NCBI GenBank assembly: GCA_963706395.1 | Contig: OY970158.1 | Coordinates: forward strand, 394,421 to 458,420 | Length of the DNA stretch: 64,000 nt | Source of the DNA: an uncultured Solirubrobacterales bacterium | Lineage (GTDB): Bacteria > Actinomycetota > Thermoleophilia > Solirubrobacterales > Solirubrobacteraceae | Reading direction: 5' to 3' | In this document: positions 1-64,000 of the stretch, one piece after another | How the letters are laid out: every line of letters begins with the position of its first letter | How positions within the stretch are numbered: the stretch's first letter is position 1 | Translations under genes and position numbers: made by a program | Notes under the pieces: generated by a model | Told to the model about the DNA's origin: nothing | The model's database searches: none | The model's input: the letters and a program-made list of their open reading frames with translations, nothing else

Positions 1-423
1 ACCGCGTTGCGCCCCGGCCAGCTGCTGATCGACGCGACCGTCCCGCTCGCCGCGGCCGTCAGCGGGAAGGCAACGCGGATGCTCGGCGTGTGGCAGGGCT
101 CGGCGGCGCAGCAGGCCGCAGAGATGGTCCCCGATGGCGTGCGCGTGGTCTCCGCCCTGCACACGGTCAGCGCCGCCAAGCTGACCGAGCTCGACCGTGC
201 ACTCGACGAGGACGTGCTCATCTGCGGCGACGCTCGCGCGGACAAGCGCGAGGCCGCGGCTCTGATCGAACGGATCGAGGGGCTGCGCTGTGTGGATTGC
301 GGCCGCCTGGAGATGTCGCGCACGACAGAGTCTCTGACCGCTCTCCTGATCGGGGTCAACTCCCGCTACAAGGTTCACGCGGGGATCCGTCTCACGGGCC
401 TGGGAGACGTACTCTGGGAGTGA
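1..423 (+). CDS. npdG: NADPH-dependent F420 reductase (F420H2:NADP+ oxidoreductase), 5'-truncated by window edge
   Basis: LIDATVPLA...GSAAQQ...VVSALHTVSA...DVLICGD...VDCGRL motifs; directly upstream of cofD. Confidence 0.85.
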   Translation, partial: TALRPGQLLIDATVPLAAAVSGKATRMLGVWQGSAAQQAAEMVPDGVRVVSALHTVSAAKLTELDRALDEDVLICGDARADKREAAALIERIEGLRCVDCGRLEMSRTTESLTALLIGVNSRYKVHAGIRLTGLGDVLWE

Positions 424-1346
424 TGGATCCAGATGTAGAGATCGTCGTTCTCGCAGGTGGTACCGGCGGCGCCAAGCTCGCGCGAGGCATGGCGGATGTC
501 ATCGATCCCGCCCGCCTTGCGGTGATCGCGAACACCGGCGATGACATCGAGATCTATGGCGCGCACGTCTCACCCGATCCAGACCTCATCTCGTTCTGGC
601 TGGCCGATCTGATCGATGAGCGCGGCTGGGGTCTGCGCGATGACACGTTCGCGGTCATGGACGGCCTGCGCGAGCTCGGGCACGACGTGTGGTTCAACCT
701 CGGCGACCGCGACCTCGGATGGTGCCTGGAGCGCTCACGGATGAGCGCCGAGGAAGGGCTGGCACCCACCGCGGCGCTCGCCCGCCTGAACGAGGCGATC
801 GGCGTGCGTGCACATGTGCTGCCGATGAGCGATGAGGAGGTGCGCACGTGGATTGCAACGACCGCTGGCTGGCGCCCCTTTCAGGAGTACATGATCCGCC
901 AGCGGGCAGAAGGCATCATCGAGGGTCTCGAGTTCCGCGGCGCCGAGCAGGCGCGCCCGAGCGCCGAGGTGCTGGCGGCGATCCAGAGCGCCCATACGAT
1001 TGTGATCGGGCCCTCCAACCCACTCGCCTCGATCGCCCCGATCCTCGCCGTGCCGGGCATCCGCGAGGCGCTCATCGCCGCACCTGCGCCGGTTCTCGCC
1101 GTCAGCCCGATTGTTGGCGGTGAGGTGCTGAAGGGCCCAACGGCCGCGTTCATGGCGTTCGCCGCGCTGGAGTGCAGCGCCGACGGGGTGGCAGACTTCT
1201 ACGGGGATCTGCTCGACGGGATCGTCGCGGATGAGAACGTCGCTCGCTTGCCGGCATTGCAGACCGGCACGCGCATGGATGACGCCGCCGCCCGCGCGCT
1301 GCTTGCCGAACAGGTGCTCGGCTTTGCCGAAGCCCTCGCCCGCTGA
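423..1346 (+). CDS. cofD: 2-phospho-L-lactate/PEP transferase (CofD/FbiA)
   Basis: VLAGGTGGAKLARG, NTGDD, SPDPDL, FNLGDRD, GPSNP motifs; ATG at 423 overlaps the npdG stop (TGATG). Confidence 0.95.
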   Translation: MDPDVEIVVLAGGTGGAKLARGMADVIDPARLAVIANTGDDIEIYGAHVSPDPDLISFWLADLIDERGWGLRDDTFAVMDGLRELGHDVWFNLGDRDLGWCLERSRMSAEEGLAPTAALARLNEAIGVRAHVLPMSDEEVRTWIATTAGWRPFQEYMIRQRAEGIIEGLEFRGAEQARPSAEVLAAIQSAHTIVIGPSNPLASIAPILAVPGIREALIAAPAPVLAVSPIVGGEVLKGPTAAFMAFAALECSADGVADFYGDLLDGIVADENVARLPALQTGTRMDDAAARALLAEQVLGFAEALAR

Positions 1347-1660
1347 GATCGGCACGTCCGGATGCGTCCCTGGACACGGCGCTGGACCGATCGAAGATCG
1401 ACGGGATCTTCGATCGTCTCGCCACGTGACGGCTCGCACATGCCACCAGCATGCGCTTCGCCATCCCGCGACGCCCAGCTTGGTCCATGAACGCCCCGAC
1501 CGCACCGCCTACTTCAAAACGTGTTTTGAGCCACGGGTGGCTGCGAAGAACTACGTAAGAACGGAGAACAAGCGCCGTCGCGCGGTGTTGTTGTGCATAT
1601 CGTCGGCAGCCCAGCTGGCTGTCCCGCCCCACGCCCACCGTCTATCAGGGAGTCCTGACC

Positions 1661-2752
1661 GTGCCCAATACGCTAGCCGACTGGAGCTCGACCGCGGAGT
1701 TGCGGGATAACCTCACCCCGTCTCGCCGCACCGGCCCGCGGATCGCCGGGATCTCCGTCTCCGACTCCGAGAGCACCTACTCGCAGGAGCAGGTCCTGGA
1801 GCGGCTGGGGCTAAAGGGGGACGAGTTCGCCGAGCGCATCTTCGCGCGCAGCGGGGTCAAGCGCCGCCACCTGGACCTCAGCGATGACTTCCTGGGGAAA
1901 ACGTTGCAGGGACGTGCCCAGCAGATCGAGCAGGACCTGCTGCGTCACTCGATCAATGCTGTTGACGCACTCGAGCTCGACCCACTCCAGATCGGCACGG
2001 TGCTCAGCTCGAGCCTGTACTCGCTCGGCGCTCCCACGCTCGCCCATCGCATCCTCGACCACTACGAGATGCACCCGGCGACCGACAACTACCACATCAG
2101 CGGCGTGGGCTGCGCGAGCGGCGTGCCGCTCATGCGCCTGGCGATCCAGACGATGCGCGAGCAGCCCGGCAAGCAGGCGCTGGTCGTGGCGGCCGAGAGC
2201 ATGAGCGGCATCCTCGCGCCTGCCACACCCGAGGACCCGCGAGCCAAGACGGTCGGCTCGGCGATCTTCGGCGACGGTTGCGCCGCGGCCGTGCTCTGTA
2301 GCGACCCCGACGCGGACGGCCCGGTCATCGTCGACTCGCAGGTCCATCAGATCGAGGGCACGCTCGACGCCGTCCGCTTGGACCTCACCGCCGGGGACAG
2401 CTACCTGCACCTCGCCCGCGAGCTGCCGGACATCGGCGGGGCGGCCCTGCCGGCGCTCGTCACCGGGTTCCTGCGCCGCAATCACCTCGAGCGCTCGGAC
2501 ATCGATCACTGGATGGCTCATCCCGGCGGCAGGCGCATCGTCGAGAATGTGCAGAGCGCGCTGGGGCTCTCCGACGACGACCTCGCCACGAGCTGGGGCG
2601 CGCTGGCCGAGCACGGCAACGTGGGCACGCCCTCGATCTTCTACGTCCTCAGGGACACGATCGCGCGCTACGAGCCCGAGCCGGGCGAGCGCGGAATGAT
2701 GGTCACGATCGGCCCCGGTGTGACCTTGGGGTTGATGCTGCTCGTCTGGTAG
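1661..2752 (+). CDS. Type III polyketide synthase (chalcone/stilbene synthase family)
   Basis: Cys-His-Asn triad in GVGCASG, HPGG and HGNVG; IFGDG; C-terminal GPGVT. Confidence 0.9.
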   Translation: MPNTLADWSSTAELRDNLTPSRRTGPRIAGISVSDSESTYSQEQVLERLGLKGDEFAERIFARSGVKRRHLDLSDDFLGKTLQGRAQQIEQDLLRHSINAVDALELDPLQIGTVLSSSLYSLGAPTLAHRILDHYEMHPATDNYHISGVGCASGVPLMRLAIQTMREQPGKQALVVAAESMSGILAPATPEDPRAKTVGSAIFGDGCAAAVLCSDPDADGPVIVDSQVHQIEGTLDAVRLDLTAGDSYLHLARELPDIGGAALPALVTGFLRRNHLERSDIDHWMAHPGGRRIVENVQSALGLSDDDLATSWGALAEHGNVGTPSIFYVLRDTIARYEPEPGERGMMVTIGPGVTLGLMLLVW

Positions 2753-2781
2753 AGGGCTCCGCCACTATCGTCTGCGGGCAG

Positions 2782-3456
2782 ATGCGCACCGCCGCGATCC
2801 TGCCCGTCAAGCACTTCGCTGTAGCCAAGCAGCGCCTGGGGGAAAGCGTGTCTGAGCCGCTCAGAGAAGATCTGGCACGAGCCATGGTGTGCGATGTACT
2901 CGATGCACTGCACGACACCCCATCGATCGAGCAGACGATCGTGGTGACGGGCGAGCAGTCCGTTGCTCTGCACGCGGACCAACAGGGAGCGATCGTGATC
3001 GGCGATACCGCCAACGACGGTCAGAGCGCCGCTGTGATGCTCGGCATAGAGCGTGCGTTGGCCCTGGGCATCGAACGGGTGCTGTGCGTACCCGGCGACT
3101 GCCCGGCGCTTGACCCCGGTGAGCTAGCGCAATTGCTTGGCGTCGTTGAAAATCAGCCCGAAGTGGTGATCGTCCCCGACCGTCACGGCACGGGTACCAA
3201 CGGCCTGCTGCTCGCCCCTCCAGACGTCATCTCCCCCAGCTTTGGGCTCGGCAGCTATGAGCGTCACCGTGCGCTCGCGGCCGCAGCCTCCTGGCGCATC
3301 GAGCGGCCGGCATCGCTGCTATTGGACATCGACACCGGCGAGGATCTCACCGCCCTGCGTGCGCGGCTCTCCGGAGAGCTCGTCAGAGCCCCTCGCACCC
3401 GCGCGGTGCTCGACTCGGCACAAGCGCCGTGGCCAGTCTTTTCGCCCGCGATATAA
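2782..3456 (+). CDS. cofC: Phosphoenolpyruvate/2-phospho-L-lactate guanylyltransferase (CofC/FbiD)
   Basis: ILPVK..AKQRL, PGDCP, PDRHGTGTN, LDIDT..DL. Confidence 0.93.
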   Translation: MRTAAILPVKHFAVAKQRLGESVSEPLREDLARAMVCDVLDALHDTPSIEQTIVVTGEQSVALHADQQGAIVIGDTANDGQSAAVMLGIERALALGIERVLCVPGDCPALDPGELAQLLGVVENQPEVVIVPDRHGTGTNGLLLAPPDVISPSFGLGSYERHRALAAAASWRIERPASLLLDIDTGEDLTALRARLSGELVRAPRTRAVLDSAQAPWPVFSPAI

Positions 3457-4193
3457 GCGGCCTCCCGGAGGTGCGCTCCGGTGAGGACCTCGCGGCGCTG
3501 ATTTTTCAGGCACTCAACGCCGAGCAGCCGGCGCGTCCTCTCCAGGATGAGCAGGTGGTGGTAATCGCACACAAGGTGGTGTCGAAGGCTGAGGGCGCCG
3601 TCGTCGATTTGGCCGGTGTCGAGCCCACCGCACGCGCTCGAGAGCTGGCCGCAGAGCAGGGCAAGGATGCACGCGCGGTGCAGGTCGTACTCGATCAGTC
3701 CGTGGAGATTCTGCGCGCCGAGCACGGCGTGCTCATCTGCCGCACCCACCACGGCTTCGTGTGCGCAAACGCCGGGGTCGACACCTCGAACACTGCTGCC
3801 GGGACGCTCGTTCTGCTTCCCCGTGACCCCGACGCATCGGCACGGCGAATTCGCGCTCGCCTGCGCGAGCTGAGCGGGTCAGCGCCCGCGGTGCTGATCA
3901 CCGACAGCTTCGGCCGCGCCTGGCGCCACGGGCAGCTCGATGTGGCGATTGGCCTCGCGGGCATGCAACCACTGGACGACTGGCGCGGGCGGACCGACGC
4001 GGGCGGGCGCGAGCTAGTGGCCACATGGCTTGCGCTCGCCGACGCCGCCGCCGCAACTGCTGAGCTCGCTCGCGCCAAGGATTCTCGGGAGCCCGTCGTG
4101 CTGATCGAGGGCCTGCAGCGATTCGTCACCGCCGAGGACGGTCCCGGCGCGAGCGCGCTGCTGCGACCGTTGGACGAGGACCTGTTCCGCTAG
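3429..4193 (+). CDS. cofE: Coenzyme F420-0:L-glutamate ligase (CofE)
   Basis: GLPEVRSGEDL, HKVVSKAEG, CANAGVDTSN, ITDSFGRAWRHGQ. Confidence 0.93.
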   Translation: MASLFARDISGLPEVRSGEDLAALIFQALNAEQPARPLQDEQVVVIAHKVVSKAEGAVVDLAGVEPTARARELAAEQGKDARAVQVVLDQSVEILRAEHGVLICRTHHGFVCANAGVDTSNTAAGTLVLLPRDPDASARRIRARLRELSGSAPAVLITDSFGRAWRHGQLDVAIGLAGMQPLDDWRGRTDAGGRELVATWLALADAAAATAELARAKDSREPVVLIEGLQRFVTAEDGPGASALLRPLDEDLFR

Positions 4194-4199
4194 ATCGCG

Positions 4200-4259
4200 A
4201 CTCTGATTGAGGAAGAGGGGCCCGGCTCGCCGCCCTCCGGCCGGCTGCTCCACCCTCTA
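4200..4259 (-). repeat. Short intergenic repeat element, copy A, directly after the fbiC stop
   Basis: 38/44 nt identical to 7290-7334, plus a shared CAATCAGA tail. Confidence 0.75.
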
Positions 4260-6509
4260 GGCCGCCACGGGCAGCTCGTAGCGCCGGCGGATGTCATATA
4301 GCGTCGTGCGCTCCGCCGCGGGACGGTCGGCCTCGTGGGCAGCAGCGACGAGCTCGCCGGGGTCGAGCTTAGTTCCGTGGTAGCTACCGGCCAGGCGGCT
4401 GATCGACTCCTCCATGAGCGTGCCGCCGAGGTCGTTCACACCCCAGCGCAGCGACTCGGTGGCCGCGTCGAGGCCCATCTTCACCCACGAGGCCTGCAGG
4501 CTTCCAATCGTGCGCCCGAGCGCGAGGCGGAACACGGCCGTGTGCTTGAGGTTCTCCTCGCGCGAGATCTCCTCGACGCCATGAGTCCGTCCCAGCAGGG
4601 TCTGGAAGGGGATGAACGAAAGCGGCACGAACTCCGTGATGCCGCCCGTGCGTTCCTGCAGCTCGCGCACGACGCGCATGTGCTCGGCCAGCTCCCACGG
4701 CTCCTCGATGTGGCCGAACATCACGGTCGCGGTCGAGCGCAGCCCGGCACGGTGCGAAGCCTCGATGATCTCAACCCAGCGCGCCACCGGCAGCTTGTTG
4801 GGCGAGATCCGTTCGCGCACGCCGTCGTGCAGCACCTCGGCCGCCGTGCCCGGCGTCGAGCCGAGGCCCGCGTCCCGCAGACGGGCGAAGACCTCGCTGG
4901 GCGGGAGCCCGGAGATGTCGCACATGTGGGCGATCTCCATCGGGCTGTAGGCATGCAGGTGCAGATCGGTCCCCGCCTCGGCGGCGGTCCGCTTGGCCAG
5001 GCGCAGCCAGCCGAGGTAATCGTCGAGGGTCCAATCGGGGTGGATGCCCGACTGGATGCACAGCTCGCTGGCGCCGTAGTCGATTGCGTCGTGGATCCGG
5101 GAGACAAACTCGGCCTCGTCGTGCTCGTAGGCGTCGGGCGAGCGCTTGCCCTGACCGAAGCCGCAGAAGGCGCAGCCGACGACGCAGACGTTTGAGACGT
5201 TGATGTTGCGGTTGACCACGAACGTGACCGTCTCCCCCGCGAGCTCCTCGCGCAGCTCGTCGGCGGCCTGACGCATCTCCTCGATGACCTCGGGGCGGAT
5301 CTCGGAGAACATCGCCGTCAGCTCCGCCGCGCTCAGCGCGATGCCCTCCCGCCCCTTCTCGATCGCGCCGGCCACCAGCTCGGGACGGATTTGTTTTGTA
5401 TCCCCACCCACCCAGGTGCGAGTGGGCGGGCCTCCAGATCCCCGGCGCGGGATGAAGGACCAGTACTTGACCTTGATCGTGTCCATCACCGCCGGGGCCA
5501 TCCACTCGGGGTCGATGTACTTCGGATAGACGCACAGGCGCTCAGTGAGCGCCACGCCGTCGGCCTGCAGCTGCTTGCGCACCTGGTGGGGCGAGGGGAA
5601 GGGATGCTCGGGGGAGATGTGGTCGCCGTTGGCGCTCAGGCCCCCCAGGTCCGTGGCGCCGGCGCCCACCAGCTCCCCCCACCAGTCGGCCAGGTTGGGC
5701 GGGATCTGGATGCCGACGTCTCCCATCAGGCGGCGGGTCTCCGCGACCAGGCGCTTCATGTCCTCGATCTCCACCGGACAGGCCCAGGCGGGCAACGGCA
5801 GGTCGGGCCGGTGGTCGGCCACCCCCGTGCGCCAGTACTCCCGGGCGGCCTCGTCGGCGATCTGGGCGGGCTCCTGGCCGTAGTAGCGCTGGTGGGGCAC
5901 GAAGTTCTGGAGGATCACCTCCTGGATGTGCCCGTGCTCGGCGTGCACCGCGGCGAGCGCCTCGAGCGACTGCATGCGCTCCGCCTCGGTCTCGCCGATG
6001 CCGACGAGGATGCCGCTCGTGAAGGGGATCCGCAGCTCGCCGGCCGCGCGGATCGTCTCCATGCGCCGGGCCGGATGCTTGGTGGGCGAACCGGCATGCA
6101 CCGTCTGCATCAGTCGCTCGGAGATCGACTCGAGCATCAATCCCTGCGAAGCGGTGGCCTCTCGCAGCCGCGCCAAATCCTCGCGTGGGAGCACACCGAG
6201 ATTGGTGTGCGGCAACAGGCCCCGCTCGAGCGCCCGCTCACAGGCCCAGACCACGTAGGCGGTGAAGTCCTCGTGGCCGTACTCGGCCAGCTTGGCGGCC
6301 ACCTGGGGGTTGACCTCTGGCTTCTCGCCGGTGAGGACGAGCAGCTCCTTGACCTGGCGCTTGGCCGCCCCGTCGAGGATCTCGATCACCTCATCCGGGG
6401 AGTACAGATGCGCCTGATGCGTCGCGAATGCGCAGTACTTGCAGTAGCAGCGGCAGGTACGCGAAAGCGACAGCGTCAGGTTGCGCGAGAAGGTGACGCG
6501 GCGCCGCAT
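4257..6509 (-). CDS. fbiC: Bifunctional FO synthase (CofG+CofH fusion, two radical-SAM domains)
   Basis: VTFSRN...CRCYCKYC (CofG) and FVVNRNIN.SNVCVVGCAFC (CofH) CxxxCxxC motifs; located in the cof cluster. Confidence 0.93.
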   Translation of the reverse strand: MRRRVTFSRNLTLSLSRTCRCYCKYCAFATHQAHLYSPDEVIEILDGAAKRQVKELLVLTGEKPEVNPQVAAKLAEYGHEDFTAYVVWACERALERGLLPHTNLGVLPREDLARLREATASQGLMLESISERLMQTVHAGSPTKHPARRMETIRAAGELRIPFTSGILVGIGETEAERMQSLEALAAVHAEHGHIQEVILQNFVPHQRYYGQEPAQIADEAAREYWRTGVADHRPDLPLPAWACPVEIEDMKRLVAETRRLMGDVGIQIPPNLADWWGELVGAGATDLGGLSANGDHISPEHPFPSPHQVRKQLQADGVALTERLCVYPKYIDPEWMAPAVMDTIKVKYWSFIPRRGSGGPPTRTWVGGDTKQIRPELVAGAIEKGREGIALSAAELTAMFSEIRPEVIEEMRQAADELREELAGETVTFVVNRNINVSNVCVVGCAFCGFGQGKRSPDAYEHDEAEFVSRIHDAIDYGASELCIQSGIHPDWTLDDYLGWLRLAKRTAAEAGTDLHLHAYSPMEIAHMCDISGLPPSEVFARLRDAGLGSTPGTAAEVLHDGVRERISPNKLPVARWVEIIEASHRAGLRSTATVMFGHIEEPWELAEHMRVVRELQERTGGITEFVPLSFIPFQTLLGRTHGVEEISREENLKHTAVFRLALGRTIGSLQASWVKMGLDAATESLRWGVNDLGGTLMEESISRLAGSYHGTKLDPGELVAAAHEADRPAAERTTLYDIRRRYELPVAA

Positions 6510-6568
6510 TCCCCGAGTGTATGACGCCCCTCGCAGATCCGTCCGACCGGCCTCGTAGCTTGCCGGCC

Positions 6569-7291
6569 ATGCTCAAAGACAATGCACGCCTCGCTGTGGC
6601 CGAGTTCATCGGAACGTTCACCCTGATCTTCGTTGGCGCCGGCTCGATCATCGCCTCCGAAGGCCTCGAATCCTCGTCGTTGATCGGCGTCGCGATCGCC
6701 CATGGCCTGGCGATCGGCGTGATGGTCGCCGTGTACGCGCGCGTGTCGGGCGCGCACTTCAACCCTGCCGTCACCTTCGGCTTCCTGCTGACGCGCCGCA
6801 TCAAGCCGGCGCTCGCGGGCGTTTACTGGGTGGCCCAGCTGGCGGGTGCGGCAGCGGCGGCGCTGCTGCTGCGCGAACTGTTGCCGAGCGGACCGACCGA
6901 AGCGGTGCACCTTGGCGTGCCTGCGCTCGGCCATGGAGTCCATGCGGGCGCGGGCGTCGCGCTGGAGGGCATCCTCACGTTCCTGCTGGTGACGGTGGTG
7001 TTCGGCACCGCGGTGGACCCCAAGGGCGCGTTCAAGTCGATCGCAGCGCTGATGATCGGCCTGACGATCACGGTCGACATCCTGATCGGCGGACCCTTCA
7101 CGGGTGCCGCGATGAACCCGGCACGCGCCTTCGGCCCGCAGCTGGTGGGTAATTACTGGTCCAACGGGTGGGTCTGGTACATCGGCCCGCTCGTGGGCGG
7201 CGCGATTGCGGCGGTGCTGTACGAGTGGCTGTACCTGCCCGGACGCTCCACCGAGCAGCCGCCGCCGGTAGCGGAGGGCATCGCCCAATAA
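6569..7291 (+). CDS. MIP family channel (aquaporin)
   Basis: Two NPA motifs (SGAHFNPAVT, AMNPARAFGP) and six hydrophobic helices. Confidence 0.93.
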   Translation: MLKDNARLAVAEFIGTFTLIFVGAGSIIASEGLESSSLIGVAIAHGLAIGVMVAVYARVSGAHFNPAVTFGFLLTRRIKPALAGVYWVAQLAGAAAAALLLRELLPSGPTEAVHLGVPALGHGVHAGAGVALEGILTFLLVTVVFGTAVDPKGAFKSIAALMIGLTITVDILIGGPFTGAAMNPARAFGPQLVGNYWSNGWVWYIGPLVGGAIAAVLYEWLYLPGRSTEQPPPVAEGIAQ

Positions 7292-7386
7292 GAGGGTGGC
7301 GCAGGTGGCCGCAGGCCGCCGAGCCGGGCCCCTCGCTTTCCCAGTCAAGCCGCAGGCCGCCGAGCCGGGCCCCTCTCCAATCAGAT
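7290..7386 (+). repeat. Short intergenic repeat element, copy B, with an internal 27-bp tandem duplication
   Basis: gccgcaggccgccgagccgggcccctc at 7308-7334 and 7349-7375; homologous to 4200-4259 on the opposite strand. Confidence 0.8.
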
Positions 7387-7411
7387 CTCTACTGCCCTAT
7401 CCTGGGCCGCC

Positions 7412-8035
7412 ATGGGCAGCTCCCCCCGCGTCTACCTGGCCCGCCACGGCCAGACGGCCTACAACCTCGAGGGGCGTTTCCAGGGCCAGCTCCCGGTCCC
7501 GCTCGACGACACTGGCCGCGCCCAGGCCGCCGAACTGGCCGAGCGGGCTGCGGCGGGGGCGAGTGGTGGAGCAGGTGGGAGGGCGGGCGGGATCCCATTC
7601 GCGAAGCTGTGGTGCAGCCCGCTGCTGCGCGCTCGCGAAACCGCGGATATCGTCGCGGCGCGGATCGGCTTGGAGCCGCACGAGGACCCGCGGCTGATGG
7701 AGACCGATGCCGGCGACTGGACCGACCGTTCGTTCGCCGATGTGCAGGCGCAAGCGCCAGACGCCTTTGCGGCGTTCGCGGGAGGCGAGCCGGACTTCGC
7801 CTTTCCCGGCGGGGAGTCCTTCGCCCAGCAGGGCATTCGCGTCGCCGCGGCGCTCGCCGGTGTCGAGCAGGGGGCGCTACCCGCGCTGGTCGTGTGTCAC
7901 GGCGGGGTGATCCGCATCGCCATCTTCCAGCGCGTCAGCCGGGGTGTGGCGATGAGCGAACGCGTGCCGAATGGTGCGCTCATCCCGCTCGAGGAGGCAG
8001 CGCAGCGCGAGGATGTCGGCGGCGTTGCCACCTAG
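7412..8035 (+). CDS. Histidine phosphatase family protein
   Basis: YLARHGQT (RHG), SPLLRARETA, GGES, VCHGGVIR. Confidence 0.9.
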   Translation: MGSSPRVYLARHGQTAYNLEGRFQGQLPVPLDDTGRAQAAELAERAAAGASGGAGGRAGGIPFAKLWCSPLLRARETADIVAARIGLEPHEDPRLMETDAGDWTDRSFADVQAQAPDAFAAFAGGEPDFAFPGGESFAQQGIRVAAALAGVEQGALPALVVCHGGVIRIAIFQRVSRGVAMSERVPNGALIPLEEAAQREDVGGVAT

Positions 8036-8385
8036 TTGAATAGTCCCGACACCAGCAATGCCCCTTCGCGCGCCATGCGCGAACGAGGAACGACCAGATC
8101 GAATCCCACGCTCTCGGCCAGACCGCGGACGTCCACGTCAACATGCGAGTAAAACGCGAGCGTGCGGAGGGCCTGCAAGCCCTCAGGCGGCAGCGACTGA
8201 AGCAGACCGGCACGACGCGCGGGGTCGTCGGTGAGATCGACCACCAGTACATCCGCGCCGCTCAGCGCACCAGGAAGGCGCTCCTGATCCCCAACCAGAT
8301 TGACGGTGTGACCGTCAGCGCTCAAATCTGCCTGGACGCGCGAACCGAACAGCAGGTCCGGGATATATGCCACAACACTCGCCAT
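8032..8385 (-). CDS. Single-domain receiver (CheY-like) fold protein
   Basis: VVAYIPDLLF, DVLVVDL (Asp), AFYSHV, GFDLVVPRS pattern; the track ORF has a spurious N-terminal extension. Confidence 0.6.
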   Translation of the reverse strand: MASVVAYIPDLLFGSRVQADLSADGHTVNLVGDQERLPGALSGADVLVVDLTDDPARRAGLLQSLPPEGLQALRTLAFYSHVDVDVRGLAESVGFDLVVPRSRMAREGALLVSGLFN

Positions 8386-8416
8386 CGCTCGATCGCCACC
8401 GCGCGGCTTGCGGACG

Positions 8417-8779
8417 CTACTGCGCGCGCAGGCGGCGGAAATCTTCGCGCACCGACTGCGGGCGCCCCCACATCTGCACGACCTCGACACGCCCTGAGCG
8501 CACCTCCCGCAGAACCAGCTCGCCATCGATACCGGCGTCATCGAGCAGGCTGAGCGTCCCGTGGACCGTGGGCGCCGAGGCGGCATGACCAAAGTGGTGG
8601 GCGACGAGCAGGCGCCAGTGCCAGTCGTGGTGGGAGTAGGGCCGCGCGTTGCAGGTCACGAGGTAAACCGCGGCGTCGACGTACAGCGACTCCTCAGAGA
8701 TCCGCAGATCGAGCTCCAGATCCGTCCAATCCTCGGGCAGCGAGTCAACGATCGCCTGAAATGTGTCAGCGAGAGCCAT
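8417..8779 (-). CDS. Hypothetical protein, 120 aa
   Basis: ATG at 8779 (MALADTFQ...), protein-like composition, divergent from ygfZ. Confidence 0.6.
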   Translation of the reverse strand: MALADTFQAIVDSLPEDWTDLELDLRISEESLYVDAAVYLVTCNARPYSHHDWHWRLLVAHHFGHAASAPTVHGTLSLLDDAGIDGELVLREVRSGRVEVVQMWGRPQSVREDFRRLRAQ

Positions 8780-8813
8780 CTCGACGAAGCCTACCGTGGC
8801 TATCCTCGAACTC

Positions 8814-9776
8814 GTGACTGTCGTCGCCGATAGCACCCTGAGCGCCGAGTATCTGACGCTCACCGAGGGCTGTGGCCTACTGGATTGCTCGGAGCGCGGC
8901 AAGCTTGCCCTGACCGGCCCGGAGGCGAAGGCCTTTCTCGCCGGCCAGGTGACCAACGACATCGAGGGGCTTTCCCTTGGGAGCGGCTGTTACGCGGCAT
9001 TCCTCACTCCCAAGGGAAAGATGCTCGGCGACCTGCGCGTCCTCGATCTCGGCGACGAACTGCTCCTCGATACCGAGCGCGTGACGCTCCAGGCCCTGTT
9101 CGACATGATCCGCCGCTTCAAGATCGGCTACGACGTCGGACTGCACAAGCGCACCGCCGAGCGCGGCCTGCTGTCGCTGATCGGTCCAGACGCGGTAGGA
9201 GTCGCGGACGCCGAGGGGCTGGCGGACGTCGAGCATTCCAGCGCGTTCACCGCGATCGAGGGCATCGCGGTGCTGGCGGTTCGCACCTACGTGGGGACCG
9301 ACATGATCTGTCAGGAGAGCGACACTGAGCGGCTCACGAGCGCATTGCTCGCCCGCGGCGCACAGACGGTGTCAGAGCAGACGGCGGAGATCCTCCGCGT
9401 CGAGCGCGGCCGGCCCCGCTACGGAATCGACCTCGACGACACTGTCATCCCCCAGGAGGCGGGCCTCAATGAGCGCGCCGTCAGCTTCACCAAGGGCTGC
9501 TACGTCGGCCAGGAGACGGTGGCACGCCTGTATTACAGGGGCAAGCCCAACCGCCACCTGCGCGGCCTGCGTTTGTCCGAGCCGGCCGCAACAGGCGATG
9601 AGTTGCGCCTCGGCGAGAAGCAGGTGGGGCGCCTGGGCAGCACCGTAATCTCCCCCAGGCTCGGTCCGATCGCGCTCGCACTCGTGCGCCGCGAGGCCGA
9701 ACCTGGCGCCACCCTCTCCGTCGGCGAGCACGGCGATAGCGCCGCCATAAGTGAGTTGCCGTTCGTGCCCATATAG
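8814..9776 (+). CDS. ygfZ: YgfZ/GcvT-like folate-binding protein
   Basis: KGCYVGQE signature; GQVTND; FLTPKGKM. Confidence 0.9.
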   Translation: MTVVADSTLSAEYLTLTEGCGLLDCSERGKLALTGPEAKAFLAGQVTNDIEGLSLGSGCYAAFLTPKGKMLGDLRVLDLGDELLLDTERVTLQALFDMIRRFKIGYDVGLHKRTAERGLLSLIGPDAVGVADAEGLADVEHSSAFTAIEGIAVLAVRTYVGTDMICQESDTERLTSALLARGAQTVSEQTAEILRVERGRPRYGIDLDDTVIPQEAGLNERAVSFTKGCYVGQETVARLYYRGKPNRHLRGLRLSEPAATGDELRLGEKQVGRLGSTVISPRLGPIALALVRREAEPGATLSVGEHGDSAAISELPFVPI

Positions 9777-9834
9777 GATTGCTGGCCGTTCCCGTGGTGG
9801 GCGGGTAAATCAATCACCGAGAGGTTCTGAGCAC

Positions 9835-11091
9835 GTGGCCATCGATCTCCAGCAAGTCTCATCCGTAGACGTCGAGCCGGGCGAGCTGCCCAAGACGATG
9901 GCCGCCTGGGTCATCCGCGAGGAGCGCTTCGGTGAACCCAAGGATGCCTTCCAGCTCGAGGAGATCGAGGTCCCAGAGCCCGGGGCGTTCGAGGTGATCG
10001 TGCGCGTGATGGCGGCGGGGGTGAACTACAACAACGTGTGGGCCGCGCTCGGCAAGCCGGTATCGGTGATGAAGTACGGCGACCACCCCGAGTTCGGCCA
10101 TCACATCGGCGGCTCTGACGCCTCCGGCGTCGTCTGGAAGGTCGGCGCGGGGGTGACGCGCTGGAAGCCCGGCGATGAGGTCGTCGTGCATTGCAACCAG
10201 GCCTCCTATGAGGACCCCGAGGTGCACGGCCTCGATCCGATGGCGGCGCCGTCGCAGAAGATCTGGGGCTACGAGACGACCTGGGGATCGTTTGCCCAGT
10301 TCACCAAGATTCAGGCCCAGCAGCTGCTTCCCAAGCCTCAGGCGCTGAGTTGGGAGGAGGCGGCCTCCTACGGCCTGGTGTACTTCACCGCCTACCGCAT
10401 GCTGATCACGCGCTGCAAGCTGCAACCCGGCGCGAACGTGCTGATCTGGGGTGCCGCGGGCGGCCTCGGTGTGTTCGCCACGCAGATCTGCGCCCTCGCC
10501 GGCGCGCACTGCGTCGGCGTCGTGTCCTCGGCCGAGAAGGGCGAGCTCGTCAAGCGCCTGGGCGCGGTCGACTACATCGACCGCGGCGAGTTCGCCGGGA
10601 TGATGCGCAAGGGCGGCGAGAGTCCCGAGGAGGAGAAGGCGCGCTTCAAGGTTTCGCTCGGCTTCGCCAAGAGGGTCAAGGAGATTCTCGGCGACGCGCC
10701 CGACATCGTCTTCGAGCACGTCGGCAAAGCCACGTTCCCGACCTCAGTGTTCACGGCCAAGACGTTCGGCAAAATCGTGATCTGCGCGGGCACGACGGGG
10801 ATCGACCTCGACTTCAACGTCGCCTACCTGTGGATGCGCCAGAAGGAGATCCTCGGCTCGCACTTCGCCAACGCGTATGAGTGCACGAAGGCCAATGAGC
10901 TGATCGAGTCCGGTCAGATCCGTCCCGTGCTGTGGCGCACGCTCGGCTTCGAGGGCGTCGCCGTTGCGCACCAGCTGATGCTCGAAAACAAGCACCTCGG
11001 CAAGATCTCGATCCTCGTCGGCGCCGAGAGCGAGGGCCAGGGCAAGACAGCCGAAGGCCCTGGCGCGATCCACGCAGAGGTCGGCGCGTAA
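9835..11091 (+). CDS. ccr: Crotonyl-CoA carboxylase/reductase
   Basis: MAAGVNYNNVW, GSDASG, HCNQ, WGYET and GSHFAN carry the CO2-binding Asn, aromatic, Glu and His positions. Confidence 0.93.
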   Translation: MAIDLQQVSSVDVEPGELPKTMAAWVIREERFGEPKDAFQLEEIEVPEPGAFEVIVRVMAAGVNYNNVWAALGKPVSVMKYGDHPEFGHHIGGSDASGVVWKVGAGVTRWKPGDEVVVHCNQASYEDPEVHGLDPMAAPSQKIWGYETTWGSFAQFTKIQAQQLLPKPQALSWEEAASYGLVYFTAYRMLITRCKLQPGANVLIWGAAGGLGVFATQICALAGAHCVGVVSSAEKGELVKRLGAVDYIDRGEFAGMMRKGGESPEEEKARFKVSLGFAKRVKEILGDAPDIVFEHVGKATFPTSVFTAKTFGKIVICAGTTGIDLDFNVAYLWMRQKEILGSHFANAYECTKANELIESGQIRPVLWRTLGFEGVAVAHQLMLENKHLGKISILVGAESEGQGKTAEGPGAIHAEVGA

Positions 11092-11489
11092 TGGGATCCC
11101 ACCCACCCGACCCCCATCCACCTGGCACGGTGATCGTCCCCTGGTACGCCACGGGCTTTCGCGCCGACGCATTCCAGCAGGACCTGGACGTTCTCGCCGC
11201 CACTGCCCTGCGCTACAACGCGAGCTCCTACGCGGTCTACCGCGCGCGCGATGACCGCTACAAGTTCCAGCAGCTCGCGAGCTTCGAGGAGAAACTCGAC
11301 TGGGAGCGCTACTGGGAGGGTCCTGAGATGACTGATTTCCGGGTGCTCCACTCCAGCTGGTACCAGGTCCCGGTGCTCTATGGCTGGTGGGAGCGCACCG
11401 CCGGTGGCGCCATCGCCCCCGAGCCAGAGCTCGCTGGCAACGGCCACGGCAACGGCGCTCCTCACCCAATCGAAGGCGAGAGCATCTAG
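11091..11489 (+). CDS. Hypothetical protein, possible ABM/ferredoxin-like fold, translationally coupled to ccr
   Basis: TAATG overlap with ccr; aromatic-rich 132-aa ORF. Confidence 0.65.
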   Translation: MGSHPPDPHPPGTVIVPWYATGFRADAFQQDLDVLAATALRYNASSYAVYRARDDRYKFQQLASFEEKLDWERYWEGPEMTDFRVLHSSWYQVPVLYGWWERTAGGAIAPEPELAGNGHGNGAPHPIEGESI

Positions 11490-11604
11490 CGCGAACGGCG
11501 CCCTGAGACGGCCGTGGACCAAGCGGCGCTAGGACGCAGTGAGCGAAGTGTGCTCTGCACATGAGCGATCGAGGACAACGCGACGCGCCGAGTCCACGGC
11601 CGTC

Positions 11605-11895
11605 TCATCCCTGCTCCAGGGGGGCCATTGTCAGACCGGCGCCCTTGAGCTGCTCCCAATAGTGCTCGGCCGTCTCCTGCTGGCCGCTGTACACGATCGC
11701 CTGGCCGGAGCTGTGGATCAGGTTGGCGAGCTCATGCCCACGCTCCAGCGTAGTCGCGGGGATATACCGCGCGAGCGTGCGGGCGACGTGGTCGAAGGTG
11801 TTGTGGTCGTCGTTGCGCACGATCACCCTCCACGAGTCGCCCAAGCCGCTGCCCGGCGATCCTATTCGTGGCAGCTCGGTCGTTTGGCCCGTCAT
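11605..11895 (-). CDS. clpS: ATP-dependent Clp protease adaptor ClpS
   Basis: WRVIVRNDDHNTFDHV...IHSSGQAIV...AEHY. Confidence 0.9.
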   Translation of the reverse strand: MTGQTTELPRIGSPGSGLGDSWRVIVRNDDHNTFDHVARTLARYIPATTLERGHELANLIHSSGQAIVYSGQQETAEHYWEQLKGAGLTMAPLEQG

Positions 11896-11933
11896 CCTGC
11901 GCCAGGATAATGCTCCGCCGTACAATTGTCAGT

Positions 11934-13973
11934 ATGAGCGGCGAACGAGCCCCACGGCTAGCGCAGCCTGACCGGCCCTGGATGATGCGCACATATGCCG
12001 GGCACTCGACGGCAAAGGCGTCCAACGAGCTATACCGGGGCAACCTCGCGAAGGGGCAGACGGGACTGTCGGTCGCTTTCGACCTACCGACCCAGACCGG
12101 ATATGACCCCGACGACGAGCTCTCTCGCGGAGAGGTGGGCAAGGTGGGGGTTCCGGTGGCCCACCGAGGCGACATGGCCACCCTGATGGACGGCATCCCG
12201 CTGTCGGAGATGAACACTTCGATGACGATCAACGCCACCGCCGCGTGGCTGCTGGCGCTGTACATCGTGGCCGCCGAAAACCAGGACCCGCCCACCGATC
12301 AATCACAGCTGCAGGGCACCACCCAGAACGACATCATCAAGGAGTTCTTGGCGCGGGGTACCTACGCCTTCCCGCCCGCGCCCTCGATGCGCCTGATCGC
12401 CGACATGATCGCCTACACGGTCGAGCACGTCCCCAAGTGGAACCCGATCAACATCTGCTCCTATCACCTGCAGGAGGCCGGAGCCACACCGGTGCAGGAG
12501 ATCGCCTACGCGATGAGCAACGCGATCGCCGTGCTCGACGCGGTACGCGAGCGCGTTCAGGCCGCCCACGCCGGCGACGAGACGGCCGCGCAGAAGCTGA
12601 TGGAACAGGTCTTCGGGCGTATCTCCTTCTTCGTAAACGCCGGCGTGCGCTTCGTCGAGGAGCACGCCAAGCTGCGCGCGATGGGCGTGCTGTGGGAGGA
12701 GCTTGGCCGCGAGCGCTACGGAGTGCAGAGCGAGCGCCACCTGCGCTTCCGCTACGGCGTGCAGGTCAACTCGCTGGGCCTCACCGAGGCCCAGCCGGAG
12801 AACAACGTCCAGCGGATCGTGCTCGAGACACTCGCCGTCACCCTGGGACGCGACGCGCGCGCACGGGCAATCCAGCTTCCGGCTTGGAACGAGGCACTGG
12901 GTCTGCCCCGCCCTTGGGACCAGCAGTGGTCGCTGCGCATCCAACAGGTGCTCGCCTATGAGACAGACATCCTGGAGTACCCCGACATTTTCGAGGGTTC
13001 CAAGGTCATGGATGGCCTGGTTTCCGAGCTGCTGGAAGGCGCACGCGCGGAGATGGCCGTGGTCGCCGAGCATGGCGGCGCGGTGCAGGCGGTCCCCTAC
13101 ATGAAGGGCGCGCTGGTGGACTCCCATCGCCAGCGCATCCACCGCATCGAGTCCGGGGAGCAGGTCGTGGTCGGCCAGAACCGCTTTGCCGAGACGGCTG
13201 TCTCGCCGCTGACAGCCGACGCCGAGGGCGGCATCCTCGTCGTCGATCCCGCAGTGGAGAGCGAACAGATCGACGCTGTGCGCCATTGGCGCGCCGAGCG
13301 CGACCAGGCGGCCGTCGACAGCGCCCTGTCAGAGCTCGCCAGGGTCGCCAGCGATGACAGCGGCCAAGGGAATCTGATGATCCCGACAATCGCCGCCGCC
13401 CGGGCAGGCGCCACGACGGGCGAGTGGGCCCACACTCTGCGCGAGGTGTTCGGCTCCTACCGTGCCCCCACGGGCGTGGGGGAGGCGATCGCGATCGGCG
13501 ACTCAACCCTCGACGAGTTGCGCGATGAGGTCGAACGCGTCTCGGCGACGCTCGGGCGCCGGCTGAAGATACTCGTCGGCAAGCCCGGCCTCGACGGCCA
13601 CTCCAACGGCGCCGAGCAGATCGCCGTCGCCGCGCGCGACGCGGGCATGGAGGTCGTATATGAGGGCATCCGCCTGACACCGTCGCAGATTGCCGCCTCA
13701 GCCCTGCAGGAGGGCGTACACGTGGTCGGCCTGTCGATCCTCTCTGGCTCACACCGTGAGCTGATCCCGTCGGTCCTCGCTGCGCTGCGGGAGGCCGGCA
13801 TCGGCGACGTGCCGGTGATCGTCGGCGGCATCATCCCGGCGGCCGACGTCGCGCCGCTGCGTGAGGCGGGCGTCGCCGCCGTGTACACGCCGAAGGACTT
13901 CGACATCACGCGCATCATGCGTGACATCGTCGCGCTCGTGGCCGAGCGCAGCGGAGTCGCGGCGTCCGCGTAG
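11934..13973 (+). CDS. ecm: Ethylmalonyl-CoA mutase (protein MeaA), B12-dependent
   Basis: PWMMRTYAGHS..ASNELYR.NLAKGQTGLSVAFDLPTQTGYD; B12-binding GLDGHSNG in the C-terminal domain; near ccr. Confidence 0.92.
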   Translation: MSGERAPRLAQPDRPWMMRTYAGHSTAKASNELYRGNLAKGQTGLSVAFDLPTQTGYDPDDELSRGEVGKVGVPVAHRGDMATLMDGIPLSEMNTSMTINATAAWLLALYIVAAENQDPPTDQSQLQGTTQNDIIKEFLARGTYAFPPAPSMRLIADMIAYTVEHVPKWNPINICSYHLQEAGATPVQEIAYAMSNAIAVLDAVRERVQAAHAGDETAAQKLMEQVFGRISFFVNAGVRFVEEHAKLRAMGVLWEELGRERYGVQSERHLRFRYGVQVNSLGLTEAQPENNVQRIVLETLAVTLGRDARARAIQLPAWNEALGLPRPWDQQWSLRIQQVLAYETDILEYPDIFEGSKVMDGLVSELLEGARAEMAVVAEHGGAVQAVPYMKGALVDSHRQRIHRIESGEQVVVGQNRFAETAVSPLTADAEGGILVVDPAVESEQIDAVRHWRAERDQAAVDSALSELARVASDDSGQGNLMIPTIAAARAGATTGEWAHTLREVFGSYRAPTGVGEAIAIGDSTLDELRDEVERVSATLGRRLKILVGKPGLDGHSNGAEQIAVAARDAGMEVVYEGIRLTPSQIAASALQEGVHVVGLSILSGSHRELIPSVLAALREAGIGDVPVIVGGIIPAADVAPLREAGVAAVYTPKDFDITRIMRDIVALVAERSGVAASA

Positions 13974-13976
13974 CTC

Positions 13977-14942
13977 GTGAACGAAGGCCTGGATCTCGGC
14001 CGGCGCCTGCGCGAACGTGACCTGAGCGCAGCGCCGGCCACGCTCAACCTGCTGGAGAGCACCACCCCCGGCAACCGCGAGCACGCGGCGGCACTGCTGG
14101 GCGAGCTCTCCCCCGTGGCGCTCGGCGGCGAGGCGCCCGGCCACGTAATCGGCGTCACCGGGCCGCCGGGAGCCGGGAAGTCGACGCTGCTCTCCGCGCT
14201 GCTTGGCGCATGGCGCGGGCAGGGCAAGACGGTGGCGGTTCTGGCGGTCGATCCCTCTTCGCGCCGCTCGGGCGGCTCGCTGCTCGGCGACCGCGCGCGC
14301 ATCGAGTTCGATCCGGCCGACCGCGCCGTCTTCATCCGCTCGACCGCCGCCGGCGAGCGGCTTGGTGGCCTGGCGTGGGGCACCCGCGCGGCGGCCCAGG
14401 CACTGGCCGCGGCGTTTGACATCGTGGTGATCGAGACCGTCGGAGTCGGCCAGGCTGAGACCGATATCGCGGACGTGGCAGACACCGTCGCCGTCGTCGT
14501 CCAGCCCGGCTCAGGCGACGTGTTGCAGTTCTTCAAGGCAGGGATCATGGAGATTCCCGACGTGCTCGTCGTCACCAAGGCCGACCTCGGCCTCCTCGCG
14601 GCGCGTACCATGGGCGAGGTGTCTGCGGCCCTGCGCTCGCTGGGCTCGGGTGCCACCAGCGTGGTGGCGGTGTCCTCGTTGCCTCCGGCGCAGGGAATCG
14701 AGGAGCTCCTCGCCGCGCTGGCTGAGCACCGCACCGGTCTCGAGCTCAAAGACAGGCGCCTGCGCGCGCGCCGGGCGAGCGCGCTGGCCGACTTCACCGC
14801 CGAGTACGGCGAGCGGGGACTGCGCGAGGTGGGAGGCCGCCGGGCGGCCGAGACCCTGCTGGCCGGGCAGGACCCCGGCCTGGACGTACCCACGCTCGTG
14901 GCGGCCCTGGAGCGAAGCATCGGAGCTGACGATGGCGCGTGA
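13977..14942 (+). CDS. meaB: Mutase-associated GTPase MeaB
   Basis: GVTGPPGAGKST, AVDPSS..SGGSLLGDR.R, IETVGVGQ, VTKAD. Confidence 0.92.
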   Translation: MNEGLDLGRRLRERDLSAAPATLNLLESTTPGNREHAAALLGELSPVALGGEAPGHVIGVTGPPGAGKSTLLSALLGAWRGQGKTVAVLAVDPSSRRSGGSLLGDRARIEFDPADRAVFIRSTAAGERLGGLAWGTRAAAQALAAAFDIVVIETVGVGQAETDIADVADTVAVVVQPGSGDVLQFFKAGIMEIPDVLVVTKADLGLLAARTMGEVSAALRSLGSGATSVVAVSSLPPAQGIEELLAALAEHRTGLELKDRRLRARRASALADFTAEYGERGLREVGGRRAAETLLAGQDPGLDVPTLVAALERSIGADDGA

Positions 14943-15081
14943 TCTATTGATGATCGTCGCGGCGTTCGTGCTGGCAAGCGCGCTCGCCGGCGCGCTCGGC
15001 GCCGCTGACCTCGGCACCGCGCTCGCGTTCGGGCAGATGGCGCTCGCGGCTACAACGGTCTATGTGCTCCTGCGGCGCTGA
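14932..15081 (+). CDS. Small two-helix membrane protein, 49 aa
   Basis: MARDLLMIVAAFVLASALAG...VYVLLRR; overlaps the meaB end. Confidence 0.5.
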   Translation: MARDLLMIVAAFVLASALAGALGAADLGTALAFGQMALAATTVYVLLRR

Positions 15082-15153
15082 GGGCGGGAACGTCTGGCAT
15101 CCGCCCGGCGTCATAGAGCGTTAAGGAAGCTGTACTAGCCTCCGCTCGCTGCC

Positions 15154-16947
15154 ATGCTGGTTCTGATCCTCTTTGCCATCCTCGCCGGAGCGGGGACCGC
15201 CCTGTCGCCGTGCGTTCTGCCGGTGCTGCCCGCGCTGCTGTCGGCAGGCGGCGTCGGAGGCCGGCGGCGTCCTCTCGGGGTGGTGCTCGGGCTGACGGTC
15301 ACCTTCACCGTCACGATCGTCGGGATCGCCAAGGTCGTGGGTGGCGTGGGCCTCGGCTCAGATCCGCTGCGCGACTTCGCGGTCGCGGTGCTGCTGGTTA
15401 TGGGACTGACGCTGATCGTGCCAGGTTTCGCGGATCGCTTGGAGGCGCGCCTCTCGCGCGTGGCCGCCGTCGGAGTGGGCGGGATGCGAATCAACACCGG
15501 CGACGGGTTCGCCTCCGGCCTCTTCGTGGGCGGTGCGCTCGGGTTCGTCTATACCCCATGCGCCTGCCCGATCCTTGCGGCCGTGATCTCGGTGAGCGCA
15601 GCCAGCGGGCGCACCGTGGCAGTGGCGATCGCCTACGCGCTAGGCTCCGCGGTCGTGCTGCTCGGGCTGACCCTCGGCGGCAGGGCACTGTTTGACCGCG
15701 TGCGCCAAGCCGGCCGTGGGCCGCTCCTGCAGCGCACGCTCGGCGCGATCATGCTGCTGACGGCGATCGCGATCATCTCAAGCCTCGACGTCAAGTTCGA
15801 CCAGCTGGTGGCGGAACGCATCCCCGACGTCAACCTCACCGCCAGCATCGAGAAATCCCACGCCGTGCAGAGTCGCCTGCCGGAGATCAGCGGGCATAGC
15901 GCCAAGTTCCAGCCGAGCACCGCGGCCCCCTCGGCGCCGCGCAGCGCCAGCCAAGCCAGCCTGCTCACGATCGCCCACGGGCTGCCCAACGTCGGCACGG
16001 CGCCGGACTTCACCGCCACCCAGGAGTGGTTCAACACGGGTGTGGGCGGGCATTCGCATCAGCCCCTCACGCTCGCCTCCTTGCGCGGGAGGGTCGTGCT
16101 CGTCGACTTCTGGACATACACCTGCATCAACTGCATCCGCACGCTTCCCTACCTGAAGGCGTGGGACGCGACCTACCGCGGCCAGGGCCTTGAGATCGTC
16201 GGCGTCGAGACACCGGAGTTCGCCTTCGAGCGCGACGCCTCCAACGTGGCCAGCGCGATCGGGCAGTTCGGGATCCGCTACCCGGTCGTCCAGGACAACG
16301 AAATGGGCACCTGGAACGCCTACGGCAACCAGTACTGGCCAGCGGACTATCTGATCGATGCGCGTGGTCAGGTCCGCTACGCAGCCTTCGGCGAGGGCGA
16401 CTACGCGAAGACCGAAACCGCGATCCGCGCGCTGCTAGCCGAAACCGGTCACAACGTCGCCGGCCACAGCCACCCGACCGATGTGATCGTGCCAAGTCAA
16501 GAAGCAACGCCGGAGACCTATCTGGGCACGGCCCGCGCGCAGGGCTGGGTCAATGGGCCGATCGCAGGGCGGCACGACTACGGTGCCGGCCAGGTGGGTG
16601 GACATCCAATCCCCCTCGCCATCAACAACTTCGCCTTCAGCGGCACCTGGAACACCGCCGCCCAGCCCGTCACCGCCGTCTCGGATGCGGGCATCGATGT
16701 GGAGTTCGAGGCCAAGAACGTGTACCTCGTGCTGAGCTCGGCCGGGGTACGCCCACGGCCCGTGCAGGTGCTGCTCGACGGCCGCCCCATCTCCGCGGCC
16801 AATGCTGGCGCCGATGTGCTGGGCGGCGTGGTCACCGTCAAGGACCAGCGCCTCTACACGCTCGTCTCCCTCCCACACGCTGAACGCCACCGTCTCACCC
16901 TGCGCTTTGCGCCCGGCGTCACGGGCTACGCATTCACGTTCGGGTAG
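15154..16947 (+). CDS. dipZ: DipZ-like protein (CcdA/DsbD membrane domain + thioredoxin + C-terminal domain)
   Basis: LSPCVLPVLP, YTPCACP, DFWTYTCINC, NQYWPA. Confidence 0.88.
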   Translation: MLVLILFAILAGAGTALSPCVLPVLPALLSAGGVGGRRRPLGVVLGLTVTFTVTIVGIAKVVGGVGLGSDPLRDFAVAVLLVMGLTLIVPGFADRLEARLSRVAAVGVGGMRINTGDGFASGLFVGGALGFVYTPCACPILAAVISVSAASGRTVAVAIAYALGSAVVLLGLTLGGRALFDRVRQAGRGPLLQRTLGAIMLLTAIAIISSLDVKFDQLVAERIPDVNLTASIEKSHAVQSRLPEISGHSAKFQPSTAAPSAPRSASQASLLTIAHGLPNVGTAPDFTATQEWFNTGVGGHSHQPLTLASLRGRVVLVDFWTYTCINCIRTLPYLKAWDATYRGQGLEIVGVETPEFAFERDASNVASAIGQFGIRYPVVQDNEMGTWNAYGNQYWPADYLIDARGQVRYAAFGEGDYAKTETAIRALLAETGHNVAGHSHPTDVIVPSQEATPETYLGTARAQGWVNGPIAGRHDYGAGQVGGHPIPLAINNFAFSGTWNTAAQPVTAVSDAGIDVEFEAKNVYLVLSSAGVRPRPVQVLLDGRPISAANAGADVLGGVVTVKDQRLYTLVSLPHAERHRLTLRFAPGVTGYAFTFG

Positions 16948-17021
16948 TCACACGCGCGCGCAGATGCTCTAGGATTGCGCGCTCGAAACGACGTTGCCAC
17001 GATCCACGGGGGGTCTCATCG

Positions 17022-18734
17022 ATGCAAGCGCAGAGAATTGGGCTCAGTGCAAGCCTTCCACGGCGGTTCTACGCTCTGCTCGGAGCGATGGCGGCTCTCC
17101 TGGCGGTCAGCTTCGGGCCCACGGTGGCGCCAGCCGCCGCGGAAACTCCGGCGCATACCGATGTGATGCTGGTGTTCGACACCAGCGGATCGATGGAAGG
17201 CCAGCTGGAAGAAGCGAAGCAAGAAATCCAGGAAGTGATCGCGCACGTCAACGCAACGCTCCCTGACGTGGAGTACGGCGTCGCGGAGGTCAAAGACTTC
17301 GCGAACGCATATGGGAACGGACCGGAAGAAACCCCTTGGAAACTGGACCAGGCGCTTACCTCAAACGCCGCGGCTGTCTCCAGCGCGATTACCCCACTGA
17401 AAGCATCCGGAGGCGGTGATGCGCCAGAAGCCTACGGACGTGCGCTGTACGAGACCGACACCAACTCGGGCATCGGCTGGCGAGCCGGTGCCCGCCACAT
17501 CATCATCCTGGTCGCCGACAACGTACCCCACGACAACAACCTGAACGAAGGGATCCCGGAAAGCGAGTGGGCCAAGAACGAGGAAACCGGGATGATCGAA
17601 AACCCCTTCAACACCCACGAAGAACTTCCCGGAACCCAGAACATCCCGGGTAGCGTCTGGGGGCCGGGCGTGAGCACCGATTTCCAGACCACGCTGGCGG
17701 AGCTCAACAGTGACGGCAAGCCTCTGGGGATGGTCGACTTCAGAGGTGGGAAAGGGGAATCTGAATCCGGCTACCTGCCCTACTGGGAATACTGGGCCTG
17801 CCTCTCCGGCGGACAGGCTCTCGCCGGCGGGAGCAAAGAACTCGCAAGCAAGGTCACGACTCTGATCGAGACACGCGCGACCGCGGCTCTGCCACCATGT
17901 CCGGCCGGGCAGGTGCGCAACGCAAGCGGCGTGTGCGTCCCGCGACACCCCAGCGTCACCCAGGTGATCTGCAACCTAATCATCGCCACCGCATCGGACA
18001 CGTGTACGGCGACGATCGCCGACGGGGCGACGACGGAAGCGAGCAACCCAACCGGGACGGTCGCGTTCACGAGCGCAAGCGGCGGCGTCTTCAGCGCCGG
18101 TAACACGTGCGCGCTCGTGCCCACGCCGCTGTCGAGCAACGTGTCGAGCTGCTCGGTCCAGTTCCTGCCGCCGAGCGCTCCCAGCACGTTGCCGGCGATC
18201 ACCGCGGCATACTCTGGCGACAGCCTGCGCGCGCCCAGCAGCGGCCAGACCCATTACGGTGCAGCGGGCGAATTGATCAGCGATGTAACGCTATCCACGA
18301 CCGGCACTATCAATCCGGACGGAACGGTGACAGTGCCGGTCTCGTGCGGCTTCCCGTGCGAAGTCTCGGGCGGGCTCGACACCCTCCCGGGTCTGGCCTC
18401 GCTCGCATCGGTCTCGCCGTTCAGCATCCAACCGGCTGTGCTCACCGCGACTACGGCCAAGCACAGCAAGAAAAAGAAAAAGGCCAAAGCCGTTCAGCTC
18501 GGTACGGGCAAGCTCAAGCTGAGTACACCCGGCAAGGGCAAGCTGGTGATCAAGCTCTCATCCAAGGGCAAGCGCGCGCTGAGTCATGTCGGGAGCAAGG
18601 GCGTGCATCTGACCGTCAAGGTCACGATCAGCACGCTCAACGGCACGTTAGTCGCCGTCAAGTCGGGGCACGTCACGCTGCGGCCGAAGAAGAAGAGCAA
18701 GGCACACGCCAAAGGCAAGAAGCACAAGAAGTAA
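17022..18734 (+). CDS. Secreted VWA-domain protein with Ig-like region and Lys-rich C-terminal domain
   Basis: Signal peptide; MIDAS motif DVMLVFDTSGS; GGGDAPE; basic tail. Confidence 0.8.
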   Translation: MQAQRIGLSASLPRRFYALLGAMAALLAVSFGPTVAPAAAETPAHTDVMLVFDTSGSMEGQLEEAKQEIQEVIAHVNATLPDVEYGVAEVKDFANAYGNGPEETPWKLDQALTSNAAAVSSAITPLKASGGGDAPEAYGRALYETDTNSGIGWRAGARHIIILVADNVPHDNNLNEGIPESEWAKNEETGMIENPFNTHEELPGTQNIPGSVWGPGVSTDFQTTLAELNSDGKPLGMVDFRGGKGESESGYLPYWEYWACLSGGQALAGGSKELASKVTTLIETRATAALPPCPAGQVRNASGVCVPRHPSVTQVICNLIIATASDTCTATIADGATTEASNPTGTVAFTSASGGVFSAGNTCALVPTPLSSNVSSCSVQFLPPSAPSTLPAITAAYSGDSLRAPSSGQTHYGAAGELISDVTLSTTGTINPDGTVTVPVSCGFPCEVSGGLDTLPGLASLASVSPFSIQPAVLTATTAKHSKKKKKAKAVQLGTGKLKLSTPGKGKLVIKLSSKGKRALSHVGSKGVHLTVKVTISTLNGTLVAVKSGHVTLRPKKKSKAHAKGKKHKK

Positions 18735-18763
18735 CGGGCCTATAGACCAGATCCAGCGATCAT

Positions 18764-18789
18764 GACGGGGCGCCTACGGGCGCCCCGTC
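18764..18789 (+). terminator. GC-rich hairpin with c(UACG)g tetraloop after the VWA gene
   Basis: gacggggcgcc-tacg-ggcgccccgtc, perfect 11-bp stem; no long U tract. Confidence 0.6.
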
Positions 18790-18823
18790 CTCGTTCCATA
18801 CAATGGATCTCATGGAGGGTTCG

Positions 18824-19396
18824 ATGGCCGAGACGAGTGCGCGCAGCTGGCTGCGCTGCTACCGCTGCTGGTCCCAGGAGCTGGAGGTCCAGGTCCATTA
18901 CGAGGGGATCCACAAGATCGACCCCGACACGGGCGAGCGAGCGGAAGTCGTCGACGAGCTGCAGGAGGCCGTCGTCCAGTGCCTGGACTGCATGCACGAC
19001 CAGCCGCACCTCGGCTTCAACAACGGGCGCGTGGAGCCGATCGAGGACCGCTGGGAACGGATGATCGCCGGGACCCCCTGGGTCGCCTCGTGCACCGTGT
19101 CCGTCGACGCCGAGGACGTCGAGAGCTGCTCAGGGCCCGAGGCCGGGGACGCGCTTTCCTACGCCGCCTTCGGCGATCATGGCGTGCGCGAGTTCTTCAC
19201 GCACGTCCGCTTCCACAAGCACGAAGACGACACGCGCATCATCGTCCACCTGCTCGTCGAGCTCTACGCGCGCTCGCTCGAGGAGGCCACCGAGGTGCTC
19301 GAGTCATCCGCGCGCGGGCTGCTGACAATCACCTCGCTGGCGGAGGAGTCACGCCCGCCGGCAGCAGCCGGCGAGACCCACGGTCAGCACGACTAG
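18824..19396 (+). CDS. Hypothetical protein with CxxC...CxxC zinc-ribbon N-terminus
   Basis: CYRC and CLDC; GGAGGG RBS before ATG 18824. Confidence 0.7.
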
Positions 19397-19416
19397 AGAC
19401 CCTCTAGGAGCGCAGT

Positions 19417-21237
19417 TCAACCCAGGCGGGCTTCGAGCGCGTCGAGCTGCGCGCCCAGCTCGGGCGGCAGGCTGTCGAATTTCGCCAGGTGCTCGCGGAA
19501 CTGCGGCAGCTGCGCCTTCCACTCCGCGACATCGACTCGCAGCAGCTCGGCCATGTCCTCTTCGGAGACGTCGAGCCCGCGGGTGTCGATGCCCTCGGGG
19601 CCGACTGGAGGGATCAGTCCGATCGGGGTCTCGCGTCGCGGCGCCATGGCCGGCGCAGCGGGCGAACACCCACGAGAGCACGCGCGAGTTCTCGCCGTAG
19701 CCGGGCCACAGGAAGCGGCCCTCCGGGTCCTTGCGGAACCAGTTGACGTAGAAGATCTTCGGCAGGTTCGCGCCGGCCGTGCGACCGATCTGAAGCCAAT
19801 GGGCGAAGTAGTCGGCCATGTTGTAGCCGCAGAACGGCAGCATCGCGAACGGGTCGAAGCGCAGCTCACCGACAGTCCCGGCGGCCGCTGCTGTCTTCTC
19901 CGAGCTCATCACCGAGCCGAGGAAAACGCCGTGCTCCCAGTCGAGCGCCTCGGTCACCAGCGGCACGACGGTCGAGCGCCGCCCGCCGAACAGCATCGCG
20001 TCGATCGGCACGCCCGCGGGGTCCTCCCACTCGGGCGCGATCGCCGGGTCCTGCGCGGCCGGCGTCGTGAAGCGCGCGTTCGGGTGCGCCGCCGGCGGGG
20101 CGGGCGGATCCGTATCGGGCGTCCAGTCGTTGCCGTGCCAGTCGATCAGGTGCGCGGGCGTCTCCTTGGTCATGCCCTCCCACCAGACGTCGCCGTCGTC
20201 GGTCTTGGCGCAGTTGGTGAAGATCGAGTTGCGCTCGATCGTGCGGATCGCGTTCGGGTTGGTCTGCTCGCCGGTTCCCGGCGCGACGCCGAAGAAGCCG
20301 GACTCGGGATTGATCGCGTACAGCCGCCCGTCCTGCGCCGAACTTCATCCACGCGATGTCGTCGCCGATCGTCTCTACCGTCCAGCCCTCGAGCGTCGGG
20401 ATCAGCATCGCCAGGTTCGTCTTGCCGCAGGCGCTCGGGAATGCGCCGGTGATGTACTTGACCTCGCCCTCGGGCGAGGTCAGCTTGAGGATCAGCATGT
20501 GCTCGGCCATCCAGCCCTCGTCGCGCGCCATCACCGAGGCGATCCGCAGCGCGAAGCACTTCTTGCCGAGCAGCGCGTTGCCGCCGTAGCCGGAGCCGTA
20601 TGACCAGATCTCGCGCGTCTCGGGGAAGTGCACGATGTACTTGTTATCCGCGTTGCACGGCCACGGCACGTCCTCCGCGCCATCCTCGAGCGGCATCCCC
20701 ACGGAGTGCAGGCAGGGCACGAACTCGCCTTCGCTGCCGAGCGCGTCGAGCGCGCCCTGGCCCATGCGCGTCATGATCCGCATGCTCACCGCGACATAGG
20801 TCGAGTCGGTCAGCTGCACGCCGACGTGGCTCTTGTCCGAGCCGAGCGGCCCCATCGAGAACGGGCACCACGTACATCGTGCGGCCCGCGCATGCGAGCC
20901 CGCGAACAGCTCGCTGAGCGTCTCGCGCATCTCAGCCGGGATCGCGCCAGTTGTTCGTCGGTCCCGCTTCGGCCTCGGTGGCCGAGCAGATGAACGTGCG
21001 GTCCTCGACGCGCGCCACGTCGCCGGGGTCCGACAGCGCCAGGTAGGAGTTCGGCCGCTTGGCCTCGGAGAGCTTCTCGAAGGTCCCCGCCTCGACGAGC
21101 TCTGGCAGAGCCGGTCGTACTCCTCGGCGGAGCCGTCGCACCAGATGGACCTGCTCCGGTTCGGTGAGGGCCGCCACCTCCTCGACCCAGGCCAGCAGGC
21201 GCTCGTTCTTTGTGGGGGCGGGGACGGTGGTGTTCAT
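19417..21237 (-). CDS. pckG: GTP-dependent phosphoenolpyruvate carboxykinase, broken by several frameshifts (probably sequencing indels)
   Basis: [73 protein letters not shown] spread over several frames. Confidence 0.9.
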
Positions 21238-21358
21238 GAGATCCAAGCGGCTCCTCGGTATCGCGGTCGTGATCGGCGCGCCGTCGTCCTTGACGCGCTG
21301 CCGGGCCAAGATTGGCTCCGGGAACGGAAAAACGCCCTCTGCGGGCGGTCTGAGAAGC

Positions 21359-21944
21359 CTATCGCACCCCTGAATCGACGTTGCCTCTCGGCGCCGGGCA
21401 TGGCCGAGGCACTGGCGACGCGGCGAGCGGAACTCCTCGGGGTCCGCGGGGTACGAGCACGAGGCGCTTGAACTCGGCCACCAGCACGCCGTCCTGGTTC
21501 AGCACGCGCGTGTGCACCTTCACCGTGCCGCGGTCGGGCTTGGACTGGGACTCGTGCTTCTCCAGCACCTCGGACTCGCAGTAGAGCGTGTCGCCGTGGA
21601 ACACCGGTGCGGGGTGCTTGAGCTCTTCGGTCGCAAGGTTCGCGATCGCCTTGCCGCTGACGTCTGCTGACCGACATGCCGAGCGCGAGCGAGTAGACGA
21701 GCGGGCCGACGACGACGTTGCGCCCCTGCTGGGATTTGTGCGCGTACACGTCGTTCAGGTGCAGCGGGTGGTGGTTCATCGTGATCAGGCAGAAGAGGTG
21801 GTCGTCGGACTCGGTCACCGTCTTTGCGGGCCAGTGCTTGTACACGGCGCCGACCTCGAACTCCTCCAGGTAGCGGCCGTATGGATGGGCGCCGCTCGCC
21901 TCGCGTGCGGCCTGATCGGTCTCGACGGGGTGGGTCTCGCTCAT
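21359..21944 (-). CDS. MaoC-family dehydratase, likely actinobacterial mesaconyl-CoA hydratase; one frameshift near 21665
   Basis: YLEEFEVGAVYKHWP.KTVTE.DDHLFCLITMNHHPLH...DVSGKAIANL...FHGDT resembles the MaoC gene in the Streptomyces ccr/meaA cluster (recalled); pathway context. Confidence 0.8.
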
Positions 21945-22059
21945 GGGTCTCCTTCGGATGGTTGCACGCCGCAACTCTAGACTGTCCGAAGCGCCCAGAC
22001 GATACGGTTTGGAGTCAGACCCATCCCGAACGCCACCCAGGCCACCCAGGAGACCAGAC

Positions 22060-23133
22060 TTGCGCAACCCCCGCGACTTCTTCAAGCCCCTCGCGATCGA
22101 CGCGCCCGAGCCCGCGCGCGAGATCCCGTTCAAGCCGTCCCGGATGATCCACTTCATGGACTTCTCGAACGAGAAAATGGTCGCGAAGGCTCCCGACCTC
22201 GCGCCGCACGGTGGACATCCTGCTCGGCAACCTCGAGGACGCCGTGCCGCTTGAAAAGAAGGAGGCGGCACGAGCCGGTCTGATCAAGGTCGGCAGGGAG
22301 ATGGAGCTCGGCGACACGGCCCTGTGGACGCGCGTCAACGAGCTCGCCTCGCCCTACTTCCTCGACGACATCACCCAGCTCGTGGCCGAGATCGGGCACA
22401 AGCTCGAGGTGGTCATGATCCCGAAGGTCGAGGGTCCGTGGGACATCCACTACGTCGACCGTCTGCTGGCCCAGCTGGAGGCGAAGGCGGGCCTCGAGCG
22501 CCCGATCCTGATCCACTGCGTGCTCGAGACCGCCCAGGGCGTCGCCAACCTCGAGGAGATCGCCTGCGCCTCCCCGCGCATCCAGGGGATGAGCTTCGGC
22601 CCCGCCGACCTCGCCGCCTCGCGGCGCATGAAGACCACGCGCGTCGGCGGCGGGCACCCCGGCTACCGCACGATCGCCGACCCCGATCCGCGAGGACCCG
22701 GACGCGCCGCGGCCGAGCTACCAGCAGGACCCGTGGCACTACTCGATCGCGCGCATGGTCGACGCCTGCACGTCAGTCGGCGCGCTGCCGTTCTACGGCC
22801 CCTACGGCGACATCTCGCGACGCGGAGGGCTGCGAAACGCAGTTCCGGGCCTCGTTCCTGCTCGGCTGCGTCGGCGCCTGGTCGCTGCACCCGGGCCAGA
22901 TCGCGATCGCCAAGCGCGTCTACTCGCCCGACCCCGACGAGGTCGCGTTCGCGAAGAAGGTGATCGAGGCGATCCCCGACGGGCGCGGCGTGCACATGAT
23001 CGACGGCAAGATGCAGGACGACGCGACCTGGAAGCAGTGCAAGGTGATGGTCAACCTCGCGGAAATGCTCGCCAAGAAGGATCCTGAGCTGGCCGAGGCC
23101 TACGGGTTCGTGCCGCAGGCCGCCGCCGTATAG
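22060..23133 (+). CDS. mcl: Malyl-CoA/beta-methylmalyl-CoA/citramalyl-CoA lyase (Chloroflexus-type Mcl), frameshifted
   Basis: TTG 22060 with GGAG RBS; [72 protein letters not shown]. Confidence 0.85.
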
Positions 23134-23146
23134 GCTTCCGCGCCGC

Positions 23147-24381
23147 ATGAGATTCTTCGAGTTCGAGGCGCGCGAGATCGTCAAGCGCGCCGGCATCCCC
23201 GTGACGGACTACGGCTTCACGACCGACCCGGCCGAGGCCAAGCAGATCGCCGAGCGGATCGGCGGCCCGACGGTTATCAAGTCCCAGGTGCTCTCCGGCG
23301 GGCGCATGAAGGCGGGCGGCGTCAAGTTCGCCGAGGCACCCGCCGAGGAGGCCGAGAGTCCTACGCTCGGGACATCCTGCAGCTGGAGATCGGCGGGCAC
23401 ATGCCGCGCGGGGTACTGGTTGACCCGAAGGCGGAGGTCGAGCAGGAGTACTACGCCGGCGTCGTCTGGGACGGCACCGCCAAGAAGCCGCTGATGCTCT
23501 TCAGCGACATGGGCGGCATCGACATCGAGCAGGTCGCCGAGGAGCACCCCGACCACGTCGGCCGCGGCCACTTCTCCACGCTCGAGCCCTTCTCCGACTT
23601 CCAGGCCAAGCAGGTCATCGCCGCCGCCGGCGTCACCGGCAAGGCGCTGCAGCGCGCCACCCCGGTGCTCGCTCGCCTGGCCCAGCTGTTCCTCGACAAC
23701 GACATGACGCTCGCCGAGATCAACCCGCTGGCGCAGCTGAAGGACGGCTCGTTCGTCGCGCTCGACGCGCACATGGAGATGGAGAACGAGGGCATGCCGC
23801 GTCAAAAGAGCCTGATCGAGGCACTGGGTATCGGCGCGGACGAGGGCACCCGCGAGGAGCTACACCCCGACTTCGTTCGAGGTCGCCGTCAAGGCGATCG
23901 ACGCCGCCGATCATCGTGGCGTCATCCAGGGCAAGGACACCGGCTTTCAACGGCAACATCGGCCTGGTGATCGGCGCGGGCGGCGGCTCGCTGACGCTCA
24001 CCGACGCCGTGCGCCAGCAGGGCGGTAAGCCCGCCAACTACTCCGAGATCGGCGGCAACCCGTCGGTCGCCAAGGCCTGCGGCCTGGCCAAGCAGGTTCT
24101 CCAGAAAGACGGCGTCGAGAAGATCGCGGTGATGATGTCGATCGTCTCCAACACGCGCGTGGACATCGTCGCGCGCGGCGTGATCAAGGCCTGCGTGGAG
24201 CTGGGCAAGGACCCCGGCGAGAACGATCGCGATCTTCCGCATCCCAGGCGCCTGGGAGGAGGAGGGCTTCAAGATCCTCGACAAATACGGGATCGAGTAC
24301 TGCGACCGGTCGGTGTCGTTGTGGGAGGCCGCGGGCCGGGCGGTCGCCAAGATTGAACCCCACCCACCCGAGGCGGCCTAG
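23147..24381 (+). CDS. Divergent SucC/MtkA-like ATP-grasp acyl-CoA ligase beta subunit, frameshifted
   Basis: FEFEAREI...[59 protein letters not shown]. Confidence 0.85.
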
Positions 24382-24383
24382 CG

Positions 24384-25312
24384 ATGTCGATCCTCATCGA
24401 CCAGGACACCACCTTCATCATCCAGGGCATCACCGGGCGCGAGGCCGTCAACCTCACGCGCGAGTGCCTGGACTACGGCTCGAAGATCGTCGGCGGCGTC
24501 ACCCCCGGCCGCAAGGGCCGTGAGGTCCACGGCGTGCCGGTGTTCGACACCGTCGAGCAGGCTCGTCGAGCACAACGGCGGCGTCGTGCCCGATGGCTCG
24601 GTCGTCACCGTCCCGCCCGCGGGCACGCGCGACGCCGTCTTCGAGGCGCTGCATGCCGGCATCAAGACGATCGTGATCGTCACCGAGCGTATCCCGCGCC
24701 GCGACGTCGCGATGATGGTCGAGCTGGCCGACGCCAAGGGCGCGCGAATCATCGGTCCCAACTGCCTCGGTGTGATCGTCCCCGGCGTCGCCAAGATGGG
24801 CGGCATCGGCGGCCCTGCGCGCAACGCCGCGGTCGCCTACCAGCCCGGCGCGGTCGGCGTGATGAGCCGCTCCGGCGGCATGACGACGGAGATCTCCTCC
24901 ACACTGACGGCAGCGGGACTCGGCGTCTCCACGGCGGTCTCGATCGGCGGCGACGCGATCATCGGCTCAACCTACGCCGAGCTGATGCCGTACTTCGAGG
25001 CCGACGAGCAGACCCAGGCGATCGTGATCTACACCGAGCCCGGCGGGCGCATGGAGGCCCAGCTGGCGCAGTGGGTCACCGAGCACAACTCGCGCCTGCC
25101 GATCATCGCCTTCATGGCCGGCAAGTTCATGGACGACGAGGAGATGCAGGGCATGTCCTTCGGGCACGCCGGCACGATCGTCGAGGGCAAGGAGGACAGC
25201 GCGACCGAGAAGATCGCCCGCCTCCAGGCGGCTGGCATCCCCGTCGTGCAGCGGATCGACGAGATCCCCGACCTGGTCAAGGCCAAGATCGCCGAGAGGA
25301 GCCCAAGCGTGA
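24384..25312 (+). CDS. SucD/MtkB-like acyl-CoA ligase alpha subunit, frameshift near 24560; 3' end uncertain
   Basis: [42 protein letters not shown], phospho-His motif FGHAG. Confidence 0.88.
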
Positions 25313-25572
25313 GAAAGGACGGGATGTTCATCGCCGTCGAGGTCGATGACCAGGCTGCCGCCGATACCGAGCTGGCCCGCCGGCTGAGCGAGGCCTGCCC
25401 GGTCGACATCTTCGCCCAGAAGCCCGACGGCAGCTTGGAGCTCGTGGAGGAGAACCTCGACGAGTGCGTCCTCTGCCGCCTGTGCCTGGACGCCGCTGAC
25501 TCGGACCCCACCCACCCCGATCAACCGGTGAAGATCATCAAGCTGTACGACAACGGCGCGGTCCTGGCCTGA
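25309..25572 (+). CDS. 4Fe-4S ferredoxin-like protein
   Basis: ACPVDIF and ECVLCRLC; own GAGAGGA RBS 8 nt before GTG 25309. Confidence 0.8.
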
Positions 25573-25613
25573 TTCCCTTTGACCGTGCGGTGGACTATCG
25601 TGTTAACGAGCCC

Positions 25614-25703
25614 ATGAACGAAAACTTTTCGCTGATAGTGATGTGTCTGTTTCTGCTGGGCTCACTGGCGTTTCTGGCCCAGCAGCTGACCGCATACCAC
25701 TAG
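25614..25703 (+). CDS. Putative 29-aa hydrophobic small protein
   Basis: MNENFSLIVMCLFLLGSLAFLAQQLTAYH fills an otherwise empty gap; no clear RBS. Confidence 0.35.
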   Translation: MNENFSLIVMCLFLLGSLAFLAQQLTAYH

Positions 25704-25808
25704 ACGACCGCTAGGCGGCGCGAATGCTGCGTCCTCGTCCGCTCGCGTGCAGAGCACGCCACGCTCCCTGCGTCCTTGCCTCGCTTGCCTATCGACCGTC
25801 TGAGATGC

Positions 25809-26183
25809 TCAGTCGTGTTTGCGGGCGTGGCGCGTGTTCTCGCGTTCCTGTTGCTTCTCGACGACGCTCGAGATCAGCCGCAGGAACTGCTCGGGACCGG
25901 AGGCCTTGGCCTGGCCATAGGTGAACGCCTCGATCCAGTCGGGCACCTTGGCCTCATGGGCCATCACGTTGAAGAACTCGCGGCGCATTTCCACCCGCAC
26001 GCGGGCGTCGGTGGGAGGCGTCTTTACCACCTCGATGCCGGGCATCTCCAGGCGGAAGTGCTGCACGTCGCCGCGCCCGCGCAGCTCGACGGCGACCACG
26101 AGCTTCAACGGCTCGAGGGCCGGCACCTCCTCCAGGAACCTGCGCACGGCGAGTTCGATCAGGCTCTTTGCGTCCTCGGCCAT
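25809..26183 (-). CDS. Hypothetical protein, possible SCP2-like fold
   Basis: TGATG overlap with the ACAD; DARVRVEM...AFTYGQAKASG resembles the SCP2 pattern. Confidence 0.6.
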   Translation of the reverse strand: MAEDAKSLIELAVRRFLEEVPALEPLKLVVAVELRGRGDVQHFRLEMPGIEVVKTPPTDARVRVEMRREFFNVMAHEAKVPDWIEAFTYGQAKASGPEQFLRLISSVVEKQQERENTRHARKHD

Positions 26184-27397
26184 CAGATCTTGTGCCGCTC
26201 GAGAAGCTTGCGCCCGATCACCATGCGCTGGATCTCCGAGGTGCCCTCGCCGATCAGCAACAACGGAGCGTCGCGGTAGAGGCGCTCGATCTCATACTCC
26301 TTTGAGTATCCGTAACCGCCGTGGATCCGGAAGGACTCCTCGACGCAGAAGCGCCCGGCCTCGGAGGCGAACAGCTTGGCCATCCCGGCCTCGAGATCGG
26401 AGCGCACGCCGGCGTCCTTCATACGAGCCGCACGCAGCGTGAGCAGCCTGGCGGCATCGACCTGAGTGGCCATGTCGGCGAGCTTGAACTGGATCGCCTG
26501 GTGCTGGGCGATCGGCTTGCCGAAGGTCTTGCGCTCCTGGGAGTAGCGCAGCGCGAGCTCGAGCGCCCGTTGGGCGATCCCGACTCCGCGCGCCGCCACG
26601 TTCACGCGGCCGACCTCCAGGGCGTCCATCATCTGCGAGAAGCCCTTGTTCAGGCCGTCCTGCTCGCCGCCGAGTATGTTCTCCGCCGGGCAGTTGTAGC
26701 CGTCAAAAACGAGCTCGGTGGACTCCACACCCTTGTAGCCCATCTTTTTGATCTTCGGGGGCACGTTCAAGCCCGCGTACTCCCCCGTGTTCTCAGAGAC
26801 GCCCGCCTGCTTCTCGGCGATAAAGCAGGTCATACCGCGGTGGCGAGGATCGGCCTCGGGGTCTGTCTTGACCAGTACGAACACCAGCGTGGACATAAGC
26901 CCGTTGGTGACCCACATCTTCTGCCCGTTGATCTCATAGGCGCCGTCGCTCGTCTTCTTGGCGGAGGTCTTGATTGCCTGCACATCCGAGCCGAGCTCGG
27001 GCTCTGAAAGGGAGAACGCCGCCCTGATCTCACCGGTGGCCATGCGCGGCAGATACTTCTGCTTCTGCTCGTCGGTGCCGAACTTCATCAGCAGATAGGA
27101 GCCGATGAAGTGCGTGTTGATCACACCGGATATCGAGATCCAGCCGCGCGAGAGCTCCTCCACAATCATCGCGTAGGTCGTCAGGTCCAGGCCCATTCCC
27201 CCGTACTCCTCGGGGATGGTCACCCCGAACAGCCCGAGCTCCTTCATCTGCTCGACGATCGGCTCGGGGAAGGCGTCCTCGTGGTCGTAGTGCTCGGCGT
27301 TCGGCAGGATCTGCTCGTCGGCGAACTGGTGGACCATCTCGGTGATCGCTTTCTGCTCGTCGGAGAACTCGTGGGGGTTTTGGGTGGTCACGGCCAA
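26183..27397 (-). CDS. Acyl-CoA dehydrogenase, likely methylsuccinyl-CoA dehydrogenase (actinobacterial type)
   Basis: IPEEYGGMG, FSLSEPELGSD, NGQKMWVTNG, KMGYKG, RIHGGYGYSKEYEIERLYRDA; resembles the ACAD of the Streptomyces ccr cluster (recalled); context. Confidence 0.85.
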   Translation of the reverse strand: MAVTTQNPHEFSDEQKAITEMVHQFADEQILPNAEHYDHEDAFPEPIVEQMKELGLFGVTIPEEYGGMGLDLTTYAMIVEELSRGWISISGVINTHFIGSYLLMKFGTDEQKQKYLPRMATGEIRAAFSLSEPELGSDVQAIKTSAKKTSDGAYEINGQKMWVTNGLMSTLVFVLVKTDPEADPRHRGMTCFIAEKQAGVSENTGEYAGLNVPPKIKKMGYKGVESTELVFDGYNCPAENILGGEQDGLNKGFSQMMDALEVGRVNVAARGVGIAQRALELALRYSQERKTFGKPIAQHQAIQFKLADMATQVDAARLLTLRAARMKDAGVRSDLEAGMAKLFASEAGRFCVEESFRIHGGYGYSKEYEIERLYRDAPLLLIGEGTSEIQRMVIGRKLLERHKI

Positions 27398-27445
27398 GTC
27401 AGTAGCTCCAGTGTCGATTTCGGTCTGAGCAGAGAGAATACCGGC

Positions 27446-28921
27446 GTGAACTTCGCCAGGGACGTCCTCGACCAGCTGCCGCCTTCGGGCCTGGCGCTCG
27501 TAGAGCTGACGCGCGACGGCGCGCGCCGCGAGTGGACGTTCGCCGAGGTCAGCGAGCGCAGCGCGTGCCTGGCTGGCACTCTGCGGGCCCGCGGAATCGG
27601 GCGCGGCGACGTGGTGCTGACGCTGATCGGCAACCGGCCCGAGTGGGTGTTCACGATGCTGGCCTGCTTTCGGATCGGCGCGGTCGTGCTGCCGTGCACC
27701 GAGCAGTTGCGCGCGAAGGACCTGGCCTTGCGCATCGAGGCAGTGCGCCCATCGCTGATCCTCGCCGATGAGCGCAACCGGGCCGAGTTGGAGATAGCCC
27801 GGCCGGAATGCCCGGTGGCACTCCTGCCTGAGGAGACGCTGTTCGCGTCCGAGCCGGCGCCTGCCGCAGAGCTCGCGGCGGAGGAGCCCTGCCTGATCAC
27901 CTTCACCAGCGGCACGGCGGGCGAGCCGAAGGCGGTGGTGCATGGCCAGCGCTACCTCACCGGGCAGCGTTTGCAGGCCTCACACTGGCTCGACGCGCGT
28001 GCGGGTGAGCTCGTGTGGTGTACCGCCGCGAGCGGCTGGTCGAAGTCCGCCCGCAACATCTTCATCGCGCCGTGGCTGTCGGGCGCTGCCGCGCTGCTGC
28101 ACGATGCACGTTTTGACCCGGATGAGCGGCTGGAGCTGCTCGCGCGCGAGCGCGTGAACGTGCTGTGCATGGCCCCAACCGAGTACCGGGTGATCGCCAA
28201 GCGCTCGAACCTGCGAGCGCTTCCGGCACTGCGCACGATGGTGGCCGCGGGCGAGGCGCTCAATCCCGAGGTCCTGCGCGCTTGGCGTGCAGTCACCGGA
28301 CTGGAGATCCGCGACGGCTACGGCCAGACTGAGACAGGCCAGCTGACCGGCGCGCCGCCCGGCGCGCAGGCAAGGCCCGGCTCGATGGGACCCGCGCTGC
28401 CGGGCGTGGGCCTGCTGATCAAATACGGCGAGCTGACGGCGAACCCGGTGACCATTCCGACCTTCTTCCTCGGCTACCTAGGCGAGCACGTGCGCCGTGA
28501 CGAGGACGGCACATGGAGCGTGGAGGACCGCCGCGCCGGACCGCCGTGGCGCACCGGAGACCTGGTGGCGCAGGATGAGGACGGCTGGTATCACTTCGAG
28601 GGGCGTAACGACGATCTGATCATCTCCGCCGGCTACCGGATCGGGCCGTTCGAGGTCGAGTCCGCGCTCGTCGCTCACCCCGCGGTGGCCGAGGCCGCCG
28701 CCGTGGCGGCCCCGGATGAGGAGCGCGGCGAGGTCGTGCGCGCGGTGGTCGTGCTGCGCGACGGCCACGCCCCTTCCACGGCGCTGGCCAAGGAGCTGCA
28801 GGAGCACGTCAAGCTTCAGACCGCGCCCTACAAGTACCCGCGCATCATCGACTTCGCCTCCGAGCTCCCGAAGACCGCAAGCGGGAAGATCAGACGAGCT
28901 GCTCTGCGGTCTGAGCGCTAA
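27446..28921 (+). CDS. AMP-forming acyl-CoA synthetase (short/medium chain)
   Basis: FTSGTAGEPK, DGYGQTET, RTGD, GRNDDLI.SAGYRIGPFEVE, YKYPR, PKTASGKI. Confidence 0.9.
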   Translation: MNFARDVLDQLPPSGLALVELTRDGARREWTFAEVSERSACLAGTLRARGIGRGDVVLTLIGNRPEWVFTMLACFRIGAVVLPCTEQLRAKDLALRIEAVRPSLILADERNRAELEIARPECPVALLPEETLFASEPAPAAELAAEEPCLITFTSGTAGEPKAVVHGQRYLTGQRLQASHWLDARAGELVWCTAASGWSKSARNIFIAPWLSGAAALLHDARFDPDERLELLARERVNVLCMAPTEYRVIAKRSNLRALPALRTMVAAGEALNPEVLRAWRAVTGLEIRDGYGQTETGQLTGAPPGAQARPGSMGPALPGVGLLIKYGELTANPVTIPTFFLGYLGEHVRRDEDGTWSVEDRRAGPPWRTGDLVAQDEDGWYHFEGRNDDLIISAGYRIGPFEVESALVAHPAVAEAAAVAAPDEERGEVVRAVVVLRDGHAPSTALAKELQEHVKLQTAPYKYPRIIDFASELPKTASGKIRRAALRSER

Positions 28922-30434
28922 CGCTCGCGCGGGCGAAGTCGCTCTCGAGCTCTTTGACCTCTTGCGCCACCGCCGGCGCGGGAGGACGCAGCACTCCGAA
29001 CGCCGCGAGGATGCCCACACTGACGAACGCCGCCGCCACTATGTAGGCGAGGTGGTACCCGCCGGTCAGCGCACTGGACAGCGGGTTCCCGCTGGCGCTC
29101 AGCGTCTTGGTGTGGTCGGTGGCGATCGTCCCGAGCGTGGCGAGGCCGATCGCGCCGAACAGCTGCACCGAGACGTTGATGATTCCGGAGGCGAGGCCCG
29201 CGTCGCGCGCGGGCGCGTCGGCCATCCCAATCGTGAGCAGCGGCAAAAACGACGCGCCTGCCCCCAGGCCGAGCGCCAGGAAGGCGAAGAACAGGCCGGG
29301 GAAGTAGCTCGCGTGAATGCCCTGGGCCGCGAGCAGCACCAAGCCCACGATGATCCCCACCAGCCCGGCCGCAAGCGTCTGCACCGAGCCAAAGCGCTCC
29401 ACGGCCCGTGCCGAGAGTCCCATCGACATGGTCGCGATCGCGATCGTCAGCGGCATGAATGCAAGTCCCGTGTCGATCGCGTTGTAGCCGAGCACGCGCT
29501 CTAGGTACAGGGCGCCGAGGAAGAACGCGGAGAACATGCCCGTCACGAGCAGCCCGCGAACTAGGCTCGACCCCATCAGCATGCGCAGGCGCAGGATCCT
29601 AAGCGGCATGATCGGGTTGGAGATGCGGGACTCCAGCCAGAAGAAGGCGCCGAGCAGGAGCAGCGCAGCACCGCCGACGCCGAGCGTGCGCGCCGAGAGC
29701 AGGCCGTATTCGGTCGACTTGACGATCGCGAAAGCGCCCAGCATCGTCGCGAGCGTGATCAGGATCGATCCCGCCACGTCGACACCGCCGGCCAGGCCGA
29801 TGCCCTCGTTCTCCTCGATCAGCACCCAGCCGAGCAGGAACGCGAGCGCTCCGATCGGCACGTTGACAAAGAAGATCCAGTGCCAGTCCAGTGACTGTGT
29901 GAGCGCACCCCCGGCGAGCAGGCCGATCGAGCCGCCACCAGCGGAGACGAACGCGTAGGCGCCCATCGCCTTAGCCTGCTCAGCGCGCTGCGGGAACTCG
30001 GTCACGATGATCGCGAGGATCACCGCAGAGGCCACCGCCCCACCGATCCCTTGCAGCAGGCGAGCGCCGATCAAAAGCCCCTGGCTGTTGGCGAGGCCGC
30101 ACAACACCGAGGCCGTGGTGAACAGGACGAGCCCTGTGAGGAAGACCTTCTTGCGGCCGACCAAGTCGCCGACCCGGCCAGCGAGCAGCAAAAAGCCGCC
30201 GAAGGTGATCAGGTAGCCGTCGATCACCCACGTGAGGTTGCCCTGGGAGAAGTGCAGGTCGCGCTGAATCGAGGGCAGCGCGACGTTGACGATCGTCGCG
30301 TCGAGCACCATCATCAGCTGGCCGAGGCAGAGCACCGAGAGCGCTATCCAGCGGCGGCGCTCTTGCTTGCGCTCGGTGTCTGATCTCCCGTTTGCGGTCG
30401 GCCCGGCTTGGTCTGCGACGGTGATCTGGCTCAT
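28890..30434 (-). CDS. MFS efflux transporter, DHA2 (EmrB/QacA) family
   Basis: LDATIVNVALPSI, GRVGDLVGRKK, WHWIFFVNVP; about 14 TM helices. Confidence 0.92.
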   Translation of the reverse strand: MSQITVADQAGPTANGRSDTERKQERRRWIALSVLCLGQLMMVLDATIVNVALPSIQRDLHFSQGNLTWVIDGYLITFGGFLLLAGRVGDLVGRKKVFLTGLVLFTTASVLCGLANSQGLLIGARLLQGIGGAVASAVILAIIVTEFPQRAEQAKAMGAYAFVSAGGGSIGLLAGGALTQSLDWHWIFFVNVPIGALAFLLGWVLIEENEGIGLAGGVDVAGSILITLATMLGAFAIVKSTEYGLLSARTLGVGGAALLLLGAFFWLESRISNPIMPLRILRLRMLMGSSLVRGLLVTGMFSAFFLGALYLERVLGYNAIDTGLAFMPLTIAIATMSMGLSARAVERFGSVQTLAAGLVGIIVGLVLLAAQGIHASYFPGLFFAFLALGLGAGASFLPLLTIGMADAPARDAGLASGIINVSVQLFGAIGLATLGTIATDHTKTLSASGNPLSSALTGGYHLAYIVAAAFVSVGILAAFGVLRPPAPAVAQEVKELESDFARASVSAQTAEQLV

Positions 30435-30503
30435 GTGTGGCTCCTTCTGGGTGGCGAAGTAGCACACCATACCATGGATCATCCTTGCTATAGAGATGAT
30501 CGA

Positions 30504-30516
30504 CATAAAATTTATG
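30504..30516. promoter_or_regulatory. Candidate MarR operator
   Basis: CATAAA-A-TTTATG inverted repeat in the AT-rich gap between the divergent MFS and marR genes. Confidence 0.5.
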
Positions 30517-30598
30517 ATCGCTGCTAGAGTGACTACAGATGGAGAATGGTGTAAAATCACTCGCGATGGGTGCTGAGAGGGCATGTGCTCCGGGCTCG

Positions 30599-31039
30599 AT
30601 GGTGCTGCTCACCCGGCTGGCCAAGCAGGTTTACCGGCGCAGCAGCGACGAGCTGTTGGGGATGCAGCTGCGTCACCTGGTCGCGCTCAGCTATGTGCGT
30701 GACCACGATGCCTGCCCTCAGCACGAGCTGGCCGAGGCGTTCTGTATGGACGCCAACAACGTCGTTTTGCTGCTCAACGAGCTCGAGCAGCTGGGCTACG
30801 CCACGCGCCTGCGCGACCCCGACGATCGCCGTCGCCACATGGTCGAGCTCACTCCCGTGGGCGCGGAGGCGCTGAGCCTCGCCGAGCACGCCCAGGAAGC
30901 GATCGAGGACGACGTCTTGCAGGCACTCGATCCGAGCGAACGCGCCACCCTCTGGCAGCTGTTGACCCGTGCGCTCTACGGCGCCGAGCCGGCCACAGAC
31001 AACACCTACAGCGCGACGACCGCGTCGATCTCGACCTGA
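30599..31039 (+). CDS. MarR family transcriptional regulator (start uncertain)
   Basis: QHELAEAFCMD..NVVLLLNELEQLGY..R.RDPDDRRR..VELT. Confidence 0.9.
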   Translation: MVLLTRLAKQVYRRSSDELLGMQLRHLVALSYVRDHDACPQHELAEAFCMDANNVVLLLNELEQLGYATRLRDPDDRRRHMVELTPVGAEALSLAEHAQEAIEDDVLQALDPSERATLWQLLTRALYGAEPATDNTYSATTASIST

Positions 31040-31392
31040 GCGCCCTTCGGCAGCGCCGCCACGCCGACCGTCACGCGCGCCGGGGGATCGTCCGCGAAGA
31101 AGCTCGCGTACACCTCGTTGACCTCCCCGAAGGCCGCCAGGCCGGTCATGTAGATCGTGATCCGAACAGCGTCCTGCAGCGTCGCTCCCGCCGCTGCGCA
31201 GACGGCGTCCAGGTTCTCCAGACAGCGGCGCGCCTGCTCGGCAGGCGTCTCTCCCACCAGCTCGCCGGTCGCCGGGTCGAGCGGGATCTGACCCGAGCAG
31301 AACAAGAGGCCGCCCGCACGGACCGCGTGGCTGTAAGGGCCGATCGCCGCGGGAGCGCCGCGGGCCTTGACGATCTCACGCTCACCGCTCAT
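31006..31392 (-). CDS. ridA: RidA/YjgF imine deaminase
   Basis: APAAIGPYSHA, SGQI, NEVYASFF..PPAR..VGVAALPKGAQVEI. Confidence 0.93.
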   Translation of the reverse strand: MSGEREIVKARGAPAAIGPYSHAVRAGGLLFCSGQIPLDPATGELVGETPAEQARRCLENLDAVCAAAGATLQDAVRITIYMTGLAAFGEVNEVYASFFADDPPARVTVGVAALPKGAQVEIDAVVAL

Positions 31393-31435
31393 CAGTGAGG
31401 CGAGCCTACCGCGTCACCCGGTAACGTCTGAGGGA

Positions 31436-33431
31436 ATGTTCAGGCGCGCGCCGACACCCCTGCTCGTGGCGGCGCTGCTGATCGGAATCCTTCAGAGTGT
31501 GAGCGTCGCGCCAGCCGATGGCGCGCTGGCGTTCGCCCCCTGTGCGAGCAACGCCCCAGCTGGTTTTTCCTGCGCGGCCGTGCCAGTCCCGCTCGACCGC
31601 CGCGGCCAGGTGCCCGGCACGATCGCCTTGAGCGTCGAGCGCAAGTCTGCGAGCCCCATCCAGAGCAAGGCCGCCGTCCTCGCGCTGGCGGGCGGCCCGG
31701 GCCAGGCGGCGCTGGGACTCGGCGAATTCATCGCCAAAGCCCTGGCGCCAGCGCTCACCGCGCGGGACCTGCTCATCTTCGACCAGCGCGGCACCGGCGC
31801 ATCTGGCCCGCTGAGCTGCTCCGCCCTGAACAGCTTCAGCGGCACCGCAAGCCAGGCCTTCGAACATTGCGCCCTTGAGATCGGGCCGGCCCGCGGCGCT
31901 TACACCACCCAGGAATCGGTGGCAGACATCGAGGCCATCCGCCAGGCCGCGGGGTATGAAAAGCTCGTCCTGTACGGCACTTCCTATGGCACGAAGGTCG
32001 CCGAGCAGTACGCCGAACGCTACCCGCAACACGTGGAAGCCCTCGTACTCGACTCGGTCGTGCCCCCGGACGGGCCGGAACCGTTCGCGATCCCCACTTT
32101 TCAGGCGATCGGATCAGTACTCGGCGAGCTGTGCTCGAAGGGCGCCTGCACGGCGATCACACCCAACCCGCTGGCGGACATCGCGAGCCTTGCGGCACGG
32201 TTGCGCAAGCATCCCGCGAGCGGCTCGGTATACGACGGCTCGGGCCATCGCCACACCGCCACGCTGGCGGAGCCGGGCCTGCTCGGCATTCTGCAGGCAG
32301 GTGACCTGAACCCCGCGCTGCGCGCGCTGCTGCCAGCCGCGGTGCACTCAGCGCTGCGCAACGACCCCGATCCGCTGCTGCGCCTGCAGCTGCTCGCCGA
32401 GGGGCTGATCCCGAACAGGCCGGGGGGCCACCCGACCGAAGAAAACTCCGATCAGATCGACGAAGCGCTGTTCGTGACGACCACGTGTGAGGAGGCGCCA
32501 TTCCCCTGGCAGCGCAGCGGCGCTGCGGCGACGCGGCTCGCGGAAGCCCGCGGCGCCCTGAGCGCCCTGCCGGGCTCGGACTTCTATCCATTCGACGCTC
32601 CCACCGCGTTTGAAAGCAGCCTAATCCCGGCCTGTGCCGGCTGGCCGGACGCATCGGCGGCGAGCGTCGTGCCGGGCGCGCTGCCGGATGTGCCAGCGCT
32701 GATCCTCTCCGGCGCCCAAGACTTGCGGACCCCAACCTCGGGCGCGCGGCGCGTCGCGGCGCTGATTCCAGATGCACAGCTGCTCGTCGTGCCGTTCACG
32801 GGCCATTCGGTGATCGGCAGCGACTTCAGCGGCTGCGCCACGCAGGCCGTGACGGCGTTCTTCGCTGGCGGGGTGAGCGGACAGCCAATCCTCCCATGCG
32901 CGCCCAGCCCAGACATATTCGCGCCCACGCCGCTCACCCCCACGAAGCTCGCCTACGTACACCCGGCCCCGGGGCTAAGCGGTAGGCCAGGCCCTCACGC
33001 TCACCGCCGTGCTCGACACGATCATCGACCTCAACCGCCAGGTGATCGGCGCCACCCTGCAGGCCAATGCGCAGCTCCCCAGCGGGTCGAGCTTCGGCGG
33101 GCTGCGCGGCGGCGACGCCAAGCTGAGCTCCTCCAGATTGCAGCTGACCCGCTTCACGTTCGTGCCGGGTGTCCAGCTGAGTGGGACGTTCCCGGTGAGC
33201 AAAGGCCGGCTGCAGAGCGCAACCCTACGCATCTCGGGCGCCGCCGCCGCCAGCGGCACGGTGCGCGTGGGTTCCGGCAAGCAGGTCACCGGCAGCCTAG
33301 GGGGCAAGCGCTTCGACGTGAACATCGCCAAGGTCAGACTGTCGCGTGCGGGCTCCAGCCCGGGCGAATGGGTGGGCGGGCAACCATTACCCGTCGCCTT
33401 CCCGCTGCCTGCGCTTGCGGGGCTACGCTGA
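31436..33431 (+). CDS. Secreted TAP-like alpha/beta hydrolase; one frameshift near 32990
   Basis: Signal peptide, LAGGPG, DQRGTG, GTSYGT nucleophile elbow, DLRTP, GHSV; C-terminus continues in the 33009-33431 frame. Confidence 0.82.
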
Positions 33432-33435
33432 TCCA

Positions 33436-35235
33436 GTGCCCAACGCGCTAGCGCTCCAGACCTCCCCCTACCTGCGCCAGCACGCCTCCAACCCCGTCGA
33501 CTGGCTGCCCTGGGGACCCGTCGCGCTCGAGCGCGCCCGGTCCGAGGACAAGCCGCTGCTCGTGTCGATCGGCTACTCCTCCTGCCACTGGTGCCACGTG
33601 ATGGAGCACGAGTCCTTCGAAGATGTTCGCACGGCCGCGCTGATGAACGAATCCTTCATCTGCGTGAAGGTCGACCGCGAGGAGCGCCCGGACATCGACG
33701 CGCTCTACATGGAGGCCGTCCAGACCATGACCGGCCACGGCGGCTGGCCCCTGAACGTGTTCCTCACCCCCGAGCAGCTCCCGTTCTACGGCGGCACCTA
33801 CTTCCCGCCCGACTCCCGCCCCGGGATGCCCGCGTGGACGCAGGTGCTGCAAGCGATCGCCGAGGCGTGGTCAGAGCGACGCGAGGAGATCCGCGCGGGC
33901 GGCGAGAACCTGCGCGAGCGCCTGTCCGGCGGGGCGCTTCTTTCGCCCTCCTCCGAGCCGCTGCGCGAGGACGCACTCGACGCGGCGGTGGCCAGGCTCA
34001 AGGAGTCCTTCGATCCCCTCAACGGGGGATTTGGAGGCCCGCCGAAGTTCCCTCAAGGACCGGTAATCGAGTTCCTGCTGCTGCGTGGCGAGACAGAGAT
34101 GGCGCTGCACACCCTGCGCGCGATGGCCTCGGGAGGCATCCACGACGTCCTCGGCGGCGGCTTTCACCGCTACGCGGTCGACGCCACCTGGACCGTCCCC
34201 CATTTCGAGAAGATGCTCTACGACAACGCCCTGCTCGCCCGCGCCTACCTCCATGGTTGGCAGGCATCCGGAGACCCGGAGCTGCGTGCAGTCTGCGTGG
34301 ATACGCTCGACTGGGTACTGCGCGAGATGCGGGGCCCCGAGGGCGGCTTCTACTCCGCGCTCGACGCCGACTCAGAGGGCGTCGAGGGCCGCTTCTACGT
34401 GTGGACCGTCGCCGAGCTGAGAGATGTCCTGGGAGAGGAAGCCGATGCGGCGATCGCCTGGTTCGGCGCCACCGCCCAGGGCAACTTCGTCGATCCGCAC
34501 CGGGTGGACGGGACTCCATCAGGCCTCAACGTGCTGACCAACCGCGGCCCCGCCCCTCCGGAGGACGTGCGGCTGCGCATCCGTTCACGCCTGCTGCAGG
34601 CGCGCGCGCATCGCACCCGCCCGGCACTGGATGACAAGCGCCTGACCTCCTGGAACGCGCTGATGATCACCGCTCTGGCCGATGCCGGAGCGGCGCTCGA
34701 TGAGCCGGCATATCTCGACGCGGCCGTTGCCTGCGCCGAGTTCGTCCTGCGAGACCTACGCGACGATCACGGCCGTCTGCTGCGCACCTACAACGACTCC
34801 CAGGCCACCATCGGCGCCTATCTCGAGGATCACGCCTTCCTGCTGGAGGCGCTGCTCATCTTGTTTGAAACGACCTGTCAGGAGCGCTGGTTCACGGAGG
34901 CGAGCGCCCTCGCGGACATTTTGATCGCCCGCTTCTCAGATCCAAACAACGGCGGCTTCTATTCGACCGCCTCAGACAGTGAAGCGCTGATCGCGCGCCG
35001 CAAGGACCTCGAGGACTCCCCGATTCCCGCCGGCGCCTCCTCCGCCGCGCTCGGCCTGTTGCGACTGGCTCAGCTGACCGGGTCAGAGGAGTACGAGCGT
35101 CACGCCGTCTCGGTCCTGCGCCTGCTCGCAGACATCGCCCCCCGTCATCCCACCGCCTTCGGGCACCTGCTGCAGGTCCTGCACTGGCACCTCTCCCCCG
35201 CCCGCCCGATCGCCTGCGCGGTGCCTACAAAGTAG
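33436..35235 (+). CDS. YyaL/SSP411 family thioredoxin-domain protein
   Basis: [50 protein letters not shown]. Confidence 0.93.
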
Positions 35236-35300
35236 AGAGGCCAATGCGCCGGTATATGCGTTTTATCTATCCGTTTTGGGCGATAAAGGTCGTTGGCATC

Positions 35301-36653
35301 TCAAATAATCGAAAGGTAGCGGTCCAGCTCCCACTGGGTGACCTGCACGCGGTAGTCGTCCCACTCCTGACGCTTGATCTCCACGTACCTGTTGAACATG
35401 TGCTCCCCGAGGGTCCTCAGCACCAGCTCTGACTCCGCCATGATCTCGATCGCCTCGCCCAAGCTCTCCGGCAGCTGCTCCACGCCCAAGCGCTTGCGTT
35501 CCTCGCCTGAGAGGTGGTACAGGTTCTTCTCCATCGGCTCGGGAAGCTCGTACCCCTTCTCGATCCCCTCCAACCCCGCCTGCAACAGCACCGCGAACGT
35601 CAAATACGGGTTGCATGCAGGGTCCGGGCAGCGCAGCTCCATGCGCGTGGCCTTCTCCTTCCCCGGGTGATACAGCGGCACCCTTACCAGCGCCGAGCGG
35701 TTGCGCCGCGACCACGCGACATACACGGGCGCCTCAAAACCCGGCACCAGCCGCTTGTAGGAGTTCACCCACTGCGCGAAGACCGCGCAGATCTCCCGCG
35801 CGTGCTTGAGCTGGCCGGCGATGAACGCCTTGCCGACGTCTGACAGGAAGTACTGGTCATCGGGGTCATAAAACGCGTTCTTGCCGACAGAGAACAGCGA
35901 CTGGTGGGTGTGCATCCCCGAGCCGTTCTCGCCGAACAGCGGCTTCGGCATGAACGTCGCGTGCCAGCCGTACTTCATCGCGTACTCCTTCACGGTGATC
36001 CGGTAGGTCATGCAGTCGTCGGCCATCTTCAGCGCATCCGCATATCGCATGTCGATCTCGTGCTGGCTCGGCCCGACCTCGTGGTGGGTGTACTCGACAT
36101 GGATCCCCAGCTGCTCCAGCGCGAGCACCGTCTCACGACGGACATCCGAGCCCGCATCGAGCGTCGTCAGGTCGAAGTAGCCGCCCTCGTCGAGCACCTC
36201 GGTGCTCTTGCTGTCGCGAAACAGGAAGTACTCGAGCTCCGGCCCCACGTTGAATGTGTCGAAGCCCATCGTATGCGCGCGCTCGAGCGCTCTGCGCAGC
36301 ACGTGGCGCGGATCGCCCTCGTACGGCGTGCGCTCGGGGGTCACCACGTCGCAGAACATCCTCCCCACGCCCTGCTCCTCCGGGCGCCATGGCAACACCG
36401 CAAACGTCTTCGGATCGGGCATCGCGATCATGTCGGACTCCTCGATCGCGTTGAACCCGGTGATCGAGGACCCGTCGAAGCCCATTCCTGCCTCGAACGC
36501 GTCGTCCAGCTCGGCCGCGTTGATCGAAAACGACTTCAGCTGGCCGAGGATGTCGGTGAACCAGAAGCGGATGAAGCGGATCTCGTGCTCAGCCACGAGC
36601 GCCTTGACTTCCTCCGCGGTCTGCGGCTGCTCCTCTGTCGGCTGCGCTCCCAT
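35301..36653 (-). CDS. glnA: Glutamine synthetase type I
   Basis: FDGSSI, GPELEYF, HHEVGPSQHEI, ATFMPKP..GENGSGMH, NSYKRLVPGFEAP, ELRCPDP. Confidence 0.95.
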   Translation of the reverse strand: MGAQPTEEQPQTAEEVKALVAEHEIRFIRFWFTDILGQLKSFSINAAELDDAFEAGMGFDGSSITGFNAIEESDMIAMPDPKTFAVLPWRPEEQGVGRMFCDVVTPERTPYEGDPRHVLRRALERAHTMGFDTFNVGPELEYFLFRDSKSTEVLDEGGYFDLTTLDAGSDVRRETVLALEQLGIHVEYTHHEVGPSQHEIDMRYADALKMADDCMTYRITVKEYAMKYGWHATFMPKPLFGENGSGMHTHQSLFSVGKNAFYDPDDQYFLSDVGKAFIAGQLKHAREICAVFAQWVNSYKRLVPGFEAPVYVAWSRRNRSALVRVPLYHPGKEKATRMELRCPDPACNPYLTFAVLLQAGLEGIEKGYELPEPMEKNLYHLSGEERKRLGVEQLPESLGEAIEIMAESELVLRTLGEHMFNRYVEIKRQEWDDYRVQVTQWELDRYLSII

Positions 36654-36715
36654 CGCGCCGGACCTTAGACGATGACCTTCTCGCCCGCTATCGACTTTTG
36701 GCTAAACCGCCGGAG

Positions 36716-37225
36716 TCAGTGTCCGGCGACGGCGGCGACGAAGCTTGCCACCTGTTCGGCTTCCTTGCCCTGATACAGCATCGCCGGCATCTGCCCCAGC
36801 CCGCGGGCGCGGCCTTCGGCGATCGCGTTTTCGACGAGCGCTTTGCGACCGGCCGCAGCCGGGATGTCCGCCCCGACCCGCACGTCCAGGTTCGGGCCGG
36901 TGCGGCCGACCGACTTGACCGCCGCCAGCGTGTGGCAGACCGCGCAGGCATGGGCGAACAGTTCGCGGCCCTTCACCTGTTCAGCGTTCAAATGCAGCCC
37001 GCCAACCGCCACGCTCGCCTTGTGCTCGCCGTTGAACGCCAGCACGAGCGCCGGCACGGCCAGCCCGGCCGCGAACAGCAGCACGATCCCGAGCGTCACC
37101 GCGCGCTGACCGAGCTTCGAATCGGTGTGCAGGGACTCGCGCGCGCCGCGCGGGCCACCGCGCATCGCGACGAAGAACACCCCCAGGCCGAGAACCACCC
37201 AGAACAGGACGAAACCAATAACCAT
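36716..37225 (-). CDS. Membrane-anchored monoheme c-type cytochrome
   Basis: CAVCH heme motif, GPNLD, distal Met (GQMPA), two N-terminal TM helices. Confidence 0.88.
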   Translation of the reverse strand: MVIGFVLFWVVLGLGVFFVAMRGGPRGARESLHTDSKLGQRAVTLGIVLLFAAGLAVPALVLAFNGEHKASVAVGGLHLNAEQVKGRELFAHACAVCHTLAAVKSVGRTGPNLDVRVGADIPAAAGRKALVENAIAEGRARGLGQMPAMLYQGKEAEQVASFVAAVAGH

Positions 37226-37343
37226 GCGGGCGGGACCATATCGGCTGCCGGGGCCATACGGCCGGGCGCCGCCCGATGAGAGCTCTCTTATCTTGGCTTT
37301 AGCCTGGCGGAAGCTACAGCGCTACTCTGAGCTGGAGGGTCAC

Positions 37344-38489
37344 ATGAGCTATCTCCTTCGCAGACTTCCCCTCTCGCGCCTGCTGCTGCTCTGCGGACTG
37401 GTGGTCGTCCTCGGCATCTCCGCGACCGCGCTCGCGTCCGCGCTTTCCACTGGACCGACGCCACCAGCGAAGCCGTTGGCACAAGCGATCCACGATGCAC
37501 TCACCGGGGCGAACGGATCACAAGTCCAAGGGGTCAGCGCGAACATCCAGCTGACCGACCATCTGCTCGAAGGCGCCAGCCTGGCAAGTGGCGGTGGGAA
37601 CAGCTCGAGCGCCGCCGGTCAGCTCGCCTCCAGCCCGCTCCTCACCGGCTCCTCCGGCCGGATGTGGATCGCCAAGGACGGCCGCGTGCGCCTCGAACTG
37701 CAGGCCGAAAAAGGCGACACCCAGATCCTCTACGACGGCCACACGGTGTCGATCTACGACGCCGCCTCCAACACCCTCTATCGCTACACGATTCCCGCGC
37801 ACGAAGGCGGCGCTGGCTCGGGCACGGACTCGCCAACCTCTCCCACCCACCACGAAGTCCCAACCGTCGCGAAGATCGAAGAAGCGATCTCGCACTCAGA
37901 CCACGTGAGCCTTTCCGAAGCGAAACCGGACGACATCGCCGGCCAGGCCGCCTACACGGTACGCGTCACACCCAAGGAACCCGGCAGCCTGATCGCCGCC
38001 GGCGAGCTCTCCTTCGACGCCGCCAACGGCATCCCCCTGCGCGCGGCGATCTACTCCTCGCACAGCCCCTCCTCCCCGACGATCGAACTGGCAGCCACCG
38101 AAATCTCATATGGCCCCGTCGCGGACTCGGTGTTCGCCTTCACGCCGCCTTCCGGCGCCAAGATCGAAGAAATCATCCCGCCCAAGAAGGAAGGCGCGAA
38201 GTCCACCGATCCCACCTCCACGCAGAGCGGCGACCATCCTCACGTGAGGACCCACGGTCAGGGCATCGCGACGGTCGCAGTGATCGAAAGCAAGACACAG
38301 GAAAGCACCGCCAAGTCCCCATCCGCGATGACCGAAGGACTGCAGAAGATCAAGATCAACGGCATCGAAGCAGCCGAGCTACCCACCGCGCTCGGCACGC
38401 TGCTCAGCTTCGAGCGCTCCGGCGTGCGCTACGTGCTGGGTGGCTTCGTGGCGCCCAGCGCCGTCGAGACCGTCGCCAAGGGCCTGTAG
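37344..38489 (+). CDS. Secreted LolA-like/DUF2092-type protein
   Basis: Signal peptide; beta-rich GRVRLELQ...DTQILYDG..VSIYD; FAFTPPSGAKI; upstream of an ABC transporter. Confidence 0.65.
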   Translation: MSYLLRRLPLSRLLLLCGLVVVLGISATALASALSTGPTPPAKPLAQAIHDALTGANGSQVQGVSANIQLTDHLLEGASLASGGGNSSSAAGQLASSPLLTGSSGRMWIAKDGRVRLELQAEKGDTQILYDGHTVSIYDAASNTLYRYTIPAHEGGAGSGTDSPTSPTHHEVPTVAKIEEAISHSDHVSLSEAKPDDIAGQAAYTVRVTPKEPGSLIAAGELSFDAANGIPLRAAIYSSHSPSSPTIELAATEISYGPVADSVFAFTPPSGAKIEEIIPPKKEGAKSTDPTSTQSGDHPHVRTHGQGIATVAVIESKTQESTAKSPSAMTEGLQKIKINGIEAAELPTALGTLLSFERSGVRYVLGGFVAPSAVETVAKGL

Positions 38490-38555
38490 CGGTGAGCGAG
38501 GCCCCGCCCCGGCGGATGGGATCGTCGTTCCTGGCAAGAACGCAGGGAGCGTGTC

Positions 38556-39578
38556 GTGCTTGGCACGCGAGCGACTGAGGACGCCGCCAGGGGCGGCGAG
38601 AACCCGCCGGTCAAGGCGAGGGGGCTTGTTAAGCGCTACAGCGAGGAGGTCCTGGCGGTCGACCACATCGACCTCAACGTCCAGACCGGCGATGTGTACG
38701 GGTTCCTCGGACCCAACGGCGCGGGCAAGACGACGACGCTGCGGATGGCCCTCGGCCTGATCATGCCCACGGAGGGGACGGTCGAGCTGTTTGGGCGCGA
38801 TCCGCTCCGCGAAGGCGCGCGCGCTCTGGAGGGAGTCGCCGGGTTCGTCGAGGCGCCGCGCTTCTACCCCTACCTGACGGGGCGCAAGAACCTCGAGCTG
38901 CTCGCCGCGCTCGACGGTGGCGGCGCGAAGGAGCGCATCGACGAGGTTCTTCAGACCGTCGAGCTGGCCCCGCGAGCCAAGCACAAGGTTGGCGGCTATT
39001 CGCATGGGATGCGCCAGCGGCTGGGGATCGCCGCGGCGCTGCTGCGCAAGCCGCGCCTGCTGATCCTCGACGAGCCCGCCACGGGCCTGGACCCCGCTGG
39101 GATGCGCGACATGCGTCTGTTGATCCGCCGTCTGGCCGACGAGGGGATCACCGTACTGCTCTCCAGCCACCAGCTCCCCGAGGTGCAGGAACTGTGCGAC
39201 CGCGTGGCGATCGTCGATCGCGGGCGCGTCGTTTACGAGGGCGCCCTCGCCGACCTGCGCCGTCAGGGCGGAGCCGGATACCGGCTGCGTAGTACCGACG
39301 ACACGCGGGCACTCGAGATAGCCCGCACGCAGGGTGGCATCGAGCACGCCGCGAGCAGCGAGCATGGCCTGAGCTTCCAGGCCGACGAGCAGCACACCGG
39401 CGCGCTATCGCTCGCGCTAGGCGCGGCCGGAGTGGGCATCCTCGCCCTGACCCCCGAGCTGGCGACGCTCGAGGACCTGTTCTTCCGGCTGACCGAAGCC
39501 AACGGCGCCAGCAGCTCTGAACAGGCCAGCACCGACGGCCCAAAGATCCCGGCCGAGCGTGTGGCAGAGGCCTCATGA
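38556..39578 (+). CDS. ABC transporter ATP-binding protein
   Basis: GPNGAGKT, YSHGMRQR, LILDEP, SSH. Confidence 0.95.
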   Translation: MLGTRATEDAARGGENPPVKARGLVKRYSEEVLAVDHIDLNVQTGDVYGFLGPNGAGKTTTLRMALGLIMPTEGTVELFGRDPLREGARALEGVAGFVEAPRFYPYLTGRKNLELLAALDGGGAKERIDEVLQTVELAPRAKHKVGGYSHGMRQRLGIAAALLRKPRLLILDEPATGLDPAGMRDMRLLIRRLADEGITVLLSSHQLPEVQELCDRVAIVDRGRVVYEGALADLRRQGGAGYRLRSTDDTRALEIARTQGGIEHAASSEHGLSFQADEQHTGALSLALGAAGVGILALTPELATLEDLFFRLTEANGASSSEQASTDGPKIPAERVAEAS

Positions 39579-40465
39579 GCAGCGTCGCGAGCGCACCCAC
39601 GGTGCCGGCCCGGAGCGGTGCGGGCGAGCTCCCATTCAAACGGCCCTCGACGCTCACGGCCTACCGCTGGGAGCTGCGCAAGCTGATCTCGCAGAAGCGC
39701 ACCTACATGGGACTGGGGCTGGCGGTCATCCTGCCGATCGTCTTCGTCGTGTTCCAGAACCTGCACCAGCGCCACGATCACGGCGGCGGGGACAACCCCT
39801 TCGCCCGTCAGATCACTCAGTCCGGGCTGGCGACGCCGGTGCTGATGCTGCTGTTCCTGTCCGTCTTCATGCTGCCCCTAATCGCCGCCCTGGTCGCCGG
39901 GGACATCGTCGCCGCCGAGGACGGCAACGGAACCTTGAAGACGATCCTCACGCGCTCGGTCGATCGCGGCCAGGTGTTCACCGCCAAGGCCCTCGCTGCG
40001 TTGACCTACGCCACGATTGCGGTGTTCCTGTCGGCCGCGGTGGCGACCATCGGCGGCGTCGCCTCGTGGGGCTTTCATCACGTCGTCACCTACTCGGGAA
40101 CCGTCGTCTCGGCGCCGGAAGGCCTGCTGCTGGTGTTCGCCGCCAACGCGATCTACCTGATCCCGCTGCTGAGCGTGGCGAGCATCGGAGTGTTGCTGTC
40201 AACCGCCACGCGCAACAGCGCCGCGGCCGCGATCGGCACGGTGGGCATCGTCATCCTGCTGTTCGTCGTCGCGCAGATCCCGGGGTTGGAATCCATCAAG
40301 CCCTATCTGCTCACCGAACAGTTCGAGAACTGGCACGGCCTGCTGCGCACGCCCACCGACTGGGCGCCGATCTGGCATTCGTTGTGGCTCTGCGCCCTAT
40401 ACGCCGTCCCATCGCTGTTCGCGGCGTACCTCGTTTTCCTCAGGCGCGACGTCGCAGGCGGCTGA
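39575..40465 (+). CDS. ABC-2 type transporter permease
   Basis: GDIVAAEDGNGTLKTILTR motif; 6 TM helices; ATGA overlap. Confidence 0.9.
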   Translation: MSSVASAPTVPARSGAGELPFKRPSTLTAYRWELRKLISQKRTYMGLGLAVILPIVFVVFQNLHQRHDHGGGDNPFARQITQSGLATPVLMLLFLSVFMLPLIAALVAGDIVAAEDGNGTLKTILTRSVDRGQVFTAKALAALTYATIAVFLSAAVATIGGVASWGFHHVVTYSGTVVSAPEGLLLVFAANAIYLIPLLSVASIGVLLSTATRNSAAAAIGTVGIVILLFVVAQIPGLESIKPYLLTEQFENWHGLLRTPTDWAPIWHSLWLCALYAVPSLFAAYLVFLRRDVAGG

Positions 40466-40470
40466 GGCGT

Positions 40471-41430
40471 TCAGCCGACCTCGGCGGGCAGCTCGATCTC
40501 GCTCAGCTCGACATCGCCCATCAGGCGTTTTGCCTCGCGGGGATCGATCAGGCCCGCCCCCAGCCTGGACGTGGACTCGGCGCCGCACGCCACACCGAAG
40601 CGCAGGCACTGGTCGGGCGCACGACCCTCATAGCGCGCCGCCAGGTAGCCGGCCAGGAAGGCGTCACCGGAGCCGCGCTTGGCGATCGACTCGCGTGGCT
40701 GCACGCTCACACGCCTCACAGACGGCTGCCCGTCCACGAGCACCTGGGCGAAGCAGCCGTCGGGGAGCGTCATGATCGCCTCGCGCGGACCGAGTGCGGC
40801 GATCTCGCGTACCGCCTGCGAGCGTTCCTCTTCGCTCGAGAACTCGTGCCCCACAAGCTCCTCGGCCTCGATCACATTTGGGGAGACGACGTCGGGCTCG
40901 GCGCGAACCGCTTGGCGCAAGGGCTCGCCGTCGGTGTCGATCACCGTCGTGACCCCCGTCCGCTCCAGCTCGCGAATCAGCGTGGCGTAGATGTCGGACT
41001 CGATTCCGCGCGGGAGCGAGCCGGCGAACACTACGATCGCGGCACCGCGAGCGAGGTACAGCAGCTTGTCTCGGAACAGCTCCACCTCCCGCTCGGATAC
41101 CGAGGGGCCGCGTTCGTTGATCTCCGTCTGCTCACCGGTGGTTGGGTCGAGAACCGATGTGTTCGTGCGCGACTCCTCGCGGATGCGCACGAAATCGTTG
41201 AGGATCGACTCCTCGGTCAGCTGCTCGACGATGTGGGTCCCCGTGGCACCGCCCGCGAAGCCAGTGGCGATCACCGGCTGGCCGAGCGCCTTCAGTGTGC
41301 GGGCGATGTTCACGCCCTTCCCGCCGGCCATCGTGCGCTGCTCGACCGTGCGGTGCCGGCGCCCAAGCCGGAAGTTTGGCACCGAGAGCGACTTATCGAT
41401 CGCCGCGTTGAGCGTGACCGTGATGATCAT
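40471..41430 (-). CDS. 1-phosphofructokinase family hexose kinase (PfkB)
   Basis: ITVTLNAAID, GGKGVNIA, PNVIEA, GSGDAFLAG. Confidence 0.92.
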   Translation of the reverse strand: MIITVTLNAAIDKSLSVPNFRLGRRHRTVEQRTMAGGKGVNIARTLKALGQPVIATGFAGGATGTHIVEQLTEESILNDFVRIREESRTNTSVLDPTTGEQTEINERGPSVSEREVELFRDKLLYLARGAAIVVFAGSLPRGIESDIYATLIRELERTGVTTVIDTDGEPLRQAVRAEPDVVSPNVIEAEELVGHEFSSEEERSQAVREIAALGPREAIMTLPDGCFAQVLVDGQPSVRRVSVQPRESIAKRGSGDAFLAGYLAARYEGRAPDQCLRFGVACGAESTSRLGAGLIDPREAKRLMGDVELSEIELPAEVG

Positions 41431-41548
41431 CTCTGGCTCTGTACCCGCATTTCAGCGCGCCGAACAGCAGGTGGTGCCGTGGAGCGCACTCCCAGAGGCT
41501 AGCGGACCCATCTAAGAGCTTGTTCAATAGCGGTTGCGTCTCGCCCGG

Positions 41549-42436
41549 CTACCCCAGCGCCCACGTGGCCGCGCGCATACGCTCGGCCTCGGCGCGGGCG
41601 GCCTTGGCAGGGTCCTCGCCCGTGCCGTGATGAGCGTTTGCGATGCTGCGCGAGGCGGTGACGAGCCCGCCTGCGCGGCCCGGGGCGAAGGCGGGGGCGA
41701 GATCCTCCACCCGCCCCCCCTGCGCGCCCACCCCGGGGAGCAGGAACGTCGCCTGCCCCATCAGCTCGCGGGCGCGGGCCAGATGGCCCGGGACGGTCGC
41801 GCCGAGCACGGCGCCCACATCGCTGAACCCCGACTCACCCACACCGGGCTCGCCCAACTCGCCGGCGATGCCGGCCAGCCGTTCCCACACGCTCCCTCCA
41901 CCGGTCAGCTCGAGGTCCTCGACATCCGCCGCGCCCGGGTTGGAGGTGCGGACGAGCACCAGCACCCCGGCGCCCGCGGCACGCGCCTCGCTCACAAACG
42001 GCTCGAGGGCATCTCTGCCCATCAACGGGTTGACCGTCACCATGTCCGCGCCGAGCCCCGCCAGCACTCCGAACGGCGTCCGCACGCCACCGAACAGCGA
42101 TTGGGCGTAGGCAAGCGCAGTCACGTCGATGTCCCCGCGCTTGCCGTCGGCGATCACCAGCAGCCCCTGTTCTCGTGCACGCGCGGCGACCGTCTGCAGC
42201 GCGCTCCGTCCTGGGGCACCCAGCCGCTCGAAGCAGGCGAGCTGGAGCTTCGCCGCTACACACGCCTGCGCCGTCGCATCGATCAGCGCCCGGCAGTGAC
42301 CAGCCACCGCGGTCGCGGCGCGCTCAGCAGGGCTCCCCCCGGCGGATATGCCCAGCGCGGGCTCGCTCGCCGCCGGCCACAGCGCGCTCAGATCTGGGTC
42401 GAGGCCGAGGACGACCTGCGACTGGCGCTCCTCCAC
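41549..42436 (-). CDS. pyrF: Orotidine-5'-phosphate decarboxylase (start may lie up to ~42478)
   Basis: VLGLDP, DGKRGDI, TVNPLMG, LVRTSNPG, VLGAT, LLPGVGAQGG. Confidence 0.93.
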   Translation of the reverse strand: MEERQSQVVLGLDPDLSALWPAASEPALGISAGGSPAERAATAVAGHCRALIDATAQACVAAKLQLACFERLGAPGRSALQTVAARAREQGLLVIADGKRGDIDVTALAYAQSLFGGVRTPFGVLAGLGADMVTVNPLMGRDALEPFVSEARAAGAGVLVLVRTSNPGAADVEDLELTGGGSVWERLAGIAGELGEPGVGESGFSDVGAVLGATVPGHLARARELMGQATFLLPGVGAQGGRVEDLAPAFAPGRAGGLVTASRSIANAHHGTGEDPAKAARAEAERMRAATWALG

Positions 42437-42474
42437 GCGCGCCGCGAGGGTATCTCCGAAGGGCAGCCCCGGCG

Positions 42475-42753
42475 TCAGCGTCCCTTCACCGCGCTCTTCA
42501 GCCCGCTGCCCGCGGTGAACCGGGGAACGCGCGAGGCGGCGATCTGGATGCGCTCACCCGTGCGCGGATTTACGCCCATGCGCGCGCCGCGCTCGCCCAC
42601 GTGGAACTTGCCAAAACCCGACACAGTCACCTCGCTACCCCGGCGCAATGCGTCCTCCACCGTGGCCAGCACCGCATCTACCGCCCGCGCCGCATCCTGC
42701 TTGGTCAGATCGGCGCGATCGGACACCTGGTCGACCAACTCGGACTTCGTCAC
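42475..42753 (-). CDS. hup: DNA-binding protein HU
   Basis: MTKSELV, GFGKF, GVNPRTGE, PRFTAG..LK. Confidence 0.95.
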   Translation of the reverse strand: MTKSELVDQVSDRADLTKQDAARAVDAVLATVEDALRRGSEVTVSGFGKFHVGERGARMGVNPRTGERIQIAASRVPRFTAGSGLKSAVKGR

Positions 42754-42832
42754 TTCGTCCTCCTAGCTCGTGAATCGTTACCCCGAAGCTAACACCGCGC
42801 GCGGACGGCCGCATCCGCCACAATGGCCGGGA

Positions 42833-42973
42833 ATGACCGTCAACCGCATCGCCTGGAGCGTAACCGTGCTCGTCGCGCTGATCACCGCGCTCTTGCTGCT
42901 GCTCTCCGGCTACAACGGCTATGCCGGACTCGGTCTCGCCGTGGCGATCTCGGCCGCGATCAACCTTCGCTAG
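42833..42973 (+). CDS. Small two-helix membrane protein, 46 aa
   Basis: MTVNRIAWSVTVLVALIT...AINLR; hydrophobic hairpin. Confidence 0.5.
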   Translation: MTVNRIAWSVTVLVALITALLLLLSGYNGYAGLGLAVAISAAINLR

Positions 42974-43021
42974 TCGAGCACGCTGCGGCGAGCACAGCTC
43001 GACGCAGCGTGCTCGGCGACT

Positions 43022-43606
43022 TCAATCAGCCCGGCCGTCTTGGTCCAGCCACGAGAGCAGCGCCCGCACCGCGCGCCCGCGGTGGGAGATCGCGTCCTTC
43101 TGCTCGCCGGTCAGCTCGGCCATCGTCAGAGCGGCCGGACCGTCGTCGGGCAGAAACGCGGGGTCATAGCCGAAGCCCCGCTCACCGCGCGGCTCCGCCG
43201 CAAGGCGTCCGGCACAACGGCCCTCGAATAGCCGCTCGATGCCCCGCCGGGGATCGACATAGGCGATCGCACAGGCGTATTCGAGTGCGCTCCCGTCCGG
43301 TGCCTCTGCCAACAGCTTCTCGAGGTTCTCACGATCGCTCGCCCGCTCACCGGCGTAGCGAGCCGAGCGCACCCCCGGCGTGCCGCCCAGCGCAGCCGCC
43401 TCGATACCGGAGTCATCAGCGATGCTCACCTTCCCCGTCGCCTGCGCGGCGGCGCGTGCCTTGCCGAGAGCGTTCTGGGCAAACGTCTCCCCCACCTCCG
43501 GCGGCAGAGTCACACCTACGGGCAGCAGCTCCACCTCATGACCAGCAAGCAGGCGACCGAACTCACGGCGCTTGTGCTCGTTGTGGGTGGCCAGCAAGAG
43601 CCTCAC
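43022..43606 (-). CDS. rdgB: dITP/XTP pyrophosphatase
   Basis: LLATHNEHK, NALGKA, DDSGI, PGVRSARY, GFGYDP, ISHRGRA. Confidence 0.95.
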   Translation of the reverse strand: MRLLLATHNEHKRREFGRLLAGHEVELLPVGVTLPPEVGETFAQNALGKARAAAQATGKVSIADDSGIEAAALGGTPGVRSARYAGERASDRENLEKLLAEAPDGSALEYACAIAYVDPRRGIERLFEGRCAGRLAAEPRGERGFGYDPAFLPDDGPAALTMAELTGEQKDAISHRGRAVRALLSWLDQDGRAD

Positions 43607-43673
43607 GCTGATCCGTTGGGCCTAGCGCAACGAACCCGCACCGTTCGGCCTACCGCCCGCTGGCGCGCGAGAC

Positions 43674-43961
43674 CTACAGAGTCTGCAGGTTGTGTACGGG
43701 GAACTCCTTTACGTCCGGCGGGCTGGGGAACCCACGGTCGCCAAGGCTCTGAAGGCGTGGCATAAGCCGCTCTCCAACGAAACTGTCGAAGGCCTCGCGC
43801 GACTCCCAGAAATCGATCACGCCCCAGCCACCGTCGACCGGACCGGCCGCGTGGACGATCATTCCCGCGGGCGGATTGGTGTCGATCTCCATGAGCGCGT
43901 GTGCCGCGTCGTAGTTCTCCTGCGTTCCTCCAGCGAACTTGAGTCTTATACCTACAGCCAT
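43674..43961 (-). CDS. Hypothetical ABM-like small protein
   Basis: HAAGP.DGGW.VIDFWESREAFDSF pattern. Confidence 0.7.
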   Translation of the reverse strand: MAVGIRLKFAGGTQENYDAAHALMEIDTNPPAGMIVHAAGPVDGGWGVIDFWESREAFDSFVGERLMPRLQSLGDRGFPSPPDVKEFPVHNLQTL

Positions 43962-44226
43962 TGCGAACCCTCCTCGGATATGTCAAGCGAGTATAGGCCG
44001 AGCGCACCGCTCCCCGCCTGACAGAACACAACTGCGCTGGCTGGCCGCCGGCTCATCATGCAACCCTCGCGCGCACGGACCGTGAGCGCCCTGGCCCGCG
44101 GTCCCAATCAGCGTCTTGAGTCCTGGACAGCCGGTCCACCCGACGGGAGTTGGCGGCGATACTCTCCAAATGTGAGCCCCTGACCTGCCCTGCCACGGTG
44201 GGCAGCGCGAGAAATTGGAGCTTCGG

Positions 44227-45117
44227 ATGGCACCTCGAACAAAACGCAGCGACGAAGGCGTCAGGCGCACAACCTTGCACGGTCATGACGTGGCCTACCG
44301 CCAGGCGGGCAGCGGCCCCGTCCTGGTGCTCATCCACGGGATCACATCCAGCTCGGCGACCTGGGAGCGGGTGATGCCCCGCCTCGCCGAGCGCTTTACC
44401 GTGATAGCCCCCGACCTGGCGGGTCACGGCGAGTCGGCCAAGCCCAAGGGCGATTATTCACTCGGCGCCCATGCGAGCAGCCTGCGCGATCTGCTGCTCG
44501 ACCTCGGACACGAGCGGGCAACATTTGTGGGGCACTCACTCGGCGGCGGAATCGCGATGCAGTTCTCCTACCAGTTCCCCGAGCGCTGCGAGCGACTCGT
44601 GCTGGTAGACAGCGGCGGTCTTGGCCGCGACGTCAGTTGGCTGCTTCGGGCCGCAACGCTTCCCGGCTCCGAGCTCGTGCTGCCCTTTCTCGCGGCAACC
44701 CGCCTGCTCGACGCCGGCGCGCGGGCCGGCGGCTTGCTCAGCCGGCTGAGCCTGGGCCTTCCGACGGATCTCAAGGAGATGGCGCGTGGGCATTCGACGC
44801 TGTCCGACAGCGCCGCCCGTGCCGCCTTCGTCCACACACTTCGCTCGGTCGTCGAGCCCGGCGGCCAGCGGGTCGACGCATCAAACCGGCTCTACCTGGC
44901 CGAACATCTGCCGTTTCTGCTGATCTGGGGCGAGCGCGACTCGATCATCCCCGTCTCCCACGGACATGCGACCCACGAACGGATGCCCAACAGTCGCCTG
45001 GAGGTCTTCCCGCGCTCGGGCCACTTCCCCCAGCTCGACGAGCCCGAGCGCTTCCTGGACGTGCTCATCGAGTTCATGGACTCGACCGAGCCGGCCGCGC
45101 TCAACGCGAACATCTAG
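44227..45117 (+). CDS. Alpha/beta hydrolase
   Basis: LIHGI, PDLAGHG, GHSLGG, IWGERD, GHFP. Confidence 0.93.
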   Translation: MAPRTKRSDEGVRRTTLHGHDVAYRQAGSGPVLVLIHGITSSSATWERVMPRLAERFTVIAPDLAGHGESAKPKGDYSLGAHASSLRDLLLDLGHERATFVGHSLGGGIAMQFSYQFPERCERLVLVDSGGLGRDVSWLLRAATLPGSELVLPFLAATRLLDAGARAGGLLSRLSLGLPTDLKEMARGHSTLSDSAARAAFVHTLRSVVEPGGQRVDASNRLYLAEHLPFLLIWGERDSIIPVSHGHATHERMPNSRLEVFPRSGHFPQLDEPERFLDVLIEFMDSTEPAALNANI

Positions 45118-45305
45118 GTCGAGCGCCTGCGTTGAGAGAGCGCTTGGCTTGACGCATCCCGTCCCGGTAGAGCATGTCGAGCAGCGCGTCAACCGGCTAG
45201 TCCCGGTTGCCGGGATAGCTCTGTAGCCCACCAGGTGCAAGGTGATCGGCGGCCGTCGGTTTATGAGGTCGCTGCTTTGGATCGATGTAAATAAAATAGC
45301 TATGG

Positions 45306-45315
45306 AGTTATAACT
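45306..45315. promoter_or_regulatory. Candidate autoregulatory operator of the TA operon
   Basis: Perfect palindrome AGTTATAACT in an AT-rich stretch just upstream of the HTH gene. Confidence 0.4.
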
Positions 45316-45332
45316 TCGCTAAAATAATAGAC

Positions 45333-45662
45333 ATGACTTCTAACCTCTCCTACTCCCTGCCGACACGTGAAGCCGCGCGCCTCCTAGGCATGCGCATCCG
45401 CGCCGCCCGTCTGCAGCGCCGCTGGAGCATCCAAGAGCTCGCCAGCCGAGTGGGCGTGACCCATGCAACGATCCACAAGGTCGAGCGCGGCAACCTATCG
45501 GTCAAGTTGGGGACTGCCTTGGAGGCTGCCGCGATACTTGGTATCCCGCTCTTCGACAGCGACCGCTCACGCCGGCGCCTTGAGACCGAACGCGCCCGGG
45601 ACCAGCTCGCCCTGCTTCCCCAGCTCGCCCGCAGGCCGAGGAACATCGACGATGCCTTCTGA
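45333..45662 (+). CDS. XRE-family HTH antitoxin (HipB-like)
   Basis: IRAARLQRRWSIQELASRVGVTHATIHKVERG; overlaps the hipA start. Confidence 0.85.
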   Translation: MTSNLSYSLPTREAARLLGMRIRAARLQRRWSIQELASRVGVTHATIHKVERGNLSVKLGTALEAAAILGIPLFDSDRSRRRLETERARDQLALLPQLARRPRNIDDAF

Positions 45663-46887
45663 GCCCGAGCTAGCGTTCGTCTGGATCTGGCTGCCCGGAG
45701 CGAGTGAGCCTGTCATCGCCGGGCGTCTGGACCGAGGGGATGCCGGGATCATCTCATTCACATACGGGCAAAGCTATCTCGCGCGGGAGAACGCGATCCC
45801 GATCTACCTACCAGAGCTGCCGCTGCAGCGAGGGCCGATCGAGCCCGTGGCTCAAGACATCGCAGGATGCATAGCCGACGCTGCGCCCGACTCGTGGGGA
45901 CAGCGGGTGATCCTCAACGAGATCGTGGGCGCGGACGCCCTCGACACTGCGGACCTCGGGATTCTTACCTACCTGCTCGAGTCCGGCTCTGAGCGCACTG
46001 GGGCGCTCGACTTCCAGACTTCGGCAAGCGACTACGTCCCTCGGCACACTGAGGAGGCCCCCCTGGACGAGCTCGCGCGCTCGACAGATCTCGTCGAAAA
46101 AGGGATCCCGCTGAGCCCAGGCCTGAGTCGTGCCCTCCTACACGGAAGCTCGCTCGGTGGTGCGCGACCCAAAGCATTGATCCGCGACGGCGAGCGGCAG
46201 ATGATTGCGAAGTTCTCGCGCGACGGCGACCGCTACCCGGTGGTCAAGGGCGAGTTCCTTGCGATGAGACTCGCGGCCAGGGCCGGCCTCAACGTCGCAC
46301 CCGTAAAGCTCGCGATAGCGGCGGAGAAGGACGTCCTCTTGGTCGAGCGTTTCGACCGTAGAGGAGAGGGCGGTCGCCTAGCGATGGTGTCGGCGCTGAC
46401 GATTCTCGGTCTCGGCGAAATCGGCGTGACCGAGGGAAGCTACGCGCAGCTCGCCCATGTGATCAGAGCACGGTTCAGCGACCCGGTTGCGACGCTGCGC
46501 GAGCTGTTCGCCAGGATCACGTTCAACATCCTTTGCTCGAACACCGACGACCATGCCCGAAACCACGCCGCGCTCTGGGACGGTGAGCAGCTCACGCTCA
46601 CACCAGCGTTCGATATCTGCCCGCAGCCGCGCTCCGGCGGCGAGGCTGCGCAGCTGATGGCGATCGGAGACGACGGCTACCGGCTCAGCCAGCTCACAGG
46701 GTGCGTAGCGCGGGCGGGCACCTATCTCCTATCCGCGAGTGAGGCCCGCGGAATTATCGATACCCAGATCGAGGTCATCAACGAGGGGTGGGAGCAAGTG
46801 TGCGAGGAGGCGCAGCTGAGCCAGGTCGATCGGGCGGCCTTCCGGGAGCGTCAGTTTCTGAACCCCTACAGCATGCAAGGGTATTAG
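45652..46887 (+). CDS. hipA: HipA-family Ser/Thr kinase toxin
   Basis: GSSLGGARPK, IAKF, LLVERFDR, NTDDHARNH, TPAFD. Confidence 0.92.
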   Translation: MPSEPELAFVWIWLPGASEPVIAGRLDRGDAGIISFTYGQSYLARENAIPIYLPELPLQRGPIEPVAQDIAGCIADAAPDSWGQRVILNEIVGADALDTADLGILTYLLESGSERTGALDFQTSASDYVPRHTEEAPLDELARSTDLVEKGIPLSPGLSRALLHGSSLGGARPKALIRDGERQMIAKFSRDGDRYPVVKGEFLAMRLAARAGLNVAPVKLAIAAEKDVLLVERFDRRGEGGRLAMVSALTILGLGEIGVTEGSYAQLAHVIRARFSDPVATLRELFARITFNILCSNTDDHARNHAALWDGEQLTLTPAFDICPQPRSGGEAAQLMAIGDDGYRLSQLTGCVARAGTYLLSASEARGIIDTQIEVINEGWEQVCEEAQLSQVDRAAFRERQFLNPYSMQGY

Positions 46888-46979
46888 GGCTCCCAGGGGC
46901 CTCACCTCGCCACGCGGGTTCAGGGCGCACACGACCCAAAGGTTCTGTACATCGGCAGTGTCGGTCGATGTCAGTCGGT

Positions 46980-47165
46980 TTAGTCGCGTACGAAGACGGG
47001 CTTGTAGGAGGGGTTTGAGAGCGCCTCGGGTGCCGTCTCCCAGTCGAGGATCTCGCTCGTCACCCGCTCCGGACTGATGATCTGATCGGCTGTCATCTGG
47101 AGCAGTCTCGGGATGTGTGGCCGTGCGTTTCCGCGAGCGGTGTGGAAGTGCACGCCGCGGATCGG
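46980..47165 (-). pseudogene. C-terminal remnant of a zinc-binding alcohol dehydrogenase
   Basis: GVHFHTARGNARPHIP...PERVTSEILDWETAPEAL...KPVFVR resembles an MDR C-terminus; no N-terminal portion present. Confidence 0.5.
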
Positions 47166-47263
47166 CCGGCCCGCGTGCTCTCGGTGATAAAGGCGCATCA
47201 TGCGGCACGATAGTGGCCTGTGCGAGAGCTCGCCCGATCAGTGGGATTCGGGCTGCGCTTGCC

Positions 47264-47330
47264 GGCCTGCGGTCAAGAAGGTGAAGGGATATCCAGGCGT
47301 CTGGGAGATGACCTGAGCACCGAACAGACC
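47264..47330 (+). pseudogene. Possible remnant of an actinobacterial RelE-like toxin family
   Basis: GLR|VKKVKGYPGVWEMT*APN with a 1-nt slip and TGA at an expected Trp. Confidence 0.35.
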
Positions 47331-47338
47331 CGCCAGCC

Positions 47339-48025
47339 TCATCTCTCACAGGCGGCTAGGAGGCGGTCACGGCCAGCGTGCTTGGCTGCGTGAAGCGCGC
47401 GGTCTGCCCGTGCGAGCAGGGACTCCGCGGACTCCGATCCGTCCCACGTCGCGATGCCACCCGAGACGGTCTGCCCGTCGGGTGTGACCGTGCGCAGACG
47501 CTCGACGACATCGGTTGCGCCAGCGGGCGGGCAATCCGGCAGGATCACGATGAACTCCTCCCCACCGTAGCGGCCGATGAAGTCGCTCTGGCGGATCTCG
47601 ATCCGCCACGCCGCGGCGGCGTCGCGCAACAGCATGTCACCGGCGGAATGCCCATGGCGGTCGTTGTAGTCCTTGAAACGATCGATGTCGAGCATCGCAA
47701 TGGTTACCTGGTAGCCCATCCGCCTGGCGCGAGCCAGCTCGCGGCGGATCTCCTCGTCCAATGCCCGCCGGTTCGCGAGCCCGGTCAGCTCGTCGGTCCG
47801 GGCCATCGCCTCCACCCGCGCGAGCAGAGCCTCTCGCTCGGACTCCGCCGGGGACGCGTTGAGGTCGTTACGGAAGCCGGCGTCCGGGACCAGGCGCCGC
47901 GCCGCTGCCCGCACGAGGATCGTCTCGGCGATGAGAGCCTCATCGACCGCGTACTGCGAGTCGCTCACAAGCTCTTGGAGCAGGCGTATCCGCTGTCGCA
48001 TACTGATCAACATCTGTATCGGCAT
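47339..48025 (-). CDS. Diguanylate cyclase (GGDEF) with a short FlgM-like N-terminal segment
   Basis: DELTGLANRR, MLDIDRFK.YND.HGH..GD, RYGGEEF, SGG, RAD.AL..AK..GRD. Confidence 0.88.
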   Translation of the reverse strand: MPIQMLISMRQRIRLLQELVSDSQYAVDEALIAETILVRAAARRLVPDAGFRNDLNASPAESEREALLARVEAMARTDELTGLANRRALDEEIRRELARARRMGYQVTIAMLDIDRFKDYNDRHGHSAGDMLLRDAAAAWRIEIRQSDFIGRYGGEEFIVILPDCPPAGATDVVERLRTVTPDGQTVSGGIATWDGSESAESLLARADRALHAAKHAGRDRLLAACER

Positions 48026-48192
48026 CGCCAGCGACAGAGAGCTCTTCGCCGGGGTCGCTGGACGAGCGTATGAAATCGCGCAGGACGTAAAGGAACCCGA
48101 GGAATGCCGCCGACGGCGGTCGGTCGCGATGGCGCCGCCGTGCAGCGCGTCGACTGGGACGAGCAGCTGAGCTATCCAGGCTGCTGGTGGAG

Positions 48193-48815
48193 CTAGTTAC
48201 TGGGGTGGCGTGCGACGTGCGCTAGTGAGCTGTGGCCGTTTTGGTGCTCGAAGGCGATCGGACCCGAGCCTTTCAGGACTGTGGCCATCGCAATCTCGGC
48301 CTCGTCGTACTCGAACCCACCCGGGATCTTGACCTGGATTGAGTAGTCGCTGGCTTCCTCACCCATCGACTGGATCGGCGCGGTAACGGTCTCGAGCGCA
48401 CCGCCGACCGCGCAGCGGGCGCGGCGGTTCTCAACATCGATGTCGATTTCGATGCCGGCGATCACCGGATCGTGGAACGTGTCGATGATCTCGGCGAGGA
48501 TGCCGTAGAAGGTGCCGCCGCTCTGACCGGAGAGGATCGCGCCCATGGCCTGCATCTGTTCGGGGGACATCGAGGCGTCGAGGATCGCCTGGCCTGCGCC
48601 ATGGCCTTCGTGCAGCGCGCCGGGCCACCAGTACTTGAACGCCCACTTGACGCCATCGAGGTGACGTGGTCGAAATGACCCCGCTCGACGATCATCGCCG
48701 CCATTCCCTCACAGTTGCCGTGCGTGGGGTCGGCGTTGAAGTCACACGGACAACCGGGGTCGCAGTTGCAGTTCTTCATGTACGGACCCTCGAGACGCCA
48801 GTCGGGCTGAGCCAT
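48193..48815 (-). pseudogene. DUF1326 protein, cut from its native start by the IS; also a 1-nt slip near 48660
   Basis: WRLEG.YMKNCNC..GCPC...GNC motif; native ATG and RBS lie on the far side of the IS (50117-50133). Confidence 0.75.
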
Positions 48816-48876
48816 CCTGGGTTTGACGGAGACTTTGATGCCAGGTTTTCCCTGGCGGAGGGAGAAGTCACCGAGC

Positions 48877-49179
48877 ATGCCAAGAGCGAGGAAGTATTCA
48901 CAGGAGCTGCTGGACCGCGGGGCGCGCCTCGTGTTCGAGTCAGGGCGCCCGATCGCGCACATCGCGAGAGATCTGGGCATCGAGTCTGAGACGCTGCGCA
49001 AACACGTGCGGCAGGTCGAAGCTGATGAGGGCCAGCGCAAAGACGTCTTGACCAGCCAGGAGCGGGAGGAGATTAAGGCGCTTCGCCGGGAGGTCTCCCA
49101 GCTGCGCCGGGCTAACGAGATCCTGAAGGCTGCCAGCGTGTTTTTCGCGGGCGAGCTCGATCCACACCGTCCGAAGTGA
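48877..49179 (+). CDS. IS3 transposase OrfA (HTH)
   Basis: RKYSQEL, IAHIARDLGI..ETLRKHV, ANEILKAASVFFAGELD; GTGA overlap with OrfB. Confidence 0.92.
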   Translation: MPRARKYSQELLDRGARLVFESGRPIAHIARDLGIESETLRKHVRQVEADEGQRKDVLTSQEREEIKALRREVSQLRRANEILKAASVFFAGELDPHRPK

Positions 49180-50066
49180 GCGCGTTCATCGAGGAGCACC
49201 GCGAGCGTTTCGGGGTCGAGCCGATCTGTGAGACCTTGGGCGTGTCGGCGTCCGCCTACTATCAGCGCGCCACCGGGCAACGCTCAGCCAGGGCCCGGGA
49301 GGATGAGCGGCTACTCGGCGTGATCGCAGAGCTACACGCGCGCAACTACTCCGCTTATGGCTCACGGCGGATGTGGAAGGCGCTGCTGCGCTCCGGCGAG
49401 CAGGTCGGGCGCAGCCGTGTGGAGCGCCTGATGCGTGAGAACGGGCTGCAGGGCGCCAAGCGTCGCGGCAAGCCATGGCGCACAACCCGGGCAGATCCCT
49501 CGGCGATGCGCAGCCCCGATCTGGTGCAGCGCGAGTTCGAGGCCTCCCGGCCAGATGAGCTGTGGTTCGCTGACTTCACCTATCTGCGCTGCTGGGAGGG
49601 CCTGGTGTTCTTCAGCTTCGTGATCGACGCCTACAGCCGCAAGATCGTCGGCTGGCAGTTCGCGCCACACATGCGCACGACGCTCGTCCTCGATGCATTG
49701 AGAATGGCACTGCACCAGCGAGCACCAGGCGCTGATGTCGAGCTGGTCCATCACAGCGACGCCGGCAGCCAATACACCTCGATCGACTACACCCAGACGC
49801 TTGAGGATCACAGGGTCCTCGGCTCGATCGGGTCGGTCGGTGATGCCTATGACAACGCCCGCGCCGAGAGCTTCGTCGACAGCTTCAAGACCGAGCTCAT
49901 CGCCGACCGCGTCTGGACCAGCAGATCACAGCTCGAGCTCGCCGTCGTTGAGTACGTCGCCTGGTTCAACAACACCCGCCTACACCAAGCCCTCCACGAC
50001 CGGCCGCCACGAGAGATCGAGGAACTCTACGCTGTGAAAGACGGGCCAATCACACCCACCAACTGA
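49176..50066 (+). CDS. IS3 transposase OrfB (DDE integrase core)
   Basis: YGSRRMW, DLVQREF, WFADFTY, HHSDAGSQY, YDNARAESF, WFNNTRLH. Confidence 0.95.
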   Translation: MSAFIEEHRERFGVEPICETLGVSASAYYQRATGQRSARAREDERLLGVIAELHARNYSAYGSRRMWKALLRSGEQVGRSRVERLMRENGLQGAKRRGKPWRTTRADPSAMRSPDLVQREFEASRPDELWFADFTYLRCWEGLVFFSFVIDAYSRKIVGWQFAPHMRTTLVLDALRMALHQRAPGADVELVHHSDAGSQYTSIDYTQTLEDHRVLGSIGSVGDAYDNARAESFVDSFKTELIADRVWTSRSQLELAVVEYVAWFNNTRLHQALHDRPPREIEELYAVKDGPITPTN

Positions 50067-50183
50067 ATGTTGGGAACCTACAAAAACGGTCTCCGTCAAA
50101 CCCAGGATGGCTCAGGCATAGCGTTGCCTCCTCGATAGCTTGGGTTGCCCGGCCGACATTATTGCGTTACGGTCGATCGCGCA

Positions 50184-51074
50184 ATGGCATCCGCCGTGCA
50201 ACGTCCCGCCGGCCAACATCCGGCTATGCGGTTTCAAGCCGGCATCCTCGCCTCGCTGCTCGGGCTGGCCGTCCTCGCCTGGCTTTTGACGCACGAACGA
50301 ATGCTCGGCATGGACGCCGGTCCAGGCACGGACCCCGGGAGTCTCGGCTTCTACGTGGTGTCGTGGGTCGTGATGATGAGCGCGATGATGTTTCCCTCGA
50401 TCGCGCCGATGGTGCTCGCGTTCGGCTTCGTCCAGCGCCGCCGGCGCGATCGCGGGTCGGTCGAGCGCGCCGTCTCCTCGTGGGTGTTCGTGGGCGGCTA
50501 TCTGCTGACCTGGACAGCGTTCGGGCTGGCCGCCTACGGCCTGTATGTGGGTGTGCGCTCGCTCTCGATTCCCGCGCTGTCGTGGCATCGCGGCGGTCCT
50601 TATCTCGCCGGAGGCGTGCTCCTCGGGGCGGCGATCTACCAGCTCACGCCCATCAAGGACGCCTGCCTGCGCCGCTGCCGCTCACCGCTTGACTTCGTGC
50701 TCACCCATTGGCGTGACGGGCCCTGGGGAGCGCTTCGCATGGGCGTCGTGCACGGCGGGTGGTGCGTGGGCTGTTGCTGGGGCTTGATGGCGGCGCTGTT
50801 CGCTCTCGGGGTGATGAGCCTGACCTGGATGCTCGCGATCGCCGGGCTGATCGCGGTCGAGAAGCTGCTGCCCTGGCGAGAGCTCGCCAACCGCCTAGTC
50901 GCCATCACATTGGTCGTGCTTGCTTTGGGTGTCTCGTTTGCGCCGCAGCACGTGCCGGGTCTTACGCTGCCCGACTCCTCGCAAGCCAAAGCGGCAATGC
51001 ACACGATGTCCGGGATGCACTCCGTCGGCGGTGCGATGCCAAGTCATCAAATGGCGCCGATGAAGCGGAAATAG
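50184..51074 (+). CDS. DUF2182 predicted metal-binding membrane protein
   Basis: WVVMMSAMMFPS, YQLTPIKDACLRRCRSP, CVGCCWGLM, EKL. Confidence 0.9.
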   Translation: MASAVQRPAGQHPAMRFQAGILASLLGLAVLAWLLTHERMLGMDAGPGTDPGSLGFYVVSWVVMMSAMMFPSIAPMVLAFGFVQRRRRDRGSVERAVSSWVFVGGYLLTWTAFGLAAYGLYVGVRSLSIPALSWHRGGPYLAGGVLLGAAIYQLTPIKDACLRRCRSPLDFVLTHWRDGPWGALRMGVVHGGWCVGCCWGLMAALFALGVMSLTWMLAIAGLIAVEKLLPWRELANRLVAITLVVLALGVSFAPQHVPGLTLPDSSQAKAAMHTMSGMHSVGGAMPSHQMAPMKRK

Positions 51075-51147
51075 GCCATAGATCTCGCAGAGCGCGTCTG
51101 AGGTATGGTCGGGCCGGGTATAGCCCCTTGGGAGAAACGAGACAGTC

Positions 51148-51876
51148 ATGGCTGAACACAGGATCGGGACGCGCGAGGAGTACGACGCCGCGCGGGAGGA
51201 ATTGCTGAAGCGGGAGAAGGAGCTCACGCGAGCCACCGACGAGCTCGCCAGGGCGCGTCGCGAGCTGCCCTGGGTGCCGATCGAGCAGGAGTACAGCTTC
51301 GACACCAACGGGGGCACGAAGACCCTCGCCGATCTCTTCGACGGCCGCTCCCAGCTGCTCGTCTACCACTTCATGTTCGGCCCGCCCTACGAGGCGGGCT
51401 GCCCGGTCTGCTCCTCGATCGCGGACACGCTCGATCCCCAGGTCGTGCACCTGAAGGCCAGGGACACGACTCTGCTGCTCGCCTCCCGCGCGCCGCTCGA
51501 GCATCTCCTCGCCTTCAGGGAGCGGATGGGCTGGGGCATCGACTGGGTCTCAACCCGTGGCAGCGACTTCAACCGCGACCTCGGCTTCCTGCACACCGAG
51601 GAGGATCTCAAGCCGTTCCTGGCGGGCGAGATCCCGCCAACGGTCGAGCAAAATGCGCGCATGTGCGGGACGGACGCGGCGGGGTACGTCTCCGAGGGAC
51701 CGGGCCTGAGCGTGTACGCGCTATCGGATGGGACCGTCTACAGGACCTACGTGACGACTGCCCGCGGCCTCGAGCCGGCGATGGCCTACTACGGTCTGCT
51801 GGACCGGACGCCGAAGGGTCGCGACGAGAGCGCCCCGGAGCCGTTGTGGGTGCGCCGCCACGACGAGTACGCATAG
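51148..51876 (+). CDS. DUF899 thioredoxin-like protein
   Basis: EKELTR..DELARARRELPWV, DLFDGRSQLLVYHFMFGP...CPVCS, LLDRTPKGR. Confidence 0.92.
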   Translation: MAEHRIGTREEYDAAREELLKREKELTRATDELARARRELPWVPIEQEYSFDTNGGTKTLADLFDGRSQLLVYHFMFGPPYEAGCPVCSSIADTLDPQVVHLKARDTTLLLASRAPLEHLLAFRERMGWGIDWVSTRGSDFNRDLGFLHTEEDLKPFLAGEIPPTVEQNARMCGTDAAGYVSEGPGLSVYALSDGTVYRTYVTTARGLEPAMAYYGLLDRTPKGRDESAPEPLWVRRHDEYA

Positions 51877-52078
51877 ATAGGGAGACACATAGAGCGGCGC
51901 TCATCTGTGGGGTGGGCCATGCAAACGGCGACGTCGTCATCCATCACCTGGCCGCGACCGTCCACGCGCTCGACCCCAACCCACCCGACCCAGGGAAGCT
52001 GGGATGAAAGACGTGAAGTGCTTCTCTTCCACAACGCAGGAGCGCCTCAAACCCGCTGCCGGCCCTCGGCCTGGGAGC

Positions 52079-52375
52079 ATGAGCGCAGTGACCACCGCCG
52101 AGCTTTGGCGTCGCGGCCAGGTGGGCTGGCCGCGACGCTTCCCCATTGCACAGTTCCCGAACCCGCCACTGCTGCTCGCGTTCGCGGGATGGGGACTCGC
52201 GGCCGAGTCCGATGGCACCGCACACGAGGTCGGTCGCGTGGTCTTCACACTCGGCCTCGCCGTGTGGGCGTGGAAGGAGGCGGTGAGCGGGGTCAACTGG
52301 TTCCGTCGTCTCCTCGGGGCCGGGGCGCTCATATGGATCGTCGCTAGCCTAGCCCGCGAGCTCAGCGGCCACTGA
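52079..52375 (+). CDS. Hypothetical membrane protein
   Basis: IAQFPNPPL...WAWKEAVSGVNWFRRLLG; three hydrophobic helices. Confidence 0.7.
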   Translation: MSAVTTAELWRRGQVGWPRRFPIAQFPNPPLLLAFAGWGLAAESDGTAHEVGRVVFTLGLAVWAWKEAVSGVNWFRRLLGAGALIWIVASLARELSGH

Positions 52376-52426
52376 GCGAGTTAACGCTGCTCGTCCCGGC
52401 CCGCCCCGGTCCACACCCACACCCCC

Positions 52427-52454
52427 GTGTGCGGAGCAGGGATGCTCCGCACAC
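52427..52454. terminator. Hairpin between convergent genes
   Basis: gtgtgcggagca-ggga-tgctccgcacac, perfect 12-bp stem. Confidence 0.6.
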
Positions 52455-52568
52455 ACGCCCATCGGCCCCCGGAACAGACTGCGGCAATGTGGCCACGCGG
52501 ACTGCAATTGGCTGACAGTGGGAGCGTGGACTACCGTGAACGGCGCAACGAAGCTCTGCGCCCGAGGC

Positions 52569-53414
52569 CTACTCGCCTCCCGATCCTCGAACTGGCGCAG
52601 TCAAGCGACCTGGATGCCGTGGTGGGCGATGCAGCAGGAAGCTGTCGCCGAGGAGCTGCGTGATCGTGACGAGCTGATAGCCGCGTGCCTTTAGCCCTTC
52701 GATGATGCCGGGCAGTGCCTGCACTGTCTGTCCCTGTGTTTCGATGTTGTCGTGCATGACGACGATCGAGCCGGGCCTCACACCTGAGAGCACGCGTTCG
52801 CGGATCACACTAACCCCCGGATGCCGCCAGTCTTCGGCGTCTACGTTCCACTTCGCCGTGGTCAGGCCGAGGGCCTTGGCGCGCTGCTCTAGTTCCGGCG
52901 AGGTATTCCCATAGGGTGGACGGAACAGGCAGGGATCGAAGCCGCTCGCCCGTTCGATTTCCCGGTTGGTGAGTTCGAGCTGAAGCGAGGCGCCTTCGCC
53001 CTCGCCCGGGAGATCGCGGGGATGGTTGTAGGAGTGGTTGCCCATCTCCATGCCATGGTCGACCATTTCCCGCAGCAACCTCGCCCCGCCGGGGCTTTCC
53101 ATCAGCTCCGAGACGCGTTCGCCGATCATGAAGAACGTGCCGGCGACGTGGTACTGCAGGAGCGTCTTGAACAGACGTTCGGTATAGGGACTCGGGCTGT
53201 CATCGAAGCTCAGTGCGACCATGTTCCCGGTCGCGGGACCGTGGTTCGCGAAGACGAGGTGACGGGTGCAGCCCACAGGGGGATGCACCAGGCCTTGCTG
53301 CTCAACGGGCAGACTTGTCAGGTTCCCCTGACCACCGCAGCCGGAAATCGCCAGCACGAGGAGCGGCACGAGCCTGAGCCAGGTCACTCTGGGTTGCTTG
53401 CCAAAAGGTCTCAT
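52569..53414 (-). CDS. Polysaccharide deacetylase (NodB/CE4), probable lipoprotein
   Basis: LAISGC lipobox; ALSFDD, GNHSYNH, FRPPYG, SIVVMHD. Confidence 0.9.
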   Translation of the reverse strand: MRPFGKQPRVTWLRLVPLLVLAISGCGGQGNLTSLPVEQQGLVHPPVGCTRHLVFANHGPATGNMVALSFDDSPSPYTERLFKTLLQYHVAGTFFMIGERVSELMESPGGARLLREMVDHGMEMGNHSYNHPRDLPGEGEGASLQLELTNREIERASGFDPCLFRPPYGNTSPELEQRAKALGLTTAKWNVDAEDWRHPGVSVIRERVLSGVRPGSIVVMHDNIETQGQTVQALPGIIEGLKARGYQLVTITQLLGDSFLLHRPPRHPGRLTAPVRGSGGE

Positions 53415-53726
53415 TCGTCAAGGACCGCGCTATCTGCCTCTCATGATTTGAGCAGCCCACGCTAGCGCCAGCTTGGCGCTGAACTTTGGGGCGCCATGAT
53501 AGACATCGGTGCGGCGCTCCCCTGAGATGTGCTTGGTTTGAGTTCAGCCACCGCAGGTTCATGCCGATATGGTTCAGTGATCTCCCTGACTCGCGCCGTC
53601 GCCCACGACTTCACCGGCTCGACAGCGGTAAAGGTTCTCGGCCTGTGGTCTGCTGGCGCCGGGGCCACACACGAGCGTGGGCTGTAGCGCAGAATAGACC
53701 TGATGCCAGGTCGAGCCCAGCAAGCA

Positions 53727-54527
53727 ATGTCGCGTCTCGCGACGCTCATCGGAATCGTCCTTGGCCTCATGCTGGTCGCTGGCTGCGGCTCCACCCAAAC
53801 GACAACTACGACGGTCACCGACCAGACGGCCATTGCCTCAGTGACCGCAGCGCCAGCCCAGACGCAGAGCAACCCCGCGTCGGGTGGCAGCGCCCTGACC
53901 AAGCCAACGGTGCCGGTCACACCACCTGCCGTTGTCGTGCCGAAACCGCACATCATTTGGGACCCGATCCCGTTCGGGCCCGAACGAAAGGCGCAGATGG
54001 TCGCCTATACCCGGAGGCACTACGGGAGCTTTATGACACCCACGTACAAGCTCGTGCACCCGCACGTCATCGTCATCCACTACACGGAATCGCCGACTTT
54101 TCAGTCGACCTACAACACCTTCGCGCCAGATGTTCCCGACACCGAGCTGCACGAGCTGCCGGGCACGTGTGCGCACTTCGTGATCGACAAGAACGGCGGC
54201 ATCCACCAGCTCGTCCCCCTCGACATCATGTGCCGGCACACCGTCGGGCTCAACTGGACAGCGATCGGAATCGAGCACGTCGGCTCAAGCGACCAGGAAG
54301 TCCTCGATGATCCGGCACAGATCGGCGCAAGCCTGAGGTTGGTGAGATGGCTTCGTTGCCACTACCACGTCGCCGTCCGCAACGTGATCGGCCACAACGA
54401 GAGCCCCTCAAGTTCATACCATCGCGAGGACGTGCCCTCTCTTCGCACGCAGACTCACTCCGACTTCAACCACGCCGACATGCAGACCTACCGCCGCCGC
54501 CTCGTGGCCGCCGGCGGGTGCGCGTAA
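53727..54527 (+). CDS. N-acetylmuramoyl-L-alanine amidase (Amidase_2), probable lipoprotein
   Basis: LVAGC lipobox; Thr/Pro linker; IVIHYT, AHFVID, AIGIEH, VIGH. Confidence 0.88.
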   Translation: MSRLATLIGIVLGLMLVAGCGSTQTTTTTVTDQTAIASVTAAPAQTQSNPASGGSALTKPTVPVTPPAVVVPKPHIIWDPIPFGPERKAQMVAYTRRHYGSFMTPTYKLVHPHVIVIHYTESPTFQSTYNTFAPDVPDTELHELPGTCAHFVIDKNGGIHQLVPLDIMCRHTVGLNWTAIGIEHVGSSDQEVLDDPAQIGASLRLVRWLRCHYHVAVRNVIGHNESPSSSYHREDVPSLRTQTHSDFNHADMQTYRRRLVAAGGCA

Positions 54528-54572
54528 CCCCACCAAGTGTGAGACGGCGCTGGGATAGGATGGGGCCCGCCT

Positions 54573-55045
54573 ATGACAGGTCCTTGCTCACCGTCTACGC
54601 GCGCTCGTCGAGCGTTGCAGCGTCTTGTCTTGCTCACGCTTGTGATCGGTGTCTACTCGTTCGCTCTTGCGGCTGCTGTTGACGCGAGCGGGGTTCCAAT
54701 CCTCGCTGGACCATGGAGTCTTCACCAGACGGGCTACGGGCACGTCAAGCCCGCCACCGTGTTCAACGGCGGAGATCCCACCGGTCTCGTGCGCTACATC
54801 AACTGGAATTCGTGGGGCGACGCACATGCGGTAGGAACCGGAATCGCCGAGTACGAGGCTCCCAATCAGCCGGTGGCTGGCGGTAGCCAGGAGATCGCGC
54901 GGATTGTGCTCTTCCAGTTGGGATCTTGCCACCACAGGCGAGCTTACGACGCAATCGAGTGGTACTTCCCCCCCAGCACGGGCAGCACTTCAACCCGCAT
55001 CAGTACATCAACGCCTGCAGCGGCCAGTATTACCCACGCTATTAA
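54573..55045 (+). CDS. Secreted hypothetical protein; probable frameshift at a C7 tract (54968-54974)
   Basis: Signal-like N-terminus; the alternative frame after WYFP gives QHGQHFNPHQYINACSGQYYPRY-stop (55045). Confidence 0.5.
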
Positions 55046-55242
55046 CCCTGCTCCCGACGATATGAGGGTTCAGCGTCCTACCAGCCCTCGTTCAATCATC
55101 GACGGATGCACGCAGGTGCATGAGAGATCATGATTGCTTGCATCACTCCGCTCGTGACCGGCATACCTCCGAAGGGATTTGCCGCGTCGAGGATGCGCTT
55201 GAGCTCACCGGACCCGACCATGGCCCTTGCTGCGACGTAGCT

Positions 55243-55971
55243 CTACGCGGGTGCGATCGCCTGCTCCTGGGCGGTGCGCAACTGCTCGATGCCATGCGCG
55301 GCGAGCACGAGCAGCTCATCCAGATGCGCGCGCGAAAGCGGGGTGCGCTCGGCCGTCGCCTGCACCTCGATCAGGCCACCCTCGCCGGTCATCACGACGT
55401 TGGCGTCAACCTCGGCGGTCGAGTCCTCGGAGTAGTCCAGATCGAGCAGGGCGGTGCCCTCCACCATGCCGCAGGAGACCGCCGCCACCGTGCCCGTCAA
55501 GGGTGAGTGCTCGAGCAGGCCCTCGGACCGCAGGCGCCCACACGCCAACGCCAAGGCCACATAGGCGCCCGTGATCGAGGCACAACGCGTGCCCCCGTCG
55601 GCCTGGAGCACGTCGCAGTCCAGGTAGATCGTCCGTTCGCCGAGCTTGGAGAGGTCGATCACACCGCGCAGCGAGCGGCCGATCAGGCGCTGGATCTCAA
55701 CGGTGCGACCGTCCTGGCGGCCCCGTGTCGCGTCGCGCTGCTTACGATCACCGGTGGACGCCGGCAGCATTCCGTACTCAGCCGTCAGCCAGCCCCTGTC
55801 CTTGCCAGCCATCCAGCGGGGGACGCTCTCCTGCGCAGAGGCGGTACAGATCACGCGTGTCTCGCCCATCGAGATCAGCGCCGAGCCCGTCGCGGTGCGC
55901 ATGAACCCCGGCTCGATCGTGACCGGGCGCAGCTCGCCCGGCCCACGCCCATAGCTGCGCTCAACGCTCAC
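55243..55971 (-). CDS. rph: Ribonuclease PH
   Basis: ELRPVTI, GSAL...G.TRVIC, AEYGMLP, RTVEIQRLIGRSLR, DCDVLQADGGTR, LDLDYSED. Confidence 0.96.
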   Translation of the reverse strand: MSVERSYGRGPGELRPVTIEPGFMRTATGSALISMGETRVICTASAQESVPRWMAGKDRGWLTAEYGMLPASTGDRKQRDATRGRQDGRTVEIQRLIGRSLRGVIDLSKLGERTIYLDCDVLQADGGTRCASITGAYVALALACGRLRSEGLLEHSPLTGTVAAVSCGMVEGTALLDLDYSEDSTAEVDANVVMTGEGGLIEVQATAERTPLSRAHLDELLVLAAHGIEQLRTAQEQAIAPA

Positions 55972-56831
55972 ACCGTCACCTCTACGGTGGCGAGCGCGAC
56001 GTGCTCCACTGGACCCAGCGGCATCTGCAAAAAGCGCGTACCCGCCCGCTCAAACTCCTGCGTGTCACCCGTGCAGAAGAAGCGGTAGTCACCTTCGCCT
56101 GCTCCAGGGTTGCGCAGTCCGCGCGTACTCAGCGCGTGCTCGACCTGACGCGCCAGCGCCGACCCCGAGCTGACCAGCGTCACCTCCGGACCGAGCGTTC
56201 GCTGCAGCATCGGGCTGATCAGCGGGTAGTGCGTGCAACCGAGGATCACCGTGTCAACGTCCGACTCCCGCAGCGGCGCGCACACTTCGCGCACCGTCTC
56301 GAGCGCGTGCGCGTCGAGGTGCCTGCCTTCCTGGATGATCGATGCCAGCGTGGGACAGGCGACGGGGTGCAGCGTCACATACGGATCGACCGCGGCCACA
56401 GCCTGCTCATAGGCCCCGCTGGCCACCGTCGTCGGCGTCGCCAGCAGCCCGATCCTTCCCGTGCGCGTCGCCGCAACCGCCTGGGAAGCCTCCGGCCGCA
56501 CGACCCCGATCACGTCCACGCCGAGCGTCGTGTCCATCATCCGCCTGCGCAGCGCCGGCAGGGCCGCGGATGTGGCGGCGTTGCACGCAACCACCAGCAG
56601 CTTGGCCCTGCGCCTGAGGAGCTCCTCGGCCATCTCGACCGAGAAGCGCTCGAGCTCCTCCGGCGGGCGTTTGCCATAGGGGAAGCGCTGAGTGTCGCCG
56701 AGATATAGGAAGTCCTCCTGGGGCAATCTGACCAGCAGCTCGTGCAGCACGGTCAGTCCGCCCACGCCCGAGTCGAACACGCCGATCGGCCGCCCGCGCG
56801 GGTCGGATGTACTTGGCAGGGCGCTCGCCAT
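55968..56831 (-). CDS. murI: Glutamate racemase
   Basis: IGVFDSGVGGLTV, GDT.RFPYG, ACNAAT, LGCTHYP. Confidence 0.96.
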   Translation of the reverse strand: MASALPSTSDPRGRPIGVFDSGVGGLTVLHELLVRLPQEDFLYLGDTQRFPYGKRPPEELERFSVEMAEELLRRRAKLLVVACNAATSAALPALRRRMMDTTLGVDVIGVVRPEASQAVAATRTGRIGLLATPTTVASGAYEQAVAAVDPYVTLHPVACPTLASIIQEGRHLDAHALETVREVCAPLRESDVDTVILGCTHYPLISPMLQRTLGPEVTLVSSGSALARQVEHALSTRGLRNPGAGEGDYRFFCTGDTQEFERAGTRFLQMPLGPVEHVALATVEVTV

Positions 56832-56875
56832 GGAGCCATCATTCCACAGGGCCCCAGGAGCGATACGGTCAGCGG

Positions 56876-57820
56876 ATGGTGCGCGCGCTGGTCCTCTCCA
56901 ACATGCTCCCCGACGCCGCCCATCCCGAGCGGGGGCGCTTCGTGCGCGATCAAGCCGATGCGCTGCGCCACCTGGACGGCCTGCAGGTCGAGCTTTACGA
57001 GTTCCCGCCAGGAGGGAATGCATTGAGGCATGCCTTCGTTGACCTGCGCAGCCGCTATGCGGGCAGGCGTTTCGATGTCGTCCACGCCCACTTCGGTCTC
57101 AGTGCGTGGCCCGCCCTCGCCGTACGGGCACGGGTGCGAGCACTGACGGTGCACGGCACCGATGTTCGCCATCCGCGCACGCGCCAGGCTACTCGCGCTG
57201 TGCTGCCCTTGATGGACCTCCTCGCCGCCGTATCAGCGTCACTTGCTCGTGAGATCCCAGGGCGGGCGGCGCGCAAACGCACACAGGTGTTGCCCTGCGG
57301 AGTGGACCTGGACCGCTTTGGTCCGCTATCGCGTAAGCAGGCACGCCTAGAGCTGGGGCTCGATCCCGACCGTCCCTATCTGCTGTTCCCCGCCGATCCC
57401 AGCCGTCCCAGCAAGCGCTATGACCGCGCCCTGGCCGTCGCGGGCAACGTCGAGCTGCTCACCCTCGCGGGCATCGATCCTGACCGGGTTGCGCTGTGGA
57501 TCAATGCTGCCAACGCAGTGCTCGTGCCTTCCGAAAGTGAGGGTTTTGGCCTGGCGGTACTCGAGGCATTGGCTTGTGAAGTGCCCGTGCTCGCCACGCC
57601 AGTGGGAGTGCATGCTGAGGCCTTGGATGGCCTGCAGGGAACCCTGTGTGCCCCATTTGATGTGGACCGCTGGCGCCAGGCACTAGCGCCTGCCCTGGCC
57701 AGCGGAGACCCACGGGTGCAGGGGCGTCCACACGCGGCCCGCTTCTCCGCCGAGGCGATGGCCGAGCGCGTCGCCATCGCCTGGGGCCTGGCGCTGAAGC
57801 GGGCTGGAAATGAGTCTTAG
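56876..57820 (+). CDS. GT4-family glycosyltransferase
   Basis: VVHAHFG, TVHGTD, PCGVD..RF, PSESEGFGLAVLEALAC. Confidence 0.88.
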   Translation: MVRALVLSNMLPDAAHPERGRFVRDQADALRHLDGLQVELYEFPPGGNALRHAFVDLRSRYAGRRFDVVHAHFGLSAWPALAVRARVRALTVHGTDVRHPRTRQATRAVLPLMDLLAAVSASLAREIPGRAARKRTQVLPCGVDLDRFGPLSRKQARLELGLDPDRPYLLFPADPSRPSKRYDRALAVAGNVELLTLAGIDPDRVALWINAANAVLVPSESEGFGLAVLEALACEVPVLATPVGVHAEALDGLQGTLCAPFDVDRWRQALAPALASGDPRVQGRPHAARFSAEAMAERVAIAWGLALKRAGNES

Positions 57821-57843
57821 ATAGCGGGTAGCATGGGACGGCG

Positions 57844-58578
57844 GTGGAGCAGAGCACAACTCAAGCGGCCCCTATAGCCGCCCCCCTCCCGGCGGTGGAC
57901 GCCCCCACGCCTGCCGGACCACCTGGCTTCAGCGAGCGCGGGCGTATGCGCCGCCGCGCTCGCTTCTTGCGCAAGGCACGTGAGCTCGCCTACCGGGACC
58001 TCGGCGGCCTGGTCTTCAACCTGCACCGCTTCGGCCAGCGCAACGACGCGCTGGTGATGGCCAAGCTCTCAACGCTCGGACACATCGACGCCGAGCTGCG
58101 CACGCTCGAAGGAGCCCTTGCCGAGTATCAGCCGCTGACGGTGCTGCGCGATGCAGGCATCACCGCCTGCCCGCGCTGCGCGGCGATTCACTCGAGCGAG
58201 GACCGCTTCTGCCCAAACTGCGGGCTCGCGATGGACCGTCACGCCGAGCGTCCGGTCGCCGGTCCGCCTGCACCGGGCGCTGGCGCGCCAAGCCAGCCCG
58301 CGCCCGCTGCTCCCGCTCCTGTTACGGCGGCCAGCCCGCCGGCTCCTGCTCCCGGGGGCGGCGGGGATGCCGTCACCCCCCCGGCCCCTGCACCGGCTCC
58401 CGCATCAGCTGCGCCCGCACCTGCTTCAGGCCCAGCCGGGTCCCCCGAGGAAGCCTCGGCCGGTCAACCTGCCTCTGTTACGCCCGCGAGGCCAGATGAG
58501 CCAACGGCCACCGCTCCACCGCACCCCGATCCTGACCAGCCGACCGTGATCATCCGTCCTTCCGGCCCGGGCGCGTGA
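57844..58578 (+). CDS. Zinc-ribbon protein with Pro/Ala-rich tail
   Basis: CPRC...FCPNCG; low-complexity C-terminus. Confidence 0.7.
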   Translation: MEQSTTQAAPIAAPLPAVDAPTPAGPPGFSERGRMRRRARFLRKARELAYRDLGGLVFNLHRFGQRNDALVMAKLSTLGHIDAELRTLEGALAEYQPLTVLRDAGITACPRCAAIHSSEDRFCPNCGLAMDRHAERPVAGPPAPGAGAPSQPAPAAPAPVTAASPPAPAPGGGGDAVTPPAPAPAPASAAPAPASGPAGSPEEASAGQPASVTPARPDEPTATAPPHPDPDQPTVIIRPSGPGA

Positions 58579-59129
58579 GCGTCGCCACTCCCCCCTCGCA
58601 AGCCACAACCGCTGCTTCATCGCCCGCGGGCAAGACGTGCCCGTTGTGCGGCGCACCGCTTCATTTCGAGCAGGAGTGGTGCTTGCATTGCGGGGCTGCG
58701 GCGCGCACGCGCTTGGCGGCATCCCCCTCCTGGAAGCCAGCGGTCCTCACACTCGCAGTCCTGGCCGCGCTCTCGCTCGGGGTGCTCGCCGCCGCACTCG
58801 TAACCCTGGCGGGCGGCTCGGGTCGCTCCACGACAGCTCCCGCGACGACCACGGTCACGACGGCGCCCGCCGTAACGGCCACGCCCACCGCCGCCGCGCC
58901 CACCACGAGCACTCCTGGCACTGGGCTCACCGGCGCGAGCACCCTTCCCCGCACAACCACCCCCGGCACCGCCACTACGCCGGGTGGGAAAAATCCTGGC
59001 GCCAGCCTCACCGGCGCGAGCACCACGCCGCGCCCGAAGACCTCTAGCACCGGAGCCTCGGGCCGCAGCACACCGAGCGTAACCACACCAACTTCGAACC
59101 CTCTCTTCACACCGACCCCGAAACGGTGA
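58575..59129 (+). CDS. Zinc-ribbon membrane protein with Thr-rich extracellular tail
   Basis: CPLCG...WCLHCG, a TM helix, then T/P-rich sequence; GTGA overlap. Confidence 0.7.
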   Translation: MSVATPPSQATTAASSPAGKTCPLCGAPLHFEQEWCLHCGAAARTRLAASPSWKPAVLTLAVLAALSLGVLAAALVTLAGGSGRSTTAPATTTVTTAPAVTATPTAAAPTTSTPGTGLTGASTLPRTTTPGTATTPGGKNPGASLTGASTTPRPKTSSTGASGRSTPSVTTPTSNPLFTPTPKR

Positions 59130-60610
59130 GCCCCGCTCAGGCCGGTCCAGTATTCGAGGCCGACATCGCGGTGGTGGGCGCAGGCGCCGCCGGTCTCTAC
59201 GCCGCGCTTTGCGCGGCGCGCGAGCACGCTACGGTCGTGCTCATCTCCGCCACGCCCCTGGCCCAGACAGCCTCCTACTGGGCGCAGGGCGGCCTTGCCG
59301 CCGCACTCGCCACCGACGACAGCTTCGAGCTGCACCTGGCGGACACTGAGCGGGCCGGGCGAGCGCTCGTAAGACACTCGGCAGCGGAGATCCTCGTGCA
59401 CGAGGCGCCCGCCTGCGTAAGCGACCTGCAGGCGCTGGGCGTCCGCTTCGACGGCGACCGCTCGGGACGCCTGGCGCTGGGCTTAGAGGGTGGCCATTCG
59501 GTCAGGCGCGTCGTGCACGCCGGGGGCTCCGCGACAGGCCGGCGTGTGGTTCGCCAGCTGTCGGCGCTCGTGGCCGGGGAGCCGCGAATCGCCGTGTTCG
59601 AGGGTGCACGGGCGCGAGCACTGTGGACCGATAGAGACCCCACCCACCCCCGCTGTCACGGCTTGATCTGCGACGACGGGCGAATCGTCGCCGCGCGCGC
59701 GGTCGTGCTCGGCACCGGCGGCGCCGCGGCACTCTGGGCACGCACTACCAACCCGCCCGGCTCACAAGGAATCGGCCTGCTGCTCGCCCACGACGCCGGT
59801 GCGTCGCTCGCAGACCTCGAGCTGCTGCAGTTCCATCCCACCGCCGTGATCGGCCTGCGCGGGCGCGAGGGCTTCCTCATCACCGAGGCGATCCGCGGCG
59901 AGGGCGCGACCCTGCACGACGCTTCTGGCGAGCGCTTCGTGGATGAGCTCGCTCCTCGCGATGAGGTATCCCGCGCCATCCAGCTGCGCCTCACAGAAAC
60001 CGGAGAGCGCTCGGTGGGGCTGGACATGCGCGCGATCGATCCCGCTCGCTTTCCCAATGTGACCACAGCCTTGCGCGAGGCGGGGCTGGATCCGTCCCGT
60101 GAGCTGGTGCCGGTGGCACCCGCAGCTCACTACATGATGGGAGGGATCGTCACTGACCAGCACGCACGCTCCACGGTGGCTGGCCTGTACGCGGTCGGAG
60201 AGGTGTCGTGCACAGGCCTGCACGGCGCCAACCGGCTTGCATCGAACTCGCTGAGCGAGTGCTTTGTATTTGCCCGCCGCGCCGCTTCCAGTGCCCTGCA
60301 GGAGCCCAGCCAGCCGCGCCCAGATGACCTCAATGCGCTCCAGGCTATCCCCGCGCCGGCATCAGCTGAGCCATCGACACGTACAGCGCTGTGGCAGCAG
60401 GCAGGCATTGAGCGTTCGCGCGAAGGGCTGCAAAAGCTCGCTTCAGAGCACCACCCCCTAGCCCGGTTGATTGCGCGCTGCGCTCTCGAGCGCAAGGAGA
60501 GCCGTGGCGCCCATCAGCGTGTGGACCATCCCGAGCGCGACCGGTCACTGGACCATCGCCACTTCGTCATCACCAGCGAGGAGAGCGGCTCCTGGCAGAC
60601 CTGGGCATGA
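59126..60610 (+). CDS. nadB: L-aspartate oxidase
   Basis: VVGAGAAG, SYWAQGG, LEGGHS..RVVH, QFHPT, LITEAIRGEG, ELAPRD, PAAHYMMGG, GLHGANRLASNSL.E, RKESRGAH. Confidence 0.93.
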   Translation: MSPAQAGPVFEADIAVVGAGAAGLYAALCAAREHATVVLISATPLAQTASYWAQGGLAAALATDDSFELHLADTERAGRALVRHSAAEILVHEAPACVSDLQALGVRFDGDRSGRLALGLEGGHSVRRVVHAGGSATGRRVVRQLSALVAGEPRIAVFEGARARALWTDRDPTHPRCHGLICDDGRIVAARAVVLGTGGAAALWARTTNPPGSQGIGLLLAHDAGASLADLELLQFHPTAVIGLRGREGFLITEAIRGEGATLHDASGERFVDELAPRDEVSRAIQLRLTETGERSVGLDMRAIDPARFPNVTTALREAGLDPSRELVPVAPAAHYMMGGIVTDQHARSTVAGLYAVGEVSCTGLHGANRLASNSLSECFVFARRAASSALQEPSQPRPDDLNALQAIPAPASAEPSTRTALWQQAGIERSREGLQKLASEHHPLARLIARCALERKESRGAHQRVDHPERDRSLDHRHFVITSEESGSWQTWA

Positions 60611-60773
60611 TCCCGCCAGGTCCTTTATAAAAATCTTCGATCGCAGAGCAAATCTCGATCCTTTTCCCTTGAAGGAGTGTTTCTTCTCCTGGAATGTCTT
60701 TGCAGGACTGGAGTCTTTGGGAACGAGCGGGTGCACTCCAAACCGGTTCGATCGAGAGAGGGTAAGGGTCATC

Positions 60774-61208
60774 ATGTATCAGTTCAGCCGGGCCATCTAC
60801 CGGGAGTTGGCTCCCCATATCGTGGCTCCCAAGCCTGGCGTGGCCGCCAACGCAAACCACGAGCATGTCCTGCGGGCTTGTGAGGCAGTCGTCGAGCGTA
60901 TGGCCGTTGACCGCCACTACTTCGCGCGCCCGGAACGGACGCTGTTTTGCGATATCCGCTCCCGTTTCCCGATGAGCGAGCAGGGCCGCGTCCATCACGT
61001 CGTCACCCGCTACATCGGCTTCGCGCAGCAGTTCCTGATCGAGAACCCTCTCGCGGCTTACGCGTCGGTCTGTGGTGTAGCGCCGCAGTGCCGCGCGACC
61101 ACACGCAAAGGCGCCGCCTGTCAGCGTGTGCCCCTACCGCACAACGGCTACTGCCCGTCCCACCAGCACCTGGCTGATACCGAGAACCGCGAGCTCGTGG
61201 CGGCCTGA
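60774..61208 (+). CDS. Hypothetical protein with a C-terminal Cys/His zinc-finger-like motif
   Basis: CRATTRKGAACQRVPLPHNGYCPSHQH. Confidence 0.7.
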   Translation: MYQFSRAIYRELAPHIVAPKPGVAANANHEHVLRACEAVVERMAVDRHYFARPERTLFCDIRSRFPMSEQGRVHHVVTRYIGFAQQFLIENPLAAYASVCGVAPQCRATTRKGAACQRVPLPHNGYCPSHQHLADTENRELVAA

Positions 61209-61234
61209 GAGGCTAAGAGTCGTATCCTCGGAGG

Positions 61235-62122
61235 ATGCCTGAGCGAGTCGGATTTCTGGGCCTGGGGATCATGGGCTCGCGGATGGCCGCCAACGTGGCG
61301 CGCGCCGGCTATCCACTGACCGTCTGGACGCACACCCCCGGCAAGGCAGGGCGCTGGGCATCCGAGCACGACGCCGTCGCAGTTGCCACGCCCGCCGAGG
61401 TCGCGCGCGCCAGCGACATCGTCGTGAGCATGGTCGTCGACGGCGAGCAGGTCGCCTCAGTACTGCTTGGCGAGGGCGGGGTGATCGAGGCCGGTAGAGC
61501 AGGCCTGCTGTGCGTCGATATGTCCACGATCGCGCCGCCAGACACCCGGCGGATCGGCGCAGCGTTGCGCGAGCGCGAGGTGAGCATGCTCGACGCGCCG
61601 GTGACCGGCTCATCGCCGCGAGCTGAAGATGGCTCCCTGACGATCATGGCCGGAGGCGAGCCAGCGGACTTCGAACGTGCCAAGCCCCTGCTAGAGACGA
61701 TGGGCAAGCTGATCAAGTACGTGGGTGAGCTGGGCCACGGCGAGACGCTCAAGCTGATCAACAACGCCGTGGGCGCAGCCAACGCGGCGGCGGTGGCCGA
61801 GGCGCTGCTGCTCGCCCAAGCCACCGGGATCGGCCTCGATGCGTTCGTCGAGGTCCTCAGCACCGGCTCAGGCGCCTCGGCTCAGCTGGAGCTGAAGTCC
61901 GGAGCGATGCGCGAGCACGACTACACGCCCCTGTTCAAGACAGCGCACATGCTCAAGGACGTGCGCCTGTGCCTCGAGGAGGCACAGGTAGCGGGAATCC
62001 CATTCGCCTCCGCGGCACACGCCCGCGACCTCCTGACGGCCACTATGGGCCGGGGACACGGCGAGGAGGACTACGCGGCCATAATCGAGGCCGCCGAGGG
62101 CCTCGCGGGACGGCGACTGTAG
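61235..62122 (+). CDS. Beta-hydroxyacid dehydrogenase (3-hydroxyisobutyrate/tartronate-semialdehyde reductase family)
   Basis: GFLGLGIMG, DMSTIAP, DAPVTG, KLINN, KDVRL. Confidence 0.92.
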   Translation: MPERVGFLGLGIMGSRMAANVARAGYPLTVWTHTPGKAGRWASEHDAVAVATPAEVARASDIVVSMVVDGEQVASVLLGEGGVIEAGRAGLLCVDMSTIAPPDTRRIGAALREREVSMLDAPVTGSSPRAEDGSLTIMAGGEPADFERAKPLLETMGKLIKYVGELGHGETLKLINNAVGAANAAAVAEALLLAQATGIGLDAFVEVLSTGSGASAQLELKSGAMREHDYTPLFKTAHMLKDVRLCLEEAQVAGIPFASAAHARDLLTATMGRGHGEEDYAAIIEAAEGLAGRRL

Positions 62123-62281
62123 CGATTTAGCCTAAAAAGCCGCTCATTTGCAGGGGATTTGGGAAATCCTCCAGGATTTCGTATCTTTAATGGGTTGGCC
62201 CCGCCACTCGGTCGCTTCGGATGGTGCCCAGGGCCCGCAGGTTTTATCGAGACGTCCGCTCAATTCTTTTTTCGTTTTTCT

Positions 62282-62911
62282 ATGCCAATTGCTTTCAAAG
62301 AATGGGCTGTCACCGTTCGTGCGCTTGCCGAAGGGGAGCAGCTCATAACTCTCCGTAAGGGCGGAATTCGCGAACCCGGCAAGCCGTTCCGGCTCGCCCA
62401 CGAGCGCTTCTTCCTGTACCCCACCTTTGATCACCAGCCGGGAGATCTGGTGCGCGAATCCCATCAGCCCGAGTTGCGCCGAGCGCTCGAGGAGGGTGTC
62501 TGGAGCGACGGCGAGCCACCGCTGCATGCCTTCGCCGCCGGCGGCATCCAGCAGCCCGACCGGGTGCGCATTCGCGCCTGGGCCGAGGTTGCTGGTCATT
62601 TCACGATCGCCGACCCCCGCTGCGTCGACGCCCTTTCGCCCTTCTACGTGTGGACGACCGACTACGCCGAGAAGCGTCTCGGCTGGCGCCGCCATCAGCC
62701 GCTGCACGTTCTGCTCCTGCGCACCTACCGCATCCCGCGGCCGGTCACCGTCAAGGTCAAGGACGAGTACACCGCTACCCAAGCATGGGTCGAGCTGCAG
62801 CGCGAGCTTCCGTTCGAGGGCACCCCCGTGCTCTCCGACGCCGAGTTCGAGCGCGCCTCCGAAGAGATCGAGGCGATCACGCGCGAAGCCGGCCAGCCAG
62901 CTCTCGTCTAG
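62282..62911 (+). CDS. DUF1802 family protein
   Basis: AFKEWAVTVRAL..GEQ...LRKGGIRE, FFLYPTF.HQ, LLLRTY. Confidence 0.9.
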   Translation: MPIAFKEWAVTVRALAEGEQLITLRKGGIREPGKPFRLAHERFFLYPTFDHQPGDLVRESHQPELRRALEEGVWSDGEPPLHAFAAGGIQQPDRVRIRAWAEVAGHFTIADPRCVDALSPFYVWTTDYAEKRLGWRRHQPLHVLLLRTYRIPRPVTVKVKDEYTATQAWVELQRELPFEGTPVLSDAEFERASEEIEAITREAGQPALV

Positions 62912-63120
62912 GCTCCGCTGCGCGGCGCGAGCAGTTCACGCGCGCGCTGGGCCTCTGACTCGGGCACGAGCACGTCGCGAGGACCCGCGGCGAGGAAGTC
63001 GGGCACGTCGAACCCGCCGTTGCGCTGAACCATGCTCTGTATGTTCTCCTGACGCAGCAGCCCCTGGATCAGTTCGGCCTCGGCGATGTTCCGCGCGTAG
63101 GCGACTTTCACTAGCTTCAA
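62908..63120 (-). CDS. DUF2007 / putative signal-transducing small protein
   Basis: NIAEAELIQGLLRQENI...VLVPESEAQRARELL; TTG start overlaps the mec stop. Confidence 0.7.
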   Translation of the reverse strand: MKLVKVAYARNIAEAELIQGLLRQENIQSMVQRNGGFDVPDFLAAGPRDVLVPESEAQRARELLAPRSGA

Positions 63121-63530
63121 GTCCCGTTCACCTCCAGCGCTACCTCCCGGATCGTGCCGTCCTCGATCAGATAGGAGCGCACCTGCGGCTGCTCCCCGCT
63201 CGCCAAGCCGACGATGATCCACTCGATCCCGGGCAGGTTGGCGGCAAAAGTGATGTCCGTCTGCGACGGATACGGCGCGCTGCGCACATGGGAGTGGTAG
63301 ATCGCGCCTATCTCCCAGCCCTGCTCTTCGATCGTGTTCGTTAGCTTCAGCTGCTCGATCGGATCGATCTCGAACTTGAGCGCGCTTGCGTGGATGTTCT
63401 CCGCGCGATAGACCCGAACAGCGCGCCTGCCCGTCGCATCCTCGACGGCGACGAGGCCACAGCACTCGATCTTCGGGTCCTCACGGGCGTGCGCGATCAG
63501 CTCATCGAGCAAGGTCCGGCCGATGCGCAC
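63117..63530 (-). CDS. mec: JAMM/MPN metallopeptidase (CysO-cysteine peptidase Mec-like)
   Basis: ECCGL, YHSH...PSQTD JAMM motif; next to cysM. Confidence 0.88.
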   Translation of the reverse strand: MRIGRTLLDELIAHAREDPKIECCGLVAVEDATGRRAVRVYRAENIHASALKFEIDPIEQLKLTNTIEEQGWEIGAIYHSHVRSAPYPSQTDITFAANLPGIEWIIVGLASGEQPQVRSYLIEDGTIREVALEVNGT

Positions 63531-63533
63531 CTC

Positions 63534-64000
63534 TCACCACCAAACGGTGGAGTCGAGGTTCTCGATCTCATCGACCGGCAGCGTGTAGATGCCACTCGAG
63601 AGATACTTCCAGCCGTCATCGGCGACGACGAACACGACGTTGCCCTCGTCGAGCTCGCCCGCGATGCGCACGGCGATGCTAGCGATCGCGCCGCTGGAAA
63701 CGCCCGCGAACAGACCCTCCTCGTCGAGCAGCTTGCGCGTCCAGGAGATCGCGTCGCGGTTGGTCACGAAGATCTTCCGGTCGAGCAGCGAGATGTCGAT
63801 GATCGGCGGGATGAAGCCGTCGTCCAGCGAGCGCAAGCCCTGCACCGGCTCCCCCTGCATCGGCTCGGCGGCGACGATCTTCACCGCGTCCCCAAAGGTC
63901 TCCTTCAGCCGGCGGCCGTTGCCCATCAACGTGCCGCCAGTGCCCAGCCCGGCCACGAACGCGCTCACCTCGTCGAGCTCCTCGAGGATCTCCAGCGCCG
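63534..64000 (-). CDS. cysM: PLP-dependent cysteine synthase (CysM-like), 5'-truncated by window edge
   Basis: FVAGLGTGGTLMG, EGLFAGVSSGA, ADDGWKYLS. Confidence 0.88.
   Translation of the reverse strand, partial: ALEILEELDEVSAFVAGLGTGGTLMGNGRRLKETFGDAVKIVAAEPMQGEPVQGLRSLDDGFIPPIIDISLLDRKIFVTNRDAISWTRKLLDEEGLFAGVSSGAIASIAVRIAGELDEGNVVFVVADDGWKYLSSGIYTLPVDEIENLDSTVWW

Follow-up and report, generated by a model that had tools for sequence, protein, structure and literature searches.

A probable lineage-typical ethylmalonyl-CoA gene neighbourhood of Solirubrobacterales with frameshifts that are probably assembly consensus errors

Gene content and conservation of the locus

The window, a 64,000-nt stretch of a metagenome-assembled genome of Solirubrobacterales (Actinomycetota), carries between 9.8 and 28.9 kb all of the gene types that an initial annotation, made from the sequence alone, had named there. 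The genes run in the order ccr, a small ORF, ecm, meaB, a dsbD-like gene, a variably present VWA gene, an ORF without family match, PEPCK, mch, mcl, sucC', sucD', a ferredoxin-like (fdx-like) ORF, p127, mcd and acs (Table 1). The source genome, at 2.6 Mb and 93% completeness, is the smallest in the genus sample. This gene order recurs in 57 of 59 genome loci and in all 20 long metagenome loci, the synteny extends to other families of Solirubrobacterales, and G+C is even across the region.

Table 1. Features of the locus, in window coordinates
Feature	Position	Strand	Basis and condition
GCV_T-like folate-binding protein	8763..9776	+	Pfam GCV_T, GCV_T_C; overlaps ccr start
ccr, crotonyl-CoA carboxylase/reductase	9751..11091	+	TIGR01751; intact
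Conserved small ORF between ccr and ecm	11121..11489	+	No Pfam match
ecm, fused B12-dependent acyl-CoA mutase, ethylmalonyl-CoA mutase type	11868..13973	+	Pfam MM_CoA_mutase and B12-binding; intact
meaB, mutase G-protein chaperone	13977..14942	+	Pfam MeaB, 211 bits; adjoins ecm
DsbD-TM/thioredoxin-like membrane protein	15154..16947	+	Pfam Thioredoxin_10, AhpC-TSA, DsbD_TM
VWA-domain protein	17022..18734	+	Pfam VWA; variable insertion
Conserved 197-aa ORF	18803..19396	+	No family match; always adjoins PEPCK
GTP-dependent PEP carboxykinase (PEPCK)	19423..21366	-	PF00821 and PF17297 matches in three frames
mch, small single-domain MaoC (R)-enoyl-CoA hydratase, actinobacterial mesaconyl-CoA hydratase type	21446..21968	-	1 private insertion, at 21665
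mcl, Chloroflexus-type (MCL_C) malyl-CoA/beta-methylmalyl-CoA lyase	22075..23130	+	3 private insertions, at 22207, 22690 and 22817
sucC', ATP-grasp beta subunit of divergent SucCD-like CoA ligase	23153..24357	+	4 private frameshifting indels
sucD', alpha subunit of SucCD-like ligase	24375..25302	+	Private insertions at 24562 and ~25305
Small Cys-rich ferredoxin-like ORF, ~82 aa	25306..25572	+	Weak Fer4 matches, E 0.0015-0.03
p127, conserved 124-aa ORF downstream of mcd	25809..26183	-	No family match
mcd, acyl-CoA dehydrogenase, actinobacterial methylsuccinyl-CoA dehydrogenase type	26186..27397	-	~404 aa; intact
acs, short-chain acyl-CoA synthetase (AMP-forming)	27380..28921	+	Pfam AMP-binding; intact; divergent from mcd
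MFS transporter	28890-30584	-	Pfam MFS_1
MarR regulator	30539-31039	+	Pfam MarR

Individual genes differ in how regularly they accompany the block. A GCV_T-like homologue lies upstream of ccr in 72 of 80 ccr-anchored loci, and the small ORF that follows ccr, 66% identical to its copy in the comparison genome G003, is present in 57 of 59 loci. The corresponding counts are 55 of 59 for meaB, 48 of 59 for the dsbD-like gene and 44 of 59 for the 197-aa ORF (90% identical to the G003 copy). At the other end, acs is found in 19 of 20 long metagenome loci and the MFS/MarR genes are kept in 15 of 20, and p127, always between mcd and sucD', has 325 relatives in metagenomes. The VWA gene occurs in only 9 of 80 related loci and is absent from this position in G003. 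The block is interspersed with unrelated genes, encoding a DsbD/thioredoxin protein, the VWA protein and three conserved ORFs without a family match; the dsbD-like gene is a conserved passenger with no evident role in the pathway.

Enzyme families and their relatives

Profile matches and orthology identify the ccr, ecm, mch, mcd and mcl types, placing the locus in the ethylmalonyl-CoA (EMC) pathway of acetate assimilation, as originally proposed. Ccr scores 486.1 bits on TIGR01751, above the equivalog cut-off of 378.55. The CO2 pocket of the Kitasatospora setae enzyme (K. setae Ccr) is formed by Asn81, Phe170, Glu171 and His365, and a Tyr at the Phe170 position has been reported as functional (PMC6628652). 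Aligned to the solved Ccrs, the window enzyme keeps the Asn, Glu and His together with this Tyr, which is also found in M. extorquens Ccr, and its motifs VNYNNVW, WGYET and GSHFAN align as well. Ccr is 88 to 94% identical within the genus and 73 to 85% within the order. In a midpoint-rooted tree with one alphaproteobacterial reference, Ccrs fall into two deep clades, and the window enzyme groups with that of M. extorquens (Methylorubrum; 4GI2, 47.6% identity), in keeping with its earlier description as alphaproteobacterial in type. Ecm falls short of the Mcm equivalog cut-off (530 versus 876). It pairs as reciprocal best hit (64%, 803 bits; next paralogue 351) with the mutase encoded after ccr in a Streptomyces-type emc operon and is 38% identical to the two other mutases of its genome.

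The hydratase and the acyl-CoA dehydrogenase (ACAD) had been likened to Streptomyces ccr-cluster genes, and both proved to be reciprocal best hits of their emc-operon counterparts. Mch matches at 60 to 68% and is the only MaoC match in the genome to the emc-operon mch query; in the PDB it matches best to the N-terminal half of the Chloroflexus enzyme (4E3E, residues 8-155). A reading as a 350-aa fused double hot-dog protein was ruled out, the gene encoding a single MaoC domain of ~175 aa. Mcd matches at 59% (476 bits; next paralogue 246). Its alignment with Mcd 6ES9 covers residues 170-551 of the latter at 297 bits, barely above generic ACADs (294), and the protein lacks the N-terminal extension of the characterised proteobacterial Mcd (6ES9 residues 1-169). 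The 586-aa ORF that spans the gene is over-extended. Against an EMC assignment, neither Mcd nor Mch has the architecture of the biochemically characterised enzymes.

Lyases are assigned to the MCL_C cluster at 57% identity or more (PMC3832036). Membership of the window lyase comes by way of its G003 orthologue, which gives 497 bits on PDB 4L7Z/4L80 at 63% identity and keeps both catalytic residues, Arg92 and Asp318; the frame pieces of mcl in the window itself are 85 to 86% identical to this orthologue. The resemblance to the Chloroflexus enzyme noted in the initial annotation thus holds, at 63% identity to C. aurantiacus Mcl. The genome-wide search for a malyl-CoA thioesterase that the annotation had recommended was run by tblastn and returned none: a second CitE-like gene (Mcl2) is absent from the genome, mcl being its sole CitE-like gene.

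The SucCD-like ligase encoded next to mcl is divergent. SucC' remains below the cut-offs for SucC (234 versus 370) and for malate-CoA ligase beta (175 versus 604), as does SucD' for SucD (273 versus 336). sucC' shares 32% identity with the housekeeping sucC, which lies at 1.42 Mb in the genome, the range for the pair against the genome's own SucCD being 32 to 39%; sucD' is 97 to 98% identical to its G003 copy. Close homologues of the ligase are confined to Solirubrobacterales. Where other Actinomycetota have a second CitE-like paralogue after the MCL_C lyase, Solirubrobacterales carry sucC'D' in that neighbourhood, directly 3' of mcl in this genus and 0.8 to 5.6 kb off in other families of the order. 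In relatives, the fdx-like ORF is coupled to the sucD' stop codon through an ATGA or GTGA overlap.

PEPCK is the sole copy in the genome, and the best NCBIfam match of acs is MbcS, at 388 bits, below the cut-off of 850. The epimerase, propionyl-CoA carboxylase and methylmalonyl-CoA mutase are not in the window, as the initial annotation stated, and candidates for them were located elsewhere in the genome: an epimerase (145.5 bits versus a cut-off of 114.95), four strong carboxyltransferase matches and two further mutases (700 to 738 bits on PF01642). The check for aceA that had also been advised gave zero PF00463 and zero PF01274 matches in the 93% complete genome, which lacks isocitrate lyase, malate synthase and hence a glyoxylate shunt.

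A patch of frameshifts between 19.4 and 25.3 kb

Nineteen window-private frameshifting indels, almost all of them single-base insertions, are concentrated at 19.4-25.3 kb and split PEPCK, mch, mcl, sucC' and sucD' over two to five reading frames each. Since the insertion at ~25305 also removes the sucD' stop codon, generating an apparent fusion to the fdx-like ORF, six genes are broken or mis-joined. In PEPCK, nine private frameshifting indels produce four frame segments (tblastn frames -2/-1/-3/-2), and there is one additional in-frame 9-nt insertion. No private frameshifting indels were found in ccr, ecm, dsbD or mcd. The initial annotation made no mention of broken genes.

Taken at face value, the frameshifts would mean that PEPCK, Mch, Mcl and the ligase are recent losses of this strain and that its EMC route is decaying. 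Such a loss would fit the smallest genome of the genus sample, it would account for 19 private indels in six adjacent genes that are all single-copy, and the genome contains no second patch of this kind. The substitution pattern speaks otherwise. With the insertions taken out, at sites that do not vary among relatives the private nonsynonymous changes number 0 of 381 in PEPCK, 0 of 137 in mch, 0 of 266 in mcl, 2 of 256 in sucC' and 0 of 192 in sucD', or 2 changes at 1232 otherwise invariant codons. Private synonymous changes are still present in these genes. There is no nonsynonymous excess, and by this measure selection on the frameshifted genes is intact. Bacterial gene decay is moreover biased towards deletions, whereas nearly all events here are +1 insertions. 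In addition, 14 of 16 inserted bases equal the alternative allele at an adjacent polymorphic column (null rate 0.28, P = 1.4e-6), a pattern that a mixed-strain consensus should produce but mutation should not. We consider real decay very improbable. The pattern points to a mixed-strain consensus artefact, in which the assembly would have merged two related strains and entered the two alleles of a SNP in succession. A search for a same-species contig covering the patch found none, and the evidence for an artefact is accordingly indirect. Against this reading, the uniqueness of the patch is not obviously predicted by simple low sequence quality.

Origin, proposed pathway and comparison with known systems

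The locus is probably a lineage-typical EMC neighbourhood of soil Solirubrobacterales whose 19 frameshifting indels are assembly consensus errors. The initial annotation had instead seen a mosaic supercluster, which would have been newly assembled by horizontal transfer from alphaproteobacterial, Streptomyces-like and Chloroflexus-like donors. Some affinities of the genes do lean that way: Ccr sits in the clade of M. extorquens, whereas other Actinomycetota with an MCL_C lyase and a small Mch carry the other, Streptomyces-type clade, only 38 to 45% identical, and the lyase resembles Chloroflexus Mcl (63%) as closely as it does those of other actinobacterial families (62 to 69%), while being only 27 to 39% identical to the Streptomyces emc lyase. 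However, the arrangement is shared across the whole order with Ccr 73 to 94% identical, and therefore nothing about it is recent; the even G+C agrees with this. Nor is the combination a rarity, as the remark that no characterised cluster is known to contain it might suggest, because Ccr, a Chloroflexus-type Mcl and a small Mch occur together in at least six other actinobacterial families. Ccrs of the same clade are likewise found in three families of Actinomycetota (f18, f20 and f39), and the single alphaproteobacterial reference and midpoint root of the Ccr tree weaken the case for an alphaproteobacterial donor. A mosaic origin is thus unlikely, and the arrangement is best described as vertical within Solirubrobacterales and not recent. 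The mosaic look is largely due to the small number of characterised model organisms, and ancient gene exchange may have occurred.

A different possibility is that the right half of the block (mch, mcl, sucC'D', mcd, acs, MFS, MarR) serves chiefly in the catabolism of C5 dicarboxylates such as itaconate, mesaconate, methylsuccinate or citramalate, with the ligase activating the free acid and the lyase yielding either pyruvate and acetyl-CoA or glyoxylate and propionyl-CoA. Chloroflexus-type Mcl also cleaves citramalyl-CoA (PMC3832036), and a SucCD-like ligase with a transporter and a MarR regulator would suit uptake and activation. The best NCBIfam names, RipB/Ich for the hydratase and RipC/Ccl for the lyase, belong to itaconate degradation, but the scores are far below the cut-offs (RipB 137.8 versus 340; RipC 108.8 versus 375), and mch and mcd are orthologous to emc-operon genes. 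The right half also accompanies ccr-ecm-meaB in all of the long loci examined, and no alternative path from acetyl-CoA to C4 acids is encoded in the genome. A mainly C5-catabolic function is accordingly unlikely, even though EMC and C5-catabolic roles are compatible and not mutually exclusive.

For the favoured EMC assignment, the families, orthology and synteny of the genes and the lack of a glyoxylate shunt are shown, and all enzyme activities are inferred. The acyl-CoA synthetase would feed short acids into the CoA pool, and Ccr would convert crotonyl-CoA to ethylmalonyl-CoA by reductive carboxylation. Methylsuccinyl-CoA would then arise through the action of the epimerase, whose gene lies elsewhere, and of Ecm with its chaperone MeaB; the 404-aa ACAD (Mcd) would oxidise it to mesaconyl-CoA, and the small MaoC protein (Mch) would hydrate mesaconyl-CoA to beta-methylmalyl-CoA. 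Mcl would cleave this product into glyoxylate and propionyl-CoA and condense glyoxylate with acetyl-CoA to malyl-CoA, propionyl-CoA passing to a carboxylase and a mutase for which candidate genes are located elsewhere, and PEPCK would convert C4 acids to PEP. The SucCD-like ligase and its small Fe-S-like partner would most likely convert malyl-CoA and malate into each other in place of an Mcl2 thioesterase; this role, predicted solely from where the genes lie and from a complementary distribution, is the weakest step of the scheme.

One of the closest known counterparts is the Streptomyces emc operon, of the type ccr-ecm-mml-mch-mcd, which supports growth on acetate (PMC4606968). It shares phylum and pathway with the window, its Ecm, Mch and Mcd are orthologous at 59 to 68% identity, and the small sizes of Mch and Mcd are common to both. 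Its Ccr, however, comes from the other deep clade (42% identity), and it has Mml where the window has an MCL_C-type lyase (27 to 39% identity). The genes of the locus described here extend over 19 kb on both strands and add meaB, PEPCK, the SucCD-like ligase, the acyl-CoA synthetase and several unknown ORFs. With the alphaproteobacterial EMC pathway of Rhodobacter sphaeroides and Methylorubrum extorquens, the window would share the reaction sequence, and its Ccr lies in the major clade of the M. extorquens enzyme. It differs in that its lyase is of the MCL_C and not the Mcl1 type (497 versus 197 bits), Mcd lacks the N-terminal extension of ~170 aa, Mch is half-size and an Mcl2 thioesterase is absent. 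From the 3-hydroxypropionate bi-cycle of Chloroflexus aurantiacus (4L7Z/4L80, 4E3E) come a lyase with 63% identity to that of the locus, which keeps the catalytic Arg92 and Asp318, and the closest solved relative of the hydratase, which matches one half of the fused Chloroflexus Mch; the genomic context in the window is instead that of ccr and ecm. Finally, mtkAB adjoins mcl in serine-cycle methylotrophs. Like MtkAB/SucCD, the window ligase is a two-subunit ATP-grasp/CoA-binding enzyme, and its gene pair likewise adjoins a malyl-CoA lyase gene, but it scores below both equivalog cut-offs, is restricted to Solirubrobacterales and has a small Cys-rich ORF next to it.

Gene content of the cluster

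The source genome is a single 2.63-Mb contig of 67% G+C, of which the window spans positions 394,421-458,420. Genes of the cluster were mapped by Pfam and NCBIfam scans and by tblastn using intact orthologues from G003, a genome of the same genus, and the gene list that the initial annotation had drawn from sequence alone proved correct in kind. The best 80 related ccr loci in public genomes all come from Solirubrobacterales or Solirubrobacteraceae MAGs.

Genes of the ethylmalonyl-CoA (EMC) cluster and its flanks, in window coordinates
Gene	Position	Strand
GCV_T-like	8763-9776	+
ccr	9751-11091	+
small ORF	11121-11489	+
mutase (ecm)	11868-13973	+
meaB	13977-14942	+
DsbD/thioredoxin-like	15154-16947	+
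VWA	17022-18734	+
197-aa conserved ORF, no Pfam match	18803-19396	+
GTP-PEPCK	19423-21366	-
small MaoC hydratase (mch)	21446-21968	-
HpcH/CitE lyase (mcl)	22075-23130	+
sucC-like (sucC′)	23153-24357	+
sucD-like (sucD′)	24375-25302	+
small Cys-rich ORF (fdx-like)	ends 25572	+
p127 (conserved 124-aa ORF)	25809-26183	-
ACAD (mcd)	26186-27397	-
acyl-CoA synthetase (acs)	27380-28921	+
MFS	28890-30584	-
MarR	30539-31039	+

The GCV_T-like gene, which encodes a folate-binding protein, shares 26 nt with the start of ccr; it lies upstream of ccr in 72 of the 80 related loci and is therefore possibly co-transcribed with it. Three ORFs, namely the small ORF in the ccr/ecm gap, the 197-aa ORF beside PEPCK, and p127 downstream of mcd, always accompany the cluster and have no Pfam match; an identical-protein look-up with the 197-aa ORF returned no match. 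Between dsbD and the 197-aa ORF, the VWA/Ig-like gene is a variable insertion that only 9/80 related loci have, and its GC3 is below that of its neighbors. Outside the cluster, at 1559-2752 and 3261-6572, the window encodes a type III polyketide synthase next to genes for F420 biosynthesis (a member of the F420-0:gamma-glutamyl ligase family and a radical-SAM protein whose C-terminal domain is CofH), after which comes an aquaporin gene.

A frameshift-rich patch

The initial annotation overlooked that several of these genes are split, as is evident from Pfam frames, tblastn and alignments with relatives. The PEPCK Pfam domains are spread across three frames, and tblastn recovered PEPCK in four frame segments, the lyase in four, the hydratase in two, sucC′ in five and sucD′ in two. 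Alignments with six relatives placed 18 frameshifting indels private to the window between 19.4 and 24.6 kb, compared with 0 to 2 in the relatives; ccr, ecm, dsbD and the ACAD gene have no such indel. Nearly all private indels are single-base insertions, the majority outside homopolymers. A 19th, at ~25,305, abolishes the stop codon of sucD′, so that its frame seems to run on into the Cys-rich ORF; we therefore reject a genuine SucD-ferredoxin fusion. PEPCK also carries a private in-frame 9-nt insertion at 20100-20108 (GCGGGCGGA), which is missing from all 15 aligned relatives and lies within this error-rich patch. In a codon-phase scan the patch was the densest of the genome, with 15 phase changes per 5 kb (median 5; 99th percentile 9.8). 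Low long-ORF coverage was at first read as genome-wide assembly error, a reading that we rejected since the stretches concerned are lower-G+C regions that defeat the GC3 filter; it is also contradicted by the codon-phase scan, in which the patch at genome 413-422 kb is unique. Stretches of the genome contig at C1:54-80 kb, 356-386 kb and 744-758 kb have 58-63% G+C versus 67% for the genome and little codon-phase signal, and may be islands or mobile DNA.

The broken reading frames could reflect gene decay or errors of assembly. With the private insertions removed, codons invariant in 11 to 14 relatives were scored for nonsynonymous changes private to the window, which numbered 0/381 in PEPCK, 0/137 in mch, 0/266 in mcl, 2/256 in sucC′ and 0/192 in sucD′. 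The same genes carry private synonymous changes (11, 2, 2, 4 and 6, respectively), and purifying selection has therefore not been relaxed in them. Moreover, the added base is an alternative allele of the relatives at the adjacent polymorphic column in 14 of the 16 single-base insertions, against a random-insertion expectation of 28% (P = 1.4e-6). This is the pattern of two collapsed strains, with both SNP alleles emitted in series, and not that of mutation. A metagenome scan anchored on p127, which returned contigs up to 96% identical, found no same-species contig over the patch. From these sequence comparisons, the frameshifts are very probably assembly errors. Such SNP-derived insertions within a 6-kb patch would lead automatic annotation to call a key pathway lost, a caution for annotation in general.

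Conservation of the locus and its pathway context

The locus is a genuine and conserved EMC locus variant that contains one uncharacterized enzyme. The order ccr, small ORF, ecm is kept in 57 of 59 Solirubrobacterales loci, with meaB in 55, dsbD in 48 and the 197-aa ORF in 44 of the 59, and acs-mcd-p127-sucD′-sucC′-mcl-mch-PEPCK is kept in 20/20 long metagenome loci as far as these reach. Ccr identity within the order is 73-94%, and the G+C content of the region is even. A 39-sequence Ccr tree, midpoint rooted and with a single alphaproteobacterial reference, has two deep clades. One holds the Solirubrobacterales together with three actinobacterial families, AntE and the Ccr of Methylorubrum extorquens, bearing out, for that one reference, the alphaproteobacterial likeness noted earlier; the other holds Ccr of the Streptomyces type and that of most remaining Actinomycetota. 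A family-model search placed Ccr above cut-off in 88 of the 251 Actinomycetota genomes that were sampled. Lyases of the Chloroflexus-type malyl-CoA/beta-methylmalyl-CoA lyase cluster (MCL_C), 62-69% identical, occur outside the order in about 20 genomes of six families, every one of which also has Ccr and many of which carry a small Mch divergently beside the lyase. The gene combination is thus long established and vertically inherited in a large soil lineage, and other Actinomycetota have most of it as well. The affinities proposed in the initial annotation stand, and its label of a mosaic supercluster is overstated given the order-wide synteny, Ccr identities and even G+C, though Ccr or the lyase may have been replaced in the distant past.

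Neither isocitrate lyase nor malate synthase was found in the genome. Candidates for the genes that the initial annotation had noted as absent from the window lie elsewhere: a methylmalonyl-CoA epimerase above cut-off, four strong carboxyltransferase matches in the search for pcc (one adjoining a mutase and one 3.7 kb upstream of the window) and, in the search for mcm, two further mutases, each 38% identical to ecm. PEPCK, lyase and hydratase each occur in one copy. This inventory fits an EMC route that is the sole anaplerotic path from acetyl-CoA and has PEPCK in its locus to serve gluconeogenesis. The locus indicates that Solirubrobacterales, which are abundant in soil and seldom cultured, assimilate acetyl-CoA through the CO2-fixing EMC route, without the glyoxylate shunt. 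At genome C1:1,920,061-1,926,614, a second meaB paralogue (43% identical) is grouped with an ACAD that shares 44% identity with mcd and with a separate B12-binding domain; together they may form a second acyl-CoA mutase system.

The ligase and comparison with characterized enzymes

SucC′D′ falls under the cut-offs of the SucC, SucD and malate-CoA ligase models and is 32-39% identical to the genome's housekeeping SucCD. Its close homologues are limited to Solirubrobacterales, and a sucC′ search returned only Thermoleophilia proteins with no or generic names. Elsewhere in the Actinomycetota a second CitE-like paralogue comes after the MCL_C lyase; in Solirubrobacterales the ligase occupies that neighborhood instead, directly after mcl in the window's genus and 0.8-5.6 kb away in the order's other families, and no second CitE-like gene was found in the genome. 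This placement raises a tentative possibility that the candidate ligase acts on malyl-CoA/malate. We speculate, with equal reserve, that SucC′D′ and its small Fe-S-like partner might constitute a malyl-CoA-specific, nucleotide-forming ligase replacing Mcl2, the CitE-like thioesterase of the textbook route, in this order, in which case the EMC route would end in substrate-level phosphorylation and the thioester would not be wasted. The main alternative is that the ligase activates C5 dicarboxylates. A ligase at the site of other lineages' thioesterase-like gene is a concrete target for biochemistry. In two loci of another family, f24 (L210 of genome G171 and L211 of G196), a sucCD pair directly follows a lyase gene whose product shares 34-37% identity with the G003 Mcl. 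The score of the beta subunit is 563.7 bits against the malate-CoA ligase model (cut-off 604) and 552.5 against SucC (cut-off 370); since it passes the ordinary SucC cut-off, we dropped this pairing as independent support for a malate-CoA ligase role.

Ccr clears its equivalog cut-off (486 vs 378) and keeps all four CO2-pocket residues as defined in PMC6628652, with Tyr in place of Phe170 as in M. extorquens Ccr. The window mutase falls under the Mcm equivalog cut-off (530 vs 876). For comparison we used a 9.2-Mb genome whose Ccr groups with that of Streptomyces collinus and in which ccr-ecm-lyase-MaoC-ACAD stand in a row, the operon order reported in PMC4606968. When its mutase, MaoC and ACAD were used as queries on the window's genome, the best matches were the window's genes: ecm at 64% identity and 803 bits (next paralogue 351), mch at 60-68% identity, and mcd at 59% identity and 476 bits (next paralogue 246). 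The hydratase and ACAD therefore belong within the actinobacterial Mch and Mcd groups, in agreement with the Streptomyces likeness proposed for them; a position outside those groups, which would have counted against the initial annotation, was not observed. In contrast, the two Ccr proteins are only 42% identical and the two lyases 27-39%. The lyase, represented by its intact G003 orthologue, matches Chloroflexus aurantiacus Mcl at 63% identity and 497 bits, as the initial annotation had anticipated, versus 183-197 bits for proteobacterial enzymes, and keeps Arg92 and Asp318, which by sequence places it in the tight MCL_C cluster (PMC3832036). The window ACAD is without the N-terminal 170 residues of the characterized Mcd 6ES9, and the hydratase corresponds to just a single half of Chloroflexus Mch 4E3E, so that both depart from the architecture of the enzymes studied biochemically. 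The enzyme set departs from both textbook forms of the EMC pathway.

Follow-up and report, generated by a model that had tools for sequence, protein, structure and literature searches.

A putative acid-CoA ligase with a ferredoxin-like partner in Solirubrobacterales, and its proposed role as a malate-CoA ligase of the ethylmalonyl-CoA pathway

Introduction

The window analysed here, a stretch of 64,000 nucleotides from an uncultured Solirubrobacterales bacterium, contains at positions 22060-25572, in this order, mcl, a SucC-like beta subunit gene, a SucD-like alpha subunit gene and a small ferredoxin-like gene. This arrangement raises the question of which acid a ligase located between a malyl-CoA lyase gene and a ferredoxin-like gene should activate, and in which direction it would operate. 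We compared the locus with related loci and with the rest of the genome, which is a single contig and 93% complete.

Results and discussion

Organization of the locus

The features of the region are listed in Table 1. The mcl gene starts with a TTG codon at 22060, preceded by an AGGAG site, and ends with a TAG codon at 23131-23133. A gap of 13 bp separates it from the beta gene, which runs from an ATG at 23147 to a TAG at 24379-24381, and after another 2 bp the alpha gene starts with an ATG at 24384. The ferredoxin-like gene extends from a GTG at 25309 to 25572. The alpha subunit of relatives ends in AERSGS at a GTGA overlap, and in relatives generally the alpha gene and the ferredoxin-like gene overlap by GTGA or ATGA. 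The coordinates and the overlap agree with the tight co-orientation given in the preliminary description.

Table 1. Predicted features of the ligase operon and its surroundings (window coordinates).
Feature	Coordinates	Strand	Basis
Crotonyl-CoA carboxylase/reductase (Ccr), intact	9892..11091	+	TIGR01751
Ethylmalonyl-CoA-mutase-like B12 mutase, intact	11955-13973	+	acid_CoA_mut_N, acid_CoA_mut_C
MeaB-like GTPase, intact	13977-14942	+	199 bits, below cut-off
GTP-dependent PEP carboxykinase (PEPCK)	19420..21309	-	tblastn with the L031 PEPCK: four frame segments
Half-size MaoC hydratase, like one half of mesaconyl-CoA hydratase (Mch candidate)	21400..21944	-	one frameshift
mcl, Chloroflexus-type (S)-malyl-CoA / beta-methylmalyl-CoA / (S)-citramalyl-CoA lyase (predicted)	22060..23133	+	PDB 4l7z/4l80, Pfam HpcH_HpaI
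Beta (ATP-grasp) subunit, clade-III SCS/CCS-superfamily acid-CoA ligase	23147..24381	+	Pfam ATP-grasp_2, tree
Alpha (CoA-binding, phospho-histidine) subunit	24384..25312	+	Pfam CoA_binding, Succ_CoA_lig, Ligase_CoA
Small ferredoxin-like protein, about 87 aa, four invariant Cys	25309..25572	+	alignment of 50 sequences
Conserved 124-aa protein, no known family	25809-26183	-	no Pfam match
402-aa acyl-CoA dehydrogenase (ACAD), candidate methylsuccinyl-CoA dehydrogenase	26183-27391	-	Pfam Acyl-CoA_dh N, M, C
AMP-forming acyl-CoA synthetase	27500..28921	+	best NCBIfam match MbcS, 388 bits

Interrupted reading frames

None of mcl, beta and alpha is an open reading frame in the window. Compared to five relatives, the window copy carries nine single-base (+1) insertions and one insertion of five bases. 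In mcl the +1 insertions are located at 22209, 22691 and 22817, and the beta frame is broken four times, at 23351 (5 nt), 23858, 23945 and 24222. The alpha gene has an internal +1 insertion at 24562, and an insertion at 25304 masks its TGA stop codon, so that alpha and the ferredoxin-like gene read as one frame. Errors of assembly are the probable cause of the frameshifts. That the operon is instead a dead relic, with ten real mutations and no enzyme made in this genome, is improbable, even though its 10-kb bin has more reading-frame changes than any other in the genome (31, the median being 9) and all events are insertions outside homopolymers, which differs from the usual error pattern of long reads. 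Against a relic, the stitched frames contain zero in-frame stops, and of the otherwise invariant columns of the beta subunit only three are changed in this copy alone, a number within the range of intact relatives. The PEPCK gene and the sole Mcl and Mch candidates would also have been lost together, yet ccr, the ecm-like gene and meaB are intact, and many of the related records are long-read metagenome bins.

The beta subunit

The N-terminal part of the beta subunit matches ATP-grasp_2 (PF08442, E 1.1e-47, residues 3-195), and its C-terminal half has a weak match to Citrate_bind and no match to Ligase_CoA in Pfam. The loop motifs, encoded at 23961-24011, 24030-24062 and 24132-24164, include in the alignment IGAGGGSLT and SIVSNTRVD, together with an extra HRGV insertion. 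The window sequence is 94% identical to the intact homologue P0001, and intact homologues with 94-96% identity retain every loop. The loops are therefore real and not artefacts, and the preliminary observation of unusual loops holds; they are present in 74 uninterrupted homologues from other genomes, in an alignment where 196 of 412 columns are invariant. The canonical SucC of the same genome has the loops GILGNGAGLVMSTLD, PANFLDAGGG and GGITRCD, so that the contrast drawn earlier between the ligase and SucC also holds within this genome.

No NCBIfam cut-off is reached by the beta subunit. P0001 scores 238 bits against the SucC model NF001913 (cut-off 370), 227 bits against TIGR01016 (cut-off 375.55) and 174.8 bits against the MtkA model NF010647 (cut-off 604), in line with the earlier claim that the enzyme is neither a standard SucCD nor a standard MtkAB; membership of MtkA was judged by this profile cut-off, the tree being built without reference MtkA or AclB sequences. 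The best PDB match is the beta subunit of Thermus succinyl-CoA synthetase (SCS) (3ufx_B, 176 bits), and no solved structure or close PDB relative of the clade was found. Against the characterised CcsA (6hxq_B) P0001 scores 139 bits, compared to 240 bits for P0208, a protein like citryl-CoA synthetase (CCS).

In a maximum-likelihood tree, where the clades were labelled through the PDB matches of representatives, the beta subunit falls in a clade of its own (clade III, 100/100, 22 rows), while SCS forms a separate branch (100/99, 29 rows) that includes the genome's own SucC. Clade III, SCS and the CCS-like proteins are each separated at 100/98 or above, and clade III is placed in a superclade with the CCS-like proteins. 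Clade III and the CCS-like proteins have the motifs GGGG.S and PANY.E..GNP in common. Sequence comparison thus gives good support for assigning the beta subunit to a distinct, uncharacterised third clade of the SCS/CCS superfamily.

The alpha subunit and the ferredoxin-like protein

The alpha subunit contains the domains CoA_binding (PF02629), Succ_CoA_lig (PF13607) and Ligase_CoA (PF00549) and scores 275 bits against the NCBIfam sucD model (cut-off 336). The phospho-histidine motif FGHAG, which had been reported as kept, is found at 25159-25173 and corresponds to the GHAG loop with the catalytic histidine.

In an alignment of 50 sequences of the ferredoxin-like protein, including distant members of the clade, C30, C53, C56 and C59 are invariant (CP...CxxCxxC), and FI, DEC and KLY are also conserved. 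The cysteine pattern agrees with the ligands that hold a single cluster in 2x[4Fe-4S] ferredoxins. There is no Pfam match at 0.01; an AF2 model has a pLDDT of 86, and its Foldseek matches to ferredoxin folds are weak (best E 0.019). The gene adjoins alpha or the lyase gene in nearly all of 80 related loci, and was found in 9 of 10 clade-III loci examined, not being seen in the partial locus of P0321. Judged from this conservation, the protein is a third component of the predicted ligase across the whole clade, probably as a structural or redox-sensing Fe-S subunit. An earlier reading of the locus gave this gene too little weight. The literature searched yielded no paper on clade III and none on an SCS-type ligase that has a ferredoxin as a subunit.

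Genes of the ethylmalonyl-CoA pathway

The stitched Mcl is about 70% identical over 343 residues to the malyl-CoA lyase of C. aurantiacus (PDB 4l7z/4l80, E 1.7e-151), and the alignment spans residues 7-347 of 4l7z_A, taking in both the conserved N-terminus and the QDDATWKQ lid at the C-terminus. On sequence criteria it belongs to the Chloroflexus type, which also accepts citramalyl-CoA (PMC3832036). The genes for Ccr (484 bits, cut-off 378.55), the Ecm-like mutase and MeaB are located 8-12 kb upstream of the ligase operon. The mutase is above the cut-offs of both acid_CoA_mut models, and scores 530 against the methylmalonyl-CoA mutase equivalog with its cut-off of 876, which assigns it to neither Ecm nor Mcm. 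The divergent MaoC hydratase was recovered by tblastn in two segments (21944-21666 and 21667-21446); a homologue matches Pfam MaoC and MC_hydratase, and the hydratase scores 98 bits against beta-methylmalyl-CoA dehydratase (PDB 8hgn_A) and 129 bits, below cut-off, against the NCBIfam model RipB/Ich. The PEPCK orthologue in L007 matches PEPCK_N and PEPCK_GTP, the ACAD is a generic acyl-CoA dehydrogenase by profile, and the AMP-forming synthetase remains under the MbcS cut-off of 850, with 303 bits against acetate-CoA ligase. The ligase of Solirubrobacterales is located in a putative ethylmalonyl-CoA supercluster with ccr, ecm-like, meaB, PEPCK, mch-like, mcl and ACAD genes.

An intact canonical sucCD is present 1 Mb away (C1:1420407-1422370), indicating that the clade-III ligase is an extra enzyme. 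In the genome, 93% complete, there is no match to malate synthase (PF01274) or isocitrate lyase (PF00463). The mcl gene is its sole HpcH_HpaI/CitE-family gene, leaving no Mcl2-type gene, and the MaoC hydratase is its sole MC_hydratase-like match. The only family-III CoA transferase gene lies 245 kb away, and a CoA-transferase route of the Smt type for malyl-CoA is considered unlikely. Because of these absences, the genome has no other obvious enzyme converting malyl-CoA to malate. The earlier suggestion that the ligase acts in place of the thioesterase of the ethylmalonyl-CoA pathway has gained support from this gene content and from the position of ccr, the ecm-like gene and meaB.

Related loci

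Close relatives of the ligase occur in more than 580 species-level genomes. Mcl and Ccr are both present in 33 of 33 ligase-bearing genomes of the order, and Ccr in 35 of the 36 genomes sampled; in 29 of the 33 mcl and the ligase share a contig, with a median distance of 4.9 kb, and in 26 they are no more than 8 kb apart. This co-occurrence is limited to one order and may reflect shared descent. In most related loci PEPCK is the divergent neighbour of the ligase or of mcl. The 124-aa protein and ACAD genes are located downstream in most of them, and the AMP-forming synthetase is also conserved.

Malate synthase is also present in six ligase-bearing genomes, and the ligase cannot simply be a replacement for it; about half of the genomes of the order have a second CitE-family gene, a possible thioesterase. 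In Thermoleophilaceae a 4HBT thioesterase gene directly follows the ferredoxin-like gene. These observations count against a malate-CoA ligase. Only one sampled genome (G113) has Mcl and Ccr and lacks the ligase; it has a malate synthase, and a gene similar to Rhodobacter-type MCL is located exactly at the usual place of the beta, alpha and ferredoxin-like genes. Mcl2 is reported with Glu in place of the lyase-type Asp (PMC3832036); by eye this signature was not seen in the displacing gene, which keeps the Asp. The displacement, which speaks for the malate reading, is a single case.

Genes for hydroxyacyl-CoA lyases and for class I fumarases are frequent neighbours of clade III. Among the nearest outgroup loci, L098 has the order class I fumarase, ligase, ferredoxin-like gene and CitE-type lyase, and L091 has fumarase, ligase, ferredoxin-like gene and ACAD. 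Elsewhere, L092 and L095 have ligase, CitE-type lyase and ferredoxin-like gene, and a citrate-synthase-like gene of 264 aa comes after the ligase of one distant clade member. The fumarase and CitE-type lyase neighbours in the outgroups indicate a 2-hydroxy-dicarboxylate substrate for the clade. The preliminary proposal of a two-component ATP-dependent hydroxy-acid lyase finds support in such operons for the more distant members of the clade.

Proposed function

The components read from the sequence are an ATP-grasp beta subunit with remodelled acid-site loops, an alpha subunit with the GHAG loop and a four-cysteine partner. Co-translated, they should form an ADP-forming acid-CoA ligase. By the chemistry of the family, ATP would phosphorylate the alpha histidine, the phosphoryl group would activate a carboxylate of a C4 or C5 2-hydroxy-dicarboxylate and CoA would displace it, in a reaction expected to be as freely reversible as that of SCS. 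Judged from gene context, the acid is most likely (S)-malate, and (S)-citramalate and beta-methylmalate could be side substrates. The enzyme would work with the adjacent, predicted trifunctional Mcl, most likely turning malyl-CoA + ADP + Pi into malate + CoA + ATP in this organism. The ligase would then take the place of a malate synthase or of a thioesterase acting on malyl-CoA, and its product would reach PEPCK via oxaloacetate. We consider it somewhat probable (roughly 55%) that the ethylmalonyl-CoA pathway is closed by this enzyme, acting reversibly as an ADP-forming CoA ligase of (S)-malate and possibly of citramalate.

The same neighbours could serve a catabolic route, where the ligase activates itaconate, mesaconate, citramalate or methylsuccinate, the MaoC hydratase forms (S)-citramalyl-CoA, Mcl splits this ester into acetyl-CoA and pyruvate, and the ACAD takes methylsuccinyl-CoA. 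The hydratase does score slightly better against the itaconyl-CoA hydratase model than against the Mch halves, and the lyase type accepts citramalyl-CoA (PMC3832036). There is also precedent in the activation of itaconate by SCS where a CoA transferase is absent, and in itaconate clusters containing methylsuccinyl-CoA ACADs (PMC12290011). Ligase, hydratase, lyase and ACAD genes are neighbours in most loci, and relatives adjoin genes of the class I fumarase/mesaconase type. However, the RipB/Ich and RipC scores are all far below cut-off, and a large subgroup keeps PEPCK as the divergent neighbour of the ligase with mcl and the hydratase gene several kb away. The hydratase and lyase are moreover the only Mch and Mcl candidates beside Ccr and the Ecm-like mutase, and should therefore be needed for the ethylmalonyl-CoA pathway. 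A dedicated C5-dicarboxylate ligase is possible, though rather unlikely.

A second SCS, for example one dedicated to the succinyl-CoA that the ethylmalonyl-CoA pathway finally yields from propionyl-CoA, would fit the top NCBIfam and PDB matches, which are SCS beta subunits, and the conserved catalytic histidine loop. It is made very improbable by the intact sucCD of the same genome, by three acid-site loops that are all unlike SCS and conserved in their own form, by the split from SCS in the tree and by neighbours that are hydroxyacyl-CoA lyases and not TCA-cycle genes. Some homologues carry the JGI/NCBI label "citryl-CoA synthetase large subunit", a reading that the weak Citrate_bind match, the motifs common with the CCS-like proteins and the citrate-synthase-like gene after one distant member would favour. 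Yet the clade is apart from the CCS-like group, which alone reaches 240 bits against 6hxq_B, has RIPG where that group has RRGG, and in Solirubrobacterales adjoins no Citrate_synt gene that could supply a lyase of the citrate-synthase type; citryl-CoA synthetase activity is highly improbable. Both this and a plain SCS paralogue were rejected on clade, motifs and partners.

Comparison with known systems

A malate-CoA ligase of this kind would share with SucCD the ATP-grasp beta subunit and the CoA-binding alpha subunit with its phospho-histidine loop, but SucCD has NGAGL, PANFLD.GGG and GGITRCD where clade III has IGAGGGSLT ... SIVSNTRVD and HRGV, and clade III scores below the equivalog cut-offs, forms its own clade and has an attached gene for a predicted Fe-S protein; the window ligase is a paralogue of the genome's own sucCD. 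The predicted reaction, malate + ATP + CoA <-> malyl-CoA + ADP + Pi, and the linkage to malyl-CoA lyase are those of MtkAB in serine-cycle methylotrophs; the clade-III ligase is, however, not an orthologue (175 bits versus 604), its lyase partner is of the Chloroflexus type, and the context of ethylmalonyl-CoA pathway and PEPCK genes suggests the reverse, ATP-forming direction. With CcsAB of Hydrogenobacter (PDB 6hxq) and ATP-citrate lyase it has in common the superclade, GGGG.S, PANY.E..GNP and a one-residue insertion before TR.D, and with CcsAB and citryl-CoA lyase the principle of a ligase feeding a separate acyl-CoA lyase, but clade III is separate (100/100), has no RRGG and has a CitE/HpcH-type lyase partner and a small, predicted Fe-S subunit. 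The place in the pathway proposed for the ligase is held in Rhodobacter sphaeroides by Mcl2 of the "apparent malate synthase" (Mcl1 + Mcl2), where the (3S)-malyl-CoA thioesterase Mcl2 strips CoA after Mcl has joined acetyl-CoA and glyoxylate (PMC3832036). Mcl2 belongs to an unrelated protein family and hydrolyses the thioester, whereas the ligase would save its energy as ATP.

Implications

Current annotations of the ligase include "succinyl-CoA synthetase", "citryl-CoA synthetase", "acetate-CoA ligase family" and "ATP-grasp protein", with the small gene labelled "hypothetical", and this mixture may lead to false calls of the reductive TCA or TCA cycle in metagenome surveys. It is a tentative and rather doubtful extension of the proposed function that this dominant soil actinobacterial order closes the pathway with an "ATP-conserving malate synthase" made of a Chloroflexus-type lyase and a previously unrecognised three-subunit ligase, with a [4Fe-4S] subunit, found clade-wide in several phyla, that would couple or gate phosphorylation to the redox state. 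An SCS-family enzyme with a dedicated, predicted Fe-S subunit was not found described in the literature searched. Synthetic designs for glyoxylate, serine-cycle or CO2-fixation routes at present depend on MtkAB, and a malate-CoA ligase here would give them a malyl-CoA synthetase that is natural and reversible. It would also define, between the succinyl-CoA and the citryl-CoA synthetases, a third clade with a function of its own, which bears on the evolution of ATP-citrate lyase-type enzymes. In Solirubrobacterales, which are abundant in soils, the end of the ethylmalonyl-CoA pathway could then be energy-conserving and not hydrolytic, which would shift the ATP balance when these organisms assimilate acetate and C2 compounds.

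Operon organization and integrity of the reading frames

The source genome is a single contig of 2.63 Mb, 93% complete and with a G+C content of 65–70%, placed in the Solirubrobacterales through its nearest relatives; the window spans C1:394421–458420. The preliminary description had mcl, the SucC-like gene (beta), the SucD-like gene (alpha) and a small ferredoxin-like gene (fdx) tightly co-oriented, and this arrangement was recovered, with gaps of 13 bp between mcl and beta and 2 bp between beta and alpha, and with a GTGA or ATGA overlap at the alpha/fdx junction in relatives. The motifs that it had quoted, two substrate loops in beta and the phospho-His motif in alpha, were found at 23961–24011, 24030–24062 and 25159–25173.

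Features of the window and of related loci (positions are those of the window unless a contig or another locus is named)
Locus	Feature	Position	Strand	Remarks
Window	Ccr (crotonyl-CoA carboxylase/reductase)	9892–11091		upstream of mcl; TIGR01751, 484 bits (cut-off 378.55)
Window	fused B12 mutase	11955–13973		upstream of mcl; above domain cut-offs, below methylmalonyl-CoA mutase equivalog cut-off
Window	MeaB-like GTPase	13977–14942		upstream of mcl
Window	GTP-PEPCK			adjoins MaoC hydratase/mcl region, divergent to mcl
Window	half-size MaoC hydratase	21400–21944	-	adjoins mcl, divergent
Window	mcl	22060 (TTG) to 23131–23133 (TAG)	+	AGGAG ahead of start
Window	beta	23147 (ATG) to 24379–24381 (TAG)	+	
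Window	alpha	24384 (ATG)	+	
Window	fdx	25309 (GTG) to 25572	+	3' of alpha
Window	conserved 124-aa protein	25809–26183	-	downstream of ligase; beside ACAD in most related loci
Window	ACAD (acyl-CoA dehydrogenase) and AMP-forming acyl-CoA synthetase			downstream of fdx
Source genome	canonical sucCD	C1:1420407–1422370		intact
L008 (Thermoleophilaceae)	4HBT-family thioesterase	12488–12799		directly 3' of Fe-S gene
L090	ligase, fdx, 264-aa citrate-synthase-like gene	7001–10117		aconitase-family genes close by
L091 (Chloroflexi)	fumarase alpha and beta, ligase, fdx, ACAD			closest outgroup in tree
L092, L095	PrpD, ligase, (HD), CitE-type lyase, fdx, GntR, SDH			
L092	ORF homologous to fdx of the window	10625–10825		3' of HpcH lyase gene; uncalled in public record
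L094 (planctomycete-like contig)	E2, ligase, fdx, E1-beta, E1-alpha of 2-oxoacid dehydrogenase	5749–11311		
L096 (G113:C17)	region with a 308-aa Rhodobacter-type MCL-like CitE gene	6953–9333		directly after mcl, exactly in place of beta-alpha-fdx
L098	aspartate aminotransferase, class I fumarase alpha and beta, ligase beta and alpha, fdx, CitE-type lyase			49% identical

None of mcl, beta and alpha has an open frame in the window, and protein-guided mapping divides mcl into 4 frame segments, beta into 5, alpha into 2, the upstream MaoC gene into 2 and PEPCK into 4. In a DNA alignment with five relatives all breaks at 22.0–25.6 kb prove to be insertions in the window copy, nine of 1 base and one of 5 bases, none of them in a long homopolymer. 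Through the insertion at 25304 alpha has lost its stop and is fused to fdx. The 10-kb bin of the operon holds the genome maximum of reading-frame changes (31 against a median of 9), and the ccr, mutase, meaB, ACAD and acyl-CoA synthetase genes on the flanks are intact. The frame-breaking changes cluster at 19300–25600 (genome 413.7–420.0 kb), and the genome has two further bins rich in frame changes, at ~860 kb and ~650 kb. No stop codon interrupts the stitched frames, and the stitched beta shares 94% identity with its intact homologue P0001 and has just three private changes at columns invariant in 74 relatives, a number within the range of the relatives themselves, all of which argues against real decay. 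Many of the related records are long-read metagenome bins. The frameshifts are very probably assembly errors; that the operon copy is dead in this strain is unlikely, and is a question separate from that of function. In the beta alignment 196 of 412 columns are invariant and the unusual loops are identical in intact homologues, so they are genuine whether the frameshifts are error or decay, and the concern that they might vanish after frame correction was not borne out.

Phylogenetic placement of the ligase

The canonical sucCD that the preliminary description wanted to see elsewhere in the genome is present, and its loops read NGAGL, PANFLDAGGG and GGITRCD. The window beta contains an ATP-grasp_2 domain, and its C-terminal half matches Citrate_bind weakly and Ligase_CoA not at all. 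P0001 scores below the cut-offs of both the SucC model (238 bits, cut-off 370) and the MtkA model (175 bits, cut-off 604), and in PDB it is about equally distant from the succinyl-CoA synthetase (SCS) beta subunit (176 bits), the citryl-CoA synthetase (CCS) large subunit (139 bits) and AclB (76 bits).

When 1.8 billion cluster representatives were searched, a graded series of relatives emerged. In an IQ-TREE phylogeny of 70 full-length sequences four groups separate, each forming one side of a branch: SCS, with 29 rows among which is the genome's own SucC (support 100/99); a CCS-like group (100/100), whose member P0208 reaches 240 bits against 6hxq_B; an unnamed clade (100/98); and clade III, with 22 rows including the window protein (100/100). 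The three groups other than SCS share the motifs GGGG.S and PANY.E..GNP, one extra residue ahead of TR.D and an insertion, HRGV, that is absent from SCS; at one position the CCS-like proteins read RRGG, clade III R(I/L)PG and SCS RL(D/E)G. The initial view of an enzyme that differs from both SucCD and MtkAB and resembles citrate lyase in its loops is upheld by the missed cut-offs, the separate clade and the motifs shared with the CCS-like group. Matching of P0001 and clade representatives to PDB found no solved structure for clade III.

The lyase and the metabolic context

The stitched malyl-CoA lyase (Mcl) is ~70% identical end to end to the trifunctional enzyme of Chloroflexus aurantiacus (4l7z/4l80, E 1.7e-151) and matches that of Roseiflexus equally well, the Rhodobacter type being far weaker; mcl is the sole HpcH/HpaI (CitE-family) gene of the genome. 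The MaoC hydratase, the only MC_hydratase-like or Mch-like sequence of the genome, has beta-methylmalyl-CoA dehydratase as its best PDB match (98 bits) and RipB/Ich as its best NCBIfam match (129 bits, below the cut-off). It comprises one hot-dog domain of ~175 aa, and the characterised mesaconyl-CoA hydratases that it matches (PDB 8hgn, 4e3e) are double-domain fusions of ~350 aa. The 124-aa protein downstream gave no Pfam or NCBIfam matches.

Malate synthase and isocitrate lyase were not found in the source genome at its 93% completeness, and C2 assimilation therefore appears to follow the ethylmalonyl-CoA route. Beside the candidate ligase, the genome has no obvious enzyme for the last step, the conversion of malyl-CoA to malate. 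Its one family-III CoA transferase gene lies 245 kb away.

Distribution in the class

Among 201 genomes of the class, the 36 from the order of the source genome contain the ligase in 33 cases (68–82% identity), a Chloroflexus-type Mcl in 34, Ccr in 35 and malate synthase in 7; the corresponding numbers for the 165 genomes of other orders are 2 (a 48%-identical relative), 0, 3 and 65. All 33 ligase genomes of the order carry both Mcl and Ccr, a correlation inflated by shared descent since the co-occurrence lies within one order. Ligase and Mcl are on the same contig in 29 of the 33, with a median distance of 4.9 kb (at most 8 kb in 26), and the median distance from ligase to Ccr is 23 kb. In one large subgroup the ligase adjoins PEPCK divergently, with mcl a few kb off. 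Only one sampled genome of the order, G113, has Mcl and Ccr without the ligase, and it contains malate synthase. Its MCL-like gene scores 233 bits to 5ugr_A and by eye retains the lyase-type Asp; in this single case the ligase looks to have been displaced by another enzyme for malyl-CoA or glyoxylate.

The small putative Fe-S protein and the wider clade III

The gene of ~80 aa after alpha was found in almost every one of 80 Solirubrobacterales loci and in 9 of 10 clade-III loci (the window, L007, L008 and six of seven distant members); it was not seen in the partial locus of the distant member P0321. An alignment of 50 sequences shows four invariant cysteines (C-P ... C-x2-C-x2-C) together with FI, DEC and KLY, and one Chloroflexi version has eight cysteines. 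The four cysteines correspond to the ligand set of a single cluster in ferredoxins of the 2x[4Fe-4S] type. The AlphaFold model is confident (pLDDT 86), Foldseek matches to ferredoxin folds are weak (best E 0.019; PAPS-reductase Fe-S subunit, PFOR delta subunit, ABCE1, PsaC), and database labels are hypothetical or a generic ferredoxin COG name. That its gene is translationally coupled to alpha in different phyla points to a subunit and not to a free electron carrier. The thioesterase next to it in L008 could be an alternative or back-up for release of the acid from its CoA ester.

In the distant neighbourhoods a set recurs in which the ligase is accompanied by a hydratase that would produce a 2-hydroxy-dicarboxylate and by a lyase of the hydroxyacyl-CoA kind, and the second option offered earlier, a two-component ATP-dependent lyase, corresponds to this theme. 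The citrate-synthase-like gene of L090 has the size of a citryl-CoA lyase and may represent a second, non-CcsAB two-step cleavage of citrate or a homologue. L094 suggests a module leading from an oxoacid through acyl-CoA to acid and ATP, distinct from OGDH/SCS, and an SCS-like enzyme in such a setting would run in the ATP-forming direction.

Predicted function of the ligase

Gene context best supports an ADP-forming (S)-malate-CoA ligase that would work reversibly and partner the trifunctional Mcl, a reading to which we give a probability of roughly 0.55 as regards substrate class and partner; citramalate or beta-methylmalate are possibly also accepted. Slow formation of malyl-CoA and of itaconyl-CoA by canonical SCS itself has been reported (Nolte et al. 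2014, as cited by PMC12290011), and a clade dedicated to such acids is therefore chemically plausible. A catabolic ligase for a C5 acid, namely itaconate, mesaconate or methylsuccinate, is a doubtful alternative. A second SCS is improbable in a genome with an intact canonical sucCD and with a beta subunit outside the SCS group, and a citryl-CoA synthetase is the least probable of all, the shared GGGG.S and PANY.E..GNP motifs being accompanied by R(I/L)PG where the CCS-like proteins have RRGG.

For the malate-CoA ligase, the direction in this order would most likely be from malyl-CoA to malate and ATP, which we hold with less confidence than substrate class and partner; the enzyme would in this way complete the ethylmalonyl-CoA pathway. 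The conservation of a predicted Fe-S subunit with a ligase of the SCS family was unexpected, and it is plausible that the ligase serves central metabolism in a major lineage of soil bacteria.

Follow-up and report, generated by a model that had tools for sequence, protein, structure and literature searches.

Insertion sequences (IS) of the IS3 family, to which IS911, IS3, IS150 and IS51 belong, are elements of 1.3 kb having TG..CA ends and generating a target duplication of 3–5 bp upon insertion. They carry two genes, orfA (HTH) and orfB (DDE/rve), overlapping in the 0/-1 phase and joined by programmed -1 frameshifting, with A-AAA-AAG as the classical slippery motif. The family is well known, and so is the gene disruption brought about by its members. 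Ordinary insertional inactivation may be accompanied by incidental ORFs reading out of the element into the disrupted gene. Besides disrupting genes, IS can activate their neighbours by means of outward or hybrid promoters, and at least 26% of the IS3 elements are predicted to bear outward promoters (PMC12095673).

The element described here, an unnamed member of this family from an uncultured Solirubrobacterales genome, was found in a window of 64,000 nt (the whole stretch of DNA that was analysed), where it interrupts a gene of the DUF1326 family. The locus resembles the cases of activation by IS promoters (PMC12095673) in that an ORF adjoins the IS end and is read outward from it, and the IS was proposed to supply expression signals. 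However, it would be a start codon that is donated and not a promoter, neither a promoter nor a Shine-Dalgarno sequence is detectable, and the IS lies inside the gene instead of upstream of it. With ordinary insertional inactivation the locus shares an ATG in the terminal repeat giving an in-frame fusion to the disrupted gene, but here the fusion would restore a near-complete protein, because the IS sits after codon 1. Taken as a whole, the locus is most probably explained by an active IS3-family element that has recently inserted into an accessory DUF1326 gene and simply knocked it out, its in-frame ATG being incidental.

Anatomy, copies and spread of the IS3-family element

The element is complete, 1,307 bp in length (48808–50114, plus strand), and was assigned to the IS3 family by the NCBIfam IS3 transposase model NF033516 and by the Pfam domains HTH_Tnp_1, HTH_21 and rve. 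It is bounded by inverted repeats of 26 nt, the right one (50089–50114, plus strand) being the perfect complement of the left one (48808–48833, plus strand; TGAGCCATCCTGGGTTTGACGGAGAC), whose complement bears the outward ATG discussed below. In having perfect repeats, with the same sequence at both ends, the element differs from the IS3-family members mentioned above. A repeat search returns 27 nt for the IS ends because the flanking C and G also pair. The termini are TG..CA, and a target-site duplication of 3 bp, GGC, within the 3–5 bp range of the family, flanks the IS as a direct repeat, with its left copy at 48805–48807 and its right copy at 50115–50117, the latter sharing bases with the native ATG (its G) and with codon 2 (its CC). 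The combination of perfect 26-nt repeats and target duplication is far beyond chance.

Inside the element, orfA (48838–49179, plus strand; HTH_Tnp_1; alternative starts at TTG 48823 and ATG 48877) spans the NF033516 profile positions 8–83, and orfB (49176–50066, plus strand; HTH_21 and the rve DDE integrase core), which is read in the -1 frame with respect to orfA, covers the positions 92–369 of 369. OrfB scored 307.8 bits against this model, whose cut-off is 160, and the PF00665 rve domain was recognized with E = 1.4e-20. The two genes overlap in the 0/-1 phase, and a U-rich heptamer, G-TTT-TTC, can be read at 49140–49146 within the overlap. It is likely a putative slippery site for -1 frameshifting, G-UUU-UUC differing from the classical A-AAA-AAG motif of the family.

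The genome consists of one contig of 2.63 Mb, with a GC content of 66.5% and an estimated completeness of 93%. Counting of the IS copies, suggested by the original prediction, retrieved three full-length copies, 100% identical over 1,307 bp, and two related fragments. Owing to this complete identity the IS would be a young and active element and the insertion a recent one. The proposed recent origin of the insertion is thus borne out, also by the closest relatives, where the gene is uninterrupted. The two fragments (C1:1538313-1538967 and C1:2516154-2516271) are older and decayed relatives, which match the 3' part of the IS with 78% and 81% identity. As for the other full-length copies, the second one (C1:1691145-1692451) is flanked by a GCA duplication, and no target duplication was found around the third (C1:1821169-1822475). 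At this last locus, 31 bp of the left flank (AGCTAAGCAGCCAACGGGACTCCGGAACGAC) recur 50 bp past the right end, where they stand after a (GCAGTT)5 microsatellite, and a block of about 45 bp, TTAGGGTGGGGG.GGGAAGGCGGGTTAA.., is present on both sides, which suggests that the IS entered a repeat array or that the locus was rearranged afterwards.

The exact 26-nt repeat was also found in 20 loci of a species-genome collection, mostly MAGs of Solirubrobacterales/Solirubrobacteraceae, many of them from the 'MFD' long-read series, and in 91 metagenome loci. The 25 near-full-length relatives of the IS are 80.7–99.8% identical overall. The conservation of the exact repeat in relatives only 81–99.8% identical indicates that it is constrained as a transposase-binding site. 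Target duplications of 3 bp, as in the element studied here, were observed at six related copies elsewhere (L104, L111, L100, L033, L038 and L037), and one of 4 bp at a single locus. Two metagenome contigs (L109:10159-10236 and L120:6362-6439) contain a 78-bp element in which a 26-bp spacer is enclosed by the two 26-nt repeats, left and right, of the IS, and which looks like a MITE-like non-autonomous derivative.

The interrupted DUF1326 gene

The IS separates codon 1 from codon 2 in a small minus-strand gene of unknown function. The body of this gene, from codon 2 to the stop, covers positions 48193–48807 and contains a 1-nt deletion at 48662/48663. When read across this frame break, the sequence matches Pfam PF07040 (DUF1326) with 138.2 bits (cut-off 25) and with full-length coverage of the Pfam model. 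Its homologues, 205 aa in length and up to 94% identical, come from soil metagenomes, some being labelled Solirubrobacteraceae, and in their alignment C14, C16, C20 and C22, forming an N-terminal Cys motif (NCNCDPGCPCDF), are invariant. A search of the PDB with the DUF1326 sequence did not return any match, and a literature search on DUF1326/DUF2182 returned a single incidental mention.

The native translation signals of the gene have been left behind next to the right IS end (50117–50133, minus strand), namely the Shine-Dalgarno sequence GAGGAGG (50133–50127), a spacer of 7 nt and the ATG (50119–50117). From here the native start now reads into the right inverted repeat, giving an ORF of 7 codons (50096–50119, minus strand) that encodes MPEPSWV followed by a stop. 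Joining the two flanks with one GGC yields GAGGAGGCAACGCT ATG CCC GAC TGG, coding for MPDWRLEG..., and the resulting empty junction reads ...GCTATGCCCGACTGG.... The IS boundaries, the repeats, the GGC duplication, the stranded RBS and ATG and the restored MPDWRLEG start had all been described in the original prediction, and every one of its sequence statements and coordinates proved correct.

An empty site does exist in nature. The comparison was made with metagenome contigs; among 24 genomes of the same genus no close orthologue of the DUF1326 gene was found, suggesting that the gene is an accessory one. Contig L019, sharing 93.7% nucleotide identity with the window over 920 nt, reads gaggaggcagcgctATGcccgactgg at the corresponding position and shows the same GAGGAGG-7nt-ATG CCC GAC TGG arrangement. 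The DUF1326 orthologue is likewise uninterrupted in contig L020 (84% nucleotide identity), where the site is empty too and the SD-7nt-ATG arrangement is the same. In the genome carrying the insertion, DUF1326 is present at a single locus.

Upstream of the interrupted gene, a divergent and intact PpoB2/DUF2182 gene was identified by Pfam (PF09948; 50145–51074, plus strand). PpoB2/DUF2182 is a membrane protein, for which the Pfam annotation is copper chaperone. A PpoB2 gene (PF09948) is also the divergent upstream neighbour of DUF1326 in L020; in L019 the divergent neighbour, truncated where the contig stops, received no Pfam assignment, but its DNA aligns with the 5' region of PpoB2 in the window. 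No PpoB2 neighbour was found beside the distant DUF1326 paralogues (47% identity), so that the pairing of the two genes is supported for the close orthologues only. Such a gene arrangement fits a two-gene module for metal handling, of which the genome would keep only the membrane partner.

On these grounds, the following course of events may be proposed. In a soil Solirubrobacterales genome, the DUF1326 gene would have been hit by a young and active IS3-family element, whose transposition duplicated GGC and parted the promoter, the Shine-Dalgarno sequence and the ATG from the remaining coding sequence. The native start would now yield only a 7-residue peptide, stopping in the right inverted repeat, and would be followed by 1.3 kb of largely untranslated antisense IS RNA, for which polarity and poor transcription are generally to be expected. 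From the short peptide together with the polarity over the IS, we infer that the DUF1326 gene is inactivated and its expression lost. That an ATG of the conserved transposase-binding sequence lies in frame would be a coincidence with a chance of 1 in 3, and the ATG not a device for re-expression.

The frame break at 48662 and the state of the gene

The 1-nt slip near 48660 that had been pointed out in the original prediction is indeed present in the assembly, as a deletion at 48662. The window reads GGTG at 48660–48663, compared with GGTTG in L019, the closest relative, and the missing T, the sole gap in the 920-nt alignment, breaks the DUF1326 frame after codon 49. Were this deletion real, the gene would have been already dead before the arrival of the IS, or would have died soon after it, the IS having hit or helped to degrade a pseudogene and its ATG being irrelevant. 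We give this possibility somewhat less than an even chance. The deletion being the only gap relative to L019 argues for it, as does the lack of an orthologue in the same-genus relatives, with the accessory character of the gene that it suggests. In general, an IS insertion is tolerated more readily where the gene is dispensable or already dead. On the other side, apart from the deletion the gene shows only substitutions with respect to its relatives and is covered by the Pfam model in full length, and frame breaks of the same kind are frequent throughout the assembly.

Indeed, a 7-state codon HMM applied to the whole genome identified 662 ordinary same-strand gene boundaries and about 158 frame switches without a nearby stop codon, 13 of which fall in the window, with 10 of these clustered at 19.6–24.6 kb. 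One of the 13 is that of the DUF1326 site, which the HMM places at about 48652, and positions 3412, 32976 and 33375 of the window were noted as well. The HMM replaced a GC3 overlap census, by which 17 cases were found and this locus was missed. Among the broken genes are valS (C1:1323830-1325619), whose five pieces lie in frames 2, 3, 1, 2 and 1, and carB, having its C-terminus in another frame, as well as uvrC, pckG (GTP-dependent PEP carboxykinase), an ABC-F gene and an MMPL transporter gene. Most likely, the frame switches across the genome are indels of a long-read assembly. The relatives carrying the IS are Nanopore-only MAGs that underwent one round of Medaka polishing (PMC12313526), and the genome studied here is presumably of the same origin.

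With about 158 frame breaks in the assembly, the deletion at 48662 is indistinguishable from an assembly error, and the early caution that it might be a read error was well placed. As a rough estimate, the odds that the lesion is real and not an assembly error are about even, and for this reason the frameshift neither refutes nor supports a residual expression of the gene from the IS end. By the same token, single-base pseudogene calls are unreliable in this assembly, owing to its many frame breaks.

A further explanation concerns the population from which the genome derives. The IS-bearing allele might be one variant of a mixed population, picked by the consensus assembly, with the gene still intact in most cells. 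The genome does resemble a long-read metagenome assembly (a single contig of 2.6 Mb, 93% complete, with many indels), the relatives carrying the same IS are Nanopore MAGs (PMC12313526) and the IS is young, all of which would be in line with such a mixture. The clean 3-bp duplication, on the contrary, points to a real transposition, at least in the molecules that were sequenced, and we regard a predominantly intact population as unlikely. An insertional knockout is the reading that we prefer, also with respect to the start codon donated by the repeat, to which we now turn.

The start codon within the inverted repeat

When the left IS end is read outward on the minus strand, CCCAGG ATG GCT CA is followed, across the IS boundary, by G CCC GAC TGG, so that the repeat-borne ATG (48813–48815, read as 48815–48813) is in frame with codon 2 of DUF1326 and opens a MAQPDW... 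sequence, in agreement with the original prediction. Since both inverted repeats are identical, the same outward ATG would be donated in either orientation of the IS, and this part of the prediction holds as well. By chance, the repeat ATG would fall in frame in 1 of 3 cases. According to the alignment, the MAQ- product would keep all the conserved N-terminal residues, namely W4, G8 and the Cys motif.

It is conceivable that the IS has re-wired the gene, MAQPDW... being still made from the repeat ATG, either by read-through from the native promoter or from an outward promoter of the left IS end that escaped recognition. The ATG being in frame and its product near-native are in favour of this explanation, which we nevertheless regard as very improbable. 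Pairing of the 16S anti-Shine-Dalgarno sequence with the 21 nt that precede the repeat ATG amounts to -1.9 kcal/mol, a value equalled or bettered by 79% of random 21-mers from the genome, while the native site reaches -11.6 kcal/mol, in the top 1.6%. The sole purine run preceding the ATG, AGG, abuts it with zero spacing. Neither a ribosome-binding signal nor a leaderless transcript start was recognized at the ATG. Actinobacteria often translate mRNAs lacking a Shine-Dalgarno sequence, and this frequent mode of initiation counts on the side of rescue.

With regard to transcription, the 200 nt that lead up to the repeat ATG on the minus strand contain no -10-like motif (TANNNT), and no sigma-70-type promoter was predicted in the region 48100–50400 on either strand, although outward promoters are common among IS3 elements (PMC12095673). 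A search for intrinsic terminators on the minus strand of the IS gave no hit, which makes read-through from the native promoter conceivable. Downstream of the fusion point, the frame is broken at 48662 as assembled; were this break an assembly error, the obstacle would disappear.

If the repeats had been maintained as donors of start codons, in-frame fusions would be expected in excess at other insertions, and their count elsewhere had been proposed as a check. In a census of the IS clade covering about 104 unique ends with at least 150 nt of flank, 8–10 ends had an outward flank that was confidently co-directional coding. In only 2 of these 8–10, both belonging to this genome, did the repeat ATG share the frame of the flanking coding sequence, so that in-frame fusions are not enriched over the expected 1/3 (binomial p = 0.8–0.9). 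Flanks were classed by a GC3-phase classifier, as a strict codon-score classification was too conservative, leaving 101 of the 104 ends 'unclear' and missing the DUF1326 flank itself.

Both genic insertions of this genome are in frame, which has a chance of 1/9 and might be taken in support of rescue. The second one, on the other hand, is by necessity non-functional. Copy 2 interrupts a conserved DUF4236 gene of 384 codons, the break falling after about codon 239. The repeat ATG of this copy is in frame with the downstream fragment (MAH-AVPSV..., with AVPSV from the flank), comprising the last 145 of the 384 codons. Intact homologues of this gene are 355–417 aa in length, with up to 79% identity, and judged against them a fusion to the C-terminal fragment cannot restore the function. 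In-frame ATGs thus arise without functional meaning, and the only other in-frame case cannot be a rescue. A target-site motif was considered as the cause of the phase shared by the two insertions, given that the two duplicated sites are alike (CG-GNN-ATA), but it was discarded as the 25 related copies do not show any consensus.

Of the two outcomes originally envisaged, a knockout or a re-wiring under an IS-derived start, the former agrees with the empty site in the relatives, while the latter lacks a Shine-Dalgarno sequence, a promoter and an enrichment of in-frame fusions. The wider idea that the identical repeats of this clade act as portable start codons when the IS lands directly behind the start of a gene, with read-through from the native promoter over an IS lacking terminators and Shine-Dalgarno-independent initiation keeping a low level of near-native MAQPDW..., has only a very small chance of being right. 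Were it true, insertions very close to the 5' end of a gene would cause leaky mutations instead of null ones; likewise, a rescue at this locus would mean that insertions just after the start codon can be leaky, a matter of modest interest for the interpretation of IS mutagenesis.

Read as a knockout, the insertion by itself has little importance beyond annotation. For the organism, it would mean that the sole DUF1326 gene of the genome has been lost, with its conserved divergent partner PpoB2/DUF2182 left intact. For the IS3 family, the locus documents an element that appears to be currently active and is widespread in soil Solirubrobacterales.
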